NCBI RefSeq assembly: GCF_023055435.1
Contig: NW_025964024.1
Span: 3,410,001 to 3,474,000, forward strand
From: Haliotis rufescens
Taxonomy: Eukaryota
Direction: 5' to 3'
DNA: 64,000 nt
Shown: piece by piece, positions 1 through 64,000 of the stretch
Position numbering within the stretch: the stretch's first letter is position 1
How the letters are laid out: every line of letters begins with the position of its first letter
The notes under the pieces: model-generated
What the model was told of the DNA's origin: nothing
What the model saw: the letters and a program-made list of their open reading frames with translations, nothing else
Databases searched by the model: none
Program-made: the position numbers and the translations under genes

Positions 1-812
1 TCTAAAAGCTGAAAGGCCCGTATACCCCCTTGAAATTCATTGTGGTAATTTAAACTGGGCGGTTTCTGGATTTTTGTTAGCATTTAATGAGATTACAGAA
101 GTGGGTGTGGGTGTGGGTGTGGGTGGGTGGATACGCCGGGGGGTGGGGGGTGGGGGGGGGGTCTATCGTAGTAATCAGTTGTATTTTCACTGTCAGCTTC
201 CGTTTCCTGTATGGGAGAAGCACTATTAGTCATACGGCACTTTAATGAACACACGACCTTTTAAACCTCGGTACGAACCTGCAACCTCCTGATTTGTGGT
301 CCTCCACGCTACCACCTGCGCTACGGATCGAAACTGTCATCACACAAATCAATGTTCCTAGTCCCCATTACCTTGGTTTATCTGTATATTTTTCTAAGTT
401 AATATTGTACCAAGTTCGTAGTAGGCCTGGTGGTACATGTGCTATGCAAGTGTCTGTGAATCTGATTAGCACATCTAATTTCACTACCTGATACATGTAC
501 ATCTTATCGATACTTGACTTAATGCCCAATCATATGCAAATTACTTAAACATGTTAAAATTCTAAACACGCTTAGATAATGAGGGTAATACACAATGATG
601 TGCATTTTGTCGTTAACATTTTTAAACGTGTTAAAATTCTTGTTTCAACACAAAACATGTTTAAATTCTAAACACTTGGATTATGGAGATTTTGTGTTTA
701 AGGAGTGTGTAGGCTGTGAGACTATATAGCCCATTACATTAGCTAGACCCTATAAACGTGTTCACATAAAAAAAAAACACCAAATGTGTATATTCCTTTC
801 AGATGTCTTTGT

Positions 813-1076
813 GACCCGTGAAGATCCGGGTTAGAATATGTCTTCAGCCACTCATGCTTGTCATAAAAGGCGACTATGCTTGTCGTAAGAGGCGACTTAC
901 GGGATCGGGTGGTCAGGCTCGCTGACTTGGTTGATGCATGTCATCGATCCCAATTGCGTGGACCGACTCTCATGATATTAATCACTGGATTGTCTGGTCC
1001 AGACTCGAATATTTACAGACCGCCGTCATATAGCTGGAATATTGCTGGGTGCGGCGTAAACAACAAACCAACCAAC
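813..1076 (+). mobile_element. SINE-like family B (~260 bp; GACCCGTGAAGATCC head, GTCGTAAGAGGCGAC hairpin, (AAAC)n tail)
   Basis: About 16 dispersed copies in the window; 3' tail atagctggaatattgctgagtgcggcgttaaac resembles that of family A. Confidence 0.85.
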
Positions 1077-1214
1077 TTTGTGTTTACATTCTAAACGCAA
1101 TTTTACAAGGAGTGGTTCAGTTATAAATAATAATACCATGGCGACACGATTATAATTACTGGTTAGACATGCCGCTGAGTTATTATTCAAGGGAGATGTG
1201 ACAGTGAAACATTG

Positions 1215-1460
1215 TTTGCGAGTGAGTTTGCTTTGAACAGCATTCCAGTAATTCAAGGCGTGCCAGCTGAATGAGGGAGGAAAGCCCGGAGTGATGCAGG
1301 TCTAAGACGGTTAGCGATTTGGTGAAACACACAAACAAACCTGACAAACCTAGAAACCCAATCGGTGCGAACCAGGATTCTAACCCTAGATCATATGTGT
1401 CTGGCATGCCCAAGGGACGCAACTCTGCACATCGAATTGCCGCACTTTAGGCGACTGGGT
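1215..1460 (-). mobile_element. SINE family E (other copies ~24702-24890 -, ~25225-25410 -, ~46065-46285 +)
   Basis: Shared gcagagttgcgtcccttgggc, B-box-like GGTTCGAATCC, agacctgcatcac and ctggaat..ctgttcaa tail. Confidence 0.65.
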
Positions 1461-1940
1461 CACGCGTGACTCCACATTGTTGGTGTGTAATGTCTGCAAT
1501 AATTTACTGTGTTATATGTGAAAATGGAGTTGACAGACAAAGAGATATTTGAAACACCTGCACTGTTAATAATGTGTTTAGAATCTTAATAGAAACCTAT
1601 TAGCACGTTCCATAATGCGATTAGAGGTGAAAACATGTTGAAATTGTAAAGATGTTTAGCATTGTGTTTGGAATCTGAACATGTTTAGATTATTGGGAGT
1701 CTGTGTTTAGTCGGGTGATACTGGTCATTTTTAGACCTAAACACATAAACTTTCATTCCTTTTGGGATTTAAACACTTTTCTAAAAATGTGTTACATGTC
1801 TTTTCTAGGCGCCCTGGTCGAATCAAATTTGCTGGGAGCCATTTTGACAGATACTGATTCCCTTCTCGTCGCTGAATTAATGTTTTAATCACAAGTAACA
1901 TGGGTGAGTACACAAGTACTCCTTTCACTGATGTTTTTTT

Positions 1941-1946
1941 GTTGTT

Positions 1947-1991
<45 letters not shown>

Positions 1992-1999
1992 ATTATTAT
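1941..1999 (+). repeat. (TTG)n/(TTA)n microsatellite
   Basis: Read directly. Confidence 0.95.
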
Positions 2000-2049
2000 T
2001 AAATCAACGTGAGAGTGTATAGTTTGGAACACATATAAGCTTCATGCCC

Positions 2050-2277
2050 AGTGAAGATCCCCGTGAAGAACCGGGTTACAGCAACCCATGTTAATCGTAA
2101 GAGGTGGCTAACGGGATCGGGTGATCAGGCTCGTTGACTTGGTTGATGCATGTCATACCATAGATCGATGCTCATGGTAACAATCACTGAAGTTTCCGGT
2201 GCAGACTAGGTTAATTACAGACTGCCGTCATATAGCAGGAATATTGCTGATTGTGACGTTAAACAAACAAACAAACA
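2050..2277 (+). mobile_element. SINE-like family B
   Basis: Similar to the 813 copy. Confidence 0.8.
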
Positions 2278-2659
2278 ATTAAAGAAGCATGTAAATGTCA
2301 CAACTGTCAATTTATTTTTTGTCAAACGCTAAACGGAATTACTTTACTGATGACTTTTCATTCCCATTATCATCCGAAATATCCGCGAAAAGTCGACCGC
2401 CTCCGTGGCCTAGTGGATAGAGCGTTAGTCTGGAGAGCGGGTAGTCGGTTCTCTGATCCCTGGCTGCGTCATACCAAAAGAGATCTTAGTGCTAAGGTGA
2501 TCGTAACTCCCATACCTTAACATAGACTTACGACAGTCGTAGCGCTAAGGTTGTTTTGTACAACGGCACCCTGGGCCCACTTGCACAAAGTGACCTTAGC
2601 GCTAGGACTATTGTAAGCCTATGTTAAAGTATGGGAGTAAAGATCATCTTAGCGCTAAG

Positions 2660-2820
2660 TGAGTGAGTATAGTTTTACGCCGCTTTTAGCAATATTCCAG
2701 CAATATCACGGCGGGGGACACCAGAAATGGGCTTCACACATTGTACCCATGTCGGGAATCGAACCCGGGTCTTCGGCGTGACGAGCGAACGCTTTAACCA
2801 CTAGGCTACCCGACCGCCCC
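2660..2820 (-). mobile_element. tRNA-derived SINE family A (~165 bp)
   Basis: tRNA-like head with A/B boxes (TAGCCTAGTGG, GGTTCGATTCC), (ACTC)n tail, 13-bp TSD tcttagcgctaag. Confidence 0.9.
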
Positions 2821-2854
2821 TCTTAGCGCTAAGATCGCTTTGTGCAAGAAGTAG

Positions 2855-3088
2855 ATGATCCGGGTTAGAACAGGTCTTCAGCAACCGATGCTTGCCGTAA
2901 GAGGTGTCTAATGCTTGCCGTAAGAGGCGACTATGATTGTCGTAAGAGGCGACTAACGGGATCAGCTGGTCAAGCCCGTTGACTTGGCTGATGCATGTCC
3001 GCCATGCGTGACTCGATTCTCATGACATTAATCACTGGGTTGTCTGCTCCAGGCTCGATTATTTACAGACCGCCGTCATATAGTTGGA
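2855..3088 (+). mobile_element. SINE-like family B (triple hairpin module, truncated tail)
   Basis: Similar to the 813 copy. Confidence 0.75.
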
Positions 3089-3840
3089 ACAACAAAAGAT
3101 GTTTGTTGTTATCAGGAACTCGCTTGAAAGGGATGAAACAAGGGCTGGTCTGCTCGGAGTCAGTATACTATGTCCAAGTGGGGTATCCATGTACATCTGC
3201 AGCATGGTATCTCAGTGGGCTAGCCCTATAAATCCGAAAGCCGCCTCTTAAGACACGCATAATAATAAACGATTATTATCAACAGTTAAATAATGATATT
3301 TTTCTTATTGTCCTGCCTAATGTAAAACAAAATAATCTTTTCTACCACTAAAAAGAACCAACCCCGGAGGGGCTTGTATAATTACAAAGAAAACACTCAA
3401 ATGCAGCACCCTTACTGAACCACTCACGGAAAGGCTCCTTGTCAACCCACTTATTTCATTTTTTTATGTTTAGTTGTCGGCGTCTCAGTGCAGTATTTTG
3501 TACTCAAATGCTTCAAAACTGCTTAAAAAAGTAGGCCCAACTACCGAGAATCGTCACACTAGTAAACACTTCAGTTTGTATTAGGATCTGAATATTTGCT
3601 TTCGCGTTTATGGTTATACGGACAAAGAGCGTTTGGAATGCATACGACTGTGTGCGTTCTTATTAGCGCACGCGTCCCTGACCAATAAAGCTAGTTGGAG
3701 TATAATATCACGGAGGTTTTTTAGCAGTAACTTTTATTTAATAAATATATTTGTATTAAAGGGACCATAACAAAAACACACACTGGTAAATTTGATCGTG
3801 GTATTCACTCGTTTTATTTATGTATAAATTAGACCAATGC

Positions 3841-4401
3841 AACGCAGCGAATATATTTGCTGCAGAGCAGACTTAATGGCGGCATCCTTGTTGCAAAGTT
3901 TGCATACGACACTGTTATTTAAGTAAAATAAACAAGCTAAAAACGTGTAACTTGCAGGTAATGTAACCAAATTAGCTTTTCATTTTATGTGTTAGTCAAT
4001 GCATGTACTATTTATTTGTGTTTTATGATCTGCAACTAGCTATTTAGACAAGTAAGATGTCCACATGATTGGAGATTTAAACCGCGAAAACTGATAACAG
4101 TGACCGAGTGGTATGATAGAATTAGTGGTTCCGCATTTACGTGGTACAATATTCCAGATTTCGCATAGAATATTATCAGTTCAATATGTGTTCTTCTTCG
4201 AGTAAAGCAATTTCCCTAAAATAACGTAAATTATCGTTTGTATACAAGCAGAGTTGCCTGTTTTCACGACAAAAGAAGGCTGGGGTGTTGTGGTTATGGC
4301 TTCTTTTACTCATGCCTTAAACAATAACTGAAGGGGAGGCTCGAAAGACTACGTTAGAGTAAACATTTATACGTTCGAATTTTCTACTTGATGAATTTCA
4401 G
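3841..4401 (+). promoter_or_regulatory. Possible promoter and non-coding first exon(s) of gene 1
   Basis: The first coding exon starts after an AG acceptor (5731-5732), implying an upstream exon. YY1-like AATGGCGGC at ~3875; candidate donors CAG|GTAATG (3957) and CAG|GTACGT (4401). Confidence 0.3.
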
Positions 4402-5240
4402 GTACGTATGTATAAATATTACGAACTGCACACGCTTTTTAATGAAGTGAAAGTCGTTGAATTTGTTGACCAATTTGTGCAAAATTCTTGATCATGTTCG
4501 TTCAGTCAGTATCAAACTACATTTTGTTCATACCCCAGAATCTTCTTATACATACCCACTTGACATGGAATTCTAGACTTTAATTAATTTACCTAACTCT
4601 AAAAAAAGGATTTGCATCGGATAAGAAGGAGAAAGGTTCAATTAACCTTATATGGGGGGGCGTATATAAAAATTATACTTACAAGTCACACATTGTTCCT
4701 TTGTAATCCAGGGTTAGTTGTGTTAGTGTAATGGTAAGTAATCCCGTAGTTTGTCATACAGACCCTGAAGCAAATATATCCAATACAGCCCATACAAGAC
4801 TGTAATATATGGCAAGTCTAGATACTGCAGTGCTCATTTTTGTTATATTTTATACCTGTAATTTACAACTGTTTTTATCCGTAAATCATGTTCATTTCAG
4901 AGACTAGATGTTAGTCTGGTTAGCCCCAACAAGGTTTTAACCCTTAAATGCCCTTTCCAATCCAGCACCCCTTTGCAAGCCATAGCCCTATAGAATCTTT
5001 AGGGTTACGCACCCTTTTCCAATCTTATGCAGTAGTTGTGAGTTATGGTTAGCTCAGGTTTTGAGGTTTGCAAGAAAAAGTGGTCACGGCATTCTATTAA
5101 TGATGTCAATAACTTATCCTATCTTAAAGCTGCCACCACAAGTTTGATCCGCCTCTACCAAGGCGGTACTAAATGTGTTCCTAAAAAGTGTGCCCAGCAC
5201 AGTGTAATTGTTCAAGGCACCTGTATACATTAACTGTTGA

Positions 5241-5500
5241 ACCCGTGAAGATCCAGGGTAGAATAGGTCTTCAGCAACCCATGCTTGCCGTAAAAAGCGA
5301 CAATGCTTGTCATAAGAGGCGACTAACAGGATCGGGTGGTCAGACTTGCTGACTTGGTTGATGCATGTCGTCAGATGCCAATTGCGTTGATCAATGCTCA
5401 TGATGTCAACCACTGGATTGTCTGATCCAGACTCGATTATTTACAGACCATCATCATATAGCTGGAATATTGTTGAGTGTGGCGTTCAACTACAAACAAC
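5241..5500 (+). mobile_element. SINE-like family B
   Basis: Similar to the 813 copy. Confidence 0.85.
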
Positions 5501-5740
5501 ATGATGAAGCATGAATGTTTGGTAGGACTATGTCTGTGGTGTGTTTTGTAAGTACAGAAAGAAGACAACATACATGGCAATGTTCATCAAAGAATGTAGC
5601 AGCAGGTGCTTATTTCCCACACTGTTCACCTATAATCTGCTTCAGTTATATTACTTATTGTACCCTGCAAGAGTTAAACTACTCTATTTGTAGTATGCCA
5701 CTAATTGAAATTGTCATTCATCTATTTGGTAGGCTTCACA

Positions 5741-8700
5741 ATGCCAAGGGTGACACGGAAAACACTGACTGACAGTCCAACCCCATCTCGGATGAGTCCA
5801 CGGGCTACCACAAAAGCATCAACTACAAGTTCCCGGGCTTCTCTATCCACCGCAGATTCCCCTTCTCCCTCACCAGGCACATCTACTTCCAGGTGAGTTG
5901 CACCCTAAACCGGTTTGTGTCCTGTTTTCATTTGGGACTAGACATCTACATGTTTAAAAATATTGTAATTACATTTTCTGAAAAAGGGACATAATTTGTG
6001 GAATACCTCTTAGATATTTTGATTGGCAAGTCAGTGTTGTGATTTGTATTTCATATCTACATATACATGATATATTATTGAAAAATACTGTTGACATGTA
6101 GTGATGTTAGATGGATCACGAGTAATTTTGCAGTTGGTGTTCATGATTGTTTCTGGATGAAACTTAAATCACTTAGGTTGCTTTTTTTAATGTCTTACTC
6201 CTTAGTCCGAAATGTCATAGTGACCTGTGAATAATTGAGTGTGGGCCAGACAAACCTGTTCCATATTATGAGCATGTCTAATGTCATTGGGGTACAATGA
6301 CACATATCACCATGTCTGACAACCTAATTCTATTTATTTATCTGTTATACATGTCAATTGCTGTCAAACTGTACATCAAGTGTTTATGGTATATGGTGAA
6401 TGTGGACTTGTACCACTTTACATATTTCAACATATTAGAATTATCAAGTATTGGTCCAAGATTCCTAAAATGCCTATTGATAGATTACTGTTAAGGCCCG
6501 TTTCATTACAATATGTGTCTTGGTTATCGATCGGATCGCCTTCACTGGGCGACGCCATTTTGTTTGAAACAAATTCAAGTGATATGAGTGGTGGAATCTG
6601 ACTGGTCAGTAGGAGGGACATAGAAGGGACATAACTCATAATAGCCACTGGTGGCACTATAATCGAACCCAGAAGTTACGACAAGGGTGGAAACTGGTCT
6701 TTCTTTGTCAGTTAACTCCCTTGCCTCGGGAAGAGGTATTTGAATGGCATAATCAACTTTCATGTTTAAGTTTCTGCCACGTCATTATTATGTCTCTTTT
6801 GGAATTCCTGTTAAGAACAGTCCCCCAGCATTCTTTTCTTGCATCATTGATGGGGTGGTCAGAATCAGTGACCTGATTACTCATGCCATTGTACCCCAAT
6901 AGTGTGGATTGGTGACAGTTTTGTCTGTTCCAGACTTGATTATTAGTGGGAATGTTTGCATTTAACATGTTAAACAACAAACACAACAATTACTAAGTTA
7001 AAAGTTAAAATTTTGGCTGCTGGTACCTACAATTAGCAGTACTTTTGAAAACAGTGAAATGCGCACACAAGAGATAACAGTTAGATCAGCGAGCCAGATT
7101 TTACATAATGTGAAAATATTTCAGATCTCGATCATCCAGAAGTAGAGGTGCTGAGATCCGGTCAGAGCCTGAAGTTGTAGATGTAGTGACAAAGCCAGCA
7201 AGAGGACGGCAACAGAAACAAGGTGAGAACATGACTGTCATCTATTGGGCTTGTAAATATCATGAAGGAGACTCAAACTTAAAAACGAAAATTAGATGAG
7301 AAATGAAATGTTCAAGGGATTATCCAGACCTGCTCAGAGGTCATTGTTCGGCCCCAAGTCTGCAGCAAATGATGGTACAACTTCCAAATTTGAATGCAAA
7401 ATTTCCCAATTTCTCAGAATGAACACAGATAAGATGTTTAAAAAATCAATTTTTAAACAATATCATTATTATTTCCTAATTTACCTGCCAAGCATGCCAA
7501 GGGCACTCAGTTTGTAATCCTAGATAAATCCCTGATCTTAGAACAGCAGAGAATGGTAACTTTGTTTTACAGTTTTCAACAGACTACCTTGCATTCCATG
7601 TTTGGTAACATTTCAGAGGAACTCTCAACACTTTTACGTGATTATTGCAGCGGTAGAAACTAAAAGTTTTAGTCCACTAGTCCTTATAATGATAACATAT
7701 AGCAAAACCCTTAAAAATGGCCAATTTCTACTAGCCCTTGTGATACCTTAACTAGTGGGCAGTTTGGCAAGGACTACAGGACTAGTGCCAATTTCTAACG
7801 CTGTTATTGGCATTTTTGTCTCTTTTGAAAATACTGACTGGTTCATCTGGTTTGAATATAGCCTCTTTTGTATGTTATTGTTTTTCACTAAAATATATAT
7901 CAGAGATCTTTCTTAAATGTTTAAATGGTGCAGAATTCTTGAAAGTTGATCAATTATATGTCATCTTCAATTTTACTCATGCAGGTGAAGGAGATGATAA
8001 TGTCGTAGAGAAGGGTCGCAGTCGTAGCCGAGCAAAAGCTAAAGTTGAAGAAGAAACGGAAGAGGTAGCCGCTGAACCTGCACGGGCCAGTGGGCGTAGT
8101 CGGAGTCGAGGCAAGCCTGTTGAAGCTGACACTGACACACAAAAAGAGGCAGCTAATAATACTAGCAGTCGAAGTCGTGGTAAAGCAAAGGCTGAAGAAA
8201 GCAATAAAGATAAAGCTGTTGCAGAATCAGGAAGGGCTGGCAGAAGTAGAGTGAAAGGACCTGCAAAGACACCGGAAGAAAAACCAGCAGAAACAGGGCG
8301 GGGCAGTAGAAGCAGGTCCAGCAATAATGAAAAGGCGGAAGAGTCTACTCCAACCAATAGTAGAAGCAGAAAAGGTGCTAAACAAGTTGACAACACCCCT
8401 GAGGAAGCTGCCGAGACAAGCCAACCGAAGAGCAGAAGCAGAAGCAGAGGTAAAGCTGCTGAAAGTAAATCTCCAGACGTTGAGGCTGACACAGGGAGAA
8501 GGAGCAGGAGCAGGGGCAAGCCTGTTGAGAGTTCGGTCAGTGAGTCTGTAGGATCAAGTAGATCGTCCAGTAGGAGTCGAACTCCCAAGCCTGCTGCAGA
8601 AGATGTTGTTGAACCAGCAGTTGTGGAAGACAAGGGCAGGGGCAAATCTCAGGCTAATGGGAGCACCAGAGGCAGCAGGAGAAGATCTTCAGGTAAGGTT

Positions 8701-11700
8701 GAAGATGCTGTGCCAACTGAAGACACAGAGATGACTCCTCCTGGTAGACGCAGTGGAAGAAAACAAGTCAAGACTGAAGTTGATCAGACTGTTCCTACGA
8801 AGAAACGACAGAGTGGGAGGAAGAGCAGCACTCCAGATAATGACAGCGAGACGCCCATGGATCAAACTGACAAACAAGCTGTTGTTCAGTTGACAAAACT
8901 GAGAGATGATGAAGTTGAATCGGAAAATAAATCACCAGTCAAAGCTGCTGATGAAGAAGCCATGGATGAGGAACCTGTGGACAAAGAAGCTGGCAGTGGG
9001 AAAGTCGTTCGAGATACCAAGGAGGAAGCCGTATCGGAAGAGAAAGAGGAAATCAAAAGCGTCCCAGAGGAAGAAAGTACATCAGAGGATAAAGTACCAG
9101 ATGAGCCAATGGGAGAGGAGACGGATAAAGCAGAAACAAAGGGTGAAACAGAAGTATCTAAACCTGAAGAAATTAAGGAAAAACCTGTTGAACCCAAAGA
9201 AAAAGTAAAGGCTGACATTAAGGAGGCTGTAGTAACTAAAGAAAAGCTACCTGTCCCTGAAGACAAGGAGACTGATAAAGTAGATGGTGATTCAGCAGCA
9301 GCTGAGCTGCCTAGCCAGAAAACAACACTGCCAGAGACTGAACCAGAACCAATAGAGACCGACAAATCTAAAATATCAGAAGATATCGTTGAAGAAAAAG
9401 ATGAGAAGAAAGAAGAAAGCATTGTTGAGGCAATGGAAACCGATGAAGTCGAAGAGAGTCCAGCAAAGAAAGAGTCAGCACCATGCAACGGCACTATGCC
9501 GATCCCAGAAGTCCCGGCAGACCCCGAACAAAGTCCGGAAAAACAAAATATTACAGTTACTGCATCTCATGGTCAGAAAAGAAAATTAGAACATGACGAG
9601 TCTTTTGAAGAAAATGAGAGCAAACGTGTGTGTGTTGAGAGCCCAGTTACACAAGACACTGAAGCTGGTGACATGGAGGCCTCACAACCAGATGATAAAG
9701 CAATCGAGGAAATTGAGTCCCGTACATCACAGCAGCCAATCATTGAGCCAATATCTGATGTGTCCAGTGCAGAGGAAGAATCTACACCTGCTCCACAGGT
9801 TTCCATCCAGGAGCCTGTTCTGGCAGAAAAGAGCCTGGAGCCTCCCGTTGAGAGCATAGCACCACCTGTTGCAGAGTGCAAAGAATCTCCAGTTGAGAAA
9901 AGCAAAGAGCCTTCTGTTGAGAAAAGCAAAGAGCCTTCTGTTGAGAAAAGCAAAGAGCCTTCTGTTGAGATAAGGAAAGAGCCTTCTGTTGAGATAAGCA
10001 AAGAACCTTCTGTTGAGATAAGCAAAGAACCTTCTGTAAAGATAAGCAAAGAGCCTGCTGTCGAGAGTAAAGAGGCTGTTTCAGGGGAGACAAGTCATAA
10101 GGCTACTGAAGGGGTGACAAAGGAAGAGCAGCCTAAGCCAGCAGATGAGGACTTGACATCTGGCTATGTTATCATCAGCATGGACGATGTACCCCCCACT
10201 GATAGTGCAATGGTGAAGGAGGCACTTCCTAATCACACAAACCAAACTGAAGTAGTAAGTAGGATGACTTTTTCGGAATTCTCTCTTTTGAGTAATTCTA
10301 AAAATATGATTTTGGTGTATCTAAAAAATATGCTTGGTTCTGGTTACCCGACCATACCGACATTTTACTCCCTATCCAACCAGGCCTCGGTTTAAGGAAC
10401 TTGATTTAACTAGCACCAAGAGCATGTTGTCATTAAAACCTTGTTGCACCAGACAAAACCAGGTTGCCCCCTGGTCCCAGAAATTTATCAAATAATCTTG
10501 AAGTTCCTGAAGTTTGATGATGTCAAGCCCCCCAAAGCATGACAAAAGACACATAACAGGGATTATTAATGTAGGTAGATAAGGTTGAGAGGTATTGACT
10601 GTGTTCAATGATTCATGGTGTGGAAGGTTAGACACCAATTTAAGTATTTTGACATGCACTTGGTGCATGTAGTGATTAATATTAGGTTGCATTTTCAATA
10701 ATAGGTTGCACTGGTGCATGTTTTATATAGCTAAATCGAGCCATGATTGACTATGTACTATGTTTACACAGTAACATTAAGAGGCAAATCTATATCATTT
10801 TAGGGTAAATGGATTTCACTGTTTGTAATTATAAACATATGATGAAGATGAAATAAGAAAAATTGACTAGTTCTGGAAGTATGACAGGGGAATGGGAGCA
10901 CATTGTCCAGTGAATTCTGCATGGCTGTTCATGAAATCATTTCTTGTGTCTTGCAGAAAGTCCCGGACGGTAGGTCTGAAGAGGAGAGTATGGAGGTGGA
11001 CGGGGTTCCAGCTGTCCCTGAACAATCGAAGGTTCCTGCTCCAGCAGCTCCAGCAGTCACATCCGATATTGCAAATGGCACATCTCAACAAAGTTCCAAG
11101 TCTGATTGTCACCCATCAGCAGATTCTACACCGGTCTCATCTCAGCCCATTGATAATGCTAAGGAGTTGACCAAATCAGAACCAGTTATTCCGAAGCCTC
11201 TTCGTACCTTTGATCCTAGTCCAGACATTTTTCACCGTACTTGTGTACGTAATCCAAACATTGACTTAAGTTCCATCACCAGTTCCAACAAGTTCAGTGT
11301 TGCAAGCTACAACATTCTGGCCGAGTGCCATCGGCTCAAGGGCGACTATAGCTACACTGATGACAAGTATCTCGAGCAGGAGTTCCGCCATCAGCTGCTG
11401 CTTCGAGAACTGGAGTTTTTGGATGCTGACATTTTGTGTTTACAGGAAGTCAACCCGAAGTACTATGCCACACTTTTACAACCTGCTCTTCAAAAGTAAG
11501 TCATGGTTATTGATGAATTAGAGCTCAGGAGATGTACAGAAAATAGCTTTTGAGAATGTTCATTGTTACTTGTCACTAAAGGGGCGGTCGGGTAGCCTAG
11601 TGGTTAAAGCGTTCGCTCGTCACGCCGAAGACCCGGGTTTCGAATCCCGACATGGGTACAATGTGTGAAGCCCATTTCTGGTGTCCCCCGCCGTGATATT

Positions 11701-14700
11701 GCTGGAATAATGCTAAAAGCGGCGTAAAACCATACTCACTCACTCACTTGTCACTAAATACAGCTTTTGGTCTGTCCCTTTCTTGTAAAAAGCCATGACA
11801 GCTGTCTGGCACGCCTGTATGGATGTTAGGACGTGATGTTTCATGTTGTCACTTGCTTGTCATATCACAGGTGACTGTTCGCACTTGAAGTCGTGAGTCC
11901 TCTTCTACAACATTGTGGTTACTCGGGTTAGAACCGGTCACCAGCAGCCTATGCTGGTCGTAAGGGGCGACTTATGGATCAGGTGGTCAGAATCGATGAC
12001 TGATTGCATGTCATCATCCCCGGCATGGATAGTTGCTCACAATATCAATCACTGGATTTTCTCGTCCAGTGTTGATTATTTTCAGGTCATCGTCATGTAG
12101 GTGGAATATTGCTGAGTGCGGCTTCAAGCTATAAACAAAGCACACCAAATCTGGTACAAGACAGATCTAATCATGCTTATTGTCACAGAATCATTTCTTG
12201 TAACTTGTGAACTTGTAAAGATAATTGGTTTCTTGTGTCATTGGTTGACACAGTATATGTTGCATGTGTTTGTAGCTTGGCGTACAGCACTTTAAGTGAG
12301 TGAGTGGGTTTGGTTTTACGCCGCTTTTAGCAATATTCCAGCAATATCTCGGCGGGGAACACCAGAAATGAGCTTCACACATTGTACCCATGTCGGGATT
12401 CGAACCCGGGTCTTCGGCATGACGAGCGAACCATTTAACCACTAGGCTACCCAACCGCCCCACAGCACTTTAAGAGTGGGCTTGCGCTCAATGAGTTCAG
12501 CTCACAAGATCCTGTACACCCTGCTTGTAACACATGCAACAAATATCATCATTACAAGTTCACAAATTACAAGGTATACTCCACTTATATGTATCTCATG
12601 ACCCCAAAGCCTAATATGACCATCACTGTATCCTATGCATGTTGTAAGTGACATGTGTCGGTGGAAGGAACTCGTGAAGATCCGGGATAGAGTTTGTCTT
12701 CAGCAACCCATGCTTGTACCAACGGGATCGGGTGGTCAGGCTCACTGACTTAGTAGATGCATGCCATCGTATCACAATTGCGTAGATTGATGCTCATGCT
12801 GTCAATCACTGGATTGTCTGGTCCGGACTCGATTATTTACAGACCGCCATCATATAGCTGGAATATTGCTGAGTGCGGCATTAAACAACAAACAAACAAA
12901 CTAAAGGTTTAAGGACTACTCCGTGATGTGGTCTTTGAATCAAGAAATGTGGTAAGACTCTTGTGTGTCAAGTACCCATGACAGTCCCAATAAACTGACT
13001 GCTGGATCTCTATCACATCCCATTGTTAATCGGCAGTGTTGTGTATGTATTCCAGGAGTGGATATGAGGGCAGTCTTATGAAGCGAACAAAGGAGGCTTT
13101 CGATGAAGGGGAGGCAACTTTTGTCAAGACAAGCCGCTTCAGTATAGAGTCAAGTAAAGGAGTCTCCCTGGCAGATCTGTCCAAAAAGGTAACAAGTCAT
13201 AGTAATTAATAACCCCATGTGGGGACTCCGGTTAGACATGGACCCCAATAACCTATGCTTGATGTAAGAGGTGACTTAATGGATGGGGTGATCAGGCTCG
13301 GTGATTTGTCGATTGTGTGTCATCATATCCTAATGGAATGAATTGTTGCCCATAATATCAATGACTGGATTGTCTGGTTCAGAATCGATTATTTACAGGC
13401 CACCATCATACAGCTGGAGTTTTGTAGTGTCAAACATCAAGCAAATACAAAAACAGACAAAAGCCCATTGATAATTACACTGAATTGGCGACTTATCATC
13501 ATGACACCACGGTTGTATATTGTTCTAAAGTGGCAGTGATTTCTAAAGCATACAGCTGTTATACATTAGACGGATGTGATGGCACTCTGTTAAATAGTTT
13601 CTCCTGTGAAGTAATAGCATTGCTAATCTTACTGGTTGCCTTGATGTGTTTTTGCATATATTTTTCATCATGGCTGTCACATCTGGTGTCGACCTGTGAA
13701 GATCTGGGGTAGAATAGGTCTTCAGCAACCCATGCTTGCCGTAAAAGGCGACCATGCTTGTCGGAAGAGGCGACTAACGGGATCAGGGTGGTCAGGCTCT
13801 CTTGACTTGGTTGATGCATGTCATCATATCTCGATGCTCAAGATGTCAATCACTGGATTGTCTGGTCCAGACTTGATTATTTACATGCCGCCATCATATA
13901 GTTGGAATATTGCTGAGTGCGGCGTTAAACAACAAACAAACAAGCAATCAATCACATGTGGTGTCACATTGAGGTGTGTTCGTGTTACAGAACATCAACG
14001 AGAGTCTGAACAAGGAAGTACAGCAAGCTGTGGAGGAGTATTTGGATCGAGCTGATGTCGTCAACGTTAGTCGACTTCGATGTAAACAAACAAACAAAGT
14101 CGTCACTGTTGGAAATATTCATGTTGTTTGGGATAACTTCAGCAGTCCAGATGTCCAGAGTATTCAGGTATGTGTTGTTGGATGATGGTTGTAATAAATA
14201 ACTCAGTTGCCTGTGATTTGTAAGAGGTTTGACATGACAGTGAGTGGCACATGCGTCCCATGCTAAAGTCCGAGGTTTGACTTTGGACATTGTGTTTTTC
14301 AGATTTGAGGATAAGACTTCTCTCCCTCTCCCTCTCCCTCTCCCTCTCCCTCTCCCTCTCCCCCTCTGTCTCACCATTCACTCACACATGATACAGGTTA
14401 TGTTCGATATCTGCTTGCTTCACCGTGATGTAGAACCATGTGCTTGTGTTACAGATAGCGTCGGCTGTGAAGGAGCTGGTGAGTCAGGCGGGCAGTGACA
14501 GCAGCCCCCACTTCCTGTGTGGGGACTTCAACTCCACAGCCACAAGCGTGGGCTACCAGTTGGCCCGGGACGGATACCTCTCCGACTCAAACATCGCCTC
14601 CTTGCAGGCTGTGGAGAATTTGAAGTTGGAGTCTGGATCTGTGAGTATACAACCCATGTTGTGATTCTGGCTTAGAGTAGGCTTAGAGTGAGCCATTAAG

Positions 14701-16396
14701 CATTTAATCTCAAGTTATCAATCACTTTAATTGTTTTCTTTGGATATTTGAAATGTTTTTACTCCCTTGGTTCCAATCTATTGGGTATTTTTATTCCAAC
14801 ATTTATTTTAAATAGTTCTGGTTAAAATGCTCTTTCATGTAACTTCTATTTTGTATCTGTTTGTATTCTTTCACCAATATGTAACATGTCACATAAACTC
14901 ATAACAGTGATATACAAGTCTAATTTAACAATGTGCGAGATGGAGAGCCATTTTTATGCATTATAGCTGCAGTAGTGTTCACGTACGTACGTACGTACGT
15001 ACATACGTACATGCATTCAGTCAGTAGGTAGAGCGTTTTGCTTTGTGTGGTATGAACAGTGGATAGACGCTTTCAGTTTTTGCAATTGTTTGCCATGTTT
15101 ATAAAGACATGCTTTGATGGTTGTCTTTTGTTTTTTCAGAAGGCTTTGATCAATCACTTGTGGGGGGCCTTCCAGCACACCTCCTCCAATCTGAACAGTG
15201 CATACAACACATGTCAGGTAAACTGTAGTTCCAGATATACACTGGAAACTTTGATGTATAATGTTAGCTAAGGTCAGAAATAGAGATGATTTTACTCACT
15301 TGTGTGTCATACTGATTTTAGGAAATGAGTGTCAGAGTTCTTGTATTTCCCAGCGAGAGCAAGGGTAATACATGAATTTTTAACATGAATTTCGTAAAAT
15401 CCGTATGACACACATGTGAGTGTGATGCTTTCTCTTATACCCATTATTTCTTAATCCTTTTGAGCTCCCCTTTAGAAAAATGCACAGATCACCACCTCTG
15501 TCCTAGAAAACCACAATTTGTCAAGTTACGTCAATCATCTTCAGCTATGATGTCATTTTTAGTGTGATGTCATTCCAACTGTACATCACAATATGATTCA
15601 AATGATGCCAATGCTGTTCAAGTGACTAAAACAATACACACAATACAATGGTGCACGAGAAGTGATGTTTGCACTACTGTACATACAATCTTTATGAAGT
15701 CGGTTATTTCTATTAATAAGCATTCAATATGAACTTGCAGTTGATTCAGTGTAGTGGAAACTTATGGAAGTTTTCTGATCTTGGTTGTGATACCCGGTCA
15801 GTATTCACTTTAGTGTAAAACAGAAGGGAATCTATGTAGAGATGGAGAGGTTAAGTTAGACAGCAGCTACTGGGAACAGCATATTGGTCAGGGCCTTGTT
15901 TCACAAAGCGGTCTTAGCACTAAGACGATCATAACACCCATACTTGACATATACTTTCCTGTATTCCCCAGAAACCTATGCAGGTCACGAGAGGCAACCA
16001 AATGGATCGGGTTGTCAGGCTCTGTGGTGTGCCTCATTAACCAACATGGCTTAATGCTGCATGGCCAATTTGTATTTTAGTGTTATGATAGGGAACATTT
16101 AACAAGAGTGTTACTGGAATGTTGGAACTGTATATTCAAATGCTGTTTACACTTATCACGTGTCCATCTTTAACGTGAAGTCTGCTATGTTTCAGGACGG
16201 GGAGCCAGAATTTACAACCTACACAAGTAACATGTTGGAGGGAGTGGATTATATTTTCTATGGCAGCGATGGACTGGGTGCGGCCGACATCCTCAGGGTC
16301 GTGGACAGCTCAGTTTTGGAGGAAACGGGTGGGATACCCAACCAGGACTTCCCATCAGACCATCTCTCACTCAAGTCAACCCTCTACTTTAAATAG
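5741..16396 (+). CDS. Gene 1: EEP-superfamily nuclease (CCR4/Angel/nocturnin/PDE12-like) with a very long low-complexity N-terminus, ~1277 aa, 9 coding exons
   Basis: Exons 5741-5892, 7125-7222, 7985-10254, 10957-11495, 13056-13188, 13991-14167, 14455-14640, 15140-15217, 16196-16396. All GT-AG and phase-compatible (total 3834 nt). Spliced protein has the EEP motifs in order: VASYNILAE, ADILCLQEV, KRT..FDEGEATFVK..RF, GNIH, LCGDFNS, FTTY..VDYIFY, PSDHLSL. No LRR domain seen. Confidence 0.9.
7648..7803. mobile_element. ~155-bp MITE (relatives ~35636-35790 and ~59296-59451)
   Basis: TIR cagcg.tagaaa; internal actagtcc motifs shared by the three copies. Confidence 0.7.
9883..10074 (+). repeat. 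Coding 24-nt tandem repeat (EPSVE[KI]SK, ~8 copies) in gene 1
   Basis: gagccttctgttgagaaaagcaaa-like units kept in frame. Confidence 0.9.
11581..11745 (+). mobile_element. SINE family A
   Basis: Full copy, TSD acttgtcactaaa. Confidence 0.9.
11920..12138 (+). mobile_element. SINE-like family B (diverged)
   Basis: Similar to the 813 copy. Confidence 0.7.
12297..12461 (-). mobile_element. SINE family A
   Basis: Full copy, TSD acagcactttaag. Confidence 0.9.
12670..12901 (+). mobile_element. SINE-like family B
   Basis: Similar to the 813 copy. Confidence 0.85.
13220..13450 (+). mobile_element. SINE-like family B (diverged)
   Basis: Similar to the 813 copy. Confidence 0.7.
13691..13945 (+). 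mobile_element. SINE-like family B
   Basis: Similar to the 813 copy. Confidence 0.85.
14320..14362 (+). repeat. (CTCTCC)n microsatellite
   Basis: Read directly. Confidence 0.95.
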
Positions 16397-16500
16397 GTAA
16401 CTTCCCATCAGACCTCTCACTCAAGTCAACCCTCTACTTTAAATAGGTAACTTCCCATCAGACCATCTCTCACTCAAGTCAACCCTCTACTTTAAATAAG
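16348..16500 (+). repeat. Tandem triplication of the last codons plus stop of gene 1 (53/50/50 nt)
   Basis: cttcccatcagac(cat)ctctcactcaagtcaaccctctactttaaata x3. Confidence 0.95.
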
Positions 16501-16526
16501 TGACACTACCCGCTGTAAGGGTATCT

Positions 16527-16885
16527 GGTGAGATGAGGTGAGATGAGGTGAAATTGGGTTTAACGTCTTGTCCAAGATAATTGCACTTATATAGCAACGT
16601 GCATGCACGTGTGTGTGGCTGCTTGTACTAGTCCGGACTGATGCCGATTTATAGTGCTAGCACACTGAGATACCATGCTGCAGTTTAACATGAATACCCC
16701 ACTCAGACACAGTATACTGACTCCGAGCCGACCAGTCCTTGTTTTAGCCCCTTAATGCCGAGCGCCAGACAGGGTAACAACAAGTACCATCTTTTAACGT
16801 CTTTTGGTATGATGCAGCCGGGGATCGAACCCCGGACCTTCCGCTCTCCGGGCGGCCGCTCTACCATTAGACCACTGAGGCGGTC
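16527..16885 (-). mobile_element. tRNA-derived SINE family C (V-SINE-like central domain)
   Basis: tRNA head with GGTTCGATCCC B box; core caaggactggtcggctcggagtcag..gctagcactataaa recalled as resembling the molluscan V-domain; (CTCAC/CTCAT)n tail. Confidence 0.8.
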
Positions 16886-16952
16886 TCTCAGACATGGATG
16901 TCCCTCAGTAACCTTGGTGTTATCTGCCTTCTACAGACTTCTTTTCCAGTGA

Positions 16953-17270
16953 GACTGCCTACGTTGTCTTGTGGTAGAGCGTCCGCCCTGGGTTCGATCC
17001 TCGACCGTGTCATACCAGAAGATGTTAAAAGATGGTATTTGTTGTTAACCTGCCTGGCGCTTGACAGTAAGGGGACAAAACAAGGACTGGTTGGCTCAGA
17101 GTCAGTACACTGTGTCTGAGGGGGGTATTCTTGTTAAACTGCAACATGGTATCTCAGTGGGCTAGCACTATAAACTCAGCATTATTTGGGACTTGTTCAA
17201 GTGCATACACACGCGCACACATATATAAGTGCGATAATCTTGAATGTGACATTAATCCCCATTTCACCTA
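16953..17270 (+). mobile_element. SINE family C
   Basis: Inverted partner of the 16527 copy. Confidence 0.8.
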
Positions 17271-18716
17271 ACCATCATGAAACTCATATTTCATACTTGC
17301 TAAATCTTCCACCAAGTTGCAGATAATTAACTTTTGGTGAGACCATCATTGTTAGTGAGCAGAAGGATCCCAGTCTGACTGGCATTATCTATGACCAGCT
17401 AGTAACCATGACTTGTCTCTGTTGCAGGTACAGGCAATACTGACAGTCCAGCTACATCACAGAATTAGCATCACCCTGGCTTCCTCTCAAAGAAAGGACT
17501 ACATTGCTTCTACAAAGACAGGGAACAGATTATTTATATTTTCTGAAATATTGAAGTATTTGTCAAGGAAATATCCAGCTCATGGTAAAATGAATTGGCT
17601 GAATTAACATGTCAGCTTTGTGTGTAACTATATTATAGTTAGGCTTCCCAGGAGCTGGACGAGTGCTGAGCAAGTGTCAATGATTCTTTATATGAGCAGC
17701 CATTTGCAGCTGTCTCGTTGGGTATTCCATATTTCTTCTCGAGTTCGAACACAGTATGCAGTTAGGGCAGAACCCACAGATTGATCTAGCAGCTAGTTGA
17801 ATGGGAAAATGATCTAGTCTAAAATAAAGCGAAGTATGACGTGAAATATAGAAGTCCTTAGATTGGACCTGCTCTCTGTAGCAAGTTCACTGTTTCAGGT
17901 TGAATGTTCACAGTTTTTCATTATCGTTAGTTGTTAAATGAACTACCTGAAAAGTATTTAGCGGTATTCCTGGACTTGTTAGTTTGTTAATTTTATTTAG
18001 CAGTTGTTTGAAGGTGACGATCAACACAATCTTGAGACATCACACACTGATCGGGTGTAACAACTATGGGGTGTTTTCACGTTTCATGAATATTGCAGTA
18101 TTTTATTACATGTTGCAGTCGTGATGTGAATGTGAAAGGAATTAATGAATAGACCAAAATGCAGTATCTAATACAGATATATAGATATTACTTTTATCAA
18201 ACTGCTCTCTATTTTTACTGGAATGTAAAGAACGGTAGTAACTTGCAGGTGTTGGTTAAATTTGAATTAGAACATGTGCTGCTTTGTAAATATTGCAAAT
18301 TATTAGTGCTTAGCAAAATGAAGGCATGTTACATTTCGACTCCATTTTGCAGGAGACGGATGTCAGGACGTGTTAGGTTACAGAAGCAGTTGAAGATACT
18401 CATATATCAATACCTTCATTGTCCTTCTCTTACATGTTGCATTATAAATTGAACTTGGATATTGCATTACACTGTGTGTAGTTTACACACCCAAGTTTTG
18501 CTTGTTAGGAATTGTTAACTGTCAGGAATGCATCTTATAAGCCTGTTATGTTTCAATATGGTCGTGTATTGCATGGCACCTCCCCTAAGTTGTTACACCT
18601 GTAGTTGCTGGGGCATACTATGACTACAGACTGTATTCTGTATGCCAAGATGTTCGCATTACTGACTGTAGTATTTATGTCCAGCAGATACTCTCACACA
18701 AGCTATAAACCGTACG

Positions 18717-19050
18717 CCCCGCAGTGCTGTCAGTACAAACTATAGTCTGTATGCCCAGCAGTGCTCTCAGTACAAACTATAGTCTGTACACCCAGCAGTG
18801 CTCTCAGTACAAACTATAGTCTGTATGCCCAGCAGTACTCTCAGTACAAACTATAATCTGTATACCCAGCAGTGCTCTCAGTACAAACTATAGTCTGTAT
18901 GGCCAGCAGTACTCTCAGTACGAACGATACTCTGTACGCCCAGCAGTGCTCTTAGTACAAACTATAGTCTGTATGCCCAGCGGTGCTCTCAGTACAAACT
19001 ATAGTCTGTATGCCCAGCAGTGCTCTCAGTACGAACTATAGTTCTGTACA
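18717..19050 (+). repeat. 37-bp minisatellite, ~9 units
   Basis: cccagcagtgctctcagtacaaactatagtctgtatg head-to-tail with no spacers; degenerate units further upstream. Confidence 0.92.
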
Positions 19051-19880
19051 TCTACTGACTGAAATAAAATTTAGCATCAACATCATGTACACCCGGTTAT
19101 CTTCCCTGAAGCCAAACAATGACTCGTATGACAACCTATTTTTGTTACCAGAATTACTGTTTGTTTGTTCATTTCTTTATTATGAAATTAGTATTGTAAA
19201 TACTATGGAATAGTGTGTGCGTTGCCATTTTGAAGTCACCTGGTTTCACCGAGACATCACAAAAACACAGGAGCAGTAAGTGACACATTTCCCTACAAAC
19301 TTTTGCATGCTGACACTATATGGCTCCTAAGGAGGCTTTATCAATACACCACCTCATCTTGTGGACTGCAGTATAACTTGTCCCATTTGATACAGAATAA
19401 GCATGTGTTGGGGTGAAAATTGAAGTCCAGCTGTGAAACACAACCACTTGATATGGCTGGCCACAGTAGAGTCACATGATATGTCAGTGCAGTGTTCGAA
19501 ACTATCTCAACTGGAAATAGGTAGCTAATTTATTTTTGAAGGGCAAAATCGTCTCCGCATTGACAAGCAGCATGATTAAACTCCATGTCAAGTCTTACAC
19601 AGAAATATATGGGAAATTGTCTTGTTATATCATACCATGAAATATTATGAAGTTGTTACAATCTGCATCCTCCCACCTCTCCCATGAGATGTCATCTTGT
19701 CTTCAATCCAATCACACAGCAAAGACACAATGCAAGTGTTCCCAGTGAAATTACTGGTGTTACTTGGCTGGAAAGAGTGTTTGGTGCTTGTGTCTGCATC
19801 AGCAACATTCTTTTAGACGCTCAAACGTCACACTTAATTCCCAGGTAGTTTTTCTTTTTTACTCTTAGCATTAAACCCTG

Positions 19881-19988
19881 GGGCTTGTTCCACAGAGCGA
19901 TCGTAGCGCAACTGCTGTCATAAGCCTGTGTTAAAGTATGGGAGTTACGATCACCATAGTGCTGAGACTGCTTTGTGGATACCGGCCC
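19881..19988. mobile_element. Single-unit copy of the same CWG MITE (others ~2481-2850, ~15891 partial, ~44968-45055 diverged)
   Basis: ctg|gggcttgttccacagagcgatc...gctttgtggataccggccc|ctg. Confidence 0.75.
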
Positions 19989-22420
19989 CTGCACTAGCAC
20001 CAATTCCATTGCCAGAGAACCAGTAGTTGTGCTGTTCAGACTTTTACCTACTGCATTTGAATATGTAAAGGGTTTCCAGCAACAGTCGCTGGTTCAACAC
20101 TTTGCCATTACATGTGCTTAGTCAGGATAGATACGATTACAGGTTACATGCCAACTTGGTTTTGTATCACACATGCCTACTTTCTGTAATTGTTGAATAT
20201 TTTAGCTACATTAGCAATTTATTCTTAACATTTCTCATTATTTTATGAAGTTGTTAAAAAGTGTTGTAAAAGGTAGAAATGTTGGTTTATATCAATTTCA
20301 TTTTAGACGAAACTGTTTTAGAAATAAATCTAGCTTCCATGGCACTCCTCACAAAACGGTTTGTTATATCTAGACGAAGACATTGCTTGTATTTAGGTAT
20401 CTGAGTCCAATATTGGTGCGAAACATTGTGGAAAAACTTGTACTAGAATAATTCGAGTTGTTGGTATCTTGTTCGTGCGGGCATGGGAAACATCCCATCT
20501 TATTTTTTTAAAACACCGTTAATACTTACAGGCATAAGGTGCAAACAGCTTGACAAACTATATAATATATTGCCTTATTTTTAACTGCTTGTATCCAGTA
20601 CCTATTGCCCACTTTGAATTTGAGCCCAATGCTTGCCCGAGCAAAATGCACCTTATTACCTTAAATAGGCTTGAACACTGTGTATTCCCAGAAGAATTAA
20701 CTGTTTAATTGGCATTCTAGAAGTTGGTGCGTGAATAAAAACATGTGCAACTGTATGGATAAGTTTCTGGTTCATGCAATAGCGATATTTAATAACTAAG
20801 AATCTACATCGTAAAATGTCGCTAATGCAATTAACCAGAAGTTGGTATCGATAACATACGTTTCTTACCAAGCAGAATTGTCTTCCTTTATCACAAAGAC
20901 TCTGCATTAATAGTTTCTGCTTGGTTGTCTGGTACAGTTAAAGGTTGGAATAGGCAGGTTATTTCCTCGAAGCTGTTATGCTATGTGCTGATTCACACGT
21001 TCACTATCCTATCCTATGCTTTTATATAAATAGTTTTACCTACTCTTACTAATCAGTTGACTATCAGCTGCGTATCCACTACCCATTGGGTATTCTTTGG
21101 CTGACTATGTCCTCAGCAGGCTATCATTGTCTTAAGAGGTTAATAAAACAGGGATTTGTGACACCCATGGCCACCAAGTGTGAATACTATTACCTTTGAA
21201 AACTATTTGAAGACCAAAACTTTGCCAAATTGCCAAATTTGTGAGGCATTACCTCAACACAAATTGATGCCCACACTTTCAAACGCTGGCTTGCCTTCTT
21301 CTGGCGCCTTATTCTTTACAAGCAATCAAGATATTGGCGTGTCTTGCTGATCACTCCTCTGTCGCTTCTGTACCAAAGGCTACCCAGCCTCACTCATTCA
21401 CATACTGTCTCCATCTACCGCAGTCACATAGACTGCAGTGCTATCCCACAAGGACACATGCCCTGAGGGTTATATATGGCCCAGGGGCAGAGAGAGTTCA
21501 TCCATCGATGTCACATCATACAATGCCATCGTGTCGTGAGCAAGTTGCAGGTTTGGTATTTTATGTATTGTTGTTATAACATTTTATAGTATTTCACAGG
21601 TTAAAGAATTTTTTTTTTAATATGTATTTTAGCGCACCATTGTTCTTTATAAATCCATGTTACGTCATTCATTACAAAACAAATATTGTAAATAACTGAT
21701 TTGTATAATTCAGGAAATGAATTCTGTATCTCATTTAATCTGAATAAAGCATTACTCTTTAGAAACTGTTCACTTGTCATTGTGATTCTCTGTTCAAAAT
21801 GGCGTTTACTAAACCCAATTTAACTCATTCAGACTGGTGACGTAGGGACAACAATTGGCTCTGCAATTGCGCCAGGATCCTGTGGTTGTGACTTCGTATC
21901 GAAGATTCCACTTAATGGTACACATGGTCATGGATTTCTCCAAACACAGACGTATCTTCGGGGTTTACTCCTCCCTGGGGATTATACAAACCAAGCTGCC
22001 GTGTGAGGCGCTAGACGCTTCAACAGTCTCTTACTCGTTTATGGTTTACACCAAATCATACATTCACCACTGAACTTTACTTATAATGAGCCTATTAGTG
22101 TCCATAGCTCTTCGTAAAACACCACCAGCTACTGAATTTCCAACCTGATTCATGATGAAACTCGTGAACTAAATGTCTCAAGTATATTAAAGGGTCATGC
22201 AACGCGAAAACCACTCGAATACATGACAAATTGCATACCTTTTGATCAACACAATAAGTTCCTATGATGTATCATGAAAAGTTATTCACTATCGAAAATG
22301 GAATATTCCAAATCCAAGAGGGCTATCACAAGGCATGTGCCATCTTCCTGAAGCAGGCGTCCACCAGCCTGTATCAAGGCCCAGGCTAGTGGACGCTCTT
22401 GCCTTGGGAAGATGGGAATA

Positions 22421-22660
22421 CCGTATTTCCTCTAGTAGACGCCGGGCCTCGGGCCTCTAATAGAAGCCGGGTCAATTGTTCAGTGCAAAAAATAGAAGCC
22501 GGGCCTCATATAAATAAATATTTCCATTTCGTGACGATTCGGGACATTAGTGGTCACAGTGAAATGGGGGTATTAATAGAAGCCGGGCCTCCAATAGACG
22601 CCGGGTCAAAGGCTTGTCCGAAATAAATAGAAGTCCGTGCGTCTAATAGAGGAAATACGG
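22421..22660. mobile_element. TA-flanked MITE (Tc1/mariner-pogo type)
   Basis: TIR ccgtatttcctcta.tagacgc, TA on both sides, internal aatagaagccgggcc repeats. Confidence 0.85.
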
Positions 22661-23288
22661 TATGCTTGCTATACATGTTAACAGATATTTTGAAGAGTTT
22701 CCACGGAGGAACTTAATTATGTACAGAAAGTATAACCTTTACACAATGCATATTATGGCTAAAGGCATCACTAATGCAGGGTACACTACTAAACATGTTT
22801 CAAGAGATAATCGTCCCTGGTTTGGGGAACGAAATGGGCCCATACATCCCTGCATAATTAATAGTGTCGACGGGATACAAAGTGTCTATATTCCCCGACT
22901 GGGATCCTGGCTGGACAAAGCTGGCTGCGGTACTAAATGTCGGAAGCAGATAGCCAACCCGCAACCAGACTGGTCTCCTGCCCTCATGCTTTTCCTCAGC
23001 TAGCTGGCATAGTATCGCGCGCAACAGAGGCAGGGGACCAGTCTAAGCAACAACGTGCCATTTGATGCAATAACGTCTCCCTACAGAAGGTCAAGGTCAG
23101 AGAAATGTACTTAGGCGGGCGTGATTTTAGTTTTATGCACATAGTTCACGAACAACTTCTGAAAACATCCCTGCATGAAAAGCTGCTTATCGTGAGTACG
23201 TTGAAAGTACTAGAGAGGTAACGTGAAATGGTTTGACGGAATATGTGTGTTTGTCGGAGATGAACGTAACAACATCACTGACGACAAA

Positions 23289-26200
23289 ATGGCGAAACAG
23301 TTGAAACCTGTTCAACCTAAGCCGTTCTCTCGAGTAACAGAATATAGATCTAGTCCTGAACTCATTTTAGAAGTAGAGTCCGTTGCTGGTGACAGTGACA
23401 ATGGAAGACATATGGACAGCATTTCCTCCGAATCTGTTATAGGGGAAGTGTATGAACCAGAAATGTATTATGATGACGCAGAGGAGGCTGGGGAATCGGA
23501 GTCGGAATCCGAGCCCGAACCGAACCCCATGGACACAACCGAATTCACAACTCCTGATCGCCCATTGAAGTTTACCGTCAAACTCCTACTTGACTGGTGT
23601 CAGAAAAACAACGTTAACGTCGATCTAAAAACTATAAAACCTGCCGCTCTTGATCAAATTCTGTGTCGATTTTATGTTGAAGTTCGGAGTAAGGTCGGTC
23701 AACGCTACTCGAGAAATACTATCGTTGCAATAAGATATGGTCTAAATAGGTATTTCGCAAACATGGTACCTCCAAGAAAGATGGACATTATTGAAGAAAA
23801 AACATTCAGGTATTCCAATGCAGTGTTCAAACGTGTTGTTAAAAGTGCCGCCAGAGAAAACCCAGACAGAACAAGCCCCCGAATGACGACTGAAGACCTG
23901 AGGAAAATTTACAATAGTGATGCAATAAGCCCCAATACCCCACTGACCCTTCTGCTCAAAGTGTGGTTTGAAATCAGCGTGTACTTTTCTAGGAAAAGAT
24001 CCAAAGTCCAACGGGAAACCAAAACGTCAGACTTCATCTTTGACGTTGACAGCGACGGACGTCGTTATGTAACCGGGGCACTTAGAGACGAGGAACGTGA
24101 CCGATGTCGGATGTATGAGAAGAAAGGTGATGAGATGTGCCCCATTTTATCCCTGGAGAGGCTTCTGACGAGAATCGACCCCAACTGTCAGTTTCTATTT
24201 CAGCGTCCACGACTGTCCATTCCCGACAGAAAAAGCGCATGGTATCACCCCGAGCGGATCGGCAGAAACTTCACTTCTCAGATGATGGGGAAGATAACCA
24301 AACTAGCCGAGCTTGATACGAAGTACACAAATGTTTCAATGAAGAAACTAGCACCCTGGTCGTTGGAGGAACTTGTTTTCCAACATAGGTATCAAGTCAG
24401 ATCTGTACAAAACGCACAAGTTCAAGCTGTAGTTTCTTACGACACGTCATCTACAGGTGGACAAAGCTTTGTTCCCGCTGATAGATCCCTACCCCCAGCC
24501 GTACTCCCAGCTGATAGATCCCTACCCCCAGCCGTACTCCCAGGTGACTCAACCAAGTCAGTTGGCTGCAACACAGAGGAAGAGAGGGGAGCATTCCGTC
24601 CATACGTTAGACGGAAATCACAGACGAAATCAGACAGGAAAGGTCAGCATATTATGGGTAAATACCACTCCATATTATATATATCAGGTAATACTATCAC
24701 AGAGAGTGAATGGGTTTGGTTTAATGCTGCCTTGAACAGTATTCCAGTTCTATCACGGCGTGTCAGCTTGGTGTGGGAGGAAAGCCAAAAGAGATGCAGG
24801 TCAAGACGTTTTCCACTTTGGTGAAACCCACAGGTATGGTGTGCTGTGAAACCTAGAATCATAGTCAGGGTGAACCGGGATTCGAAGTAGTTAATTGTCG
24901 TCCCTGCTACAATCCTGGTACCACATTATGCTAGTTGCGACTTATATATTTTACGCTGTGTCCGTGTCAGATTTGTGTATTCACTTACTGGCACAATATC
25001 ACATTTTCAGGAGGCCCCGACCCCTTAGATGTGAGCACAGCTAAAGCCAAGATAAAGCGGGTGTTCCAGCGCCTTGTGTACTCGGACCTTGTCACTGTGG
25101 TTGACTGGCTCAAGAGAATTGATGTTCTCAAAGATACTTCAGGTAAGCCAACACGAACGTCAGGCACTGCCATGTCATTAAATAGAGGAATTTGTAAAAT
25201 GAATTTATCACGTTTATGTGTATTATCAACCCGAAGTGATGCAGGTCTCAGACGTTTGCCACCTCGGTGAAACCCACGAGCACGGGTATGGTGCTGACAA
25301 ACCTAAAAACATAATCGGGGCGAACCGGGATTCGAACCCACAACCATAGGTTTCTGGCCTGCCCAAGGGACGCAACTCTGCACAGCGACACTGGGCCACC
25401 GGTGCCCCCACAATGGGGAAAACAGTGTAAGAAAGTAAACGCTTAATTAAAAGTACGTATTTTGATGTCTTTATTAGTAGGTGGGGTGAAATTGGGTGTG
25501 TTGTGACTTGTTACGTGAAAGGTGGCTGACCTGCGAGAGTGCGAACGGAGGGGCGGTCTTGTGCAATCAAGGTGTAATTTGGGAGGTCATTTCCTCCAAC
25601 AAGGGGGCGGTCGGGTAGCCTAGTGGTTAAAGCGTTCGCTCGTCACGCCGAAGACCCGGGTTCGATTCCCGACATGGGTACAATGTGTGAAGCCCATTTC
25701 TGGTGTCCCCCGCCGTGATATTGCTGGAATATTGCTAAAAGCGGCGTAAAACCATACTCACTCACTCACTCCTCCAACAAGACCATATATGTATGTTTAT
25801 GGAGCATCTGTATATAAAGGCTCCGCCTCTGCTGTAGTTTCGTTTCAACTTTTGAAATTGATAGACAAGACAAAAGTGCAGATAAACCTTATTTACGTGC
25901 GCTTTCGATGTTTCTAATACGATATTTGCATTAACGATGTCACGATCTATCTGTATCTGCAAAGTTGTATATGTTACAGTCAGTGTGTAAAATATAATCA
26001 TCCACTTTGTAAAATGGACCCGTGAAGAACCCATGCTTGCTGTTAAAGTTGCCTATGCTTGTCGTAAGAGGCGACTAACGGGATCGGGTGGTCAGGCTCG
26101 CTGACTTGGTTGATGCATGTCATCATATCCCAACTGCGTGGATCGATGCTCATGATGTCAATCACTGGGTTCATCTGGGTCGTCCTGTTTTTAGGTTACA

Positions 26201-26978
26201 GTACCATGTATGAAGCGGTCATTGATTAGTGTGATCCTTGGGTCACTGAACACCCACTTGACTATGATGAATGCTGGTATAATATTCTTCAATATCATTT
26301 GTCATTGCAGGGATAGTCTTTTGTCGTGAAAACTGTCTTAGGATAATGGAACAGCCACCGAGAGCCCGCAAGTTCACCCCACAACAAGTCCATTCCACCC
26401 AGCCATCGCAGTCGGCCCTCAACCCCTACATCCTGCCATCTCCTCTCTCACTGTCACAGTACTACATGAACAACGCTATCAACACGGCCACTACTGGCGC
26501 ATCTCGACCGGCAGCCATCTTCTTTCCTCAATTCCCTCTCACGTCTCAGAACCAGACTACCATAAGCCTGGCATCACACGAGTCCTCTCTGCCAAGACAT
26601 GCTACACCATTAGTGAATGCCCCTATTACACCCAGACCCACATGCGAGGAACATTTTCAGTATCAAACAGGGTCGTCTGCGAATGCGTTCAAAAGTGCCA
26701 CGAATGACAAGCAGCTCGCCATAGCTCCAAGACGTGCCATCCCGGCAGCCACACCCAGTCACTCTTTTACCCAGGGTGCACAGCCCGCGACAGCGGACGA
26801 CAGCTCTTCTGCCACACCCTACAGTCTTGTAGCCCAAGCAAGAAACTGCGTTCTATTGGGTCGTCAACTGCAGAGCAACGTGGATTCTAGTGACTACACC
26901 ACAGCGGCAACATCGCCTCAGAAGAAACTTAAAATTTCCAATGTCACAGGTGAAAGTAAAGTTTGGAAGATTTTGTAA
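23289..26978 (+). CDS. Gene A: DUF3504 (Crypton tyrosine-recombinase-derived, KCTD1-like) protein, ~717 aa, 3 coding exons
   Basis: Start aaaATGG at 23289. Exons 23289-24642 (alternative in-phase donor 24657), 25011-25142, 26311-26978; both introns phase 1. Motifs LDQILCRFYVEVRSKVGQRYS, TPLTLLLKVWFEI, DSDGRRYV, RMYE..GD..CPI, FLFQRP, WY...IG.N, YTN match the Crypton/KCTD1-type domain. The last exon could instead splice at the 26950 donor. Confidence 0.82.
24474..24549 (+). repeat. Coding 33-nt tandem duplication (PADRSLPPAVL x2) in gene A
   Basis: gctgatagatccctacccccagccgtactccca repeated twice. Confidence 0.9.
25011..25142 (+). other. Symmetric phase-1 exon encoding the shared unknown domain (gene A)
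   Basis: ttttcag|...|gtaagc; encodes GGPDPLDVSTAKAKIKRVFQRLVYSDLVTVVDWLKRIDVLKDTS. Confidence 0.8.
25604..25769 (+). mobile_element. SINE family A
   Basis: Full copy, TSD tcctccaacaag. Confidence 0.9.
26017..26175 (+). mobile_element. SINE-like family B (3'-truncated)
   Basis: Similar to the 813 copy. Confidence 0.75.
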
Positions 26979-27830
26979 AACTTTCATCCGAGTTCAACTT
27001 GGAGAAATGTAGTCCACAGAGAAGACAAGACTGCCATATTCAGACTTTATCCAGAAATATACATCATGGCATACAGTCGGCTTTTGGTCAAACATATTGA
27101 CTTTATACTTGAGGAATCATTGACGTTGTTTCAATGTTTACCTTACTGACTCATTCCAATTGAGATCATGTGCATTTCAAGTATTGAACTGAGAATTCCA
27201 ACTTTCTATGAATGGTGTCCAAATTAAAATCATGTCAAATTAATACAGTTGAATTACAGACGCACGAAGGAAGCACAAAATACTCTAGAATATGATTTAT
27301 ATTAATAGATTGACTCACGAAACTAGTTCTACATAATCTACGTTCCACAAAAGTAGATGTGAGTGAGTTAGTTAAAATTAAACATCGCATCGGCATTGTT
27401 TCAACCATATAGCCACAGTAACTATAGCCGATGGTGACAAATGATATGTCTGTTATGTAGTCTAGTCTTTAGTCCGCCTGTTTTTTAACAGTCTGACTTG
27501 AACGTATCATTAGCATTTTCTTGAACAAAATATATAATAAACTGTCCGAAGGGTTAAGCCATACAGTACGTTTAGAGTATTAGTGTAATCCGATCCCATC
27601 GGAGTGTGTAGATACGTGGTTGGTTTTTCATTTTCACCTGCGGTTGTCTCCCCTTTCGGGTTTGCATGTTTGATTATTGCGGTTGCTCCCGTCGCTTCCT
27701 TCTTGGTAGTACTGCAAAGTTGTTTTATTGCATTTTGAAATAAAATCAATTACTGTATTTGTACTACGTGTCATTAATGCCTTATGGAATTATTATTGTC
27801 ATTGAGCTGTTATACACTTTCGTTATTAGA

Positions 27831-27992
27831 GTGAGTGAGTTTGGTTTTACGCCGCTTTTAGCAATATTCCAGCAATATCACGGCGGGGGACACCAGAAAT
27901 GGGCTTCACACATTGTACCCATGTCGGGAATCGAACCCGGGTCTTCAGCGTGACGAGCGAACGCTTTTACCACTAGGCTACCCGACCGCCCC
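27831..27992 (-). mobile_element. SINE family A
   Basis: Full copy, TSD tcgttattaga. Confidence 0.9.
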
Positions 27993-28029
27993 TCGTTATT
28001 AGAAAAGGCAATTGACTAACACATGGGGA

Positions 28030-28256
28030 TTCTGGGTAAGAATATTGGTCCCCAGCACCCAAGCTGTTCGTAAGTGTATCGGGTGGTCAGGCTCGCTGAC
28101 TTGGTTAATGCATGTCATTGCATCCCAATTGCGTGGATCGATGCTCATGATGTCGGTCACTGGATTGTCTGGTCCAGACTCGATTATTTACAGACCGCCG
28201 TCATATAGCTGGAATATTGCTGAGTGCGGCGTTAAACAACAAACAAACAAACAAAA
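28030..28256 (+). mobile_element. SINE-like family B
   Basis: Similar to the 813 copy. Confidence 0.8.
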
Positions 28257-30164
28257 AACTCTAAGCGTTGATCATTCAGTTTACGTATGTGTGCTATAAA
28301 CGTCTCTATAGTGTGGATCTGCTTATCTCTTGAGTTGTGCACGTATCTTGTCTATGTGACGCCATCCTGTGCATCACCGTGGTCTGTTAGCGTTGTTTAT
28401 TTTACTCAACACAATATAATCACAATGTTGACAATTGTACACAGGCACACCTGTAATGACAGATAGCGTTTGATATACCTTTTACTGACCAAGCCACATG
28501 ACACAACGCTAAACGGTGCTATTGCGCAATCACTATCACACACTAGGGGCGGTTAGTTAACACTGCTGTTATTTTTTCAATATATTTGAAAGACTGTTTG
28601 TAAAAATAACTGATTATATATATTGCTTGTATACTGCTGGCGCCATTAACATGTGGGTGAATGTTATTTGTACTACAGTCAATAGAACCAGGAGCACATG
28701 CTTGGCAGTCTGCAGCTTTGAACTCCGGATGTAAAGGTAAAATGGGATCGATCATTTATTGTTGGAGGGTGCTAATTTAGGAATCTGAATTCATAACCCC
28801 GCAGCTTAACACCGCCCACCCCCAGCCCCAGCCCCACCCCCTCTAGTAGTGCCAGCATCTCCCGTCTAACAATGCAAACCTTTTGTTTCTTTGCTTTAAA
28901 TATATTAACAAAATTATTTCCTAATTTTCTAAGATCCTCCCCTAAATAAATATGGATGTTTCATTACTGGTGATCTTGCGTTCCTCACTCCATCCAAATT
29001 GTCCAGTCCCAAAGATAGCACAGCGTCTGTTGTGCCCTTAAACCTACAGTGGTCACTATATCCTTCACTATCGCATAATGTTTGACATGTTTCCCTTTGT
29101 CTCAAAATAAGACTACCACTTTAACCTCTGGTGATGTAGACGTGATATAGATGACCATTCAGCCCCGTGTGCTGAGTAAAGGACGAGAACTCAACAGATG
29201 TATGTAATATCTAGAACTGGTCAATGTCAAGAAACGAAAACAGTGAACAGCGTGTTACAGTTAGATAATATGTGCACGTAGGCAAGATGTTATAGGCTAA
29301 AGGATGAACGTGGGACAATCTTATCCCAAAATGACATCCAATATATTTTCGTTTTCCGATTCGCCCGCTAATAAACAAAAACAGTTTTTAAATTCTTACT
29401 TTTCTCAAAGGTAAAAATAGTTAGTAAAACCTTAACTTATTATAGGTTATCACGCAATTTGATGAAACGTAAATACATAACGATTTCTTTATCAAATAAT
29501 GTTTTTTTTACGTACTGGATTTCTTTTGTACCTTTCGGATAAATGTGTGAGATACCTTCTGACTGACTTCCTAGACACATAGGACAAAGATGTTGGTTAT
29601 TTGTTACTGATTAATAACTAGCTTCATTTCAAAGTACGCAGTAGAATTGGCGAGAGGTAACCCAGATATGACAAGACCGAGAGCATAAGGAAACGGATAT
29701 TTCACTCTCACGGTCGTTTCCCAAAATAACTGAATTCGGTAGATAACTAGTCGTATCACACTCCTGATAATTCCCTTTGCGGCTGTTGGTTAACTTTAGT
29801 AACAGCTGTATATCAAACCTCTTGTTCTCATATATCGTGGAACATTCCGATAAGGCAGTATTCGACTGATAAATTCTCTGAAGTAGTCGACACGAGACCA
29901 GTTTATCATAACAGGCGCAGGAATATCCAGCGTTCCCTAACTCTTTATTGGATTCAAGCGATGTCCTTTATGTTAAAACAATAGATTCTGGAACTAAAGA
30001 AACAAATTCTTTTTTCTCGGTGAGCAAACTCTTGCGTTATAGAGTTGTCTTTCTTCCCATGTTTACCGACACCAGGTGGCTTCCGGTATCATGGCTGTCA
30101 ATCATTGAATAAGATTGTGTTGATTATGACTTTAGTAGTGATGTTGTGTTTTCATGTTTAAGAA

Positions 30165-33100
30165 ATGGACCCCACCAGCAAGGAAAGTGAAGAATCAACT
30201 AATGATGAGAAGAAGTCAGCGGTCGCGGGTTCAGATGTGCACCATGAGGCAGGAATCGGCGAAGAGAACGTGGAAGACGCTGATATTGATAACGAAGATC
30301 GTGATGATATTTACATGGTACCGGGCTCGAGTTCGGGAAACGGAGGGTCCGAAACCATGCATTCAAGCATGTTACGCATACCAACACCTGAAGAATCTAA
30401 TTTTCTCATGGAAAATAAAAATACAAACAGGAAAACTGGTGCAGATATGAAAATTCTTGTTAGCTACTTAAAATCTTTGAATGAAAAGCGCCCACCAGAA
30501 TGCATCCCACCTATAGAACTTGATAAATACCTGTCCTCCTTCTTCATGGTTGTAAGAAAGTTTGATGGAGCGGAGTATGAGCCCTGCAGCTTAAGGGCAA
30601 TGCTGGCTAGCATTGAGCGGTACCTGAAACTAAAATGTTACCCAACATCTTTGACCAGAGATATTCACTTTGCAAAGACAAGAGCTGCCTTGAAGCTCAA
30701 GCAACAAATGTTGAAACAAATGGGTAAAGGTGTGAAGTCACAGATATCATCAACATCACATGTCATGGAACAGAGATTGTCACAGTTATGCAAATCTCAA
30801 GAATTTGGACCTTACACCCCTGTGTCAGTGCTATTTTCTCTGTGCTTTGTTTTTGTTGTGAATTTAAAAATGAGAAAAGCAACAGAACACAAGAAATTGT
30901 TGTGGGGAGACATAATGTTAGGAGTAGAAGAGGAGTCTGGGAGGGAATATCTTGCATTTTCTCCACAAATGCTGCACAGAACAGCAAACAGTCACTTGCG
31001 TCAAGCCCGGCAGATGATATGGAGCAAGCCGGAGATACCAGAACAGGATCCTGTAGCTTTGTACAAATTATATGCAGAAAAAAGACCTATTGCTGCCAAT
31101 CACAGATACTCTCCATTTTACCTGGGTGTAAATGTGAATCAACCTGCCCCTGCTCAGTCATGGTATCGCCCTTGTGCTCTAGGTATGAACAAGCTTAATG
31201 AGATGGTGAGACAGATTCGTGACCTAACAGGAATGGCTGCCCAAGTTGCCCCGTCAGAGGGTACTGCTGTTGTAACAGGTGATGGAGACTCAAACTGTGA
31301 CTCTACAAATGCCTCATCAGTTGATAATGACGAGGGAGAATTGAACACAAGCCAGAATGACAGCTACAGTCGACAAGACAGTAAGGTGTCTGATGTTCTG
31401 GCATACCATGTGATTGCACAACCAGATTCTGAACTGGACTCTAGTGATAGCCTGTCCCATCAGTCCCTCTCATTTAATGAAGAAATAGTAGATGATGTTG
31501 CTGACCAACAGGACAACTGCCATGGAACTGTGTCAGGATACTCCACTGATGATAACATTGCTAACGGTAAGTTATTTTCTCTTCTTCCATGTACATGTGA
31601 TATAACCACTCATGTTTGTTGTAATATTTTGCATTGTTTTAGATAGTATCAGGCACAAATGCATTAACACTAGTAATGACTTTCAACTTTAGGCTATGTT
31701 ATTATGGTAAGTAGATTAGGATACTGTTTGCATGCAAACCATGCTAACCAATGCTAAGAGGGTTTGCATACTTTCCATATATTTTTCAGAATTATGTAAA
31801 TATTGGGAACACATAAACATGATAATGATGAGCATTTTAAGAAAGTATCTAAACATGTTAGTAGCCTACATTGTTGAACACAGTTCAGACTGTTCCAAGT
31901 TGAATTATTGCCGCATAAACATGGACCATAATCTCAAGTGATCCAGGGGTATCCCATTGGTTCACAGCTCAGAATAGTAGTTTCCGTATTCGACGTAATA
32001 AGCGCCCAGGGCGTACTCAAAATTAGAAATAGTGGGCTCTTATTAGTATATTATTTTGGTGAAAAAAACAGAGTTGAAAGATCATAAATTTCATGGTTTA
32101 TGCTGACAGCCTGAAATGATTAAATTGTATACGACAGATATATTATTCCAGAATTTAATTGCCCATAATTAAGGGTGCATATAACACACGAGTGTGTATT
32201 ATACACAAATAAATAAGTCTTGTGTACATTGATCAATCGGAAGGTGTGCTAATTGGGATTGATAGCCAATATATTAGCAAATATCGCCATGGGCGCTTAT
32301 TAGAGCGGGGCACTTATTACGTCGAATACAGTACATGCAGTATGTACAGAAAAATAAATTTACTTTTGGATAAGACAACCAGTCCGTATAGATTGTTACT
32401 AGTCTCTGACCAATGGACTAGTGGTTGTAATCTGTGTGATTTTATGCAGCTAGCATGACTTGTTACCCGACTTTCCGTACCCATGGAGAATTGTACCAAG
32501 CGAAAATAATTCAAAATGGCTAACCCGTACCTAATATTCTCGTCAGATTTGTACATGTATCATGATGTATTGGAGCATTTGTACTTTATCATGTTTATTT
32601 GGCTGACTCATACCCAAATTTGGAAGACCCTTACCGAATTTTGGATGACTCGTACCCGTTTATCTTTTGAAGCAATGTTTCCAAAACGGGATTGCCTTAA
32701 CCGGTATAGACTATAAAAAAAAATTTTAAAATATGTTTGTAATTGCTTTTTCTGCAGTAAATTCTCATATATTCTCATCTGCAAGTTCATCATGTTCATA
32801 GCAATTTATTCATAGCTCTATTACATTTCCAAAATTCAATCATTTTACATTTCAAATATTCACTGATTTCACATTTCCATTCCAACATTTATTCATTATA
32901 CATTTCAAACATTCATTCATTAGTTGGTGAATGAACGATCAGTCAATCAACTCAATGCAAAGTGACAATGAATGACTTCTAAACAATCATTTTACCTCTT
33001 TAATATACCAGTAACATTAGGATTAAATAGATTTGAGTTAACTCAGTTGGCTGTGGTGGCATGTTGTTGATTTACCGTAGTATGTAAACTATCAAGGTCT

Positions 33101-36100
33101 TGGAAGCCGGACGGTGTAACAAAAAGTTTACACAGCTGCTGATCATGTGATTGGAGTCCTCATGTGTTCTTGTTATGAAACCAAAACAATCAATGTCTTA
33201 GTAGCTGAAAACATGATTAATGTTTCATGTTTCAAACCATATATTTTTTCATTGGGTACAGATTCTCTTTTTTGGGTATGGGTCATCTAGCTCAAATGGT
33301 TCAAAGCTGTATGTTACCTTGGTTTCTCTCTGTTTTAATTGAAAGTAACACAAATCATCAATAAACTTTTATATCATGTATATATCTGTTCTGACACAGA
33401 TGCATTGATTTTAATACCCCCAAACTAAAAGGGCGTGGTTATATAGTAGGGGTGAATAAATACGTCGGTCCACCGGTGCATCATGAGTTTTCATGTGATG
33501 AAACATTTTTGTCAGTCGGATATCGCAGAATGTGTTGTAATTAGCGTTTTAACATGTTTAAGTTCACTACTAAAAATAGCCACAACGAACATGTGTCTAC
33601 AGCAAACTTATACTTTTGAACCTGCTCATTTGATACACATCGTGTCTTGACCTATGTATCATGATACGTATCATATCATGACCTTGCTGTATCGTTACAC
33701 CCCTAGTAAATAGTTATTCCAAGGAATTCTGTCCGTCCTTCCAAGGACATTTTTTGTGCGACCTATAACTTGAAAACTACTAAATAGATTCTTTTCACTT
33801 GGTGAACACTTTTTATACCTATATGAAAGGTGCAATGCAAAGTTTGATTTCAGTGTTTGGATTTTCTGAAAAAATACAGCTTTTTTTCATTTATTTTGCT
33901 TAGAATGTTTTTACTTAAACATTTGTGCAATGTATCACTTGAAAACTACTACATGGATTCTTTTCAAATTTAGGGAACAGTGTCTATACCAATATAAGAG
34001 GTGCAGTGCATAGTTTAATTTTAATATGTGTATTTGCTGAAAAAGTATGATTTTTTTCATGATTTGAACGTAGTATATTATTTTACTTAAACATTTGTGT
34101 GGCCTCTTACTTGAAAACAACTTCATGGATTCTTTCCCAATTTGGGGTACAGTTTCTATACTGAAAGAGAGGGCCAGTGCAAAGTTTGTTTTCAATAAGA
34201 AATCTTTTTGCCTTTTTTATGTTTTGAACTTAGAAATATGTTGGACTTGGAAGTTTCTGCTAGCCATATATGTCTTGCAGTCTGATCTGTGATATGCACA
34301 GTTCGTTTGCCCGACGTGGGTACAATGTGTGAAGCCGTGATATTACTGGAATATTACTAAAANNNNNNNNNNNNNNNNNNNNNNNNNNNNNNNNNNNNNN
34401 NNNNNNNNNNNNNNNNNNNNNNNNNNNNNNNNNNNNNNNNNNNNNNNNNNNNNNNNNNNNNNNNNNNNNNNNNNNNNNNNNNNNNNNNNNAGCACATAAA
34501 TTTGCTTTTTCAGAATTATTTTCCACTTTATATAATAACTATTTTAGTGTCCGTGGAATCTGTATACCAGTTTTGTTTTTCTTGCCTAATAATTCTAATA
34601 ATATACAATTATGTGAGCTGTAGCCGTGTATAGTGCCAGTGCTATCCCATAGATATTCGTCAGTGAGGACATAAAATAAAACATGAAAGATTCTTAGGTT
34701 GTTCGTGTACATTGTTGTAAGTTGTAATGTTCAAGTCTGTTATAAAAATGGTCAAAATAGCGACTTTGTACGGGTCATCTGATTGCTTGCTCTGTTTAAT
34801 ATAATCATGATAATGATGTGATGTTATAATAGGCAGTGTTAGAATTTATATAGGGATCCTTCCCTGGGTTTGTTGTTAGACTATTGAAGAATCTAAGGAC
34901 CATCTGAGACTTTAGTTTAGACATTACGGTAATCATCGTAGGATGGTCATTGTAATGGAAAGGACACCTTGATGTTTATTCTTACTTTTTAACACTGGAT
35001 ATGTTTTCTTTTCTTTCAGAACCTCACCATTCAGAGCACACTGATGATATTGATTTAGCTACAGCTAAACATCAGCTCTCTGGGATTTTGCAAAGGATGG
35101 ATATTTTGGATCTGGTAGCGTTTGACCAGTGGTTGAAGAAAATGAAGATTGGTCGCGACACTGCAACAGGTACTGTTTGGTTTTATGTCATCAATCTAGT
35201 ATATCTTCACAGGTTGCTTGACTCAAAGCAAGTTCATGTGCATATTATTCTCACAACCCTGCATTCTGATTACCGTATTCGAGGTAATAAGCGCCCAGGG
35301 CGCTCTCAAAATTAGAAATCGGGGGCTCTTATTAGAATATTATTTTGGTGAAAAACACAGAGTTGAAAGATAAATTTCGTGGTTTATGTTGACCGCCTGA
35401 AATGTTTATGTACGACAGATATATTTTTCCAGAATTTCATTGCCAATAATAAAGGGTGCATATAATACACGAGTGCGTATTATACGCGAATAGGAGAAGG
35501 AAGGGGTATGTACTATAAGGGAATAGGGTTCGGAAGAGGTGCTAATTGGGATTGTTCACTAGCCAATATATTAGCAAATCTCGCCGTGGGCGCTTATTAG
35601 AGCGGGGCGCTTGTTACGTCGAATACGGTATATGTCAGCGATAGAAATTGGCACTAGTCCTATAGTTCCTGTCAAACTACCCAATAGTTTAGTTATCATA
35701 AGGACAAGTAGAAATTTGCCATTTTTAAGGGTTTTGCTATACGTTATTATAAGGACTAGTGGACGAAATATGTTAGTTTTTATAGCTGTGTGTAATACAC
35801 ATACCTTGTGAAGTTGTCATGGCTAATATCTACCCTCAGTACTATACTGCATGGTATACTGCTATACGCTTTTCAAACAATACATATTGCATTATTTTAC
35901 CTGTGTTCCGGTATATTGGGTAAAAAAATTATTACAACTCCTGTATTATCATGATTATTTGTATTATCATGATTATTTGTATCGTTTAACCTTAATTCTA
36001 AACAGAAATTCATTCACAAATTATGTTTCCCTTTGACATGAACTGACAAAATGGCGGAAACGCGGAAGTGATTTTCCCTCACATTCTTATCTCCCCTGTA

Positions 36101-37022
36101 TCTATGACTACAAAATGGTGGCGTCTGACCATGTTGACTTTTGACATTGTAATATTAATTTTAGAAGGTACAAAATAGGATCTGCGTGTACGATCGGTGT
36201 CAGATCGATCACAGTATATTGCAATACAATTGTTTTGCCAATACACAGCCCTAATCAACAGCTAATCTTGTATTTACAGGTGAGATAGTCTGCCGAGAGG
36301 ATGGACGAGGGATGCAGAGTGTCAGTCAACTGCTGTCCCGCAAGAGAAGTCATGATTCTGATGTCCTTGACCTTAGCCCAGACAAGACTAAGTTAGAAAG
36401 TCTGCAAGAGTCAACCAATATCACCCTCAACATCTCCCTCACCCCACAGGCTCTCCTGGGTGGGGGACCAGTCACAGTCACCGCCCACACTTCCAGGGCG
36501 CCTCCCGTCACAGACATCCCTGACGATGGCCCAGCCCAGAACAAGAATCAAGACAAAATACCACCCACAAAATCCAGCACTCCATCTGGGATAGCCAAGT
36601 CAGTGTATCCTATTCACATCATCCCCAACGCCACATCCGAAAGCAGTACAACGAAATATTCACGTCTTTCACCAGGTGTGACCAAAAGAGAAGGACTATA
36701 TTCTTACAGCAGCATCGCAGCACGGGGAGGATCGAGTTACCTGAGACAGTTGACTTCTGGACACGGGACCGCTGTGTCCAGTAACTCTGGCCGCCCAGCC
36801 ACCTCCACCCACCACTCCACACTCTCGCACAGATCTGAACCTTCCATAGTCAAGACAGTGCTGCAGCAAACCCTTCGCCCCGCATCCAAGGCAGATTTCT
36901 CTCATTACTTGTCTAGATCCATGTATCACCATCCTACCAGCAGTAGCCTCACCAATGGGCATTCAGCTATTATACCAGAACCAGGTTCGGGACCAGTCTT
37001 CCCCAAGCCTGAACCAGTTTGA
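30165..37022 (+). CDS. Gene B: DUF3504 (Crypton-derived, KIAA1958/ZMYM/QRICH1-like) protein, ~764 aa, 3 coding exons
   Basis: Exons 30165-31566, 35020-35169, 36280-37022; both introns phase 1. Motifs NTNRKT..DMKIL..YL, ELDKYLSSFFMVVRKFDGAEYEPCSLRAMLASIERYL, EH..LLWGD, GREYL, DPVALYKLYAEKRP, SPFYL, WY...LGMNKL. An N-gap lies in intron 1, so an extra exon cannot be excluded. Confidence 0.82.
31984..32331. mobile_element. MITE family G copy 1
   Basis: TIR ccgtattcgacgtaataag; three similar ~350-bp copies in the window. Confidence 0.85.
33447..33705. mobile_element. hAT-type MITE
   Basis: Termini taggggtg...cacccta with gatac/gtatc subterminal repeats. Confidence 0.6.
33720..34210 (+). repeat. 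Degenerate ~170-bp tandem array (Helentron/HINE-like internal repeats)
   Basis: Recurrent ttttacttaaacatttgtg..acttgaaaactact..gattcttt..ggtgca.tgca.agttt, preceded by a gtcc microsatellite. Confidence 0.5.
34363..34490. other. Assembly gap (128 N) next to a partial SINE A
   Basis: Run of N. Confidence 1.
35020..35169 (+). other. Symmetric phase-1 exon encoding the shared unknown domain (gene B)
   Basis: ctttcag|...|gtactg; encodes ..DIDLATAKHQLSGILQRMDILDLVAFDQWLKKMKIGRDTAT. Confidence 0.8.
35273..35628. mobile_element. MITE family G copy 2
   Basis: TA|ccgtattcga...tcgaatacgg|TA. Confidence 0.85.
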
Positions 37023-37696
37023 ACGAAAGTCACAACTATCATGTCTAGTCCTGATGCCACCTACTCATAAATATTCGTCATTTGCTCATCTGTAACCAAA
37101 AGTATCATTTGAAGAGTTAACACCCAACGATTTTTTCATATTTATATAAAGATATTATTGTTGACCCAGTGATATACATGTACACATGATGTAGGGCAGT
37201 AGTTGTGGTGGATCTTGGAGGGTGGGTGGATCTTGTAGGATGGGTGGATCTTATAGGTCAGGTGGATCTTGCTGGGTGGGTAATTATTAGCGTTGGTGGA
37301 AGTGATCTTGTCCATAATGCATTTATTCTGTATACAGGGACTACACGGACACATACTTAGATCTGCAGTTAGTTTGTTTATGATGATGAGGATAGAGATG
37401 AGTGTTGTTCATTTCATGCGGCTTATGAATCTTACAATATCAAACATTTATCTGTTCTGTGATAAGAATCATGTTAGTTGAGTACATCACGCAGATTGAA
37501 GAACATTGTTCAGTTACTGTTTGGGGTCAAATGATTTGTAAATGTATTTGATTGCTCACATGTCATTCCACTTAAGGTGCACAGTAGATGAAGCTATATC
37601 TAAACCAAATGTATGCTGATAAGATCACTTTGTACAACTTCCAAAATAAGTGCTCTTGGCACTTACAAAGACTGCACAGGGGTGCTTATCAAGTAA

Positions 37697-38175
37697 CAGC
37701 GTTCCCGTATACTGGTAATTACCAGTTTTTTACCCTTTAAAATTAGGCTTGACCCAGTAATTCATGGGACTGCCAGTCCCTGTGGGCCAGTAAATAAAGT
37801 ACCATATAAATCTTGTTGAACAAAACATCGGTGATATTCATACAAGTACCTTCTGTTTGTTACCATCAGGGTTTCCCCTGGTCTTTTTCTAGGTTAAATA
37901 TCCATTTGTAGCGACTTCATCTCGAAATATTTTCTAAAAAAAGAAGAGAAAATTAAATTGTGACTGAAGTTTGTGTGAATGACATACGGATCTAAGTTAC
38001 TTCAGAGATGACATCTTTGCACTGAACATGATGTTGAATGAATTAAAAACAAATAATTTTCCTACGTTACTTTATTTGTTGAAAGTTGGCACTGGTAAAA
38101 ATTAGGGGGGACTGGTAATTTTTAGAGTCGCCAGTCCACAAGGACTGGCAGTTTCAAAAGCCAACGGGAACACTG
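37697..38175. mobile_element. TIR element (hAT-like termini)
   Basis: cagcgttcccgt...acgggaacactg with actgg/ccagt subterminal motifs. Confidence 0.6.
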
Positions 38176-38871
38176 AGTAAAATTTGCTGTCAGACATCAA
38201 GCAGTTCTCAAACATTGATGAAACAAAACCTATTATGATAATAGCTACTTGCCAGTTACATACCACTTCTACACTGCTGTGTTTGTAAAAAATCTGGTAC
38301 TGGAGGGGAAAACGGAACTAAGGAAAATATTTCAGTATATTTTTAGCTCACCTGGCTGAAAGTCAAGTGAGCCTAGATAGTGGCCTGTTTGTCCATCATG
38401 CATCGTGAACATCCCCTCAACCACTAGGCCATAGCTTAAGCTGCACGCCCTAGTTCCCACCAATGATGACGCACCAATTTATTCAAGAGGTTCGAATCTG
38501 ATTTTCAATGGGACGGACATATTTAAAAAAGTATTTTAGGCCATTACTCAGCCATTTTCGATCATAATGTGTCGAAATTTGCTGCATGTGTAGTTAGTAA
38601 AAGTAGTGGGGCTCAAATATATGTTCTGCTTTTTGCAATATTTAAATTTTGACCTTAATTAGATCTTTGCACTTTGACCATACTGAAAGTTGAAAAATCT
38701 CATGTCTATTACTCCGCCTATCTTGGCGGGGCTCAAATATATATTCTTTATGATATTCTGAATTTTGAGCTTTATTTGACCTTTGCACTCCTATATTCTC
38801 TCAAAATGCATATTTGGCTATTTACACATCTCTGAAATTGCCAGACTGACAGAGCTGCCCCTTGTGACTTC

Positions 38872-39425
38872 CATCTTCCCGAAGCAAGGGAGTTAACTGA
38901 CTCTAAAAGACCAGTTTTCACCAGAACAAGACTGGAATTCCTGGGCTCCATTGAGTGCCACCAGTAGATATGATGAGATATGTTCCTTCTATGCCCCTCC
39001 TTTTGGCCAATCAGATTCCATCTCTCATATTACTTGCATTTGCTTCAAACAAAATGGCGGCACCCAGTCAAGATGTTATGATCGATAATCAAGATATATA
39101 TTGTAATAAAACGGGTCTTACCTCGCAAATAGCATCAAATCACTTGAGCACCTTGATTAAAAACATGAAAAGATTTGGAAAATATCTATTGACGCCCAGT
39201 TGACGGTACATATCTTTTGCAAATCCTGCAGTCGACCAAAATCTGCATGTTGAAATCCATGTTTATGAAACCAGATGTCGAGTTCGTAACACGATTTTGA
39301 TTGGACTATACATCATGATACATAGAATCATTAATCTAGCCAAAATATAACTCCATAATTGCAGCCTTGTTCAGCAAGGAAACATGACTTTTACAGTCAG
39401 TTAACTCCCTTGCCTCGGGAAGATG
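38872..39425. mobile_element. Non-autonomous DNA transposon with ~30-bp TIR (partial inverted copy ~6440-6736)
   Basis: TIR catcttcccga.gcaagggagttaactgact; flanking direct repeat tgtgact. Confidence 0.8.
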
Positions 39426-39555
39426 TGTGACTCTGAATTTGTTTGTTTTTTGGTGTTTATATGAATATCAGTGCTGACTACTAATAAGTGGCTGTCTTTG
39501 TTGACATTGAAACTTTTCCAGGCGAGCTACAGTGCCATGACACAATTATTTGTTA

Positions 39556-39899
39556 CTGTATTCGACATAATAAGCGCCCAGAGCGCTCTCAAAATTAGGA
39601 ATAGGGGGCTCTCATTAGAATATTGTTTTGGTGAAAGAAACAGAGTTGAAAGATAAATTTCTTGGTTTATGCTGATAGCCTGAAATGTTTATGTACGACA
39701 GAAATATTTTTCCAGAATTAAATTCCCCATAATTAAGGGTGCATATAACACACAAATGTGTATTATACGAGAATAAATAGGTCTTGTGTACATTGATCAA
39801 TTGGAAGGGTTGCTAATTGGGATTGTTCACTAGCCAATATATTAGCAAATTTCGCCATGGGTGCTTATTAGAGCGGGGTGCTTATTACGTCAAATACAG
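39556..39899. mobile_element. MITE family G copy 3
   Basis: TA|ctgtattcga...tcaaatacag|TA. Confidence 0.85.
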
Positions 39900-41137
39900 T
39901 ATTCAAAACAGGTGGAATCCTTAAGGCAATTCTTGTAAAGTCTTGCCTTTAGATGTTGTGATACATGTTTTTAATTTGAAAATCATGTGATGACATTTTT
40001 GTATCAGTACAGGGTACTAGAAAATAACATTTTGAAAAGCCTTTTTGACAAGGCTTTATGGTATAACATGAAACAATTTGAAAATATGGCAAAACGTTTA
40101 ATAAACTTATATCAGAAGAAAAAACATAAAGATTCATATCATGGATATGTGTGTACTCCTAAGAATATTTTTCTACAAATTTAATCAGAATATTTCTCAA
40201 ATTGTATTTATTTAGATATATGACATATTTGTACTTTTGTGTTTTCAAATCAGCATTTTGGTTGCTAAACACATTGTCTGTTGCTACACAAATATAATTT
40301 ATGGTACACACTTGTTGTGGACAAACCTGTATTCTTGCATCTGTATTTATGACTGACAAGTCTGTGAAGCAGTGTTTCATCACTCTGTAATGATGGCAGA
40401 CAAATGGCATCTTTATCAGTTGTCATCAACTAAGCTACATTTATTATATTTTGTTTACTGAACTATATCTCCTGTGAATTGTCTCTTCATTGCTTCACAA
40501 ATTTCACAATTTTTGCCCATCACGTCTGGTGTCTGGGTAGCTTAATGTCACATGATTAACAAAGTTTGACTGAGATCTGGTTTATTGCTATATATTTTAT
40601 TGATACAAACAGTTGTACAACTGTACTTATTGTTTCAGTGTTAACGCCTTTAGAGCCTGAAACATTCACCATCAACTACTGAAACATTGTCATGATCTGA
40701 CCACCCACCTAGATTAATGCAGTGACTAGTGAGCTGGTCTTTCACTAGCCATGACAGATTAACTACGGTCATATTAAAAAATGGTGTTCTTTAACTTCTT
40801 TTGACTAGTATATACAGAAGGAAGTTAGAGCTGATGATTGTGATGTAATCCCTATAAATGATGGCTGCACTAGGAATGCTGTGGAAGAGTCAATAAAAAC
40901 TTAACATAATTTTCCAATTCCTGCCAAATTTAAACTTGAAGTAAGATTTGATTAAATAGACTCTCAACCACCCACACACTATGTTGAAGAAATTACAGCA
41001 GGAGTTTGACTGTGAAATTTTGCAAGGATCCCGCAATACTGTTTTTCATACAGATCACCATGTCATAATGGTTCTCAAAACTATTGACCAGGTTATGTTT
41101 TCATCAGTGTATTTCAATTTGCTATTGGGTGATACTA

Positions 41138-41312
41138 CAGTAAACTACGGTTATAACGAACTCAAAGGGACCAACCATTTTAGTTGGTAATAACCGTAGT
41201 TCGTTATAAGCATATATACAGCATATATGCATCACATGGCTGGGGCTAACAAGTAAGTTCATTATATTGGTCAGTTCGTTATAAGCGTTTTCGTTATAAC
41301 CGTAGTTTACTG
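41138..41312. mobile_element. Tigger/pogo-like MITE
   Basis: Perfect 22-bp TIR cagtaaactacggttataacga. Confidence 0.8.
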
Positions 41313-44300
41313 ATTACAGTATCTTCTAAAAAACCTGAAAAGGATTCCAAATTGATACACATACCCCTAAGTAAGTTGACACAGGCATTTTTCTGTTATT
41401 GTTGTGACACCAAATATGCCATAAGTATCAGAGTTCTCATAGAATGATGTTTGCTTGATGCAGACTAACCTGAGAACTAAGACTACTGTAGCTTATATAT
41501 GTGTCTAACAGTCTGTCAGCTTTGACATGAATATTAATGGGCAGATGCCTTAAAAGTATATATTTTTGTAAAAAAAATAGTCTAAAATATATTCTTGATT
41601 TCATAGATTCTTGTTATTCAAGCAAGCACTGTTGTCCTTTATCATGGAATCTGTTAGTCTGTAGCCTAGAGAATAAATTAGAAAATGAATCCAACCCAAG
41701 TCTAGAATATCTGGCAAGTCTAGATTGCCTCAGAAATTAAGCTTTTTTCTGGGCTCCATTTCGATTGTAATTTTTTATTTTGTAGATATATTTTTTTAAT
41801 TAAAAAATTAATTTTATTTCTGGGACTAATTATTAGTCTAGAAACTGTATCTGCTATTGTAGATAGCATGGTCTTGAATTAACAGGTCATAATTTGTTCA
41901 TAAGCTATGCTGAATTATCTCCCCTAGATCATGTTGTGTCGCCTGATATAGTGATGTTTTGAAAGAGAGCTTGATAACGGGTTGCCACAAGGAGGTTGTT
42001 AACAGTCATGCAAATGACAAGGCTCTAGACATTAGTGTTTCTGATATTATCGCTAAAATGGAAAGAATTTGTCCCCATGTTGATAATCCCAAACCAACAT
42101 CATGCCTCAACGCTGCATTACATCTCTATTTTTTTAAGTAAGTCACATGACGTCATTCGACTTTGGCCTTCGATTCCACCTACATCAGTGGACAGTTTGG
42201 TAAGCTCATCGAAAATAAATTTTCAGTGTTTGATGGAGTTTAGAATTAATGTGGGAATGATTGACAGTGCAATGATTGATACTGTCATCTGCAAGGAAGT
42301 TTAGAGTATCAGAATAATGAGTGAACGCGGCACTTCACAGAAGTGTTCGCTTTACCCTCCACTGGCATTCTTGCTAGTGTTTACTCATCAAGGTTGCTAC
42401 TGTTTCCTCCAAAATATTTGCAAGGGACCTCATTGACCCATATATGATTAGCTGACCTGTGAGGCGCTCAGTCAGTCACATGAGGCACAGAACTGTTCCG
42501 ATACAGACACCATGTTTGTTTACGTTAGTATGCAGATAAGCTGTGAAGGTCATTCCGACAGTGTTATTGATAATGGCCATCATTAGGCAACATAAGGGCA
42601 TTGTCAAGTTTGTGGGCCACACTTTGCCTGATAATTTTCAGGCCATTTATGACAATTCTTTCCATTTTATCTCAGGTGAAAAATCCTGTCAGGAGTACAA
42701 TGATTCCTTTTATAGTATCAACTTCCCAATTCAGACACAAGTTTTTCTGGCATTTCACAGAATTCCATTTTTTGTTCATATTATGTTCTTCAAAGAAGAA
42801 TCATTGTATTTTTTTTTGTAACTGGGGATTTTCACCTCCATGGGTTGATGTTAATGCAGACAAGATGGTTGGGTTCCTAATGTTTGTTTCGAAATATATA
42901 GCCAACCATGTCATGCATTATTGTGATGAAGGGATACAGCAGTGAATTCAACCATCGTTAAGAGGTTGATTTCATGACTGTGATTGTTGTGGTAGGGACT
43001 AACGAAATGTAACATTCTGACAACCTCCATTTTTGCACTGGTTACCTGTTGCAGGAACCCCCATCCCTACAGGGCTGCATAAGATTTAAGGATTTTTTTT
43101 ATCCAAATTTCATCGCTGAATTTTTTCAGGAGCAGAGGCCCTAACAGGGATGAAATGAGGCCCCGTAAAGGATATCAGTATCTGTATCTCCCACCAACCT
43201 TGGGAATACAATTGACATACTTGTCAATGTTTCCGTTGAAGGTCATTTGTAAAGGAGGTGTGCTTGTTTTATTACTTGACTTTAGTCTGGAGATATTTTG
43301 TTAGATATACATAATTCAAGTTTTATAGTAGTGTCAGAAATGCTAGAAAAATGCTTTTTGCCTTTTAAAACAAGATAGAATGTTTCACAGACTAATGCTA
43401 TTGAAATTTCGAGTAACTACTGATCTCCCTACCTGAGGTTTGAAGTATGTCAGTCACAAAAAGTCCTATCAACAATTTTACAGAAGAATTTGAACAAAAA
43501 CAGCAAGTCTGAAGCGAACTGTAGAAATATGTGCATGCGACCTAGTTGTGATCATGATAATGTTGTCTTTGTGAATGCACATGCCGGTGTGAGGTCGTCA
43601 CCTCTGGACAGGTGTTAGGTAATTACCTCTGACTAAAGGCTGTTTCATACATGCATGACAACACAAAAATAAGTTTATAGTCATTTTACCTGAAAAAGTA
43701 CCATTTAGGCTAATCAGTGTCAGTTTGGATAGGCTAGATTAGGTAGGTTTGTGTTATTTGATATATGCTATTTTCATAGCCCTGTGATTTGTATGAATTC
43801 AATGAAGCCAGAAAAGCATTTTTTTAGCATTGCCGACAGTGCTGTAGGTCACTGAGACCTATTTTAATTGGCATGTGCCATATTGATTATAACGCTGAAC
43901 ACCTCAGTGATGTTGTATTTGCTGAATATCCTAAAAAGCTGTTGATAATTGTGTGCATACTCATTTCTGACATCAAAGAACTGATATACTCTCCTGGTAC
44001 TCGAAACACTTTACACAATAATTCACGATGTATTCACTGTAGATGAGTGCAACTTTGTCTTCCGTGGGGCACCGACTCAAACGAGCTTTGTTTTTAGTTA
44101 TAACAGTTTAAGGTCAGGGTCATCAGTAAGTCAAATTAAGTGGCTCTGACTTCTGCTGTGTAGTTTAGGTTGTCTCTTGTATTTAATGGTTATGTGATTA
44201 TATTCATTTGACCAAACTTGTCATACAAATTATTTTGCCGCTGTGCCCTTAGTTTGCAATGGATTTCAAAGTTTAATTACATACCAAATATTTGTTTCGA

Positions 44301-44760
44301 CCCTTTTCTGAAAAGAATTTACTTGATGTATCATATCATATATTGACATAACCTTGAATGTAACCTTGACCTTTAAAAGGTTAAGGTCAAATTCAAGGTT
44401 ATTTCAACAATTGCTTTGAAATTTGATACAGTATGTATGGTGAACAACTGAAATTTAGGCCATTCAAAATATAAGCAGGTGGTGGGGCTGCTTCAGTTTT
44501 TGTATGTTATGCAAACATTTCTTTTGAAATATGTCCCTGTATAGGTTCATCGCCTCACCTACTTAATGTCATTTGGGTGATTCTCTCCAACTTACATTCA
44601 AGCCTTGTTGCCATGTTTTACATTCTAGTCAGTTTTTGGTGCTTACTTGAAACCTATTTGATTACTGTTTAATACCTCATAGTAACATGAACTGTTTGAC
44701 CCTGGTACCAGTGCTTTATAATACTAAGTAGTCTAGTGCTATGTTACTTTAGAGTAATAA

Positions 44761-44960
44761 GGGACAGGTCATTTATTGCAGGGGTTATTTTTATGTACTA
44801 ATGTACTGAAAATAATGACCTTCCCCTAATGCTTGTCATATTTTTGGATGACCCTCCCCATGTCCTTGTACATTTCTTTCATGATCCTCCCACATATGTG
44901 TAATATTTTTCATAACCCTCTCATTGTGACTCACCCCCAGTATAATAAATGACCGGTCCC
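44761..44960. mobile_element. PIF/Harbinger (Tourist)-like MITE
   Basis: TIR gggac.ggtcatttatt, flanked by TAA/TGA; internal degenerate ~30-bp repeats. Confidence 0.7.
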
Positions 44961-45147
44961 TGACACAGGGCAGCTTGCACACAGCGACTTCTGTAGGTCT
45001 GTGTAAAGAAGTAAGATTCTTGTAACGTTAAGATCGACATGTGCAAGTGGGCCACGCCTGCAATGGTCTGTTGAGAAGTCTCAGTCAGAAAATTATGTTA
45101 ATGTTTCACAATTGTTGTGATATTATCTTTACTGAATGTCACAAATA

Positions 45148-45538
45148 CAGTCAAGTCTCGTTAATCCGACAATCAGCTTTAGCCGACACTGATGATTGGA
45201 ACCGATTAAATCAGTGCTTTTTAGACCTGTTAATCCTACAGTCTCACACTCTGACTCCGACACACCTAATTTGCAACGAATTACCGAAATCACTCATTAA
45301 TCAGTCTCGTTAATCCGACACAGTGATCAGCGTACGTCATCAGCCCACGAGTACACAGCCCGTGTTTTGATGCGAGACATGTCTTAAGCTTTGCGGTACC
45401 AGTTTCAAATTTCAAACTTCCATTCAAGACTATGTTTTTAACGAACGTTGATACTACTTAATTTCATTTATCTGACATACTCGTTAATCCGACATAATCA
45501 TGTGCAACCAACCATGTCGGATTAACGGGATTTGACTG
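45148..45538. mobile_element. Tigger/pogo-like MITE
   Basis: TIR cagtcaa.tc.cgttaatccgaca, TA TSD. Confidence 0.85.
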
Positions 45539-46756
45539 TAATTGAATGGATGTTTACTTTCCAGCTAATTCATTGTGTGTATTGTTATTTTCAGAAATCT
45601 TTCAGCTTTGTAATATGGAACGATTCCTCACTGTTATGTGAAAGAAATCATGTTCTAAAATAACATTTAGCACGCCATGACCTAAAGGTCCAAGTGTGCT
45701 TGTGGCATTTCACTCTGTCCGCCCTCTCTGGTCCCCTGGCCTCCATTTAGCCACTTTTTGCAGCAGGGATGAAACTCCCAACAGTTGCAGGGCGTTAAGC
45801 ACCATAAAAATTATGAATGGATCTAGATTCGTTGATGTTGCTGAGATGAAAAGTATATGGTTTGTGTTTTTAAGTAGAAAATTTATTTTAATTGTGAAAA
45901 AATGTTTCTTATCAAGACCAAATAGCAGACTGCTGAAATGTGAAGCACCACAATAGGGTTCTGATTTTTCTTGTGGCATTAACATTTTCTTAATTACAAA
46001 TTTGTAAAAATGTTAAGGCACCTACTACTTAGAGGTTTGATTGGAATCTCAGACACAGCAATTTACTGTGCAGAGTTGTGTCCCTTTAGGCCCAGGAATC
46101 ATGGGTTCAAATCCCTAGATTCATCCTTATCATGTTTCTTGGTTTCTCGGCACCATGCTGGTGGTGGTAGGTTGGACTGAGATGGAAAATGTCCGAGACC
46201 TGCACCACTTTTGGCTTTCCTTCCACATCAAACTGACTAATGTATTCTTCAAAGCAGCATTTAAACATCAACTTACTTACTCATTCTAGTTTTCTTTGAG
46301 CCATTATCATAGGTACTAAAGTTTATAACAAGATCTAAAGAAACACAGAAAATATTCTATTACATCAGTGATCTGTTGTATCAATTTACTTAATAACAGT
46401 GATGCTATATTCTTTTGTCTGTCATGACTAAAGGTTGTAGTATCCAGTAGTTCACATATATACCTGTGTTCGTTAAATAGTTTTATAGTATAGCTTCCAT
46501 GACGGTTTGTTAGAATATGATTACATTATGGAGGGCGCAAGTTACTTAATAAAGCCAAAGACACTGTTCAAACTACCTACTTGAGAGGACAATTCTGCAT
46601 CAAGAACTAAACCAGACGGGCAACATGTTACCATCGAGGGGATCCTCCCTAATCCATGTTATTAAATCTCCATTCTGTTGTGCTAAAAACCCTGGACCCA
46701 TTCTCCACAAAGCTTCGTTTTGGAAATGACACATTGCCACCTCACGTATCACCTTA

Positions 46757-47008
46757 CGACTGCCTCCGTGGTCTAGTGGGAGAGCGGAAGGTCCGGGGTT
46801 CGATCCCCGGCTGCGTCATACCAAAAGTCGTTAAAAGATGGTACTTGTTGTTACCCTGTCTGGCACTTGGCATTAAGGGGCTAAAACAAGGACTAGCTGG
46901 CTCAGAGTCAGTATGCGGTGTCTAAATTGGGGTATCGATGTTAAACTGGTATACTACCTCTGTGGGCTAGCACTTTAAATTGGCATCAGTCCTGACTAGT
47001 ACAAGCAG

Positions 47009-47054
<46 letters not shown>

Positions 47055-47125
47055 ATCTACGTCGCTATATAAGTGCAATAATCTTGGATGGGACACCTCA
47101 CCTCACCTCACCTCACCTCACCTCA
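46757..47125 (+). mobile_element. SINE family C with expanded (CA)n and (CTCAC)n tail
   Basis: Similar to the 16527 copy. Confidence 0.8.
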
Positions 47126-47721
47126 ATCGCCTTATCACTGGATTTCATTTTTCATGAGTATATCAGACTGGTCGCCATTTTTAGCAGCATCTTTTAAATT
47201 CAGTTCAAAACAACTTTGTAGCCAGTGGGTCCAGGATGTTTATCTACAGCGAGGATTGGATGATCATGGATGTATTGAGGGATGTAAGGAGAGATTGATA
47301 TTCCAGGGCAGAAAGTCTGCCATTGATACTACTAAAACAATGTTAAGGACCACCAATTTCTTCATAATACTATAGTTAATGGCATGACAAATTAACTATA
47401 TCATGTATAGTAATATGAGAGAATCAAGCGGTCCTTAACTTTCTTTTTTTCAGTAGTGTTGTTTAATAAGATCTCATTTGTTAAAGTTGAAAGTTTTTAG
47501 GTTGTTTATTTCGGTTTGATAAAGGTCTTCAAAATGATATTGACTGCTTTTCAAGTATTTTGGTTAACAATGAAAAATGTGTTGTTTATGCGGCTGTCAT
47601 ATTTGCTTTGCTTAATTTGGTACTTGGCTTGTTAGCAGATAATTTTGTTTATGCCATATGATACATATCTGACTTACAGCAAGTCACCAGTGACATACGA
47701 TGCTAAAACTGATATTAGATA

Positions 47722-47724
47722 TTA

Positions 47725-47757
<33 letters not shown>
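47722..47757 (+). repeat. (ATT)n microsatellite
   Basis: Read directly. Confidence 0.9.
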
Positions 47758-47760
<3 letters not shown>

Positions 47761-48479
47761 GTGGCTGTTATGTAGTTGATAACAATAAGCAGTTGATCTG
47801 AATCGTCAGTGAGATATTGCTTTTACGATAAGAGGTTTCTGTACATACTGAGTACAATTTGCAAAGCACACTTGTAGTGTGCCCGGATGTTATTTCAAAC
47901 TTGACATTGATAGTGTCATATTTATTCTCAGTCCTTAGTATGGTTGTGAGAAGCTAAACAGTATCTCACTGATGATAGTGACGTACTGCTTCTTTGCATA
48001 TCGTCAACTGTACAATGATTTTTAAGAATATCTAAGTTCACCAAAAGTGTTGCTATGTTTTGTCTGAAATCTCTTTTCCATGTTTTTTCTTCAAACACTT
48101 GGTGTTGTGAACAGTGTGATAATTCCTCCTAATGGTCACAAAGATAGCTTTGCATATGTGTCTTTAAAAAAATGTTATGTTTTGTCATCAGTAGATCTGT
48201 GAACTTATTTGTTCTGACAAGGTACATGACTTGTTTATAAAGTGTTGTTGTTATTGTATATGTACATTTTGTATATCACAGCTACCGGTTATGGACATAT
48301 ATTGAACTAAAAAAAACATCTTTTTTTTATAAACACAGCAGATTAAATTACTGGGAGAGGGTAATAGATATCTTGCCATATACCCAAGATGTTTATTGTT
48401 CAGCACAAAAAATAAAGAATTGTTGGTTTTGGTAGTAATGGGTTCATTGTTTAGTGTTTCTTTGACCTTTGTATCAGGA

Positions 48480-48737
48480 ACCCGTGAAGGGCCAGGTTAG
48501 AATAGGTCTTCATGCAGCCCATGCCTGCCGTAAAAGGCACCTATGCTTGTCGCAAGAGGCAACTAGCAGGATCAGGTGGTCAGGCTCGCAGATGAATGTC
48601 ATCGTATCCCAAATTGCGTGGATTGGTGCTCATGATGTCAATCACTGCATTGTCTGGTCCAGACTCGTTCATTTACAGACCGCCATCATATAGCTGGAAT
48701 ATTGCTGAGTGCGGCATTAAACAACAAACAAACAAAC
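48480..48737 (+). mobile_element. SINE-like family B
   Basis: Similar to the 813 copy. Confidence 0.85.
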
Positions 48738-49388
48738 TTTGTGTCAGGCTATGTGTCCAGTGGTTTGAGCATTCACTTGTCATTCAAACATTCTGGGTTT
48801 GATTCCCCACATGGGTAAAAGTTGTCATGCCCATTGTTAGTGTAATGACTTTTTATCGTGGCATGGTCCTGTGCACAGCACACAGGTCACAGGGCACACG
48901 TCTAAAGCTAAGTAACATTGGTTACTGGCAGCTGGATTCCAAGAGTTTTTACCGCTTTGATCCTGGCCCATGCCGAGGCACATGTGGTGTCACCCTAAGC
49001 GTGTGGCTTTGTTCGTAATATGCCTCTATTCACCCAGCAGTGAATGGGTACCCGGTAGGATGAGATTTTATCCTTACTGTTAACCTTCTAGCACTTCACA
49101 GGTAGCTTGGGTTGTATACTCCCCAGGGAGCTGAGAATGGAAATCGAGTGCACACTGATCCATTGACCGGGGGAAAAATAATGTAGCGCCATGAGCATTC
49201 ACTTGGTGAATGGAATTTGGTGCATTATAAATGTAATCATTATTAAAAAAACCAAGCTGTGATGCTGGTAGTTCTATCTGGGTGAATGTGAGATGAAAGC
49301 CTCCTGAACTGACACACGTAGAACTGTGGTGAAACCAATGTGTACTGGTATACTTGACAGACCAAGAATCTTAAATGGGACAAATCTG

Positions 49389-49553
49389 TGGGGTGGTCTG
49401 GTGGTTAAAGCGTTTGCTCATCACGCCAAAGACCCAGGTTCGATTCCCGACATGGTTGCAATGAGTGAAGCCCATTCCTGGTATTCCCCCCCGTATTATT
49501 GCTGGAATATTGCTTAAAGCAGCGTAAAACCATACTCGCTCATTCACTCACTC
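49389..49553 (+). mobile_element. SINE family A (diverged)
   Basis: Similar along its length to the 25604 copy. Confidence 0.8.
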
Positions 49554-49654
49554 ATTGTGATTCGAACTTGCAATCTGCAGATCCCTGTCCAGTAAGAGGC
49601 AACTTTGAACAGGTACCAGTAATTGTGTTTCCCTGGATCATTGGGCCACCCTAG

Positions 49655-49892
49655 GACCTGTGAAGATCTGGGTCAGAATAGGTCTTCAGCAACCCATGCT
49701 TAGCGTAAGAGGGGACTAACAGGATCGGGTGGTCAGGCTCGCTGATTTGGTTGATGCATGTCATGGTATTACATTTGCGTAGATCGATGCTCATAATGTC
49801 AATCACTGGATTGTCTGTTCCAGACTCGATTATTTACGTACCACCGTCATATAGCTGGAATATTGCTGAGTGCGGCGTTAAACAACAAACAA
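49655..49892 (+). mobile_element. SINE-like family B
   Basis: Similar to the 813 copy. Confidence 0.85.
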
Positions 49893-52083
49893 AAACTAGA
49901 AGGCAATGTACTTTTGAGGCAAAATATATGTACCTCAATTGAAAGGAAGAATTGTGAAATGGAAAATAGTTCCAATGTCGCATATCACCTTGATGGCCTG
50001 ATACCTGAATATCAAAACAAAACAAAAAAGGTCAAGATTTATAAAGAAATTGTTTATTTGTAACAACTGAAAAAGTATCGAATGAGAGGACTCGGTCCAA
50101 CAGCTTTGAACCACACTGGCCCAGCTTGTTTTCTCATCAGTCCCCAGTGAAACAAAGAGCATATGAACACCAACTTCACCTGCATGTTATACCAAGAAGT
50201 CCTGTAATTTTCCCAACCAAAACTGTACACCTAACAAACCATTTTCTGTATTAAATGTTATTCATTATAGTTGAGAAGTGAGAGTCAACTAGCCATGATG
50301 GTCATCACGTACAGTGAAATCTTGCTAGTCCAGATCCCCTGCTCTCCACACAAGCAGTTTCTGGTGTCCAAATGTGGAACAGGTCTCCCAGATGTATAGC
50401 AATATGTATGGGGTATCGCTGCAAAACTTGGAATCTTTGTTTCATATCTAGATCAACAACGTATCACTTATCATATTTGAAAACTTTCTCAGTTTGTGTA
50501 ATTATATTAGTCCTATCGATACCCCCAAACTATTGTGAATCTTTTGTTGCAGCCACAGAACCAGTACAGGTTTGTTTGTTTGTGACGCCTGTATCTGGCT
50601 ACCTGATTTCTGAAGACCCTGTACCTTTTCCTGCACAAATTTCCTTTTTCCAAAACACAATGATAACCTGTGCCATGAAAAACTGTCTTGAAAACAGGAC
50701 ACTCACAAAGACTCTTGCACTACAGATGGTCATCATGCTTTAACACTTTCTTATGACCATCAAACCAACTTTAATAGGTCACAAATGTCAATATGTTAGT
50801 CTAATATGCCTTTGTTCCACCGGGACATAGATGATACCCAAATATTTCAGAGAACCAGGAAGAAGAACTTTTGTTTGCAATCAAACATCTTAATATGAGT
50901 AACTTGTAAAGAGATGATTAAAATTCATGGATTTCAATGAACAAAGTTGCCATACCTATTTCAGACTGACTGAAATAAATACAACTCAAAAATGGTCATG
51001 ATCAACTGGTTTGACTTCTGCCGTGATAAACAAAATGGCCAGACAAGACTGCAAGTTGAAACACTGTAAACATATTCATTTGTTGACAAGACAAGATGCG
51101 TGGAGTTGACATCTGCTGTGTGCGCCAGCTGCTGAACAGAGACATCAATCTGACCCAAGTCTAGCCTCATCACTGGGAAGTTCAACTAACAATAAGAGAG
51201 TTATTTCAGAGGGTGCCATGTTTATACATGTCATTGACACCACCTAGATATAGAAGGCAGAATCTCGAGACCCTGGTTGTCAATGGACACCTTGGCTTCA
51301 CTTCATAAAACCAATTATGGCTAGAATACAGAATACTGGGCACCTTCCGCCACAATGTGAATGAGATCCTTCCTTAGTAACTGTTTCTATTTTCTTTTCG
51401 CCACCATGTTTGGCCGTCTCGCTAAATTAACACACATACAACAACTTAAAATAAATGCAATCTTAAGTAAATGTCATTTTCAGTTACCAAAGTTCATGAA
51501 ATGGATGTCCCTGATGAGGTTGCTGTACGCCATTATGGAACTTCTATTTTCAAGTGATATTTCTTACTCCTTATTTAAGCTTCTTATTTTTTTTAAATAA
51601 ACACAGTGGATGTGTATCCAGTATTTTGTAGTTGTACCCAAATTATGTAAAGAAAGTCGTAACAAAGATCCACAACTGCCATAGCACTCAGACCACATTG
51701 TGGACTGGACCCAAACTGATGGCAGACACTGGGGTCCTAGGCCACGTCCACAAAGCAATATTAGTGTTAAGACTATTGCATGACCGTGTAATACAGCACT
51801 TAGGACATATGTACAGCTAAGATCACTAACATCAGCCCACAAAGGCCAGAATTAGACTCATAATGGCCCATCTAATGAACATGTGAGGTAAAAAGGATTA
51901 GAATTGAGTTGGGAGTATAGAATGGGGATGTTAAACTGTTTGCAATGCCCTGGTCACAGCAATACTTCGCAGGCTTGTGTACACTACATTCTTCAATAAG
52001 GGAGATAATGAGAATGGAAGTGCATACAAGCCTGTGAAGTACTGAGGACATACCTCGGTATTCAACTTCATATCATCATTAGT

Positions 52084-52527
52084 TAGGGCTGGGACAGGTA
52101 ACTCGGGTACTCCGGTCGGTTGGTTCATGAGTAGGACCCGGATACCCACCGGACTTGCCGGACCCGGATACCCACCGGACTTGCCGGACCCGTGGTAAGT
52201 CACGTGATATATTGTTTAATGGTAAAAATTATCTAGAACTTCCACGGTTACACTATGAGTGACTAATGTTCGAATTTTTTTCTGACTATGCACCCATTCC
52301 TTCTGACTTTATATGTTTGAATAGAGATAAAACTTCAGTCAACTTCAATGTATGCAAGACTAGATCGTATCTAAAGTATCTAAATACATTTTGCCAGGGC
52401 TACGGTCAAACTATTCCCAACCGGACATTTGTACCTATCTCTTTAGACCTACAGCGGGTACCCGGGTAGGGTCGGGTAATATTGGGGTGGGTACAAGGGT
52501 AGTAAATTTGGACTTGTCCCAGCCCTA
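52084..52527. mobile_element. hAT-type MITE (5'-truncated relative at ~57845-58198)
   Basis: TIR tagggctgggaca; 8-bp TSD tcattagt/tcatcagt. Confidence 0.85.
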
Positions 52528-52966
52528 TCATCAGTATCAAAAATGTAATTTTATTTTTTTGGTATGTCCACAATGGCCATGAAATAACATGTCCACACAG
52601 TTTCAACTCAAGCGAAAGTATTTTGTTCTTGTTATTCTGTAATCGTAAACTAGGGACCAAACATGCTAAAGGCAAAATTGTGTTCAAAGAATAGTTGAAG
52701 ATATAAAAAAAACTGACGTTATGGAACACATAGTAAAGTTGAATTTTACTCAGGTTGACACCAATACAAGCATTCTGCATCCTTATCACAGAGGGTCAAC
52801 CTTGAACCTTCATCACCAATCTTCCCACATTCACCAATCTGGGAAATCAAACTAGGTCCTACAGCATAGTAAGCAAACACATAAACCACTGGGCTACCCA
52901 ACTGGGATGGATATAATGCATAGGCTAGGCATAAGAGACCACACTAAGGTCAGACTGATCTACACA

Positions 52967-53117
52967 TATACTACTAAAAAGAAGTCAAGGAACACTCGAT
53001 TCTTTCATATTACTATAGTTAATCTGTCATGGAAGTAAGGGCCACCCAGTGCCATGACAGATTGACTCTAGTAATAGGAAAGAATCGGCTGGTCCGTAAC
53101 TTCTTTCGAGTAGTATA
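52967..53117. repeat. ~150-bp palindromic (foldback) element; partial relative ~40708-40813
   Basis: tatactact..aaagaagt..gattcttt..tattacta..aatctgtcatgg / ccatgacagatt..tagtaata..aaagaatc..acttcttt..agtagtata. Confidence 0.75.
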
Positions 53118-55043
53118 AGTAATCGAGTAACTGGTGATATTATGGCTTTGGTCGGCATTGAATAGTGATATTATTGACATACACAATAGTATCAAAGTAA
53201 TGAGGAACTGGATACGGGGACCAAGTCTACAATCTGTACAGCATTAGTTACTGCTACTCCTCAACAACATCCTGACAAAAAAACACTGAAGGATAAATAA
53301 AGAGAAAGTATGGACATACAGAATGGTACCAAGTCGTACTGCATGTAGTCAAATATTACAATGCAAATTTTGGTTTATGTTATTTGCAATGTCTATCTAA
53401 TTTAATTACACACCCGTTCTTACAATAAAAAAATTCTAGCATTTGATTCGTGTAGGTTCTAATGCATGTGAGAGCATTTCCTGAAAACTGTCGACGCCAT
53501 GGCAACGGTGTCTGTACCCATTGATTCACAGATTCAAGTCCTCAGGGGGCAAATATGGTAATGAGAAAAAACAGGACTATTTACGGATTTTCATACTGCA
53601 TGCTAATTCAAAATTTGATCACATAATTATTAGAGAAAAATATTGAAACATGACATAGGTAAATATTAAAGGTTAGCATGCTCAGCTCACAGCAACCCGT
53701 CCAAGACAAATAAATAAGAATTGGTCTAACTGTTAGTTCTGTTAAATGACAAGCTTGTTCGAAACGTTGAAAAAATGTTGTATGAAATTGTGGTCAACAA
53801 ATAATACCAAACTTGTCGCACTTAACAAATTAAAAACTTTTAACATTTGTTTCAAAAACATTTTGAAGACTTTCTACATCCTGTCTTACATGACACTTGA
53901 ATGACAACATTAGCAGAAACTTATTTCAGCTTCATGGTGAACAAACCACCCTATCTGTAACCCATGACGTATGTCTGAACTACACATTCTAAAATATTAA
54001 GTATTGATAACTGATTAAGAATTCTAAAAAGCATATCAATATGGATAATTTGGACAATATTATTGACATATAAAATGTCAAATGTCAAACCTCCACTAAA
54101 AATAGTTATTGGATAGCATCTAAAGTATATCTTGAAGACCAAATTGCAAATATATTAACATGGTAAATATAACTTACATCATGTCTACATTTGAGTTAAC
54201 AAAATATATAAGTTTTTGGTATGCTCCACCCATAACAAACAAAATAAGATGGGTCTGTCTTCTTTTCTGCCAGCACATCTCATCATACAACAAACCTTGG
54301 TCTCATTCAAGCACACATCACGATTATCAACAGAAAATCAAAGGAACAAAAAATAAAAACATTTACCAAAATATTGTGTCCATACAATATTGTTATGTGC
54401 AGGATGGACAGTGCCAAGGATTACCTCCCTTTTCACAAACAACATTCAGAAATAACCCACTATACAGATGTATTTCTTAACTGCTGCTGTTAAATTTATA
54501 CATAATTAGCAATATTTAAAAAACTGTTGAAATGGACAAATATTGGTACCATCTAAGACACCTGGTATCTGTATGGCAGAGAAAGCTAGCTTCATGAATC
54601 ATGTGGTTACACAACACACAGTCTATACATACAATAATCCACCACTAGCAAATGCACCACTGGTGAACAGAAGCCCATATCTAGGTGTGACTTCATGTAC
54701 AATTATATATCACAACATTCTATGATATATCTCATATGTACATATTAAACATCATAATCACCGGATGTAATTGCATGTCATCATTGTGTCAACCTAACTG
54801 ACCTTTCTGAACACAAGTCACCTGTGAACACATGGGCTCTTTTACCCACAATTCTCCTCTCATCTCCACGGTAACGGCTCAAATGGGCTCAGTTGTCGGC
54901 CTCTGCTCATCTCCACCTGCAAACCCTTACAATATACAGGGCTGCTTTGGTGTATCAGCAAGGCTGCAAAACTGACTTGCCGTGAGGCAAAATATCACTT
55001 GCGAGTGATAGAATTAAAACCCAACAAACGGTACCTCCATACC

Positions 55044-58000
55044 TCATGATACTGGCTCAGCTTTTACTGTTATAGTCTGAACCCCACTGCCAAATCGCAC
55101 TCTCTTTTTCTTCATAAGTGGGGAGGAATCTAACGAGGCTGGTCTGAACTGCAACGGTGGTTTCGGAATGTTGGTTGTGTTGGGATAGGCAATTCCGTGG
55201 TCTGCTCCTACTGGCACACTAGCACTAGTACAAAGTCTTTTCTTCAGAGGTTCGTCATTAGCCGGCTCAGCACACTCCACCCGCGCCTGTCTCTTCAACG
55301 CTGGACTGGCTGGTTTCAGTGACGACTGCTTATTGTCACCGATAGTTATCAACTTGTTTTCCCCACCGAAGGAAATTGTGTTCTGAATGTTAACCGCACC
55401 ACTCCTTATCTCGGGCATCGAGTCAGCTTTTAGGTTGGGACTTCTCGTACCAGCGTGCGGCAAAGCCTTACTGATTTCGGCTACAGTTGATTCCGTTTTG
55501 TCTGGATTCTTTTTAAGACTGTCACACGCACCCAAGAGGGCAGCAATCTCGGCAACGTCCATGTCATTCTCGGAGTAGAATATTCTGTCCGGCAGTTTTT
55601 CCTGCATGGGCTGCTCCTTCGAGGATTTCTTGTGTAGCAACAGCTGCATATTCTCGCTCAGACCAGACACCAGCAGTGCGTCGGCCGAGGGAATGGTCAC
55701 CTTCAGCGGGGAGATATCACTGGACGAGCAGTGGGTTCCGCCAACTGAGTCAAACTCTACTTGCTTAATGGAAATTCCCTGCATGAACGATAAACCATCT
55801 TGCTTGTCGCTACGTGCTGATTTTTCATTTTTCTTCTGCATGGGTGAGTCCAAACTGGTGGATGAGAATTTACCAGGTCCGTTTTGTTTGAACTTCTCTT
55901 TTATTGAGGTCATTTCTTGATCACTGACTTTGCTCTGAGAGTTGTCTGCCCCTTGACCATTCATCCCTTCCACCGCCACCTCCTCCTGGTCGACAGGGCT
56001 ACACAAGACAATCAGCTCTGAAACAACAGATCAACATCACAAACTGGTATTAATTGTAATTTATATTCTGCCCTAAGACAAAAATACCTTGTTAATCTTC
56101 CTATGCCTACTCATTACAGTAATTCTCATGTAATAAATATTCTTAGTAATTATAATGAGCAAACATTATTTCTAGTTTGTAAATTCTTATATTATGCTCA
56201 CAAAATAATTAATGATAAATTCTGTGCCCTGTAAATGTCATGCTCACATGTCTGTATTTTGGGCCATTGGCCTTTTACTGAATAAACATGTCTGTCTGTC
56301 TGTCTGTCTGTCTGGTATTAAGATATTTCAAACAATTTCATGAGTAAGTACGGATAACAATGTTTAGACAAGTGTTTTAACTTTCACTGTCACAAACATG
56401 TTTGCTTGTTTTAACACCACACTATATATTCTAGCTATATGATGGTGACCTGTAAAAAATGGCCCTGGACCATATATCTAGTGATTGATATTGTGAACAA
56501 CAATCTACACCATCGGGTTCCAACAACATGCAATCAACCAAATCACTAAGTCTGACCACCCAATCTTCTCTTACGACGAGCAACGGTTGCTAGGGACCTA
56601 CATCACAACAGGGCAAACACATATCAGCAGTAATGTGTGGTGTTTGATTTGCTTGTTTGTTGTTTAACGCCGCACTCAGCAATATTCCAGCTATATGACG
56701 GTGGTCTGTAAATAATCGAGTCTGGACCAGACAATCCAGTGATTGACATCGTGAGCATCGATCCGCACAATTGGGATACTATGCCATGCATCAACCAAGC
56801 CAGTGAGCCTGACGACCCTATCCTGTTAGTAGCCTCTTACAACAAGCATAGTGGCCTTTTACGGCAAGCATTGGTTGCTGAAGACCTATTCTACCCCGGA
56901 TCTTCACAGGTCGCACATATTTAAGCTGTAATGTGTGGCGTGTGAGGAGAAAACAAGACAACCAGGGTCTCGTTCCACAAAGCGATCTTAGCGCTAAGAA
57001 GACTGTAACTCCAATACTTTAACATGGGCTTACGACAGTCGTAGCGCTAAGATGACTGTAACTCCAATACTTTAACATGGGCTTACGACAGTCGTAGCGC
57101 TAAGATGACTGTAACTCTAATACTTTAACATGGGCTTACGACAGTCATAGCGCTAAGATGACTGTAACTCCAATACCTTAACATGGGCTTACGACAGTCG
57201 TAGCGCTAAGATGACCGTAACTCCAATACTTTAACATGGGCTTACGACAGTCGTAGCGCTTCCATTGCTTTGTGGAATGGGACCCAGGTTATAACGGGTA
57301 ACACTTCTGCAAAACACATGAACATGGGTATGGTGCTGACAGACAAAAAAAAATCACAGCAAATATTGGATGGGAACCTTGCAGGGTCTTGCTTCTTCGC
57401 ACAGACAACACCTCAGACCATGGTGGTCATCCATATTTACCAAACTCTCTCTACAATTTTTACGACCAACATTGAAACATGCTTGACATAACTGGTATAC
57501 AATATTTGTATGGATAACACAACATGGATGACATGGAAATCAAGCCTACCTCCTTGGTGGTATTCCACTCGAACAGTTTTCAGCCAGTCAGCAAACTTCT
57601 TGATGTCCTTTACAAGTAGGCCACGAATCAACTCCAAAACCTTCATCTTGGCTGATCTCAAACCTGGAACAATGGTCATCATGCTGGTTAATAACAACTC
57701 CGTGCAAAACCATGGCAACCATTCGCTAACTTTCATAACAGCCTGTAATCATGAAAATACATCATCATAATCTGAATCACCCCTGAAAATTGCGTTGTGA
57801 TGAACGTTGGTTCATGTTATATTTTTAACATGACCGTGTCTGCCACAGGACTACCTGGACCCGTGGTTAGTCATGTGATATATTGTTTAATGACAAAAAC
57901 TTACTATAGCTCAGTGGTTACACTACAAGTTGCTAATATTCGCAATTCTTTTCCAACGATACATTCCTTTTGACTTGTATATGATTGAGTAAAGATAACG

Positions 58001-61000
58001 CTTCAGTCAACTTCTGTGTACGCATGATCTGATCGTTTGATACATGTATCTAAATAGTTTGGGCCAGAACTGAGGTAAAACAATTCCCAATCAGATATTT
58101 TGTTCCCAACACTTGAGACCTGCACTGGGTACCCTGGTAGGGTCGGGTAATAGGGGGTCGGATACCCGGGTAGTAAATTTGGACTCGTCCCAGCCTTAAT
58201 TTGAGGGTTATAACTCTGAACCAGATCTCAATGGTTCAGTTATGCTACAAACTGAACTGTATAAAACTGACAGAAATATAAACATAGTAAACATTTGTGT
58301 CTTGTTGAAGCAGGACTAGCTACAAACTCTGAGTGAGTGATTATGGTTTTACGCTGCTTTTAGTAATATTCCAGCAATATCACGGCAGGGGACACCAGAA
58401 ATGGGCTTCACTCATTGTACCCATGTCGGGAATCGAACCCGGGTCTTTGGCGTGACTATCGAACGCTTTAACCACTAGGCTACCCGACCGCCCCTTACAA
58501 ACTCTGAGGATTAGTTAAATAAGGCTTACACTTCTGGACTAGTCAATCAATCATCAATCAATCTTTATTGTATGAAAGGCCATTGGCCCATATACACATA
58601 CAGATAAACAATATCATTTACAGCTGTACAGCGCATTATATAATTATTGGATAACTAATATGATGCTTGACATGTAATAGAGGTATTGTTATAACAGTGG
58701 TAATAACCACAGTGGCAGCAGTAGTAGTATAAAATACAAAGGAATGGAATGGAAATATGAAGTTTTACGTCGCAAAGGCTTTCAGCCATAGCGCGACGTT
58801 CAATACAAAAGGATCTATCAGTAATATATTCATCATGTCAAGACAATTTGACAAATCTTACAAAACTCATTTCTGAGGCTGATTATATAACAAATCAAAT
58901 AAATATTTGGGTAATACATGCTTTGCAGGTCACTGTCTTTATCTGGTTTTCAAGGCAGGACATGAAACATCAATACCAAAAAGATATCTGCTTACAATAT
59001 CTAATGAGGTCAGGTCCACATGGTCCAGGGGCATAAATTAAAGTGACAAAGATAAATGATGGGACCAAAAAAAAAAGTACAGATATAGGTCAGTAGGTGC
59101 GTAGGTAGTTTTAACAAAATATTAACCAGTGATTCAAAGAAAAATAATTCTCAACCAACATGCCCTATTTTGGGCATGTTGGGATGGAATGAAATAAGAA
59201 ATACACATTTCTTTTGTGGGACCTATTGTCATGTTGATTTATTGAAACACAAGTATTGGAGGTAGGTGTAGCCTTAGAGACAACTGTCGACAAGCAGTGA
59301 CAAAAATTGGCTCTGGTCCTAATACTCCTATAGTCCTTGCCAAATGGTTGAGGTATCATAAGGACTAGTAGAAATAAGATATTTTTAAGGCGTTTGTTAT
59401 CTGTAATCATTGTAATGACTAGTGGACTAAAAATGTTGGTTTCTATTGCTGGTATTTGGTTTAGGTATTTTGACATTGTGTCCTTCCTTCAACAATACCT
59501 TCAGCATACTCACCAACAACGCTCTCGTCCGTTGGATCATCATCTGGGGATTCTGAATCTAGCGACGAACTGTCTCCTAGCGAATTATCATCCGCAAATG
59601 AATCATCTTGTGACAACACATTGGGCACTCGCACTGTCCTCTCAATGTTCAACGCATCTGTGCATATTGTTTCAATAAGAGGAATGTAGGATGGACGAAT
59701 CGAGTGGTTTGTGTAGTTTTCCTTCACTCCAGCTGATATGGATATCCTCTGCATGATTTTACTCAGGGTGGAGTTTCCAAGTGGGGTATTGTCAAACCAC
59801 ACGTAATCAGACTGGGATACACTCCGCTTTGGACGTTGCCAGAACGCTTCAGTCATGGGATGGAGATGTGTCAGGTACCTCAAGAATGATGCTACTGGGC
59901 AACGAGGGTCTCCTGCAAGACAGTCATATCATTTACATACCAACTGTGAAATAACAGTAAGACTTCCGCCCGTATCCCCCTGAAAAATATTTATGACTAC
60001 AAGGATTGAGCGGAAATGTATACAAATATCCCTTGGGGGGGGGGGGGATATACGGGCGGTAGCCATTTACAACAGGTCATCAACCATGTTAATATCAATT
60101 GAAGGTATGATGAGAATGATTTTTAAAATCAATTAAAATCCTTCCCATCATATGTCTTAAGTTTCCTAAGTATGTCTGAAAGAACACAATTGTATATAAC
60201 ACATGTTTAAACAAAGCGTCATAACTTTTGATTTCTGATCTTGTGAAATTATTATATCTGTTTGTCAACTATACAACAAAACAGGATTACAGTTAGGTAA
60301 AAGTTTCACTCAAACCACCCACCTATGTAACCTAGTTATTACTAAGGATGACAATATGTCCTAGGTGTGGGATGTGGGTGGAATTCTTTCTCAATAGTGC
60401 TGTCACACAAGATTCCGTGATTATTTCACAATATCACTCAGCCATTTGAACCTAATTATTATTGTATGTCATATTAGTATGTAGGCTGTGAACTAATCTC
60501 CCATAGGCTTGGTTGCTCCAGTGGGTGATAAGATTGATATCTAACTTCGATGACATCACAATGAGGAAAATGACAGTGACCTACCTGGCCTTTCAAGCAT
60601 CTTCTCCCCAAGCCTTGTTCCTGTGTGATCTACGTCACCGTAGCCACCCATCTCCTTGATGTTGAACTTAGGGTGGTATTTTAACCAAACACTTTTCCTT
60701 CCATCAACTTCTGTCGACACTACAAAATCATTTTTAGTCATGGCCCTCATACAGTCTTTTCCTCTGTTGACAATGTATAAATTCACATCGAAAAACACCT
60801 TATTTTGTAGCGTTTCGGGGTTGTCGGTTTTCATTGCATCACTGAAATATATTTTCCTCAAATCATCCATTTCTATTCGAAGTCTATGACACTTGCGTGG
60901 TCCCATTCGAACTGCCATCTCATAACAAGCGTTGGCATTTTCAAAACTTTTGTCTTTGATAATGTCTATTCCGGTCTCCTTCATGAAGTATTTCTGTAGA

Positions 61001-61311
61001 CCGAGTCTGATATCCTTCAAACTGACAGTCGATCTGACCGGCCCCTCCTCAAGCTTGGTCCTAACCTTACCATAAAAATCTCTGAGAAACTCCGACAGTT
61101 GGTGAGGGGGCATGTGTGTAACACTGTGAATGGTGTGTCCTTTCGTCATAGCGTATAACACTAACTGGTGTGTCGCCGAACCTATTAGGCTTTCCGTTTC
61201 ACCATCAAAACTAGTCTCGGAAAAGTCCTCGGATGAACGACTGCTCAGTGATCCTGAGTGTTGTCTCTTTTCCATTTTGAAGTCGAACTTACTCGTCGTA
61301 GCTTGAGCCAT
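55044..61311 (-). CDS. Gene C: DUF3504 (Crypton-derived, KCTD1-like) protein, ~737 aa, 4 coding exons
   Basis: Minus-strand exons 61311-60585, 59912-59514, 57663-57550, 56017-55044; all introns phase 1 (total 2214 nt). Motifs PETLQNKVFFDV.LY..NRG, G|DPRCPVASFLRYL, AFWQRPK, VWFDNTPLGNSTL, YTNHSIR. Confidence 0.85.
56400..56912 (-). mobile_element. Two adjacent family B copies (diverged ~56400-56600; intact ~56645-56912)
   Basis: Reverse-complement matches to the 813 copy. Confidence 0.8.
56965..57284. mobile_element. MITE with CWG target duplication (PIF/Harbinger-like) carrying an internal 5 x 53-bp array
   Basis: TIR ggtctcgttccacaaagc / gctttgtggaatgggacc, CAG on both sides; units start at 56989, 57042, 57095, 57148, 57201. 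Confidence 0.8.
57550..57663 (-). other. Symmetric phase-1 exon encoding the shared unknown domain (gene C)
   Basis: gttccag|...|gtaggc; encodes GLRSAKMKVLELIRGLLVKDIKKFADWLKTVRVEYHQG. Confidence 0.8.
58334..58494 (-). mobile_element. SINE family A
   Basis: Full copy, TSD tacaaactctgag. Confidence 0.9.
59961..60064. repeat. Short inverted-repeat element in an intron of gene C
   Basis: ccgcccgtatccccc ... ggggatatacgggcgg. Confidence 0.6.
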
Positions 61312-61327
61312 CTTGTTGCTCAGATGA

Positions 61328-62979
61328 TGACGTCACACGATCCGAACATGGAAGGGTCTGACGTAGGTGTTTTTACGGAGACATTGACATCAAGCGAATG
61401 AATAATAGATTAAGAACACAATGTCATCACTTCGAATGTAGGTTTTCAAATAAAGTGTTCACAACGCTGCCGAAGACAGTTTACACACAACTGTGACAAA
61501 GTGGTATATCGAGGAGATCGTTAATGTAGTTTGGTTGAGTGTACTCACTCCCCTCCCACGATGGACTGGCCCAACTACGCAAGTGTTTCAATTCGTCACA
61601 GTGGTATGAGTCAGCGCGCACCGACTTCCGGGGGAATAAAACTCATAACAGCTCAGCTCCGACCTAACAAAAGTATGACGTCATTGCCACGCCACTTGAC
61701 AACGGCTAGAAATAGAGAGAGCGCTTAGTGGGTGAGCGTGATCGAAACTGTCGTGTGGAGCTCGCCGTGTTCTGACGTCAGAGCAGAAAGCTGACACAAA
61801 CAGCTTGTGACCGGCTTTATCATTGATCAGTGGTTGGACGCTGAACTATCGCTTGTACCTACTATTTCTTGCTTGCCGCTCCGTCTTGGGTTGAATTTTT
61901 ACTATTGACCACATATACGGGTCACATTCTTTGTCCGGTATGTTATTGTATTTCCTCTTTTCCCGTTACCGGTCACGGTTCGCTGAATTTATTATGTCAC
62001 CGTTGTCACGTGAATACGGAGGCTGGGAAATTATTGATTGCGTTTTATATGCCCGCGATTCACGTGTTGTTCATGTCACGTAATGGGATTATGTCACGCG
62101 GGCGTTGTATGTGTCATATTTACCGAACAGAACATTCCTGTACATCATAGTCATTGAGACTAGATATATGGCTAAGTTTGTCCTTTTATATTTTTTCTAC
62201 CTGTGTTCGAGAAATGCTGTTTGAATGTTAAGACTATATGAACTGGTTTCATGTCAGACCTATTTTCTTGACAAAGCTATTTACATATATTCATTGTAAC
62301 TTAAGCATTCCAGTAAATGCGTCATAGTTGATTGAGGTTATTAGGACCTATAGTTGATAACTAGTTATTATCCTACATTTGAACAAACAAAAAGCATGGA
62401 GGTATCGGATGATAGATTCATCAAATGATATTCACCAAACGCCCGGAGAACACCCCAGCGACAAATGACATTTAGCGACGCGCCTGGTATTGACGTCAGT
62501 TGGCGCGGTCTGACGTCATCACTCACGCGCGATCACCAGCCACTAATGTTGATGTTGCTAGGAGATAATAACTGTAAATACAACCAGTTTCGCGGGCATC
62601 TCTGTTCCCTGCTGTAAACAAAACTTAAAATATATGGTATCGTCATCGTTTAATATTCAGTGTTTACATATATAATTTTATGTAAAACGAAATCATATGT
62701 TATAATTAAAGGCAAGACTTACTTTCAGTTTACTATATTATTTTGACTCATCTTGTGTTGAAATCAAGATTGTTTAAAATATTTGCTGAGACTCGTGGCC
62801 TTTGTCTTCAAGGACACTGTATGGGGAAGAAAAGAATTATCAAATATCCACAAACAACATCATTTACTGCCGAACACTTTATTTGAAGGGACGACGATGA
62901 CGTCAGAACTCATCAATTGACATCACAATGACGTGGTTATTGACGTCAGTGGGATATTAGCGTGGTCGGCGCTGAGTCA
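61328..62979. promoter_or_regulatory. CRE/AP-1-rich upstream region of gene C
   Basis: Perfect TGACGTCA at 61328, 61676, 61773, 62491, 62511, 62898, 62941; TGA(G/C)TCA at 61607, 62744, 62973; CACGTG near 62007 and 62061. Confidence 0.6.
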
Positions 62980-63506
62980 GAGATTCTTGGAAATTAAAGA
63001 CGTATTGTGATTAATATCCTTAACTCAATTTGGGATGTCACCGGGGTGGTGGTGGTTGGGGGATGGGGAGATAACCTTGAAGAAGATAAATTAATTATGG
63101 CGGAATGTCAAAATTGAAATTAGGTATACCTGTATATGTTGACACGGTTACACTAAACGATTATTTATAGTTGGAAGGGAAGTCGAGTTGAAACCCAGTG
63201 AACACACGAGAGCAAGTAAGTGCGAGCGGGGCCGGTGAACACCCTGTGTATGTCTGCCTGGTCGATACGCGTTGCCGCGCTCTCTACAAACACACACCGA
63301 TCGAGTTCTGACTTGTTTACATTGAATGGTATATATAATGGCGGCCCAGTGGTGTGGTGCATGGGGTTGTCTGGTGGGCGTTACTTACACTATGTAGGTA
63401 GTACGGTTTGCGCGTGATCAATGATTACAGGTGAGTTGTGGCTGTCGATGGAGCGTAATTACTGCGCATTATCGGACTGACAGTCTACTGTGTCATTGTG
63501 TTATTT

Positions 63507-63754
63507 GACCCGTGAAGATCAGGGGAGAATAGGTCTTCAGCAACCCATGCTTGCCGTAAAAGGCGACTATGCTTGTCGTAAGAGGCGACTAACGGGATCG
63601 GGTGGTCAGGCTCGCTGACTTTGTTGATGCATGTCATCGATCCCAATTACGTGGATCGATGCTTATGATATCAATTCCTGGATTATCTGGTCCAGACTCG
63701 ATTATTTACAGACCGCCGTCATATTGCCGAGTGCGGCGCTAAACAAACAAACAA
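63507..63754 (+). mobile_element. SINE-like family B
   Basis: Similar to the 813 copy. Confidence 0.85.
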
Positions 63755-64000
63755 AAACATTGTGTTATTTGCGGTTACTTCATCACCGGATATATAACTG
63801 CTTGGAATCCTGCCGTTTTCGTGAATGACCGTTGCTGCATTTGTAAACTCGCATTAGTATATACCGTGAGTCGACGGGTATTACAACCTCGATTATTCAG
63901 AGTATTATATCTCCCTCCAGATAAATACCCTATATACCACTTAGCTTCGTTTCGGAAGTGACGTTGCAGTATATATTTTTCTTTTCACGCTTCTCAAACA

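What the first reader, a model, noticed from the sequence alone, without database searches (positions are those of the whole stretch)
23289..61311. Cluster of three domesticated Crypton (tyrosine-recombinase/DUF3504) genes with one shared architecture
Seen: three intact, intron-containing genes of 717-764 aa in ~38 kb (A +, B +, C -). Each runs acidic/Ser N-terminus, DUF3504-like domain, low-complexity linker, shared ~45-aa module, low-complexity tail. I found no frameshifts and no transposon ends. Established: DUF3504 derives from Crypton DNA transposons and was domesticated in KCTD1, KIAA1958, ZMYM2/3/4, QRICH1 and Drosophila WOC, most of which pair it with BTB, MYM zinc-finger or Q-rich regions. 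None of those partner domains is seen here. Inference: a separate, probably lineage-specific family of recombinase-derived nuclear regulators kept as a cluster, possibly acting together as a complex.
Basis: partly seen in the sequence, partly recalled or inferred. Interest (0 to 1): 0.9.

Follow-up and report, generated by a model that had tools for sequence, protein, structure and literature searches.

The report
Three dead-recombinase genes sharing one module
Red abalone carries three neighbouring single-copy genes built from inactivated Crypton transposon recombinases. All three are joined to the same small non-transposon module, and the family is conserved across snails and bivalves, so it looks like an undescribed group of transposon-derived nuclear regulators.

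Summary
The window is Haliotis rufescens. Genes A (722 aa), B (764 aa) and C (737 aa, my model) are intact, GT-AG spliced and single-copy in the 1.33-Gb genome. Each has an acidic N-terminus, a Cre/QRICH1-like recombinase fold with no catalytic tyrosine, a linker, a 38-50-codon module on its own phase 1-1 exon, and a low-complexity tail. The N gap lies inside B's first intron.

They are host genes, not transposons. B and C have orthologues in other gastropods and in bivalves. A has orthologues in two other Haliotis species, plus one unnamed 39%-identical relative. The same genome holds a real multi-copy Crypton with all catalytic residues.

New here: B's recombinase domain belongs to a different Crypton sub-lineage from those of A and C. 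A single clade for A+B+C is rejected (AU p about 3e-87). Yet all three share the module, which occurs nowhere else in the genome and shows no similarity to Crypton proteins. I read this as repeated fusion of Crypton ORFs to one host module, or shuffling of a symmetric exon.

Function is inferred by analogy to QRICH1 and ZMYM. Abalone expression, synteny and complex formation could not be tested.

The parts
23289..24657 (+). Gene A exon 1: acidic N-terminus, Cre-like recombinase fold with dead catalytic remnants, and linker
   Evidence: Reproduces P0001 residues 1-457. A profile of intact Crypton recombinases hits it at E 9e-69. Pfam DUF3504 scores only 15-16 bits, below the 29.7 cutoff. The AF2 model's best PDB matches are QRICH1 (9hjt_H, E 5.9e-9) and Cre (E 4e-6).
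25011..25142 (+). Gene A module exon (132 nt, phase 1-1)
   Evidence: It is 96% identical among three Haliotis species.
26311..26978 (+). Gene A tail exon: a G-I-V-F-C start, then low complexity with a basic patch near the end
   Evidence: The tail is 51-66% identical among Haliotis species. It gives a weak echo of the Crypton C-terminal motif.
30165..31566 (+). Gene B exon 1: acidic N-terminus, QRICH1-N-like helical domain, DUF3504 and linker
   Evidence: Pfam DUF3504 scores 63.7-64.8 bits against a cutoff of 29.7. It reproduces P0004 residues 1-467. AF2 pLDDT is above 90 for residues 90-185. The best PDB matches are QRICH1 and Cre.
34363..34490 (.). Assembly gap (N) inside B intron 1
   Evidence: Its left edge is a copy of the 165-bp interspersed repeat.
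35020..35169 (+). Gene B module exon (150 nt, phase 1-1)
   Evidence: AF2 predicts two helices at residues 480-507 with pLDDT 81-87.
36280..37022 (+). Gene B tail exon: a G-E-I-V-C start, a conserved beta-hairpin motif, and a C-terminal K-P-E-P
60585..61311 (-). Gene C exon 1: Ser/acidic N-terminus and the first two thirds of the recombinase-like fold
   Evidence: The Crypton recombinase profile hits it at E 9e-34. It is 52% identical to the Lymnaea orthologue. The donor is CAG|GTAGGT.
59514..59912 (-). Gene C exon 2: last third of the DUF3504 fold, with H-x-x-R kept but His III and Tyr lost, plus an acidic linker
   Evidence: Pfam DUF3504 scores 31.7 bits, above the cutoff. The alignment is and the junctions.
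57550..57663 (-). Gene C module exon (114 nt, phase 1-1)
55044..56017 (-). Gene C tail exon: a G-E-L-I-V-L-C start, motifs conserved among C orthologues, basic patches, and a C-terminal V-K-A-E-P

Best explanation
A, B and C are ancient single-copy host genes of molluscs whose large 5' coding part is an inactivated Crypton tyrosine recombinase (a core-binding-like helical domain plus a DUF3504 catalytic-like domain). Each is joined through a disordered linker to one shared non-Crypton module and a low-complexity tail. The module is about 45 residues, sits on its own symmetric phase 1-1 exon, and is followed by a G-x-hydrophobic-hydrophobic-x-C strand at the start of the next exon. In B- and C-types the tail often ends in a hydrophobic-K-x-E-P motif.

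Shown here: intact splicing, single copy, loss of the nucleophile tyrosine, the Cre/QRICH1-like fold, orthologues across gastropods and bivalves, and stronger conservation of the fold and the module than of the linker and tail.

Shown with caveats: the recombinase part of B comes from a different Crypton sub-lineage from that of A and C. The common architecture therefore arose by joining at least two different Crypton ORFs to the same module. That could have happened by capture of Crypton ORFs as 5' exons of a module-plus-tail gene, or by shuffling of the 1-1 module exon into independently domesticated genes.

Inferred by analogy only: the dead recombinase fold works as a DNA- or transcription-factor-binding scaffold in the nucleus, as QRICH1 does in the Zincore co-regulator and as the ZMYM proteins do. 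In the B model the module forms a small helix-helix-strand-strand unit, which I take to recruit a common partner. The C-terminal hydrophobic-K-x-E matches the SUMO acceptor consensus.

My confidence is about 0.85 that these are domesticated host genes, about 0.55 for a chimeric origin with at least two captures, and about 0.35 for the specific co-regulator mechanism. The overall figure given (0.6) is for the statement as a whole.
For: Identity and splicing.

Copy number: each gene's best other locus in the 1.33-Gb genome is at most 39% (B), 30% (A) or 34% (C) identical.

Contrast with a real transposon: the same genome holds a 2.42-kb element whose copies on three contigs are 97.7-99.3% identical. 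Its intronless 522-aa ORF keeps R, K, H-x-x-R, H and Y.

Catalytic residues: B lacks the whole H-x-x-R...H...Y segment. A has V and K in place of the H and R of H-x-x-R, and no aligned Tyr. C keeps H-x-x-R but has lost His III and Tyr, and its orthologues vary at those sites.

Fold: both AF2 models match QRICH1 in Zincore (9hjt_H) first and Cre second.

Orthologues: B-type in Patella, Lottia, Elysia, Mytilus spp., Saccostrea, Crassostrea and Pinctada at 46-63% identity, with a tree that splits gastropods from bivalves. C-type in Lymnaea, Lottia, Batillaria, Plakobranchus, Saccostrea and Sinanodonta. A-type in H. rubra and H. asinina, plus an unnamed 39%-identical relative with the same dead motifs.

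Constraint: among Haliotis A orthologues the fold is 91-93% identical and the module 96%, against 51-75% for linker and tail.

Module: a three-sequence profile finds only these three loci in the genome. Cross-type profile hits fall at the matching positions. Between A and B the module (38% identity, E 8e-9) is more similar than the recombinase domains (21%). Comparison with a profile of intact Crypton proteins gives hhalign probability 0.2%. All three module exons are multiples of 3 in phase 1-1.

Two lineages: see the trees. Holding A+B+C as one clade costs 146 lnL units, AU p 3e-87.

Expression in relatives (indirect): full-length B- and C-type ORFs of 761-817 aa lie on Logan contigs of only 2.5-3.5 kb, which implies spliced transcripts.

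Analogy: the DUF3504 region of ZMYM3 mediates protein binding (PMC5358723). QRICH1-SEPHS1 is a zinc-finger co-regulator (Bianchi et al. 2025, cited in PMC13538652).
Against: No dN/dS or synteny could be computed, because orthologue DNA was out of reach. The trees are quick searches, and the clade tested was named after the first tree had been seen. Cross-type module similarity is modest: E 1e-6 to 1e-3 in a small local database, and only 19% identity between B and C in the three-sequence alignment. A+C monophyly is neither shown nor rejected (p 0.07). Overall model confidence is low (pTM 0.28 and 0.35), and the module is confident only in B (pLDDT 76-87) and not in A (45-52). Nothing here tests nuclear location, DNA binding or SUMOylation. 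A's tail gives a weak hit to the Crypton C-terminal motif (E 0.004 in H. asinina, about 1 in H. rufescens). If real, that favours insertion of the module into a Crypton-derived gene over capture upstream of a module gene.
Confidence: 0.6

Rival explanations
1. There was one ancient domestication. A single Crypton-derived gene acquired the module and its introns once and then duplicated into the B-type and the A/C-type before molluscs diversified. The placement of intact Cryptons between them is a tree artefact.
For: All three share the module, the phase 1-1 exon and the G-x-hydrophobic-hydrophobic-x-C start of the next exon. They lie side by side in abalone. Tandem duplication is the simplest origin for a cluster. 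A+C monophyly is not rejected.
Against: Holding A+B+C together costs 146 lnL units (AU p 3e-87). Long-branch attraction would pull the three long stems together, not apart. B is 38% identical to this genome's intact Crypton but only 21% identical to A, and it has no BLASTP hit to C. A defective recombinase cannot plausibly give rise to the intact ones nested between the three types (the argument of Kojima and Jurka 2011, PMC3212892).
Confidence: 0.2
2. The module is itself of Crypton origin. An ancestral Crypton protein carried it between the recombinase domain and the C-terminal motif. It was lost in the intact lineages sampled and kept only in the domesticated genes.
For: Intact Crypton proteins have long disordered tails ending in a conserved F-x-N-C...N-x-N motif. 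A's tail gives a weak hit to that motif, and B-types carry a similar I-T-L-N-I strand. So parts of the tails may derive from Crypton.
Against: The module profile against a profile of 15 intact Crypton proteins gives hhalign probability 0.2%. None of the 58 fetched proteins with an intact catalytic motif carries the module. The module profile finds nothing else in a genome with at least 95 DUF3504 loci. This reading also needs several independent losses.
Confidence: 0.1
3. These are decaying or intron-bearing Crypton transposon copies, or gene-prediction artefacts, rather than functional host genes.
For: The genome is rich in DUF3504 loci: at least 95 match B and at least 89 match A, many with stops. 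Earlier notes of this scan report intron-containing Cryptons elsewhere in this genome. No abalone RNA evidence was obtained.
Against: All three are single-copy with open frames across 3-4 exons. Orthologues at 38-63% identity occur in distant molluscs, and the B tree follows the gastropod-bivalve split. The module is 96% conserved among Haliotis species. The catalytic tyrosine is lost, yet the fold is conserved.
Confidence: 0.04

Closest known systems
QRICH1 (the DUF3504 protein of the Zincore co-regulator, PDB 9hjt)
   Same: Both have a catalytically dead Crypton-derived two-domain recombinase fold. QRICH1 is the best structural match for both the A and the B models. The N-terminal helical domain gives sub-threshold Pfam QRICH1 hits. 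UniRef names B orthologues 'ZMYM2-like/QRICH1 C-terminal domain-containing'.
   Different: There is no CARD and no Q-rich region. Here the fold sits in the N-terminal half instead of at the C-terminus. It is followed by a module and tail that I detected only in these mollusc proteins. Orthology was not shown, and no named vertebrate protein appeared among the B hits.
ZMYM2/3/4 and Drosophila WOC
   Same: These are domesticated DUF3504 nuclear regulators. The ZMYM3 DUF3504 region binds protein partners (PMC5358723).
   Different: No MYM-type zinc fingers are present, the domain order differs, and the proteins are much shorter.
KIAA1958 isoforms a/b and KCTD1 isoform b (Kojima and Jurka 2011, PMC3212892)
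   Same: They are a precedent for one host gene acquiring Crypton recombinase ORFs as alternative 5' exons. KIAA1958 carries two different DUF3504 domains that are only 26% identical, which mirrors B versus A/C here. One C-type orthologue is even auto-named 'kctd1'.
   Different: Those are vertebrate events within a single gene, and KCTD1b has a BTB domain. Here there are three separate genes, no BTB domain, and a distinct shared module. The events predate the gastropod-bivalve split.
CryptonA transposons
   Same: The recombinase fold is homologous. A profile of intact Crypton recombinases hits A, B and C at E 9e-69 to 1e-29.
   Different: Real Cryptons in this genome are multi-copy, nearly identical, intronless and catalytically complete. 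A, B and C are none of these.

Membership tests
Pfam DUF3504 (PF12012) | Score at or above the gathering cutoff of 29.7 bits | tested here: met
   B scores 63.7-64.8 bits. C exon 2 alone scores 31.7 bits. A scores only 15.2-16.3 bits and so fails the Pfam cutoff. A does match a profile of intact Crypton recombinases at E 9e-69 and has the fold.
Active tyrosine recombinase | Complete catalytic set: R...K...H-x-x-R...H/W...Y | tested here: not met
   In the alignment, B lacks the segment carrying H-x-x-R, H and Y. A has V and K at the H and R positions and no aligned Tyr. C keeps H-x-x-R but has lost His III and Tyr, and the C orthologues differ at these sites.
Crypton transposon (mobile copy) | Several near-identical dispersed copies with an intronless recombinase ORF | tested here: not met
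   Each gene is single-copy, with its best other locus at most 39% identical, and each contains introns. The genome's real Crypton (L001-L003) has copies 97.7-99.3% identical and no DNA match in the window.
Domesticated transposon-derived host gene | Single-copy orthologues in distant species, conserved more strongly in the functional parts than elsewhere | tested here: met
   B and C orthologues occur in gastropods and bivalves. The B tree splits gastropods from bivalves. In A, the fold and module are 91-96% identical among Haliotis against 51-75% elsewhere. dN/dS was not computable.
Domesticated transposon-derived host gene | Transcribed and correctly spliced | tested here: inconclusive
The only evidence is indirect: orthologue ORFs of 761-817 aa on Logan contigs of 2.5-3.5 kb, and RefSeq models for A and B.
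ZMYM2/3/4 / WOC | MYM-type (zf-FCS) zinc fingers upstream of DUF3504 | tested here: not met
   There is no zinc-finger hit in A, B or the C exons at E up to 1.
QRICH1 | CARD, Q-rich region, QRICH1 domain and C-terminal DUF3504, with orthology to vertebrate QRICH1 | tested here: inconclusive
   The QRICH1 domain scores 14.7-23.8 bits, below the 30.8 cutoff, and no CARD is found. QRICH1 is the best structural match. Orthology was not tested because no vertebrate sequences were in hand.
KCTD1 isoform b | BTB/POZ domain downstream of DUF3504 | tested here: not met
   There is no BTB hit.
KIAA1958 | Orthology to vertebrate KIAA1958 (it has no defining partner domain) | not tested
   No KIAA1958 sequence was available by reference. 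No named vertebrate protein appeared among the 34 B hits.

The most novel reading that the evidence does not exclude
A mollusc host unit (a symmetric 1-1 module exon plus a tail ending in a SUMO-like site) has been joined at least twice to recombinase ORFs of different Crypton sub-lineages. That would make this a locus of recurrent transposon domestication. The module would be a new small protein-interaction domain that plugs interchangeable dead recombinase folds into one shared nuclear pathway.
Probability: 0.35. Interest if true: 0.75.

Novelty: new variant of a known kind. Interest (0 to 1): 0.55.

Why it matters
The known Crypton domestications (ZMYM, QRICH1, KCTD1b, KIAA1958) are mostly vertebrate or bilaterian-wide, and each pairs the dead recombinase with a different partner domain. 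This is a mollusc-wide family with a new partner module, and my literature searches found no description of it. It offers a natural experiment: two distinct Crypton recombinase lineages attached to the same module. This makes testable what a host gains from a dead recombinase fold, and whether symmetric-exon shuffling or 5' ORF capture drives such fusions. The recent finding that QRICH1 clamps zinc-finger factors on DNA supplies a concrete function to test.

Tried and rejected
C's relatives were found instead with the search of protein representatives.
- One reference was in the wrong frame and was corrected.
- Module as a displaced catalytic segment: I considered whether the module is a displaced remnant of the recombinase segment running from Arg II to His/Trp III. 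I rejected this because A and C keep that segment upstream as well as the module, and because the profile comparison gave a probability of 0.2%.
- ESM Atlas look-up of B residues 468-600: no usable hit.
- PDB sequence search with the B profile: no hit.
- Complex prediction on the module regions of B (470-595) and A (452-525): unreachable four times, then 'no answer' with score 0.01. This is not evidence for or against binding.
- Crypton C-terminal motif in the tails: a profile search gave only a weak hit in A and nothing significant in B or C.
- Joined C protein: it was assembled only inside scripts, from window coordinates, for the frame check, local alignments, profile searches and trees. 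It was not sent to any database search or folding tool. There, C was handled exon by exon, by reference.


Full report
**What is there.** The window is Haliotis rufescens, contig C246:3,410,001-3,474,000 of a 1.33-Gb assembly. Long open frames at 23223-24824, 30165-31646 and 60556-61311 are the first coding exons of three genes.

Gene A is RefSeq LOC124116630 isoform X1 (722 aa). Its protein is reproduced exactly by exons 23289-24657, 25011-25142 and 26311-26978. Gene B is LOC124116631 (764 aa), reproduced exactly by exons 30165-31566, 35020-35169 and 36280-37022.

For gene C no annotated protein was retrieved, so I built a model. It has four GT-AG exons on the minus strand (61311-60585, 59912-59514, 57663-57550, 56017-55044) and gives 737 aa with a single terminal stop. 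Its junctions are supported because the model aligns in one unbroken BLASTP segment with the orthologues of Lymnaea (48% over 598 aa), Lottia (41%) and Saccostrea (46%). The joined C protein existed only inside scripts. In the database and folding tools, C was searched exon by exon, by reference.

**The assembly gap.** The N run 34363-34490 lies in B's first intron (31567-35019), about 530 bases before the exon-2 acceptor. Every residue of the 764-aa model maps to exons on one side of the gap or the other. The sequence just left of the gap is a copy of a 165-bp interspersed repeat that also sits in introns of A and C, which probably explains the gap. The reading frame is carried by the splice (phase 1), not across the gap. 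A small unseen exon cannot be excluded without RNA. In the alignment of B orthologues the stretch between the fold and the module is poorly conserved, so it neither shows nor rules out a missing piece.

**Shared architecture.** Each protein starts with an acidic/Ser-rich stretch. This is followed by a two-part recombinase-like fold.
- Pfam gives B a clear DUF3504 hit (64 bits; cutoff 29.7).
- C's second exon passes the cutoff on its own (31.7 bits).
- A fails it (15-16 bits).
- A profile of 15 catalytically intact Crypton recombinases hits A at E 9e-69, B at 1e-51 and the two C exons at 9e-34 and 1e-29. It hits nothing else in the window.

AlphaFold models of B and A both match QRICH1 from the Zincore structure (9hjt_H) first and Cre recombinase second. 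No MYM, BTB or CARD domain is present.

After a low-complexity linker comes the module. It lies on its own exon of 132, 150 or 114 nt, in phase 1-1 in all three genes. The next exon begins with Gly, then two or three hydrophobic residues and a Cys. In the B model the module forms two helices (residues 480-507, pLDDT 81-87) and a short beta-hairpin that spans the exon junction. The A model is not confident in this region.

**Is the module real?** A profile built only from B-type modules finds A's module at E 1.3e-6 and the C-type modules at E 1.7e-4 to 1e-3. The database was all fetched proteins plus every open frame of the window. The hits fall at the matching position, and no unrelated sequence ranks above them. 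The C-only profile finds A at about 2e-3 and B-types more weakly. Between A and B the module is 38% identical (E 8e-9), whereas their recombinase folds are only 21% identical. A three-sequence profile searched against the whole genome returns just these three loci.

**Host genes, not transposons.** Each gene is single-copy: the next-best loci are at most 39% (B), 30% (A) or 34% (C) identical. The same genome holds at least 95 other DUF3504 loci. Among them is a genuine young Crypton, a 2.42-kb element whose copies on three contigs are 97.7-99.3% identical. Its intronless 522-aa ORF keeps Arg I, Lys, H-x-x-R, His III and Tyr.

Against that yardstick:
- B has lost the whole C-terminal catalytic segment.
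- A carries V and K in place of the H and R of H-x-x-R, and has no aligned tyrosine.
- C keeps H-x-x-R but has lost His III and the tyrosine, and its orthologues vary at these sites.

This matches Kojima and Jurka's description of DUF3504 as a recombinase lacking most of the R-H-R-Y tetrad (PMC3212892).

**Age and constraint.**
- B-type orthologues, each with the module, occur in Patella, Lottia, Elysia, Mytilus species, Saccostrea, Crassostrea virginica and Pinctada, at 46-63% identity in the fold.
- C-type orthologues occur in Lymnaea, Lottia, Batillaria, Plakobranchus (auto-named 'kctd1'), Saccostrea and Sinanodonta. In these the module is very strongly conserved.
- A-type proteins were found in H. 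rubra and H. asinina, plus one unnamed 438-aa relative at 39% identity that shares A's dead motifs.

The B and C lineages therefore predate the gastropod-bivalve split. Among the three Haliotis A proteins the fold is 91-93% identical and the module 96%, against 70-75% for the linker and 51-66% for the tail. Several orthologue ORFs of 761-817 aa sit on Logan contigs of only 2.5-3.5 kb. That implies spliced transcripts in those species, which is indirect evidence only.

**Two recombinase lineages.** Two trees place the B clade (support 100) with one group of intact Crypton recombinases, which includes the abalone's own element. They place A and C separately inside another group of intact recombinases, one of them from Pecten. 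Forcing A+B+C into one clade costs 146 log-likelihood units (AU p 3e-87). A+C together is not rejected (p 0.07). There are two caveats: these were quick searches, and the group was named after the first tree was seen. On the other hand, long-branch attraction would join the three long stems rather than separate them. Raw identities agree with the trees: B is 38% identical to the Crypton, 21% to A, and has no BLASTP hit to C.

A dead recombinase is unlikely to regenerate live ones, so the fold was most likely acquired at least twice. The module shows no similarity to intact Crypton proteins (hhalign probability 0.2%), and none of the 58 fetched intact-motif proteins carries it. The simplest reading is fusion of different Crypton ORFs to one host module. 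This could be 5' ORF capture, for which KIAA1958 and KCTD1b are precedents, or shuffling of a symmetric 1-1 exon.

One weak clue points to insertion of the module into a Crypton-derived gene. Intact Crypton proteins end in a conserved F-x-N-C...N-x-N motif, and A's tail gives a faint match to it (E 0.004 for H. asinina, about 1 for H. rufescens).

**Likely function (inferred).** By analogy with QRICH1, which with SEPHS1 forms a co-regulator bound to zinc-finger factors on DNA (Bianchi et al. 2025, cited in PMC13538652; structural match), and with ZMYM3, whose DUF3504 region binds protein partners (PMC5358723), I expect nuclear scaffold or co-regulator proteins. The tails carry basic patches. 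In C-types of Haliotis, Lymnaea, Lottia and Saccostrea, and in B-types of Elysia and one unnamed species, the tail ends in a hydrophobic-K-x-E motif, mostly followed by Pro; Haliotis B ends in a near match, P-K-P-E-P. Apart from that near match, this fits the SUMO acceptor consensus (established knowledge; not tested here). Whether A, B and C act together is unknown: the single complex prediction gave no answer.

**Cluster conservation.** In Lottia the B and C orthologues are both reported on a contig of 5,155,532 bases, so probably the same scaffold. In Saccostrea they are on contigs of different lengths. I could not fetch the DNA to check either case.

**Verdict.** The family is mollusc-wide rather than narrowly lineage-specific. 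Its recombinase parts have at least two separate Crypton origins attached to one shared non-Crypton module. My literature searches found no description of this family.

Noticed in passing
window 61328-62948: Seven perfect CRE palindromes (TGACGTCA) lie directly upstream of gene C's start codon. There are 8 in the window against 0.76 expected, and 0 of 100 shuffles reach 8. This suggests a cAMP/CREB-type promoter.
   Followed up: partly
window 7807-10395 (+): An 862-codon open frame encodes an Arg/Ser-rich and then Glu/Lys-rich low-complexity protein with short tandem peptide repeats. It has no Pfam hit. It is probably a large exon of an unrelated nuclear protein gene upstream of the cluster.
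   Followed up: partly
L001:1278-3700, L002:1269-3689, L003:1341-3726 (G000 contigs C583, C90, C46): A young Crypton-like element of about 2.42 kb has copies 97.7-99.3% identical on different contigs. It carries an intronless 522-aa ORF with the full catalytic set, and a roughly 150-bp inverted repeat near one end. It looks recently mobile.
   Followed up: partly
G000:C323:3195041-3516550: At least ten DUF3504-like open frames of 515-925 aa lie within about 320 kb on another contig. This may be a second tandem cluster of recombinase-derived genes.
   Followed up: no
window 25604-25770, 27829-27993, 58330-58495, 2655-2821, 11578-11748, 34301-34362; also 26028-26178, 28078-28255, 56640-56915: Two short interspersed repeat families (about 165 bp and about 260 bp, 82-99% identical) populate the introns and flanks of A, B and C. 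The N gap begins inside a copy of the 165-bp repeat.
   Followed up: partly
proteins P0033, P0034, P0052-P0124 (fetched intact Crypton recombinases): Catalytically intact Crypton proteins share two features after the catalytic Tyr. One is a helix with the pattern S-x-x-x-K-x-x-M-S-x-x-L. The other is a motif at the extreme C-terminus, F-x-N-C-x-hydrophobic-x-G-N-x-T-x-N, that follows a long disordered tail. I do not know its function.
   Followed up: partly
protein P0042 (Plakobranchus ocellatus GFO05639.1): This C-type orthologue is annotated 'BTB/POZ domain-containing protein kctd1', apparently because of DUF3504 similarity alone. The name is likely a mis-annotation.
   Followed up: no

What the first reader, a model, noticed from the sequence alone, without database searches (positions are those of the whole stretch)
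25011..57663. Unrecognised ~45-aa domain encoded by a symmetric phase-1 exon in all three DUF3504 genes
Seen only after splicing. A: DVSTAKAKIKRVFQRLVYSDLVTVVDWLKRIDVLKDTS|GIVFCRE. B: DLATAKHQLSGILQRMDILDLVAFDQWLKKMKIGRDTAT|GEIVCRE. C: GLRSAKMKVLELIRGLLVKDIKKFADWLKTVRVEYHQG|ELIVLCSP. AK, D, WLK and the hydrophobic periodicity align without gaps over ~33 aa, then G..hydrophobic..C continues across an equivalently placed intron, while the flanks are unalignable. Exons are 132, 150 and 114 nt, all phase 1-1. Inference: two amphipathic helices plus a beta-hairpin, plausibly a homo/hetero-dimerisation module analogous to the BTB of KCTD1, and skippable in frame. I cannot assign it to a named family.
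Basis: partly seen in the sequence, partly recalled or inferred. Interest (0 to 1): 0.85.

Follow-up and report, generated by a model that had tools for sequence, protein, structure and literature searches.

The report
Unnamed helical pairing module, abalone genes
Three neighbouring red-abalone genes descended from a domesticated Crypton transposon share a real, so far unnamed protein module of about 50 residues, conserved in snails and bivalves, which computer models fold as two helices plus a hairpin and pair into a dimer.

Summary
The window is Haliotis rufescens. The three exons (A 25011-25142, B 35020-35169, C 57663-57550) have canonical AG/GT borders and are phase 1-1. Spliced transcript contigs from four runs join B exon 1 to exon 2 to exon 3. 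The N gap therefore lies inside an intron and hides no exon.

The module is homologous across the three genes: hhalign gives A-B E 1e-10, B-C 8e-8 and A-C 2.6e-6 over 46-53 columns. It is more conserved than its flanks in every family. It occurs in gastropods and bivalves, so it is ancient. The abalone genome has at least 150 DUF3504 matches but only these three module copies.

Pfam, a PDB sequence profile, Foldseek, VIA-align and the ESM Atlas give no named family.

AlphaFold2 predicts helix-helix-strand-strand in B (pLDDT 79-90) and in a C orthologue (69-79). A homodimer model of B residues 470-532 scored 0.67 against a best control of 0.02, with the invariant residues at the interface. That supports dimerisation but does not show it.

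No exon skipping was seen. I rate this a real new lineage-restricted domain, a new variant of the known "DUF3504 plus oligomerisation domain" design, of moderate interest.

The parts
23289..24657 (+). Gene A (LOC124116630) exon 1: N-terminal region, QRICH1-like domain and DUF3504-like domain, ending in phase 1. Isoform X2 uses an alternative donor after 24642.
   Evidence: tblastn of P0038 at 100% identity; donor ATG G|GTAAAT; Pfam QRICH1 23.7 bits and DUF3504 16.2 bits, both below cut-off; phmmer to fish KCTD1 long isoform E 2e-36; isoform difference.
25011..25142 (+). Gene A module exon, 132 nt, phase 1-1: helix 1, helix 2 and strand 1 of the module.
   Evidence: 97% identical among 3 Haliotis species against 80% and 61% for the flanks.
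26311..26978 (+). Gene A last exon. Its first codons (26311-26330, G-I-V-F-C-R-E) supply strand 2 of the module. The rest is a low-complexity tail ending at the stop.
30165..31566 (+). Gene B (LOC124116631) exon 1: QRICH1-like domain, DUF3504 and an acidic Ser-rich linker, ending in phase 1.
   Evidence: Pfam DUF3504 64.8 bits; tblastn of P0001; RNA joint 31566>35020.
34363..34490 (.). Assembly gap (N) inside intron 1 of gene B. It is not part of the module.
   Evidence: Spliced contigs skip 31567-35019 as one GT..AG intron in 4 runs.
35020..35169 (+). Gene B module exon, 150 nt, phase 1-1.
   Evidence: AlphaFold2 H480-493, H496-508, E509-513 at pLDDT 79-90.
36280..37022 (+). Gene B last exon. 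36280-36299 encodes strand 2 (G-E-I-V-C-R-E). 36417-36491 encodes a second conserved beta-hairpin block. 36999-37019 encodes the tail F-P-K-P-E-P-V.
60585..61311 (-). Gene C exon 1: N-terminal region, QRICH1-like domain and the first part of DUF3504; donor in phase 1.
   Evidence: CCA G|GTAGGT.
59514..59912 (-). Gene C exon 2: the rest of DUF3504 and an acidic linker; phase 1-1.
   Evidence: acceptor TTGCAG|GA, donor GTT G|GTGAGT.
57550..57663 (-). Gene C module exon, 114 nt, phase 1-1.
   Evidence: tblastn of C-family orthologues at 61-70% identity, E down to 3e-11.
55044..56017 (-). Gene C last exon. 56017-55995 encodes strand 2 (E-L-I-V-L-C-S-P). 55775-55530 encodes a conserved beta-rich block plus helix specific to the C family. 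55073-55047 encodes the tail I-T-V-K-A-E-P-V-S.
   Evidence: Model of the orthologue P0059.

Best explanation
Shown: the three small exons, together with the first 6-7 codons of the following exon, encode one homologous protein module of about 50 residues. Its pattern is an acidic lead-in, h-x-x-A-K, an amphipathic helix, D-h-x-x-F-x-x-W-L-K, a basic strand, a loop with Gly, and h-h-h-C. It is attached by a long disordered acidic linker to the C-terminal side of a Crypton-derived QRICH1/DUF3504 domain, which is a catalytically dead tyrosine-recombinase domain. It is transcribed, at least in gene B. It is under purifying selection in three paralogous families, two of which (B and C) predate the gastropod-bivalve split. 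No named family matches it.

Inferred: it folds as helix-helix-beta-hairpin and works as a self-association module. Two copies pack their four helices into a symmetric bundle. The small Ala of the A-K motif and its Lys on helix 1 sit against Asp, Phe and Trp of helix 2 of the other chain, and Leu-Lys of W-L-K sits on the two-fold axis. This would bring two DUF3504 domains together. That is the same logic as the BTB domain fused to DUF3504 in vertebrate KCTD1 isoform b, and it echoes the dimer or tetramer state in which tyrosine recombinases act on DNA. Because the interface residues are shared by A, B and C, mixed pairs of the paralogues are possible but untested.
For: Exon and splice structure.

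Annotated proteins and spliced transcripts.

Homology of the three copies: A-B E 5e-10; cross-family HMMs; hhalign 88-97%.

Conservation of the module against its flanks:
- A: 97% against 80% and 61%.
- B: 39% against 17% and 11.5%.
- C: 74% against 25% and 37%.

Phyletic spread: Babylonia, Littorina, Patella, Lottia, Pecten, Saccostrea, Mytilus, Aplysia, Biomphalaria, Elysia, Lymnaea.

Fold: (pLDDT up to 90).

Dimer: score 0.67, best of 3 controls 0.02. The runs agree in at least 89% of contacts and the partner pLDDT is at least 80. The mark was reached by 21 of 30 proteins solved as pairs of one chain and by 0 of 23 solved as single chains. On eukaryotes it was reached by 17 of 29 pairs, but by only 1 of the 7 with no older solved relative, and by 0 of 30 single chains.

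Invariant residues A483, K484, D498, W505, L506 and K507 all lie in the predicted interface. Between-family conservation is higher at interface residues than elsewhere (mean BLOSUM62 1.8 against -0.1, one-sided Mann-Whitney p 0.007).
Against: - Dimerisation rests on one structure-prediction job, on one family, on an isolated 63-residue piece, without an alignment.
- Small amphipathic helical hairpins have exposed hydrophobic faces that predictors readily pair. The same face could instead bind another part of the protein or another protein.
- The interface covers 33 of the 50 residues, so the conservation test partly measures only 'structured against loop'.
- The calibration counts are small and weak for eukaryotic proteins without solved relatives.
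- The conserved Cys is Phe in the H. asinina and H. rubra B orthologues, so not every conserved position is essential.
- No experiment exists.
Confidence: 0.5

Rival explanations
1. The module is a docking site for something other than itself. Its hydrophobic face binds another region of the same protein (the DUF3504 domain, or the conserved beta-rich block downstream) or an unrelated partner such as a chromatin co-factor. The predicted homodimer is a surrogate for that contact.
For: In B and C a second conserved beta block lies 20-90 residues downstream, predicted as strands at pLDDT 56-69. The module is tethered by a long flexible linker, which suits reaching back to another domain. Tyrosine recombinases use C-terminal segments that dock on a neighbouring catalytic domain (textbook knowledge of Cre and lambda Int; not tested here).
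Against: Gene A has no detectable second block, yet its module is 97% conserved. hhalign does not align block 2 between B and C. The homodimer model is confident and symmetric and passes its controls.
Confidence: 0.25
2. The module is a small DNA- or RNA-binding element, a helix-turn-helix with a beta-hairpin 'wing', that gives the dead recombinase sequence or structure preference.
For: Helix-helix-hairpin order. Conserved basic residues lie in and after helix 2 (W-L-K, then K/R-rich strand 1). DUF3504 proteins such as ZMYM2 and ZMYM3 are chromatin-associated (papers listed).
Against: There are only two helices, preceded by a strongly acidic stretch. The most conserved positions are hydrophobic or buried in the predicted dimer. 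There is no Pfam HTH or winged-helix match at E<=10 and no structural match of Z>=5.
Confidence: 0.1
3. The module is a degenerate EF-hand or S100-like helix-loop-helix.
For: The best PDB sequence-profile hit is S100-A13 (E 0.04, 16.9 bits). It aligns helix 1, helix 2 and the loop to S100 helix II, helix III and the calcium loop. Gly and a hydrophobic residue fall at loop positions 6 and 8.
Against: The E-value is marginal. Loop position 1 is Arg, Leu or Val and positions 3 and 5 are not consistently acidic, so the calcium ligands are absent. There is no exiting helix and no paired second EF-hand. No Pfam EF-hand match at E<=10.
Confidence: 0.05
4. The similarity is chance or compositional, and the exons carry no shared domain.
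For: BLASTP finds no alignment between C and A or B.
Against: Cross-family profiles, hhalign, conservation relative to the flanks, identical intron phases and identical position in the gene all argue against it.
Confidence: 0.01

Closest known systems
Vertebrate KCTD1 isoform b (Crypton-derived DUF3504 fused to a BTB/T1 oligomerisation domain; Kojima and Jurka 2011, PMC3212892)
   Same: Same design: an N-terminal single-exon DUF3504, a disordered linker, then a self-association domain. Gene A's DUF3504 is closest, outside Haliotis, to the fish KCTD1 long isoform (E 2e-36, about 30% identity). Both also end in a psi-K-x-E-P tail.
   Different: The C-terminal domain is not a BTB. There is no Pfam BTB_2 match. 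hhalign against fish KCTD1 BTB+CTD gives probability 0.1%. The module has about 50 residues and is predicted to form a dimer, whereas KCTD BTB domains have about 100 residues and form pentamers (my knowledge).
RIIa / Dpy-30 docking-dimerisation domains and the CENP-B dimerisation domain (short helix-turn-helix units that pair into four-helix bundles)
   Same: It works alike in the model: about 40 residues of two amphipathic helices form a symmetric four-helix interface. CENP-B is also a domesticated transposase with a C-terminal two-helix dimeriser (my knowledge, not tested).
   Different: No sequence match to these Pfam families at E<=10. The module has an added beta-hairpin. The geometry of the bundle could not be compared because no coordinates of the dimer model are available.
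S100 / EF-hand helix-loop-helix
   Same: Weak profile similarity over helix, helix and loop (E 0.04).
   Different: The calcium ligands, the exiting helix and the paired hand are absent. No Pfam support.
C-terminal trans-docking segments of tyrosine recombinases (Cre helix N)
   Same: A helical element C-terminal to a recombinase-fold domain that may mediate protomer-protomer contacts (my knowledge; an analogy only).
   Different: It is separated from DUF3504 by 55-110 disordered residues and encoded by its own exon. It is absent from the other DUF3504 copies of this genome (at least 150 matches).

Membership tests
Pfam DUF3504 (PF12012) / QRICH1 (PF25561): the host genes, not the module | Match to the family HMM above the gathering score | tested here: met
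   Gene B scores 64.8 bits against a cut-off of 29.7. C-family orthologues score 32-39 bits. Gene A is below cut-off (16.2 and 23.7 bits) but matches the DUF3504 part of fish KCTD1 at E 2e-36.
BTB/POZ, KCTD T1-type (PF02214) | Sequence or profile similarity of the module region to the KCTD BTB domain or the KCTD1/15 C-terminal domain | tested here: not met
   No Pfam hit. hhalign of the A, B and C regions against fish KCTD1 BTB+CTD gives probability 0.07-0.15%.
EF-hand / S100 | Twelve-residue loop with acidic or polar ligands at positions 1, 3, 5 and 12, flanked by entering and exiting helices, in a paired arrangement | tested here: not met
   Position 1 is R, L or V. Positions 3 and 5 vary. 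There is no exiting helix and no second hand. The PDB profile gives only E 0.04. No Pfam EF-hand match.
RIIa / Dpy-30 docking-dimerisation domain | Match to PF02197 or PF05186 | tested here: not met
   Neither family is reported at E<=10 for 18 module peptides or at E<=5 for nine full-length proteins.
RIIa / Dpy-30 docking-dimerisation domain | X-type four-helix-bundle homodimer | not testable with these tools
   The dimer model passes, but no coordinates or bundle geometry are returned.
Any solved fold | Structural match clearly above background | tested here: inconclusive
   The whole-fragment model of P0059 gave at best Z 3.4 (VIA wide) and E 0.07 (Foldseek). The module alone could not be folded and searched, because no reference covers it without crossing an intron. 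A 50-residue unit rarely gives significant scores.
New module family itself (A/B/C type) | Motif A-K ... D-h-x-x-[FV]-x-x-W-[LF]-K ... G-x-h-h-h-C, located after DUF3504, with phase-1 introns before it and inside it | tested here: met
   All three window genes meet it. Orthologues in gastropods and bivalves carry the motif. Intron positions in orthologues are only inferred, from read-through residues of single-exon ORF calls.

The most novel reading that the evidence does not exclude
The module is a previously undescribed homo- and hetero-dimerisation domain found across molluscs. It has been coupled to Crypton-derived dead recombinases since before the gastropod-bivalve split. Molluscs and vertebrates (KCTD1b with its BTB) would then have independently given domesticated Crypton recombinase domains an oligomerisation handle, which points to oligomeric DNA or chromatin bridging as the selected activity of DUF3504 proteins.
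Probability: 0.35. Interest if true: 0.55.

Novelty: new variant of a known kind. Interest (0 to 1): 0.45.

Why it matters
DUF3504 genes (KCTD1b, KIAA1958, ZMYM2/3/4, QRICH1) are ancient domesticated Crypton recombinases. Several are linked to human disease, and the molecular role of their DUF3504 domain is still unknown. Kojima and Jurka (PMC3212892) found no conserved sequence beyond the recombinase domain.

This is a compact, strongly conserved extra domain found only in three linked mollusc paralogues out of at least 150 DUF3504 copies in the genome, and it is predicted to self-associate. It gives a testable hint that bringing two dead-recombinase domains together is what selection keeps. 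It also defines a new small domain family that annotation pipelines currently miss. The scope is limited to one lineage and the function is unproven, so the interest is moderate rather than high.

Tried and rejected
Hypotheses tested and rejected:
- Homology to the KCTD1 BTB or C-terminal domain: hhalign probability about 0.1%.
- EF-hand or S100: only E 0.04 and the ligands are missing.
- Metal site through the conserved Cys: the Cys is Phe in two Haliotis B orthologues.
- Homology of the downstream 'block 2' between families B and C: hhalign does not align it. It remains unproven rather than disproven.
- Exon skipping: no exon 1 > exon 3 joint was listed for gene B (contigs drop rare variants). 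The annotated isoforms of gene A and of Babylonia C differ only by 5 and 2 residues at alternative splice sites.

Searches that gave nothing usable:
- Pfam on ORFs, on full-length proteins and on 18 module peptides.
- ESM Atlas.
- VIA-align wide and Foldseek PDB on the P0059 model.
- A further search for copies in the own genome, with two profiles, found only the three known ones.

Limits of what could be done:
Genomic loci of orthologues, and therefore their intron positions and synteny, could not be read.
- The H. rufescens protein of gene C could not be fetched. Its largest single exon is too short for the length filter of the search for homologous proteins.
Exons were searched by reference one at a time, and whole database proteins were used instead.
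- A local join of gene C exons made for an alignment was off by one base. It was discarded and not used.
- The N gap was neither filled nor looked up.
Full report
WHAT IS THERE

The window is from Haliotis rufescens: the best database hits are its own annotated proteins. It holds three genes with a QRICH1-like plus DUF3504 (Crypton tyrosine-recombinase-derived) N-terminal half.
- Gene A (LOC124116630, plus strand) has exons 23289-24657, 25011-25142 and 26311-26978.
- Gene B (LOC124116631, plus strand) has exons 30165-31566, 35020-35169 and 36280-37022.
- Gene C (minus strand) has exons 61311-60585, 59912-59514, 57663-57550 and 56017-55044. That makes a 737-codon frame.

Pfam finds DUF3504 in B at 64.8 bits. 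A scores below cut-off, but its DUF3504 part matches the long isoform of fish KCTD1 at E 2e-36.

CHECKING THE OBSERVATION

For gene B, contigs of four runs from one study lie on exon 1, exon 2 and exon 3, with GT..AG joints 31566>35020 and 35169>36280. Because they are spliced, these contigs derive from RNA.

The same result settles the assembly gap at 34363-34490. It lies inside intron 1 of gene B, 530 nt upstream of the module exon, and the transcripts bridge it without any further exon. I did not fill it or look it up.

For gene C I could not fetch the species' own model. C-family orthologues from Lottia, Patella, Babylonia and Saccostrea match the four exons in order and read straight across the same junctions.

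IS THE SIMILARITY REAL?

- A and B align by BLASTP (E 5e-10, 37% over 41 residues). C does not align to either by BLASTP.
- A profile built only from ten B-family orthologues picks out the A exon (E 3.7e-9) and the C exon (E 2.6e-5) among 1258 stop-to-stop segments of the window. The next segment has E 1.3.
- A C-family-only profile finds A (E 4e-4) and B (E 5e-3), and the next decoy has E 0.56.
- Profile-profile comparison gives A-B 97% (E 1e-10, 51 columns), C-B 94.5% (E 8e-8, 53 columns) and A-C 88.6% (E 2.6e-6, 46 columns).

A joint alignment of 24 sequences has no gap over the first 42 columns. Nothing outside this stretch aligns between families.

CONSERVATION AND SPREAD

A three-sequence profile searched against 1.84 billion representative proteins gave 26 hits at E<=0.001. 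Two are unrelated repeat proteins. The other 24 belong to the A, B or C families.

- Named B-family members come from Babylonia, Littorina, Patella, Lottia, Pecten and Saccostrea, and from Mytilus with a degenerate motif.
- Named C-family members come from Plakobranchus, Elysia, Aplysia, Lymnaea, Biomphalaria, Candidula, Babylonia, Patella, Lottia and Saccostrea.
- B and C therefore predate the gastropod-bivalve split. A was found only in Haliotis.

In each family the module is more conserved than its surroundings:
- A: 97% against 80% and 61% in the flanks.
- B: 39% against 17% and 11.5%.
- C: 74% against 25% and 37%.

The abalone genome has at least 150 six-frame DUF3504 matches, but two module profiles find only these three exons. 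The module is therefore not a general Crypton part.

Some B-like DUF3504 proteins (P0008-P0015, taxa unknown) lack it.

Single-exon ORF calls from other species start after pyrimidine-rich read-through and end in G-G-K or G-G-M, as expected from G|GTAAG and G|GTATG.

IS IT A KNOWN DOMAIN?

No tool gave a named family.
- Pfam gave nothing over the module in the window ORFs, in nine full-length proteins at E<=5, or in 18 module peptides at E<=10.
- A profile search of PDB sequences gave S100-A13 at E 0.04 as its best hit. The calcium-binding positions are not kept and there is no exiting helix, so I do not file the module as an EF-hand.
- The ESM Atlas returned nothing usable.
- The model of a natural C-family fragment without DUF3504 (P0059) gave no structural match: VIA-align wide had best Z 3.4 and none at or above 5, and Foldseek PDB had best E 0.07. 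The module is a small part of that model, and it could not be folded alone by reference. The structural search is therefore weak evidence of novelty.
- Kojima and Jurka (PMC3212892) state that nothing beyond the recombinase domain is recognisably conserved among Cryptons and DUF3504 genes. The other DUF3504 papers listed were not opened, apart from a keyword look-up in PMC13465315, which returned nothing on such a module.

FOLD AND MECHANISM

AlphaFold2 on gene B's whole protein, with 26 aligned relatives, gives H480-493, H496-508, E509-513 and E520-524. Block means of pLDDT are 84, 90, 86, 79 and 71, inside otherwise disordered sequence. On the C-family fragment the same order appears at pLDDT 69-79.

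A homodimer job on P0001 residues 470-532 gave a score of 0.67 in all three runs, against 0.02 for the best of three controls. The runs agree in at least 89% of contacts and the partner pLDDT is at least 80.

The calibration of that mark is as follows:
- It was reached by 21 of 30 proteins solved as pairs of one chain and by 0 of 23 solved as single chains.
- On eukaryotes it was reached by 17 of 29 pairs, but by only 1 of the 7 with no older solved relative, and by 0 of 30 single chains.

The best-defined contacts put F502 against A483, K484 and L480 of the other chain, and W505 against K484 and L480. L487, L506 and K507 meet their own symmetry mates. D498 touches L480 and A483.

These are the positions invariant across the three families. 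Between-family conservation is higher inside the predicted interface than outside it (p 0.007), although the interface covers most of the structured residues.

I therefore take self-association through a symmetric four-helix interface as the most likely function, at about even odds. The main rival is that the same face docks on another part of the protein or on a partner.

COMPARISON WITH KCTD1

Gene A's DUF3504 really is KCTD1-like. The module itself is not related to the BTB or to the KCTD C-terminal domain.

SKIPPING

Skipping any of the three exons would keep the frame, which is simple arithmetic. It would leave the last strand, encoded by the next exon, without its partners.

No skipping joint was listed for gene B. 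The annotated isoforms keep the exon: A X2 uses a donor 15 nt upstream, and the Babylonia C X1 and X2 isoforms differ by 2 residues at the acceptor after the module. Contigs drop rare forms, so rare skipping is not excluded.

VERDICT

This is a real, transcribed, ancient protein domain restricted to molluscs, with no named family. It is confidently predicted as helix-helix-hairpin and plausibly acts as a dimeriser. It is a new variant of the known 'domesticated Crypton recombinase plus oligomerisation domain' theme. Interest is moderate.

The scan's other notes on this stretch (s1-807619 and s1-807787) agree with what I found. In my tblastn, B's DUF3504 finds neither A's nor C's, while A and C find each other, yet the module is detectable between A and B.

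PROCEDURE

A local join of gene C exons was off by one base and was discarded. Read laying was given 5801 letters.

Noticed in passing
window 36999-37019 (gene B) and 55073-55047 (gene C); proteins P0003, P0007, P0057, P0068; fish KCTD1 P0042 and P0044: The proteins end in a similar tail of the SUMO-consensus type (hydrophobic-K-x-E-P). B ends P-K-P-E-P-V and C ends V-K-A-E-P-V-S. Lottia C ends L-K-Q-E-P-V-D-T and heterobranch C has V-K-x-E-P-L-D. Babylonia and Littorina B end L-K-Q-E-V-D/E. Fish KCTD1 ends I-K-Q-E-P-L-D. This could be a shared modification site or convergence.
   Followed up: no
window 36417-36491 (gene B); P0001 residues 563-590: A second conserved block in the B family (N-I-x-L-N-I-x-L ... 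G-x-x-P-V-T-V-T-A-x-T) lies 20-40 variable residues after the module. It has 54% mean identity among ten molluscs and is predicted as a beta-hairpin at pLDDT 56-69.
   Followed up: partly
window 55775-55530 (gene C) and orthologues; P0059 residues 236-319 and 550-573: The C family has its own longer conserved region after the module: several strands plus the helix M-D-V-A-E. Heterobranch orthologues also carry a highly conserved C-terminal helix predicted at pLDDT 88. hhalign did not align this region to B's block 2.
   Followed up: partly
window 31882-32463 and 35180-35761 (introns 1 and 2 of gene B): Two related intronic repeat copies draw very large summed contig depth in the RNA runs (up to 2e5), with many short contigs and joints between the two places. 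This looks like a high-copy, transcribed repeat family.
   Followed up: no
G000 contig C323, about 3.19-3.52 Mb, and genome-wide: There are at least 150 six-frame DUF3504 matches in the genome, many with stops (Crypton-like copies). A dense cluster on contig C323 has open frames of 500-925 aa. None of them carries the module.
   Followed up: partly
window 24642 / 24657: Gene A isoform X2 uses an alternative phase-1 donor 15 nt upstream (AAA G|GTCAGC). This removes G-Q-H-I-M just before the module.
   Followed up: yes
window 60585/59912: Gene C's DUF3504 is split by a phase-1 intron (E-R-P-G|D-P-R-C-P), whereas A and B encode the domain in one exon. All coding introns of the three genes seen here are phase 1.
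   Followed up: partly
Lottia scaffold of 5,155,532 bp; Babylonia chromosome of 56,239,584 bp: The B-family and C-family orthologues lie on the same scaffold in Lottia (P0017, P0068) and on the same chromosome in Babylonia (P0003, P0086). This hints that the B-C linkage seen in this window is old. Distances could not be read.
   Followed up: no
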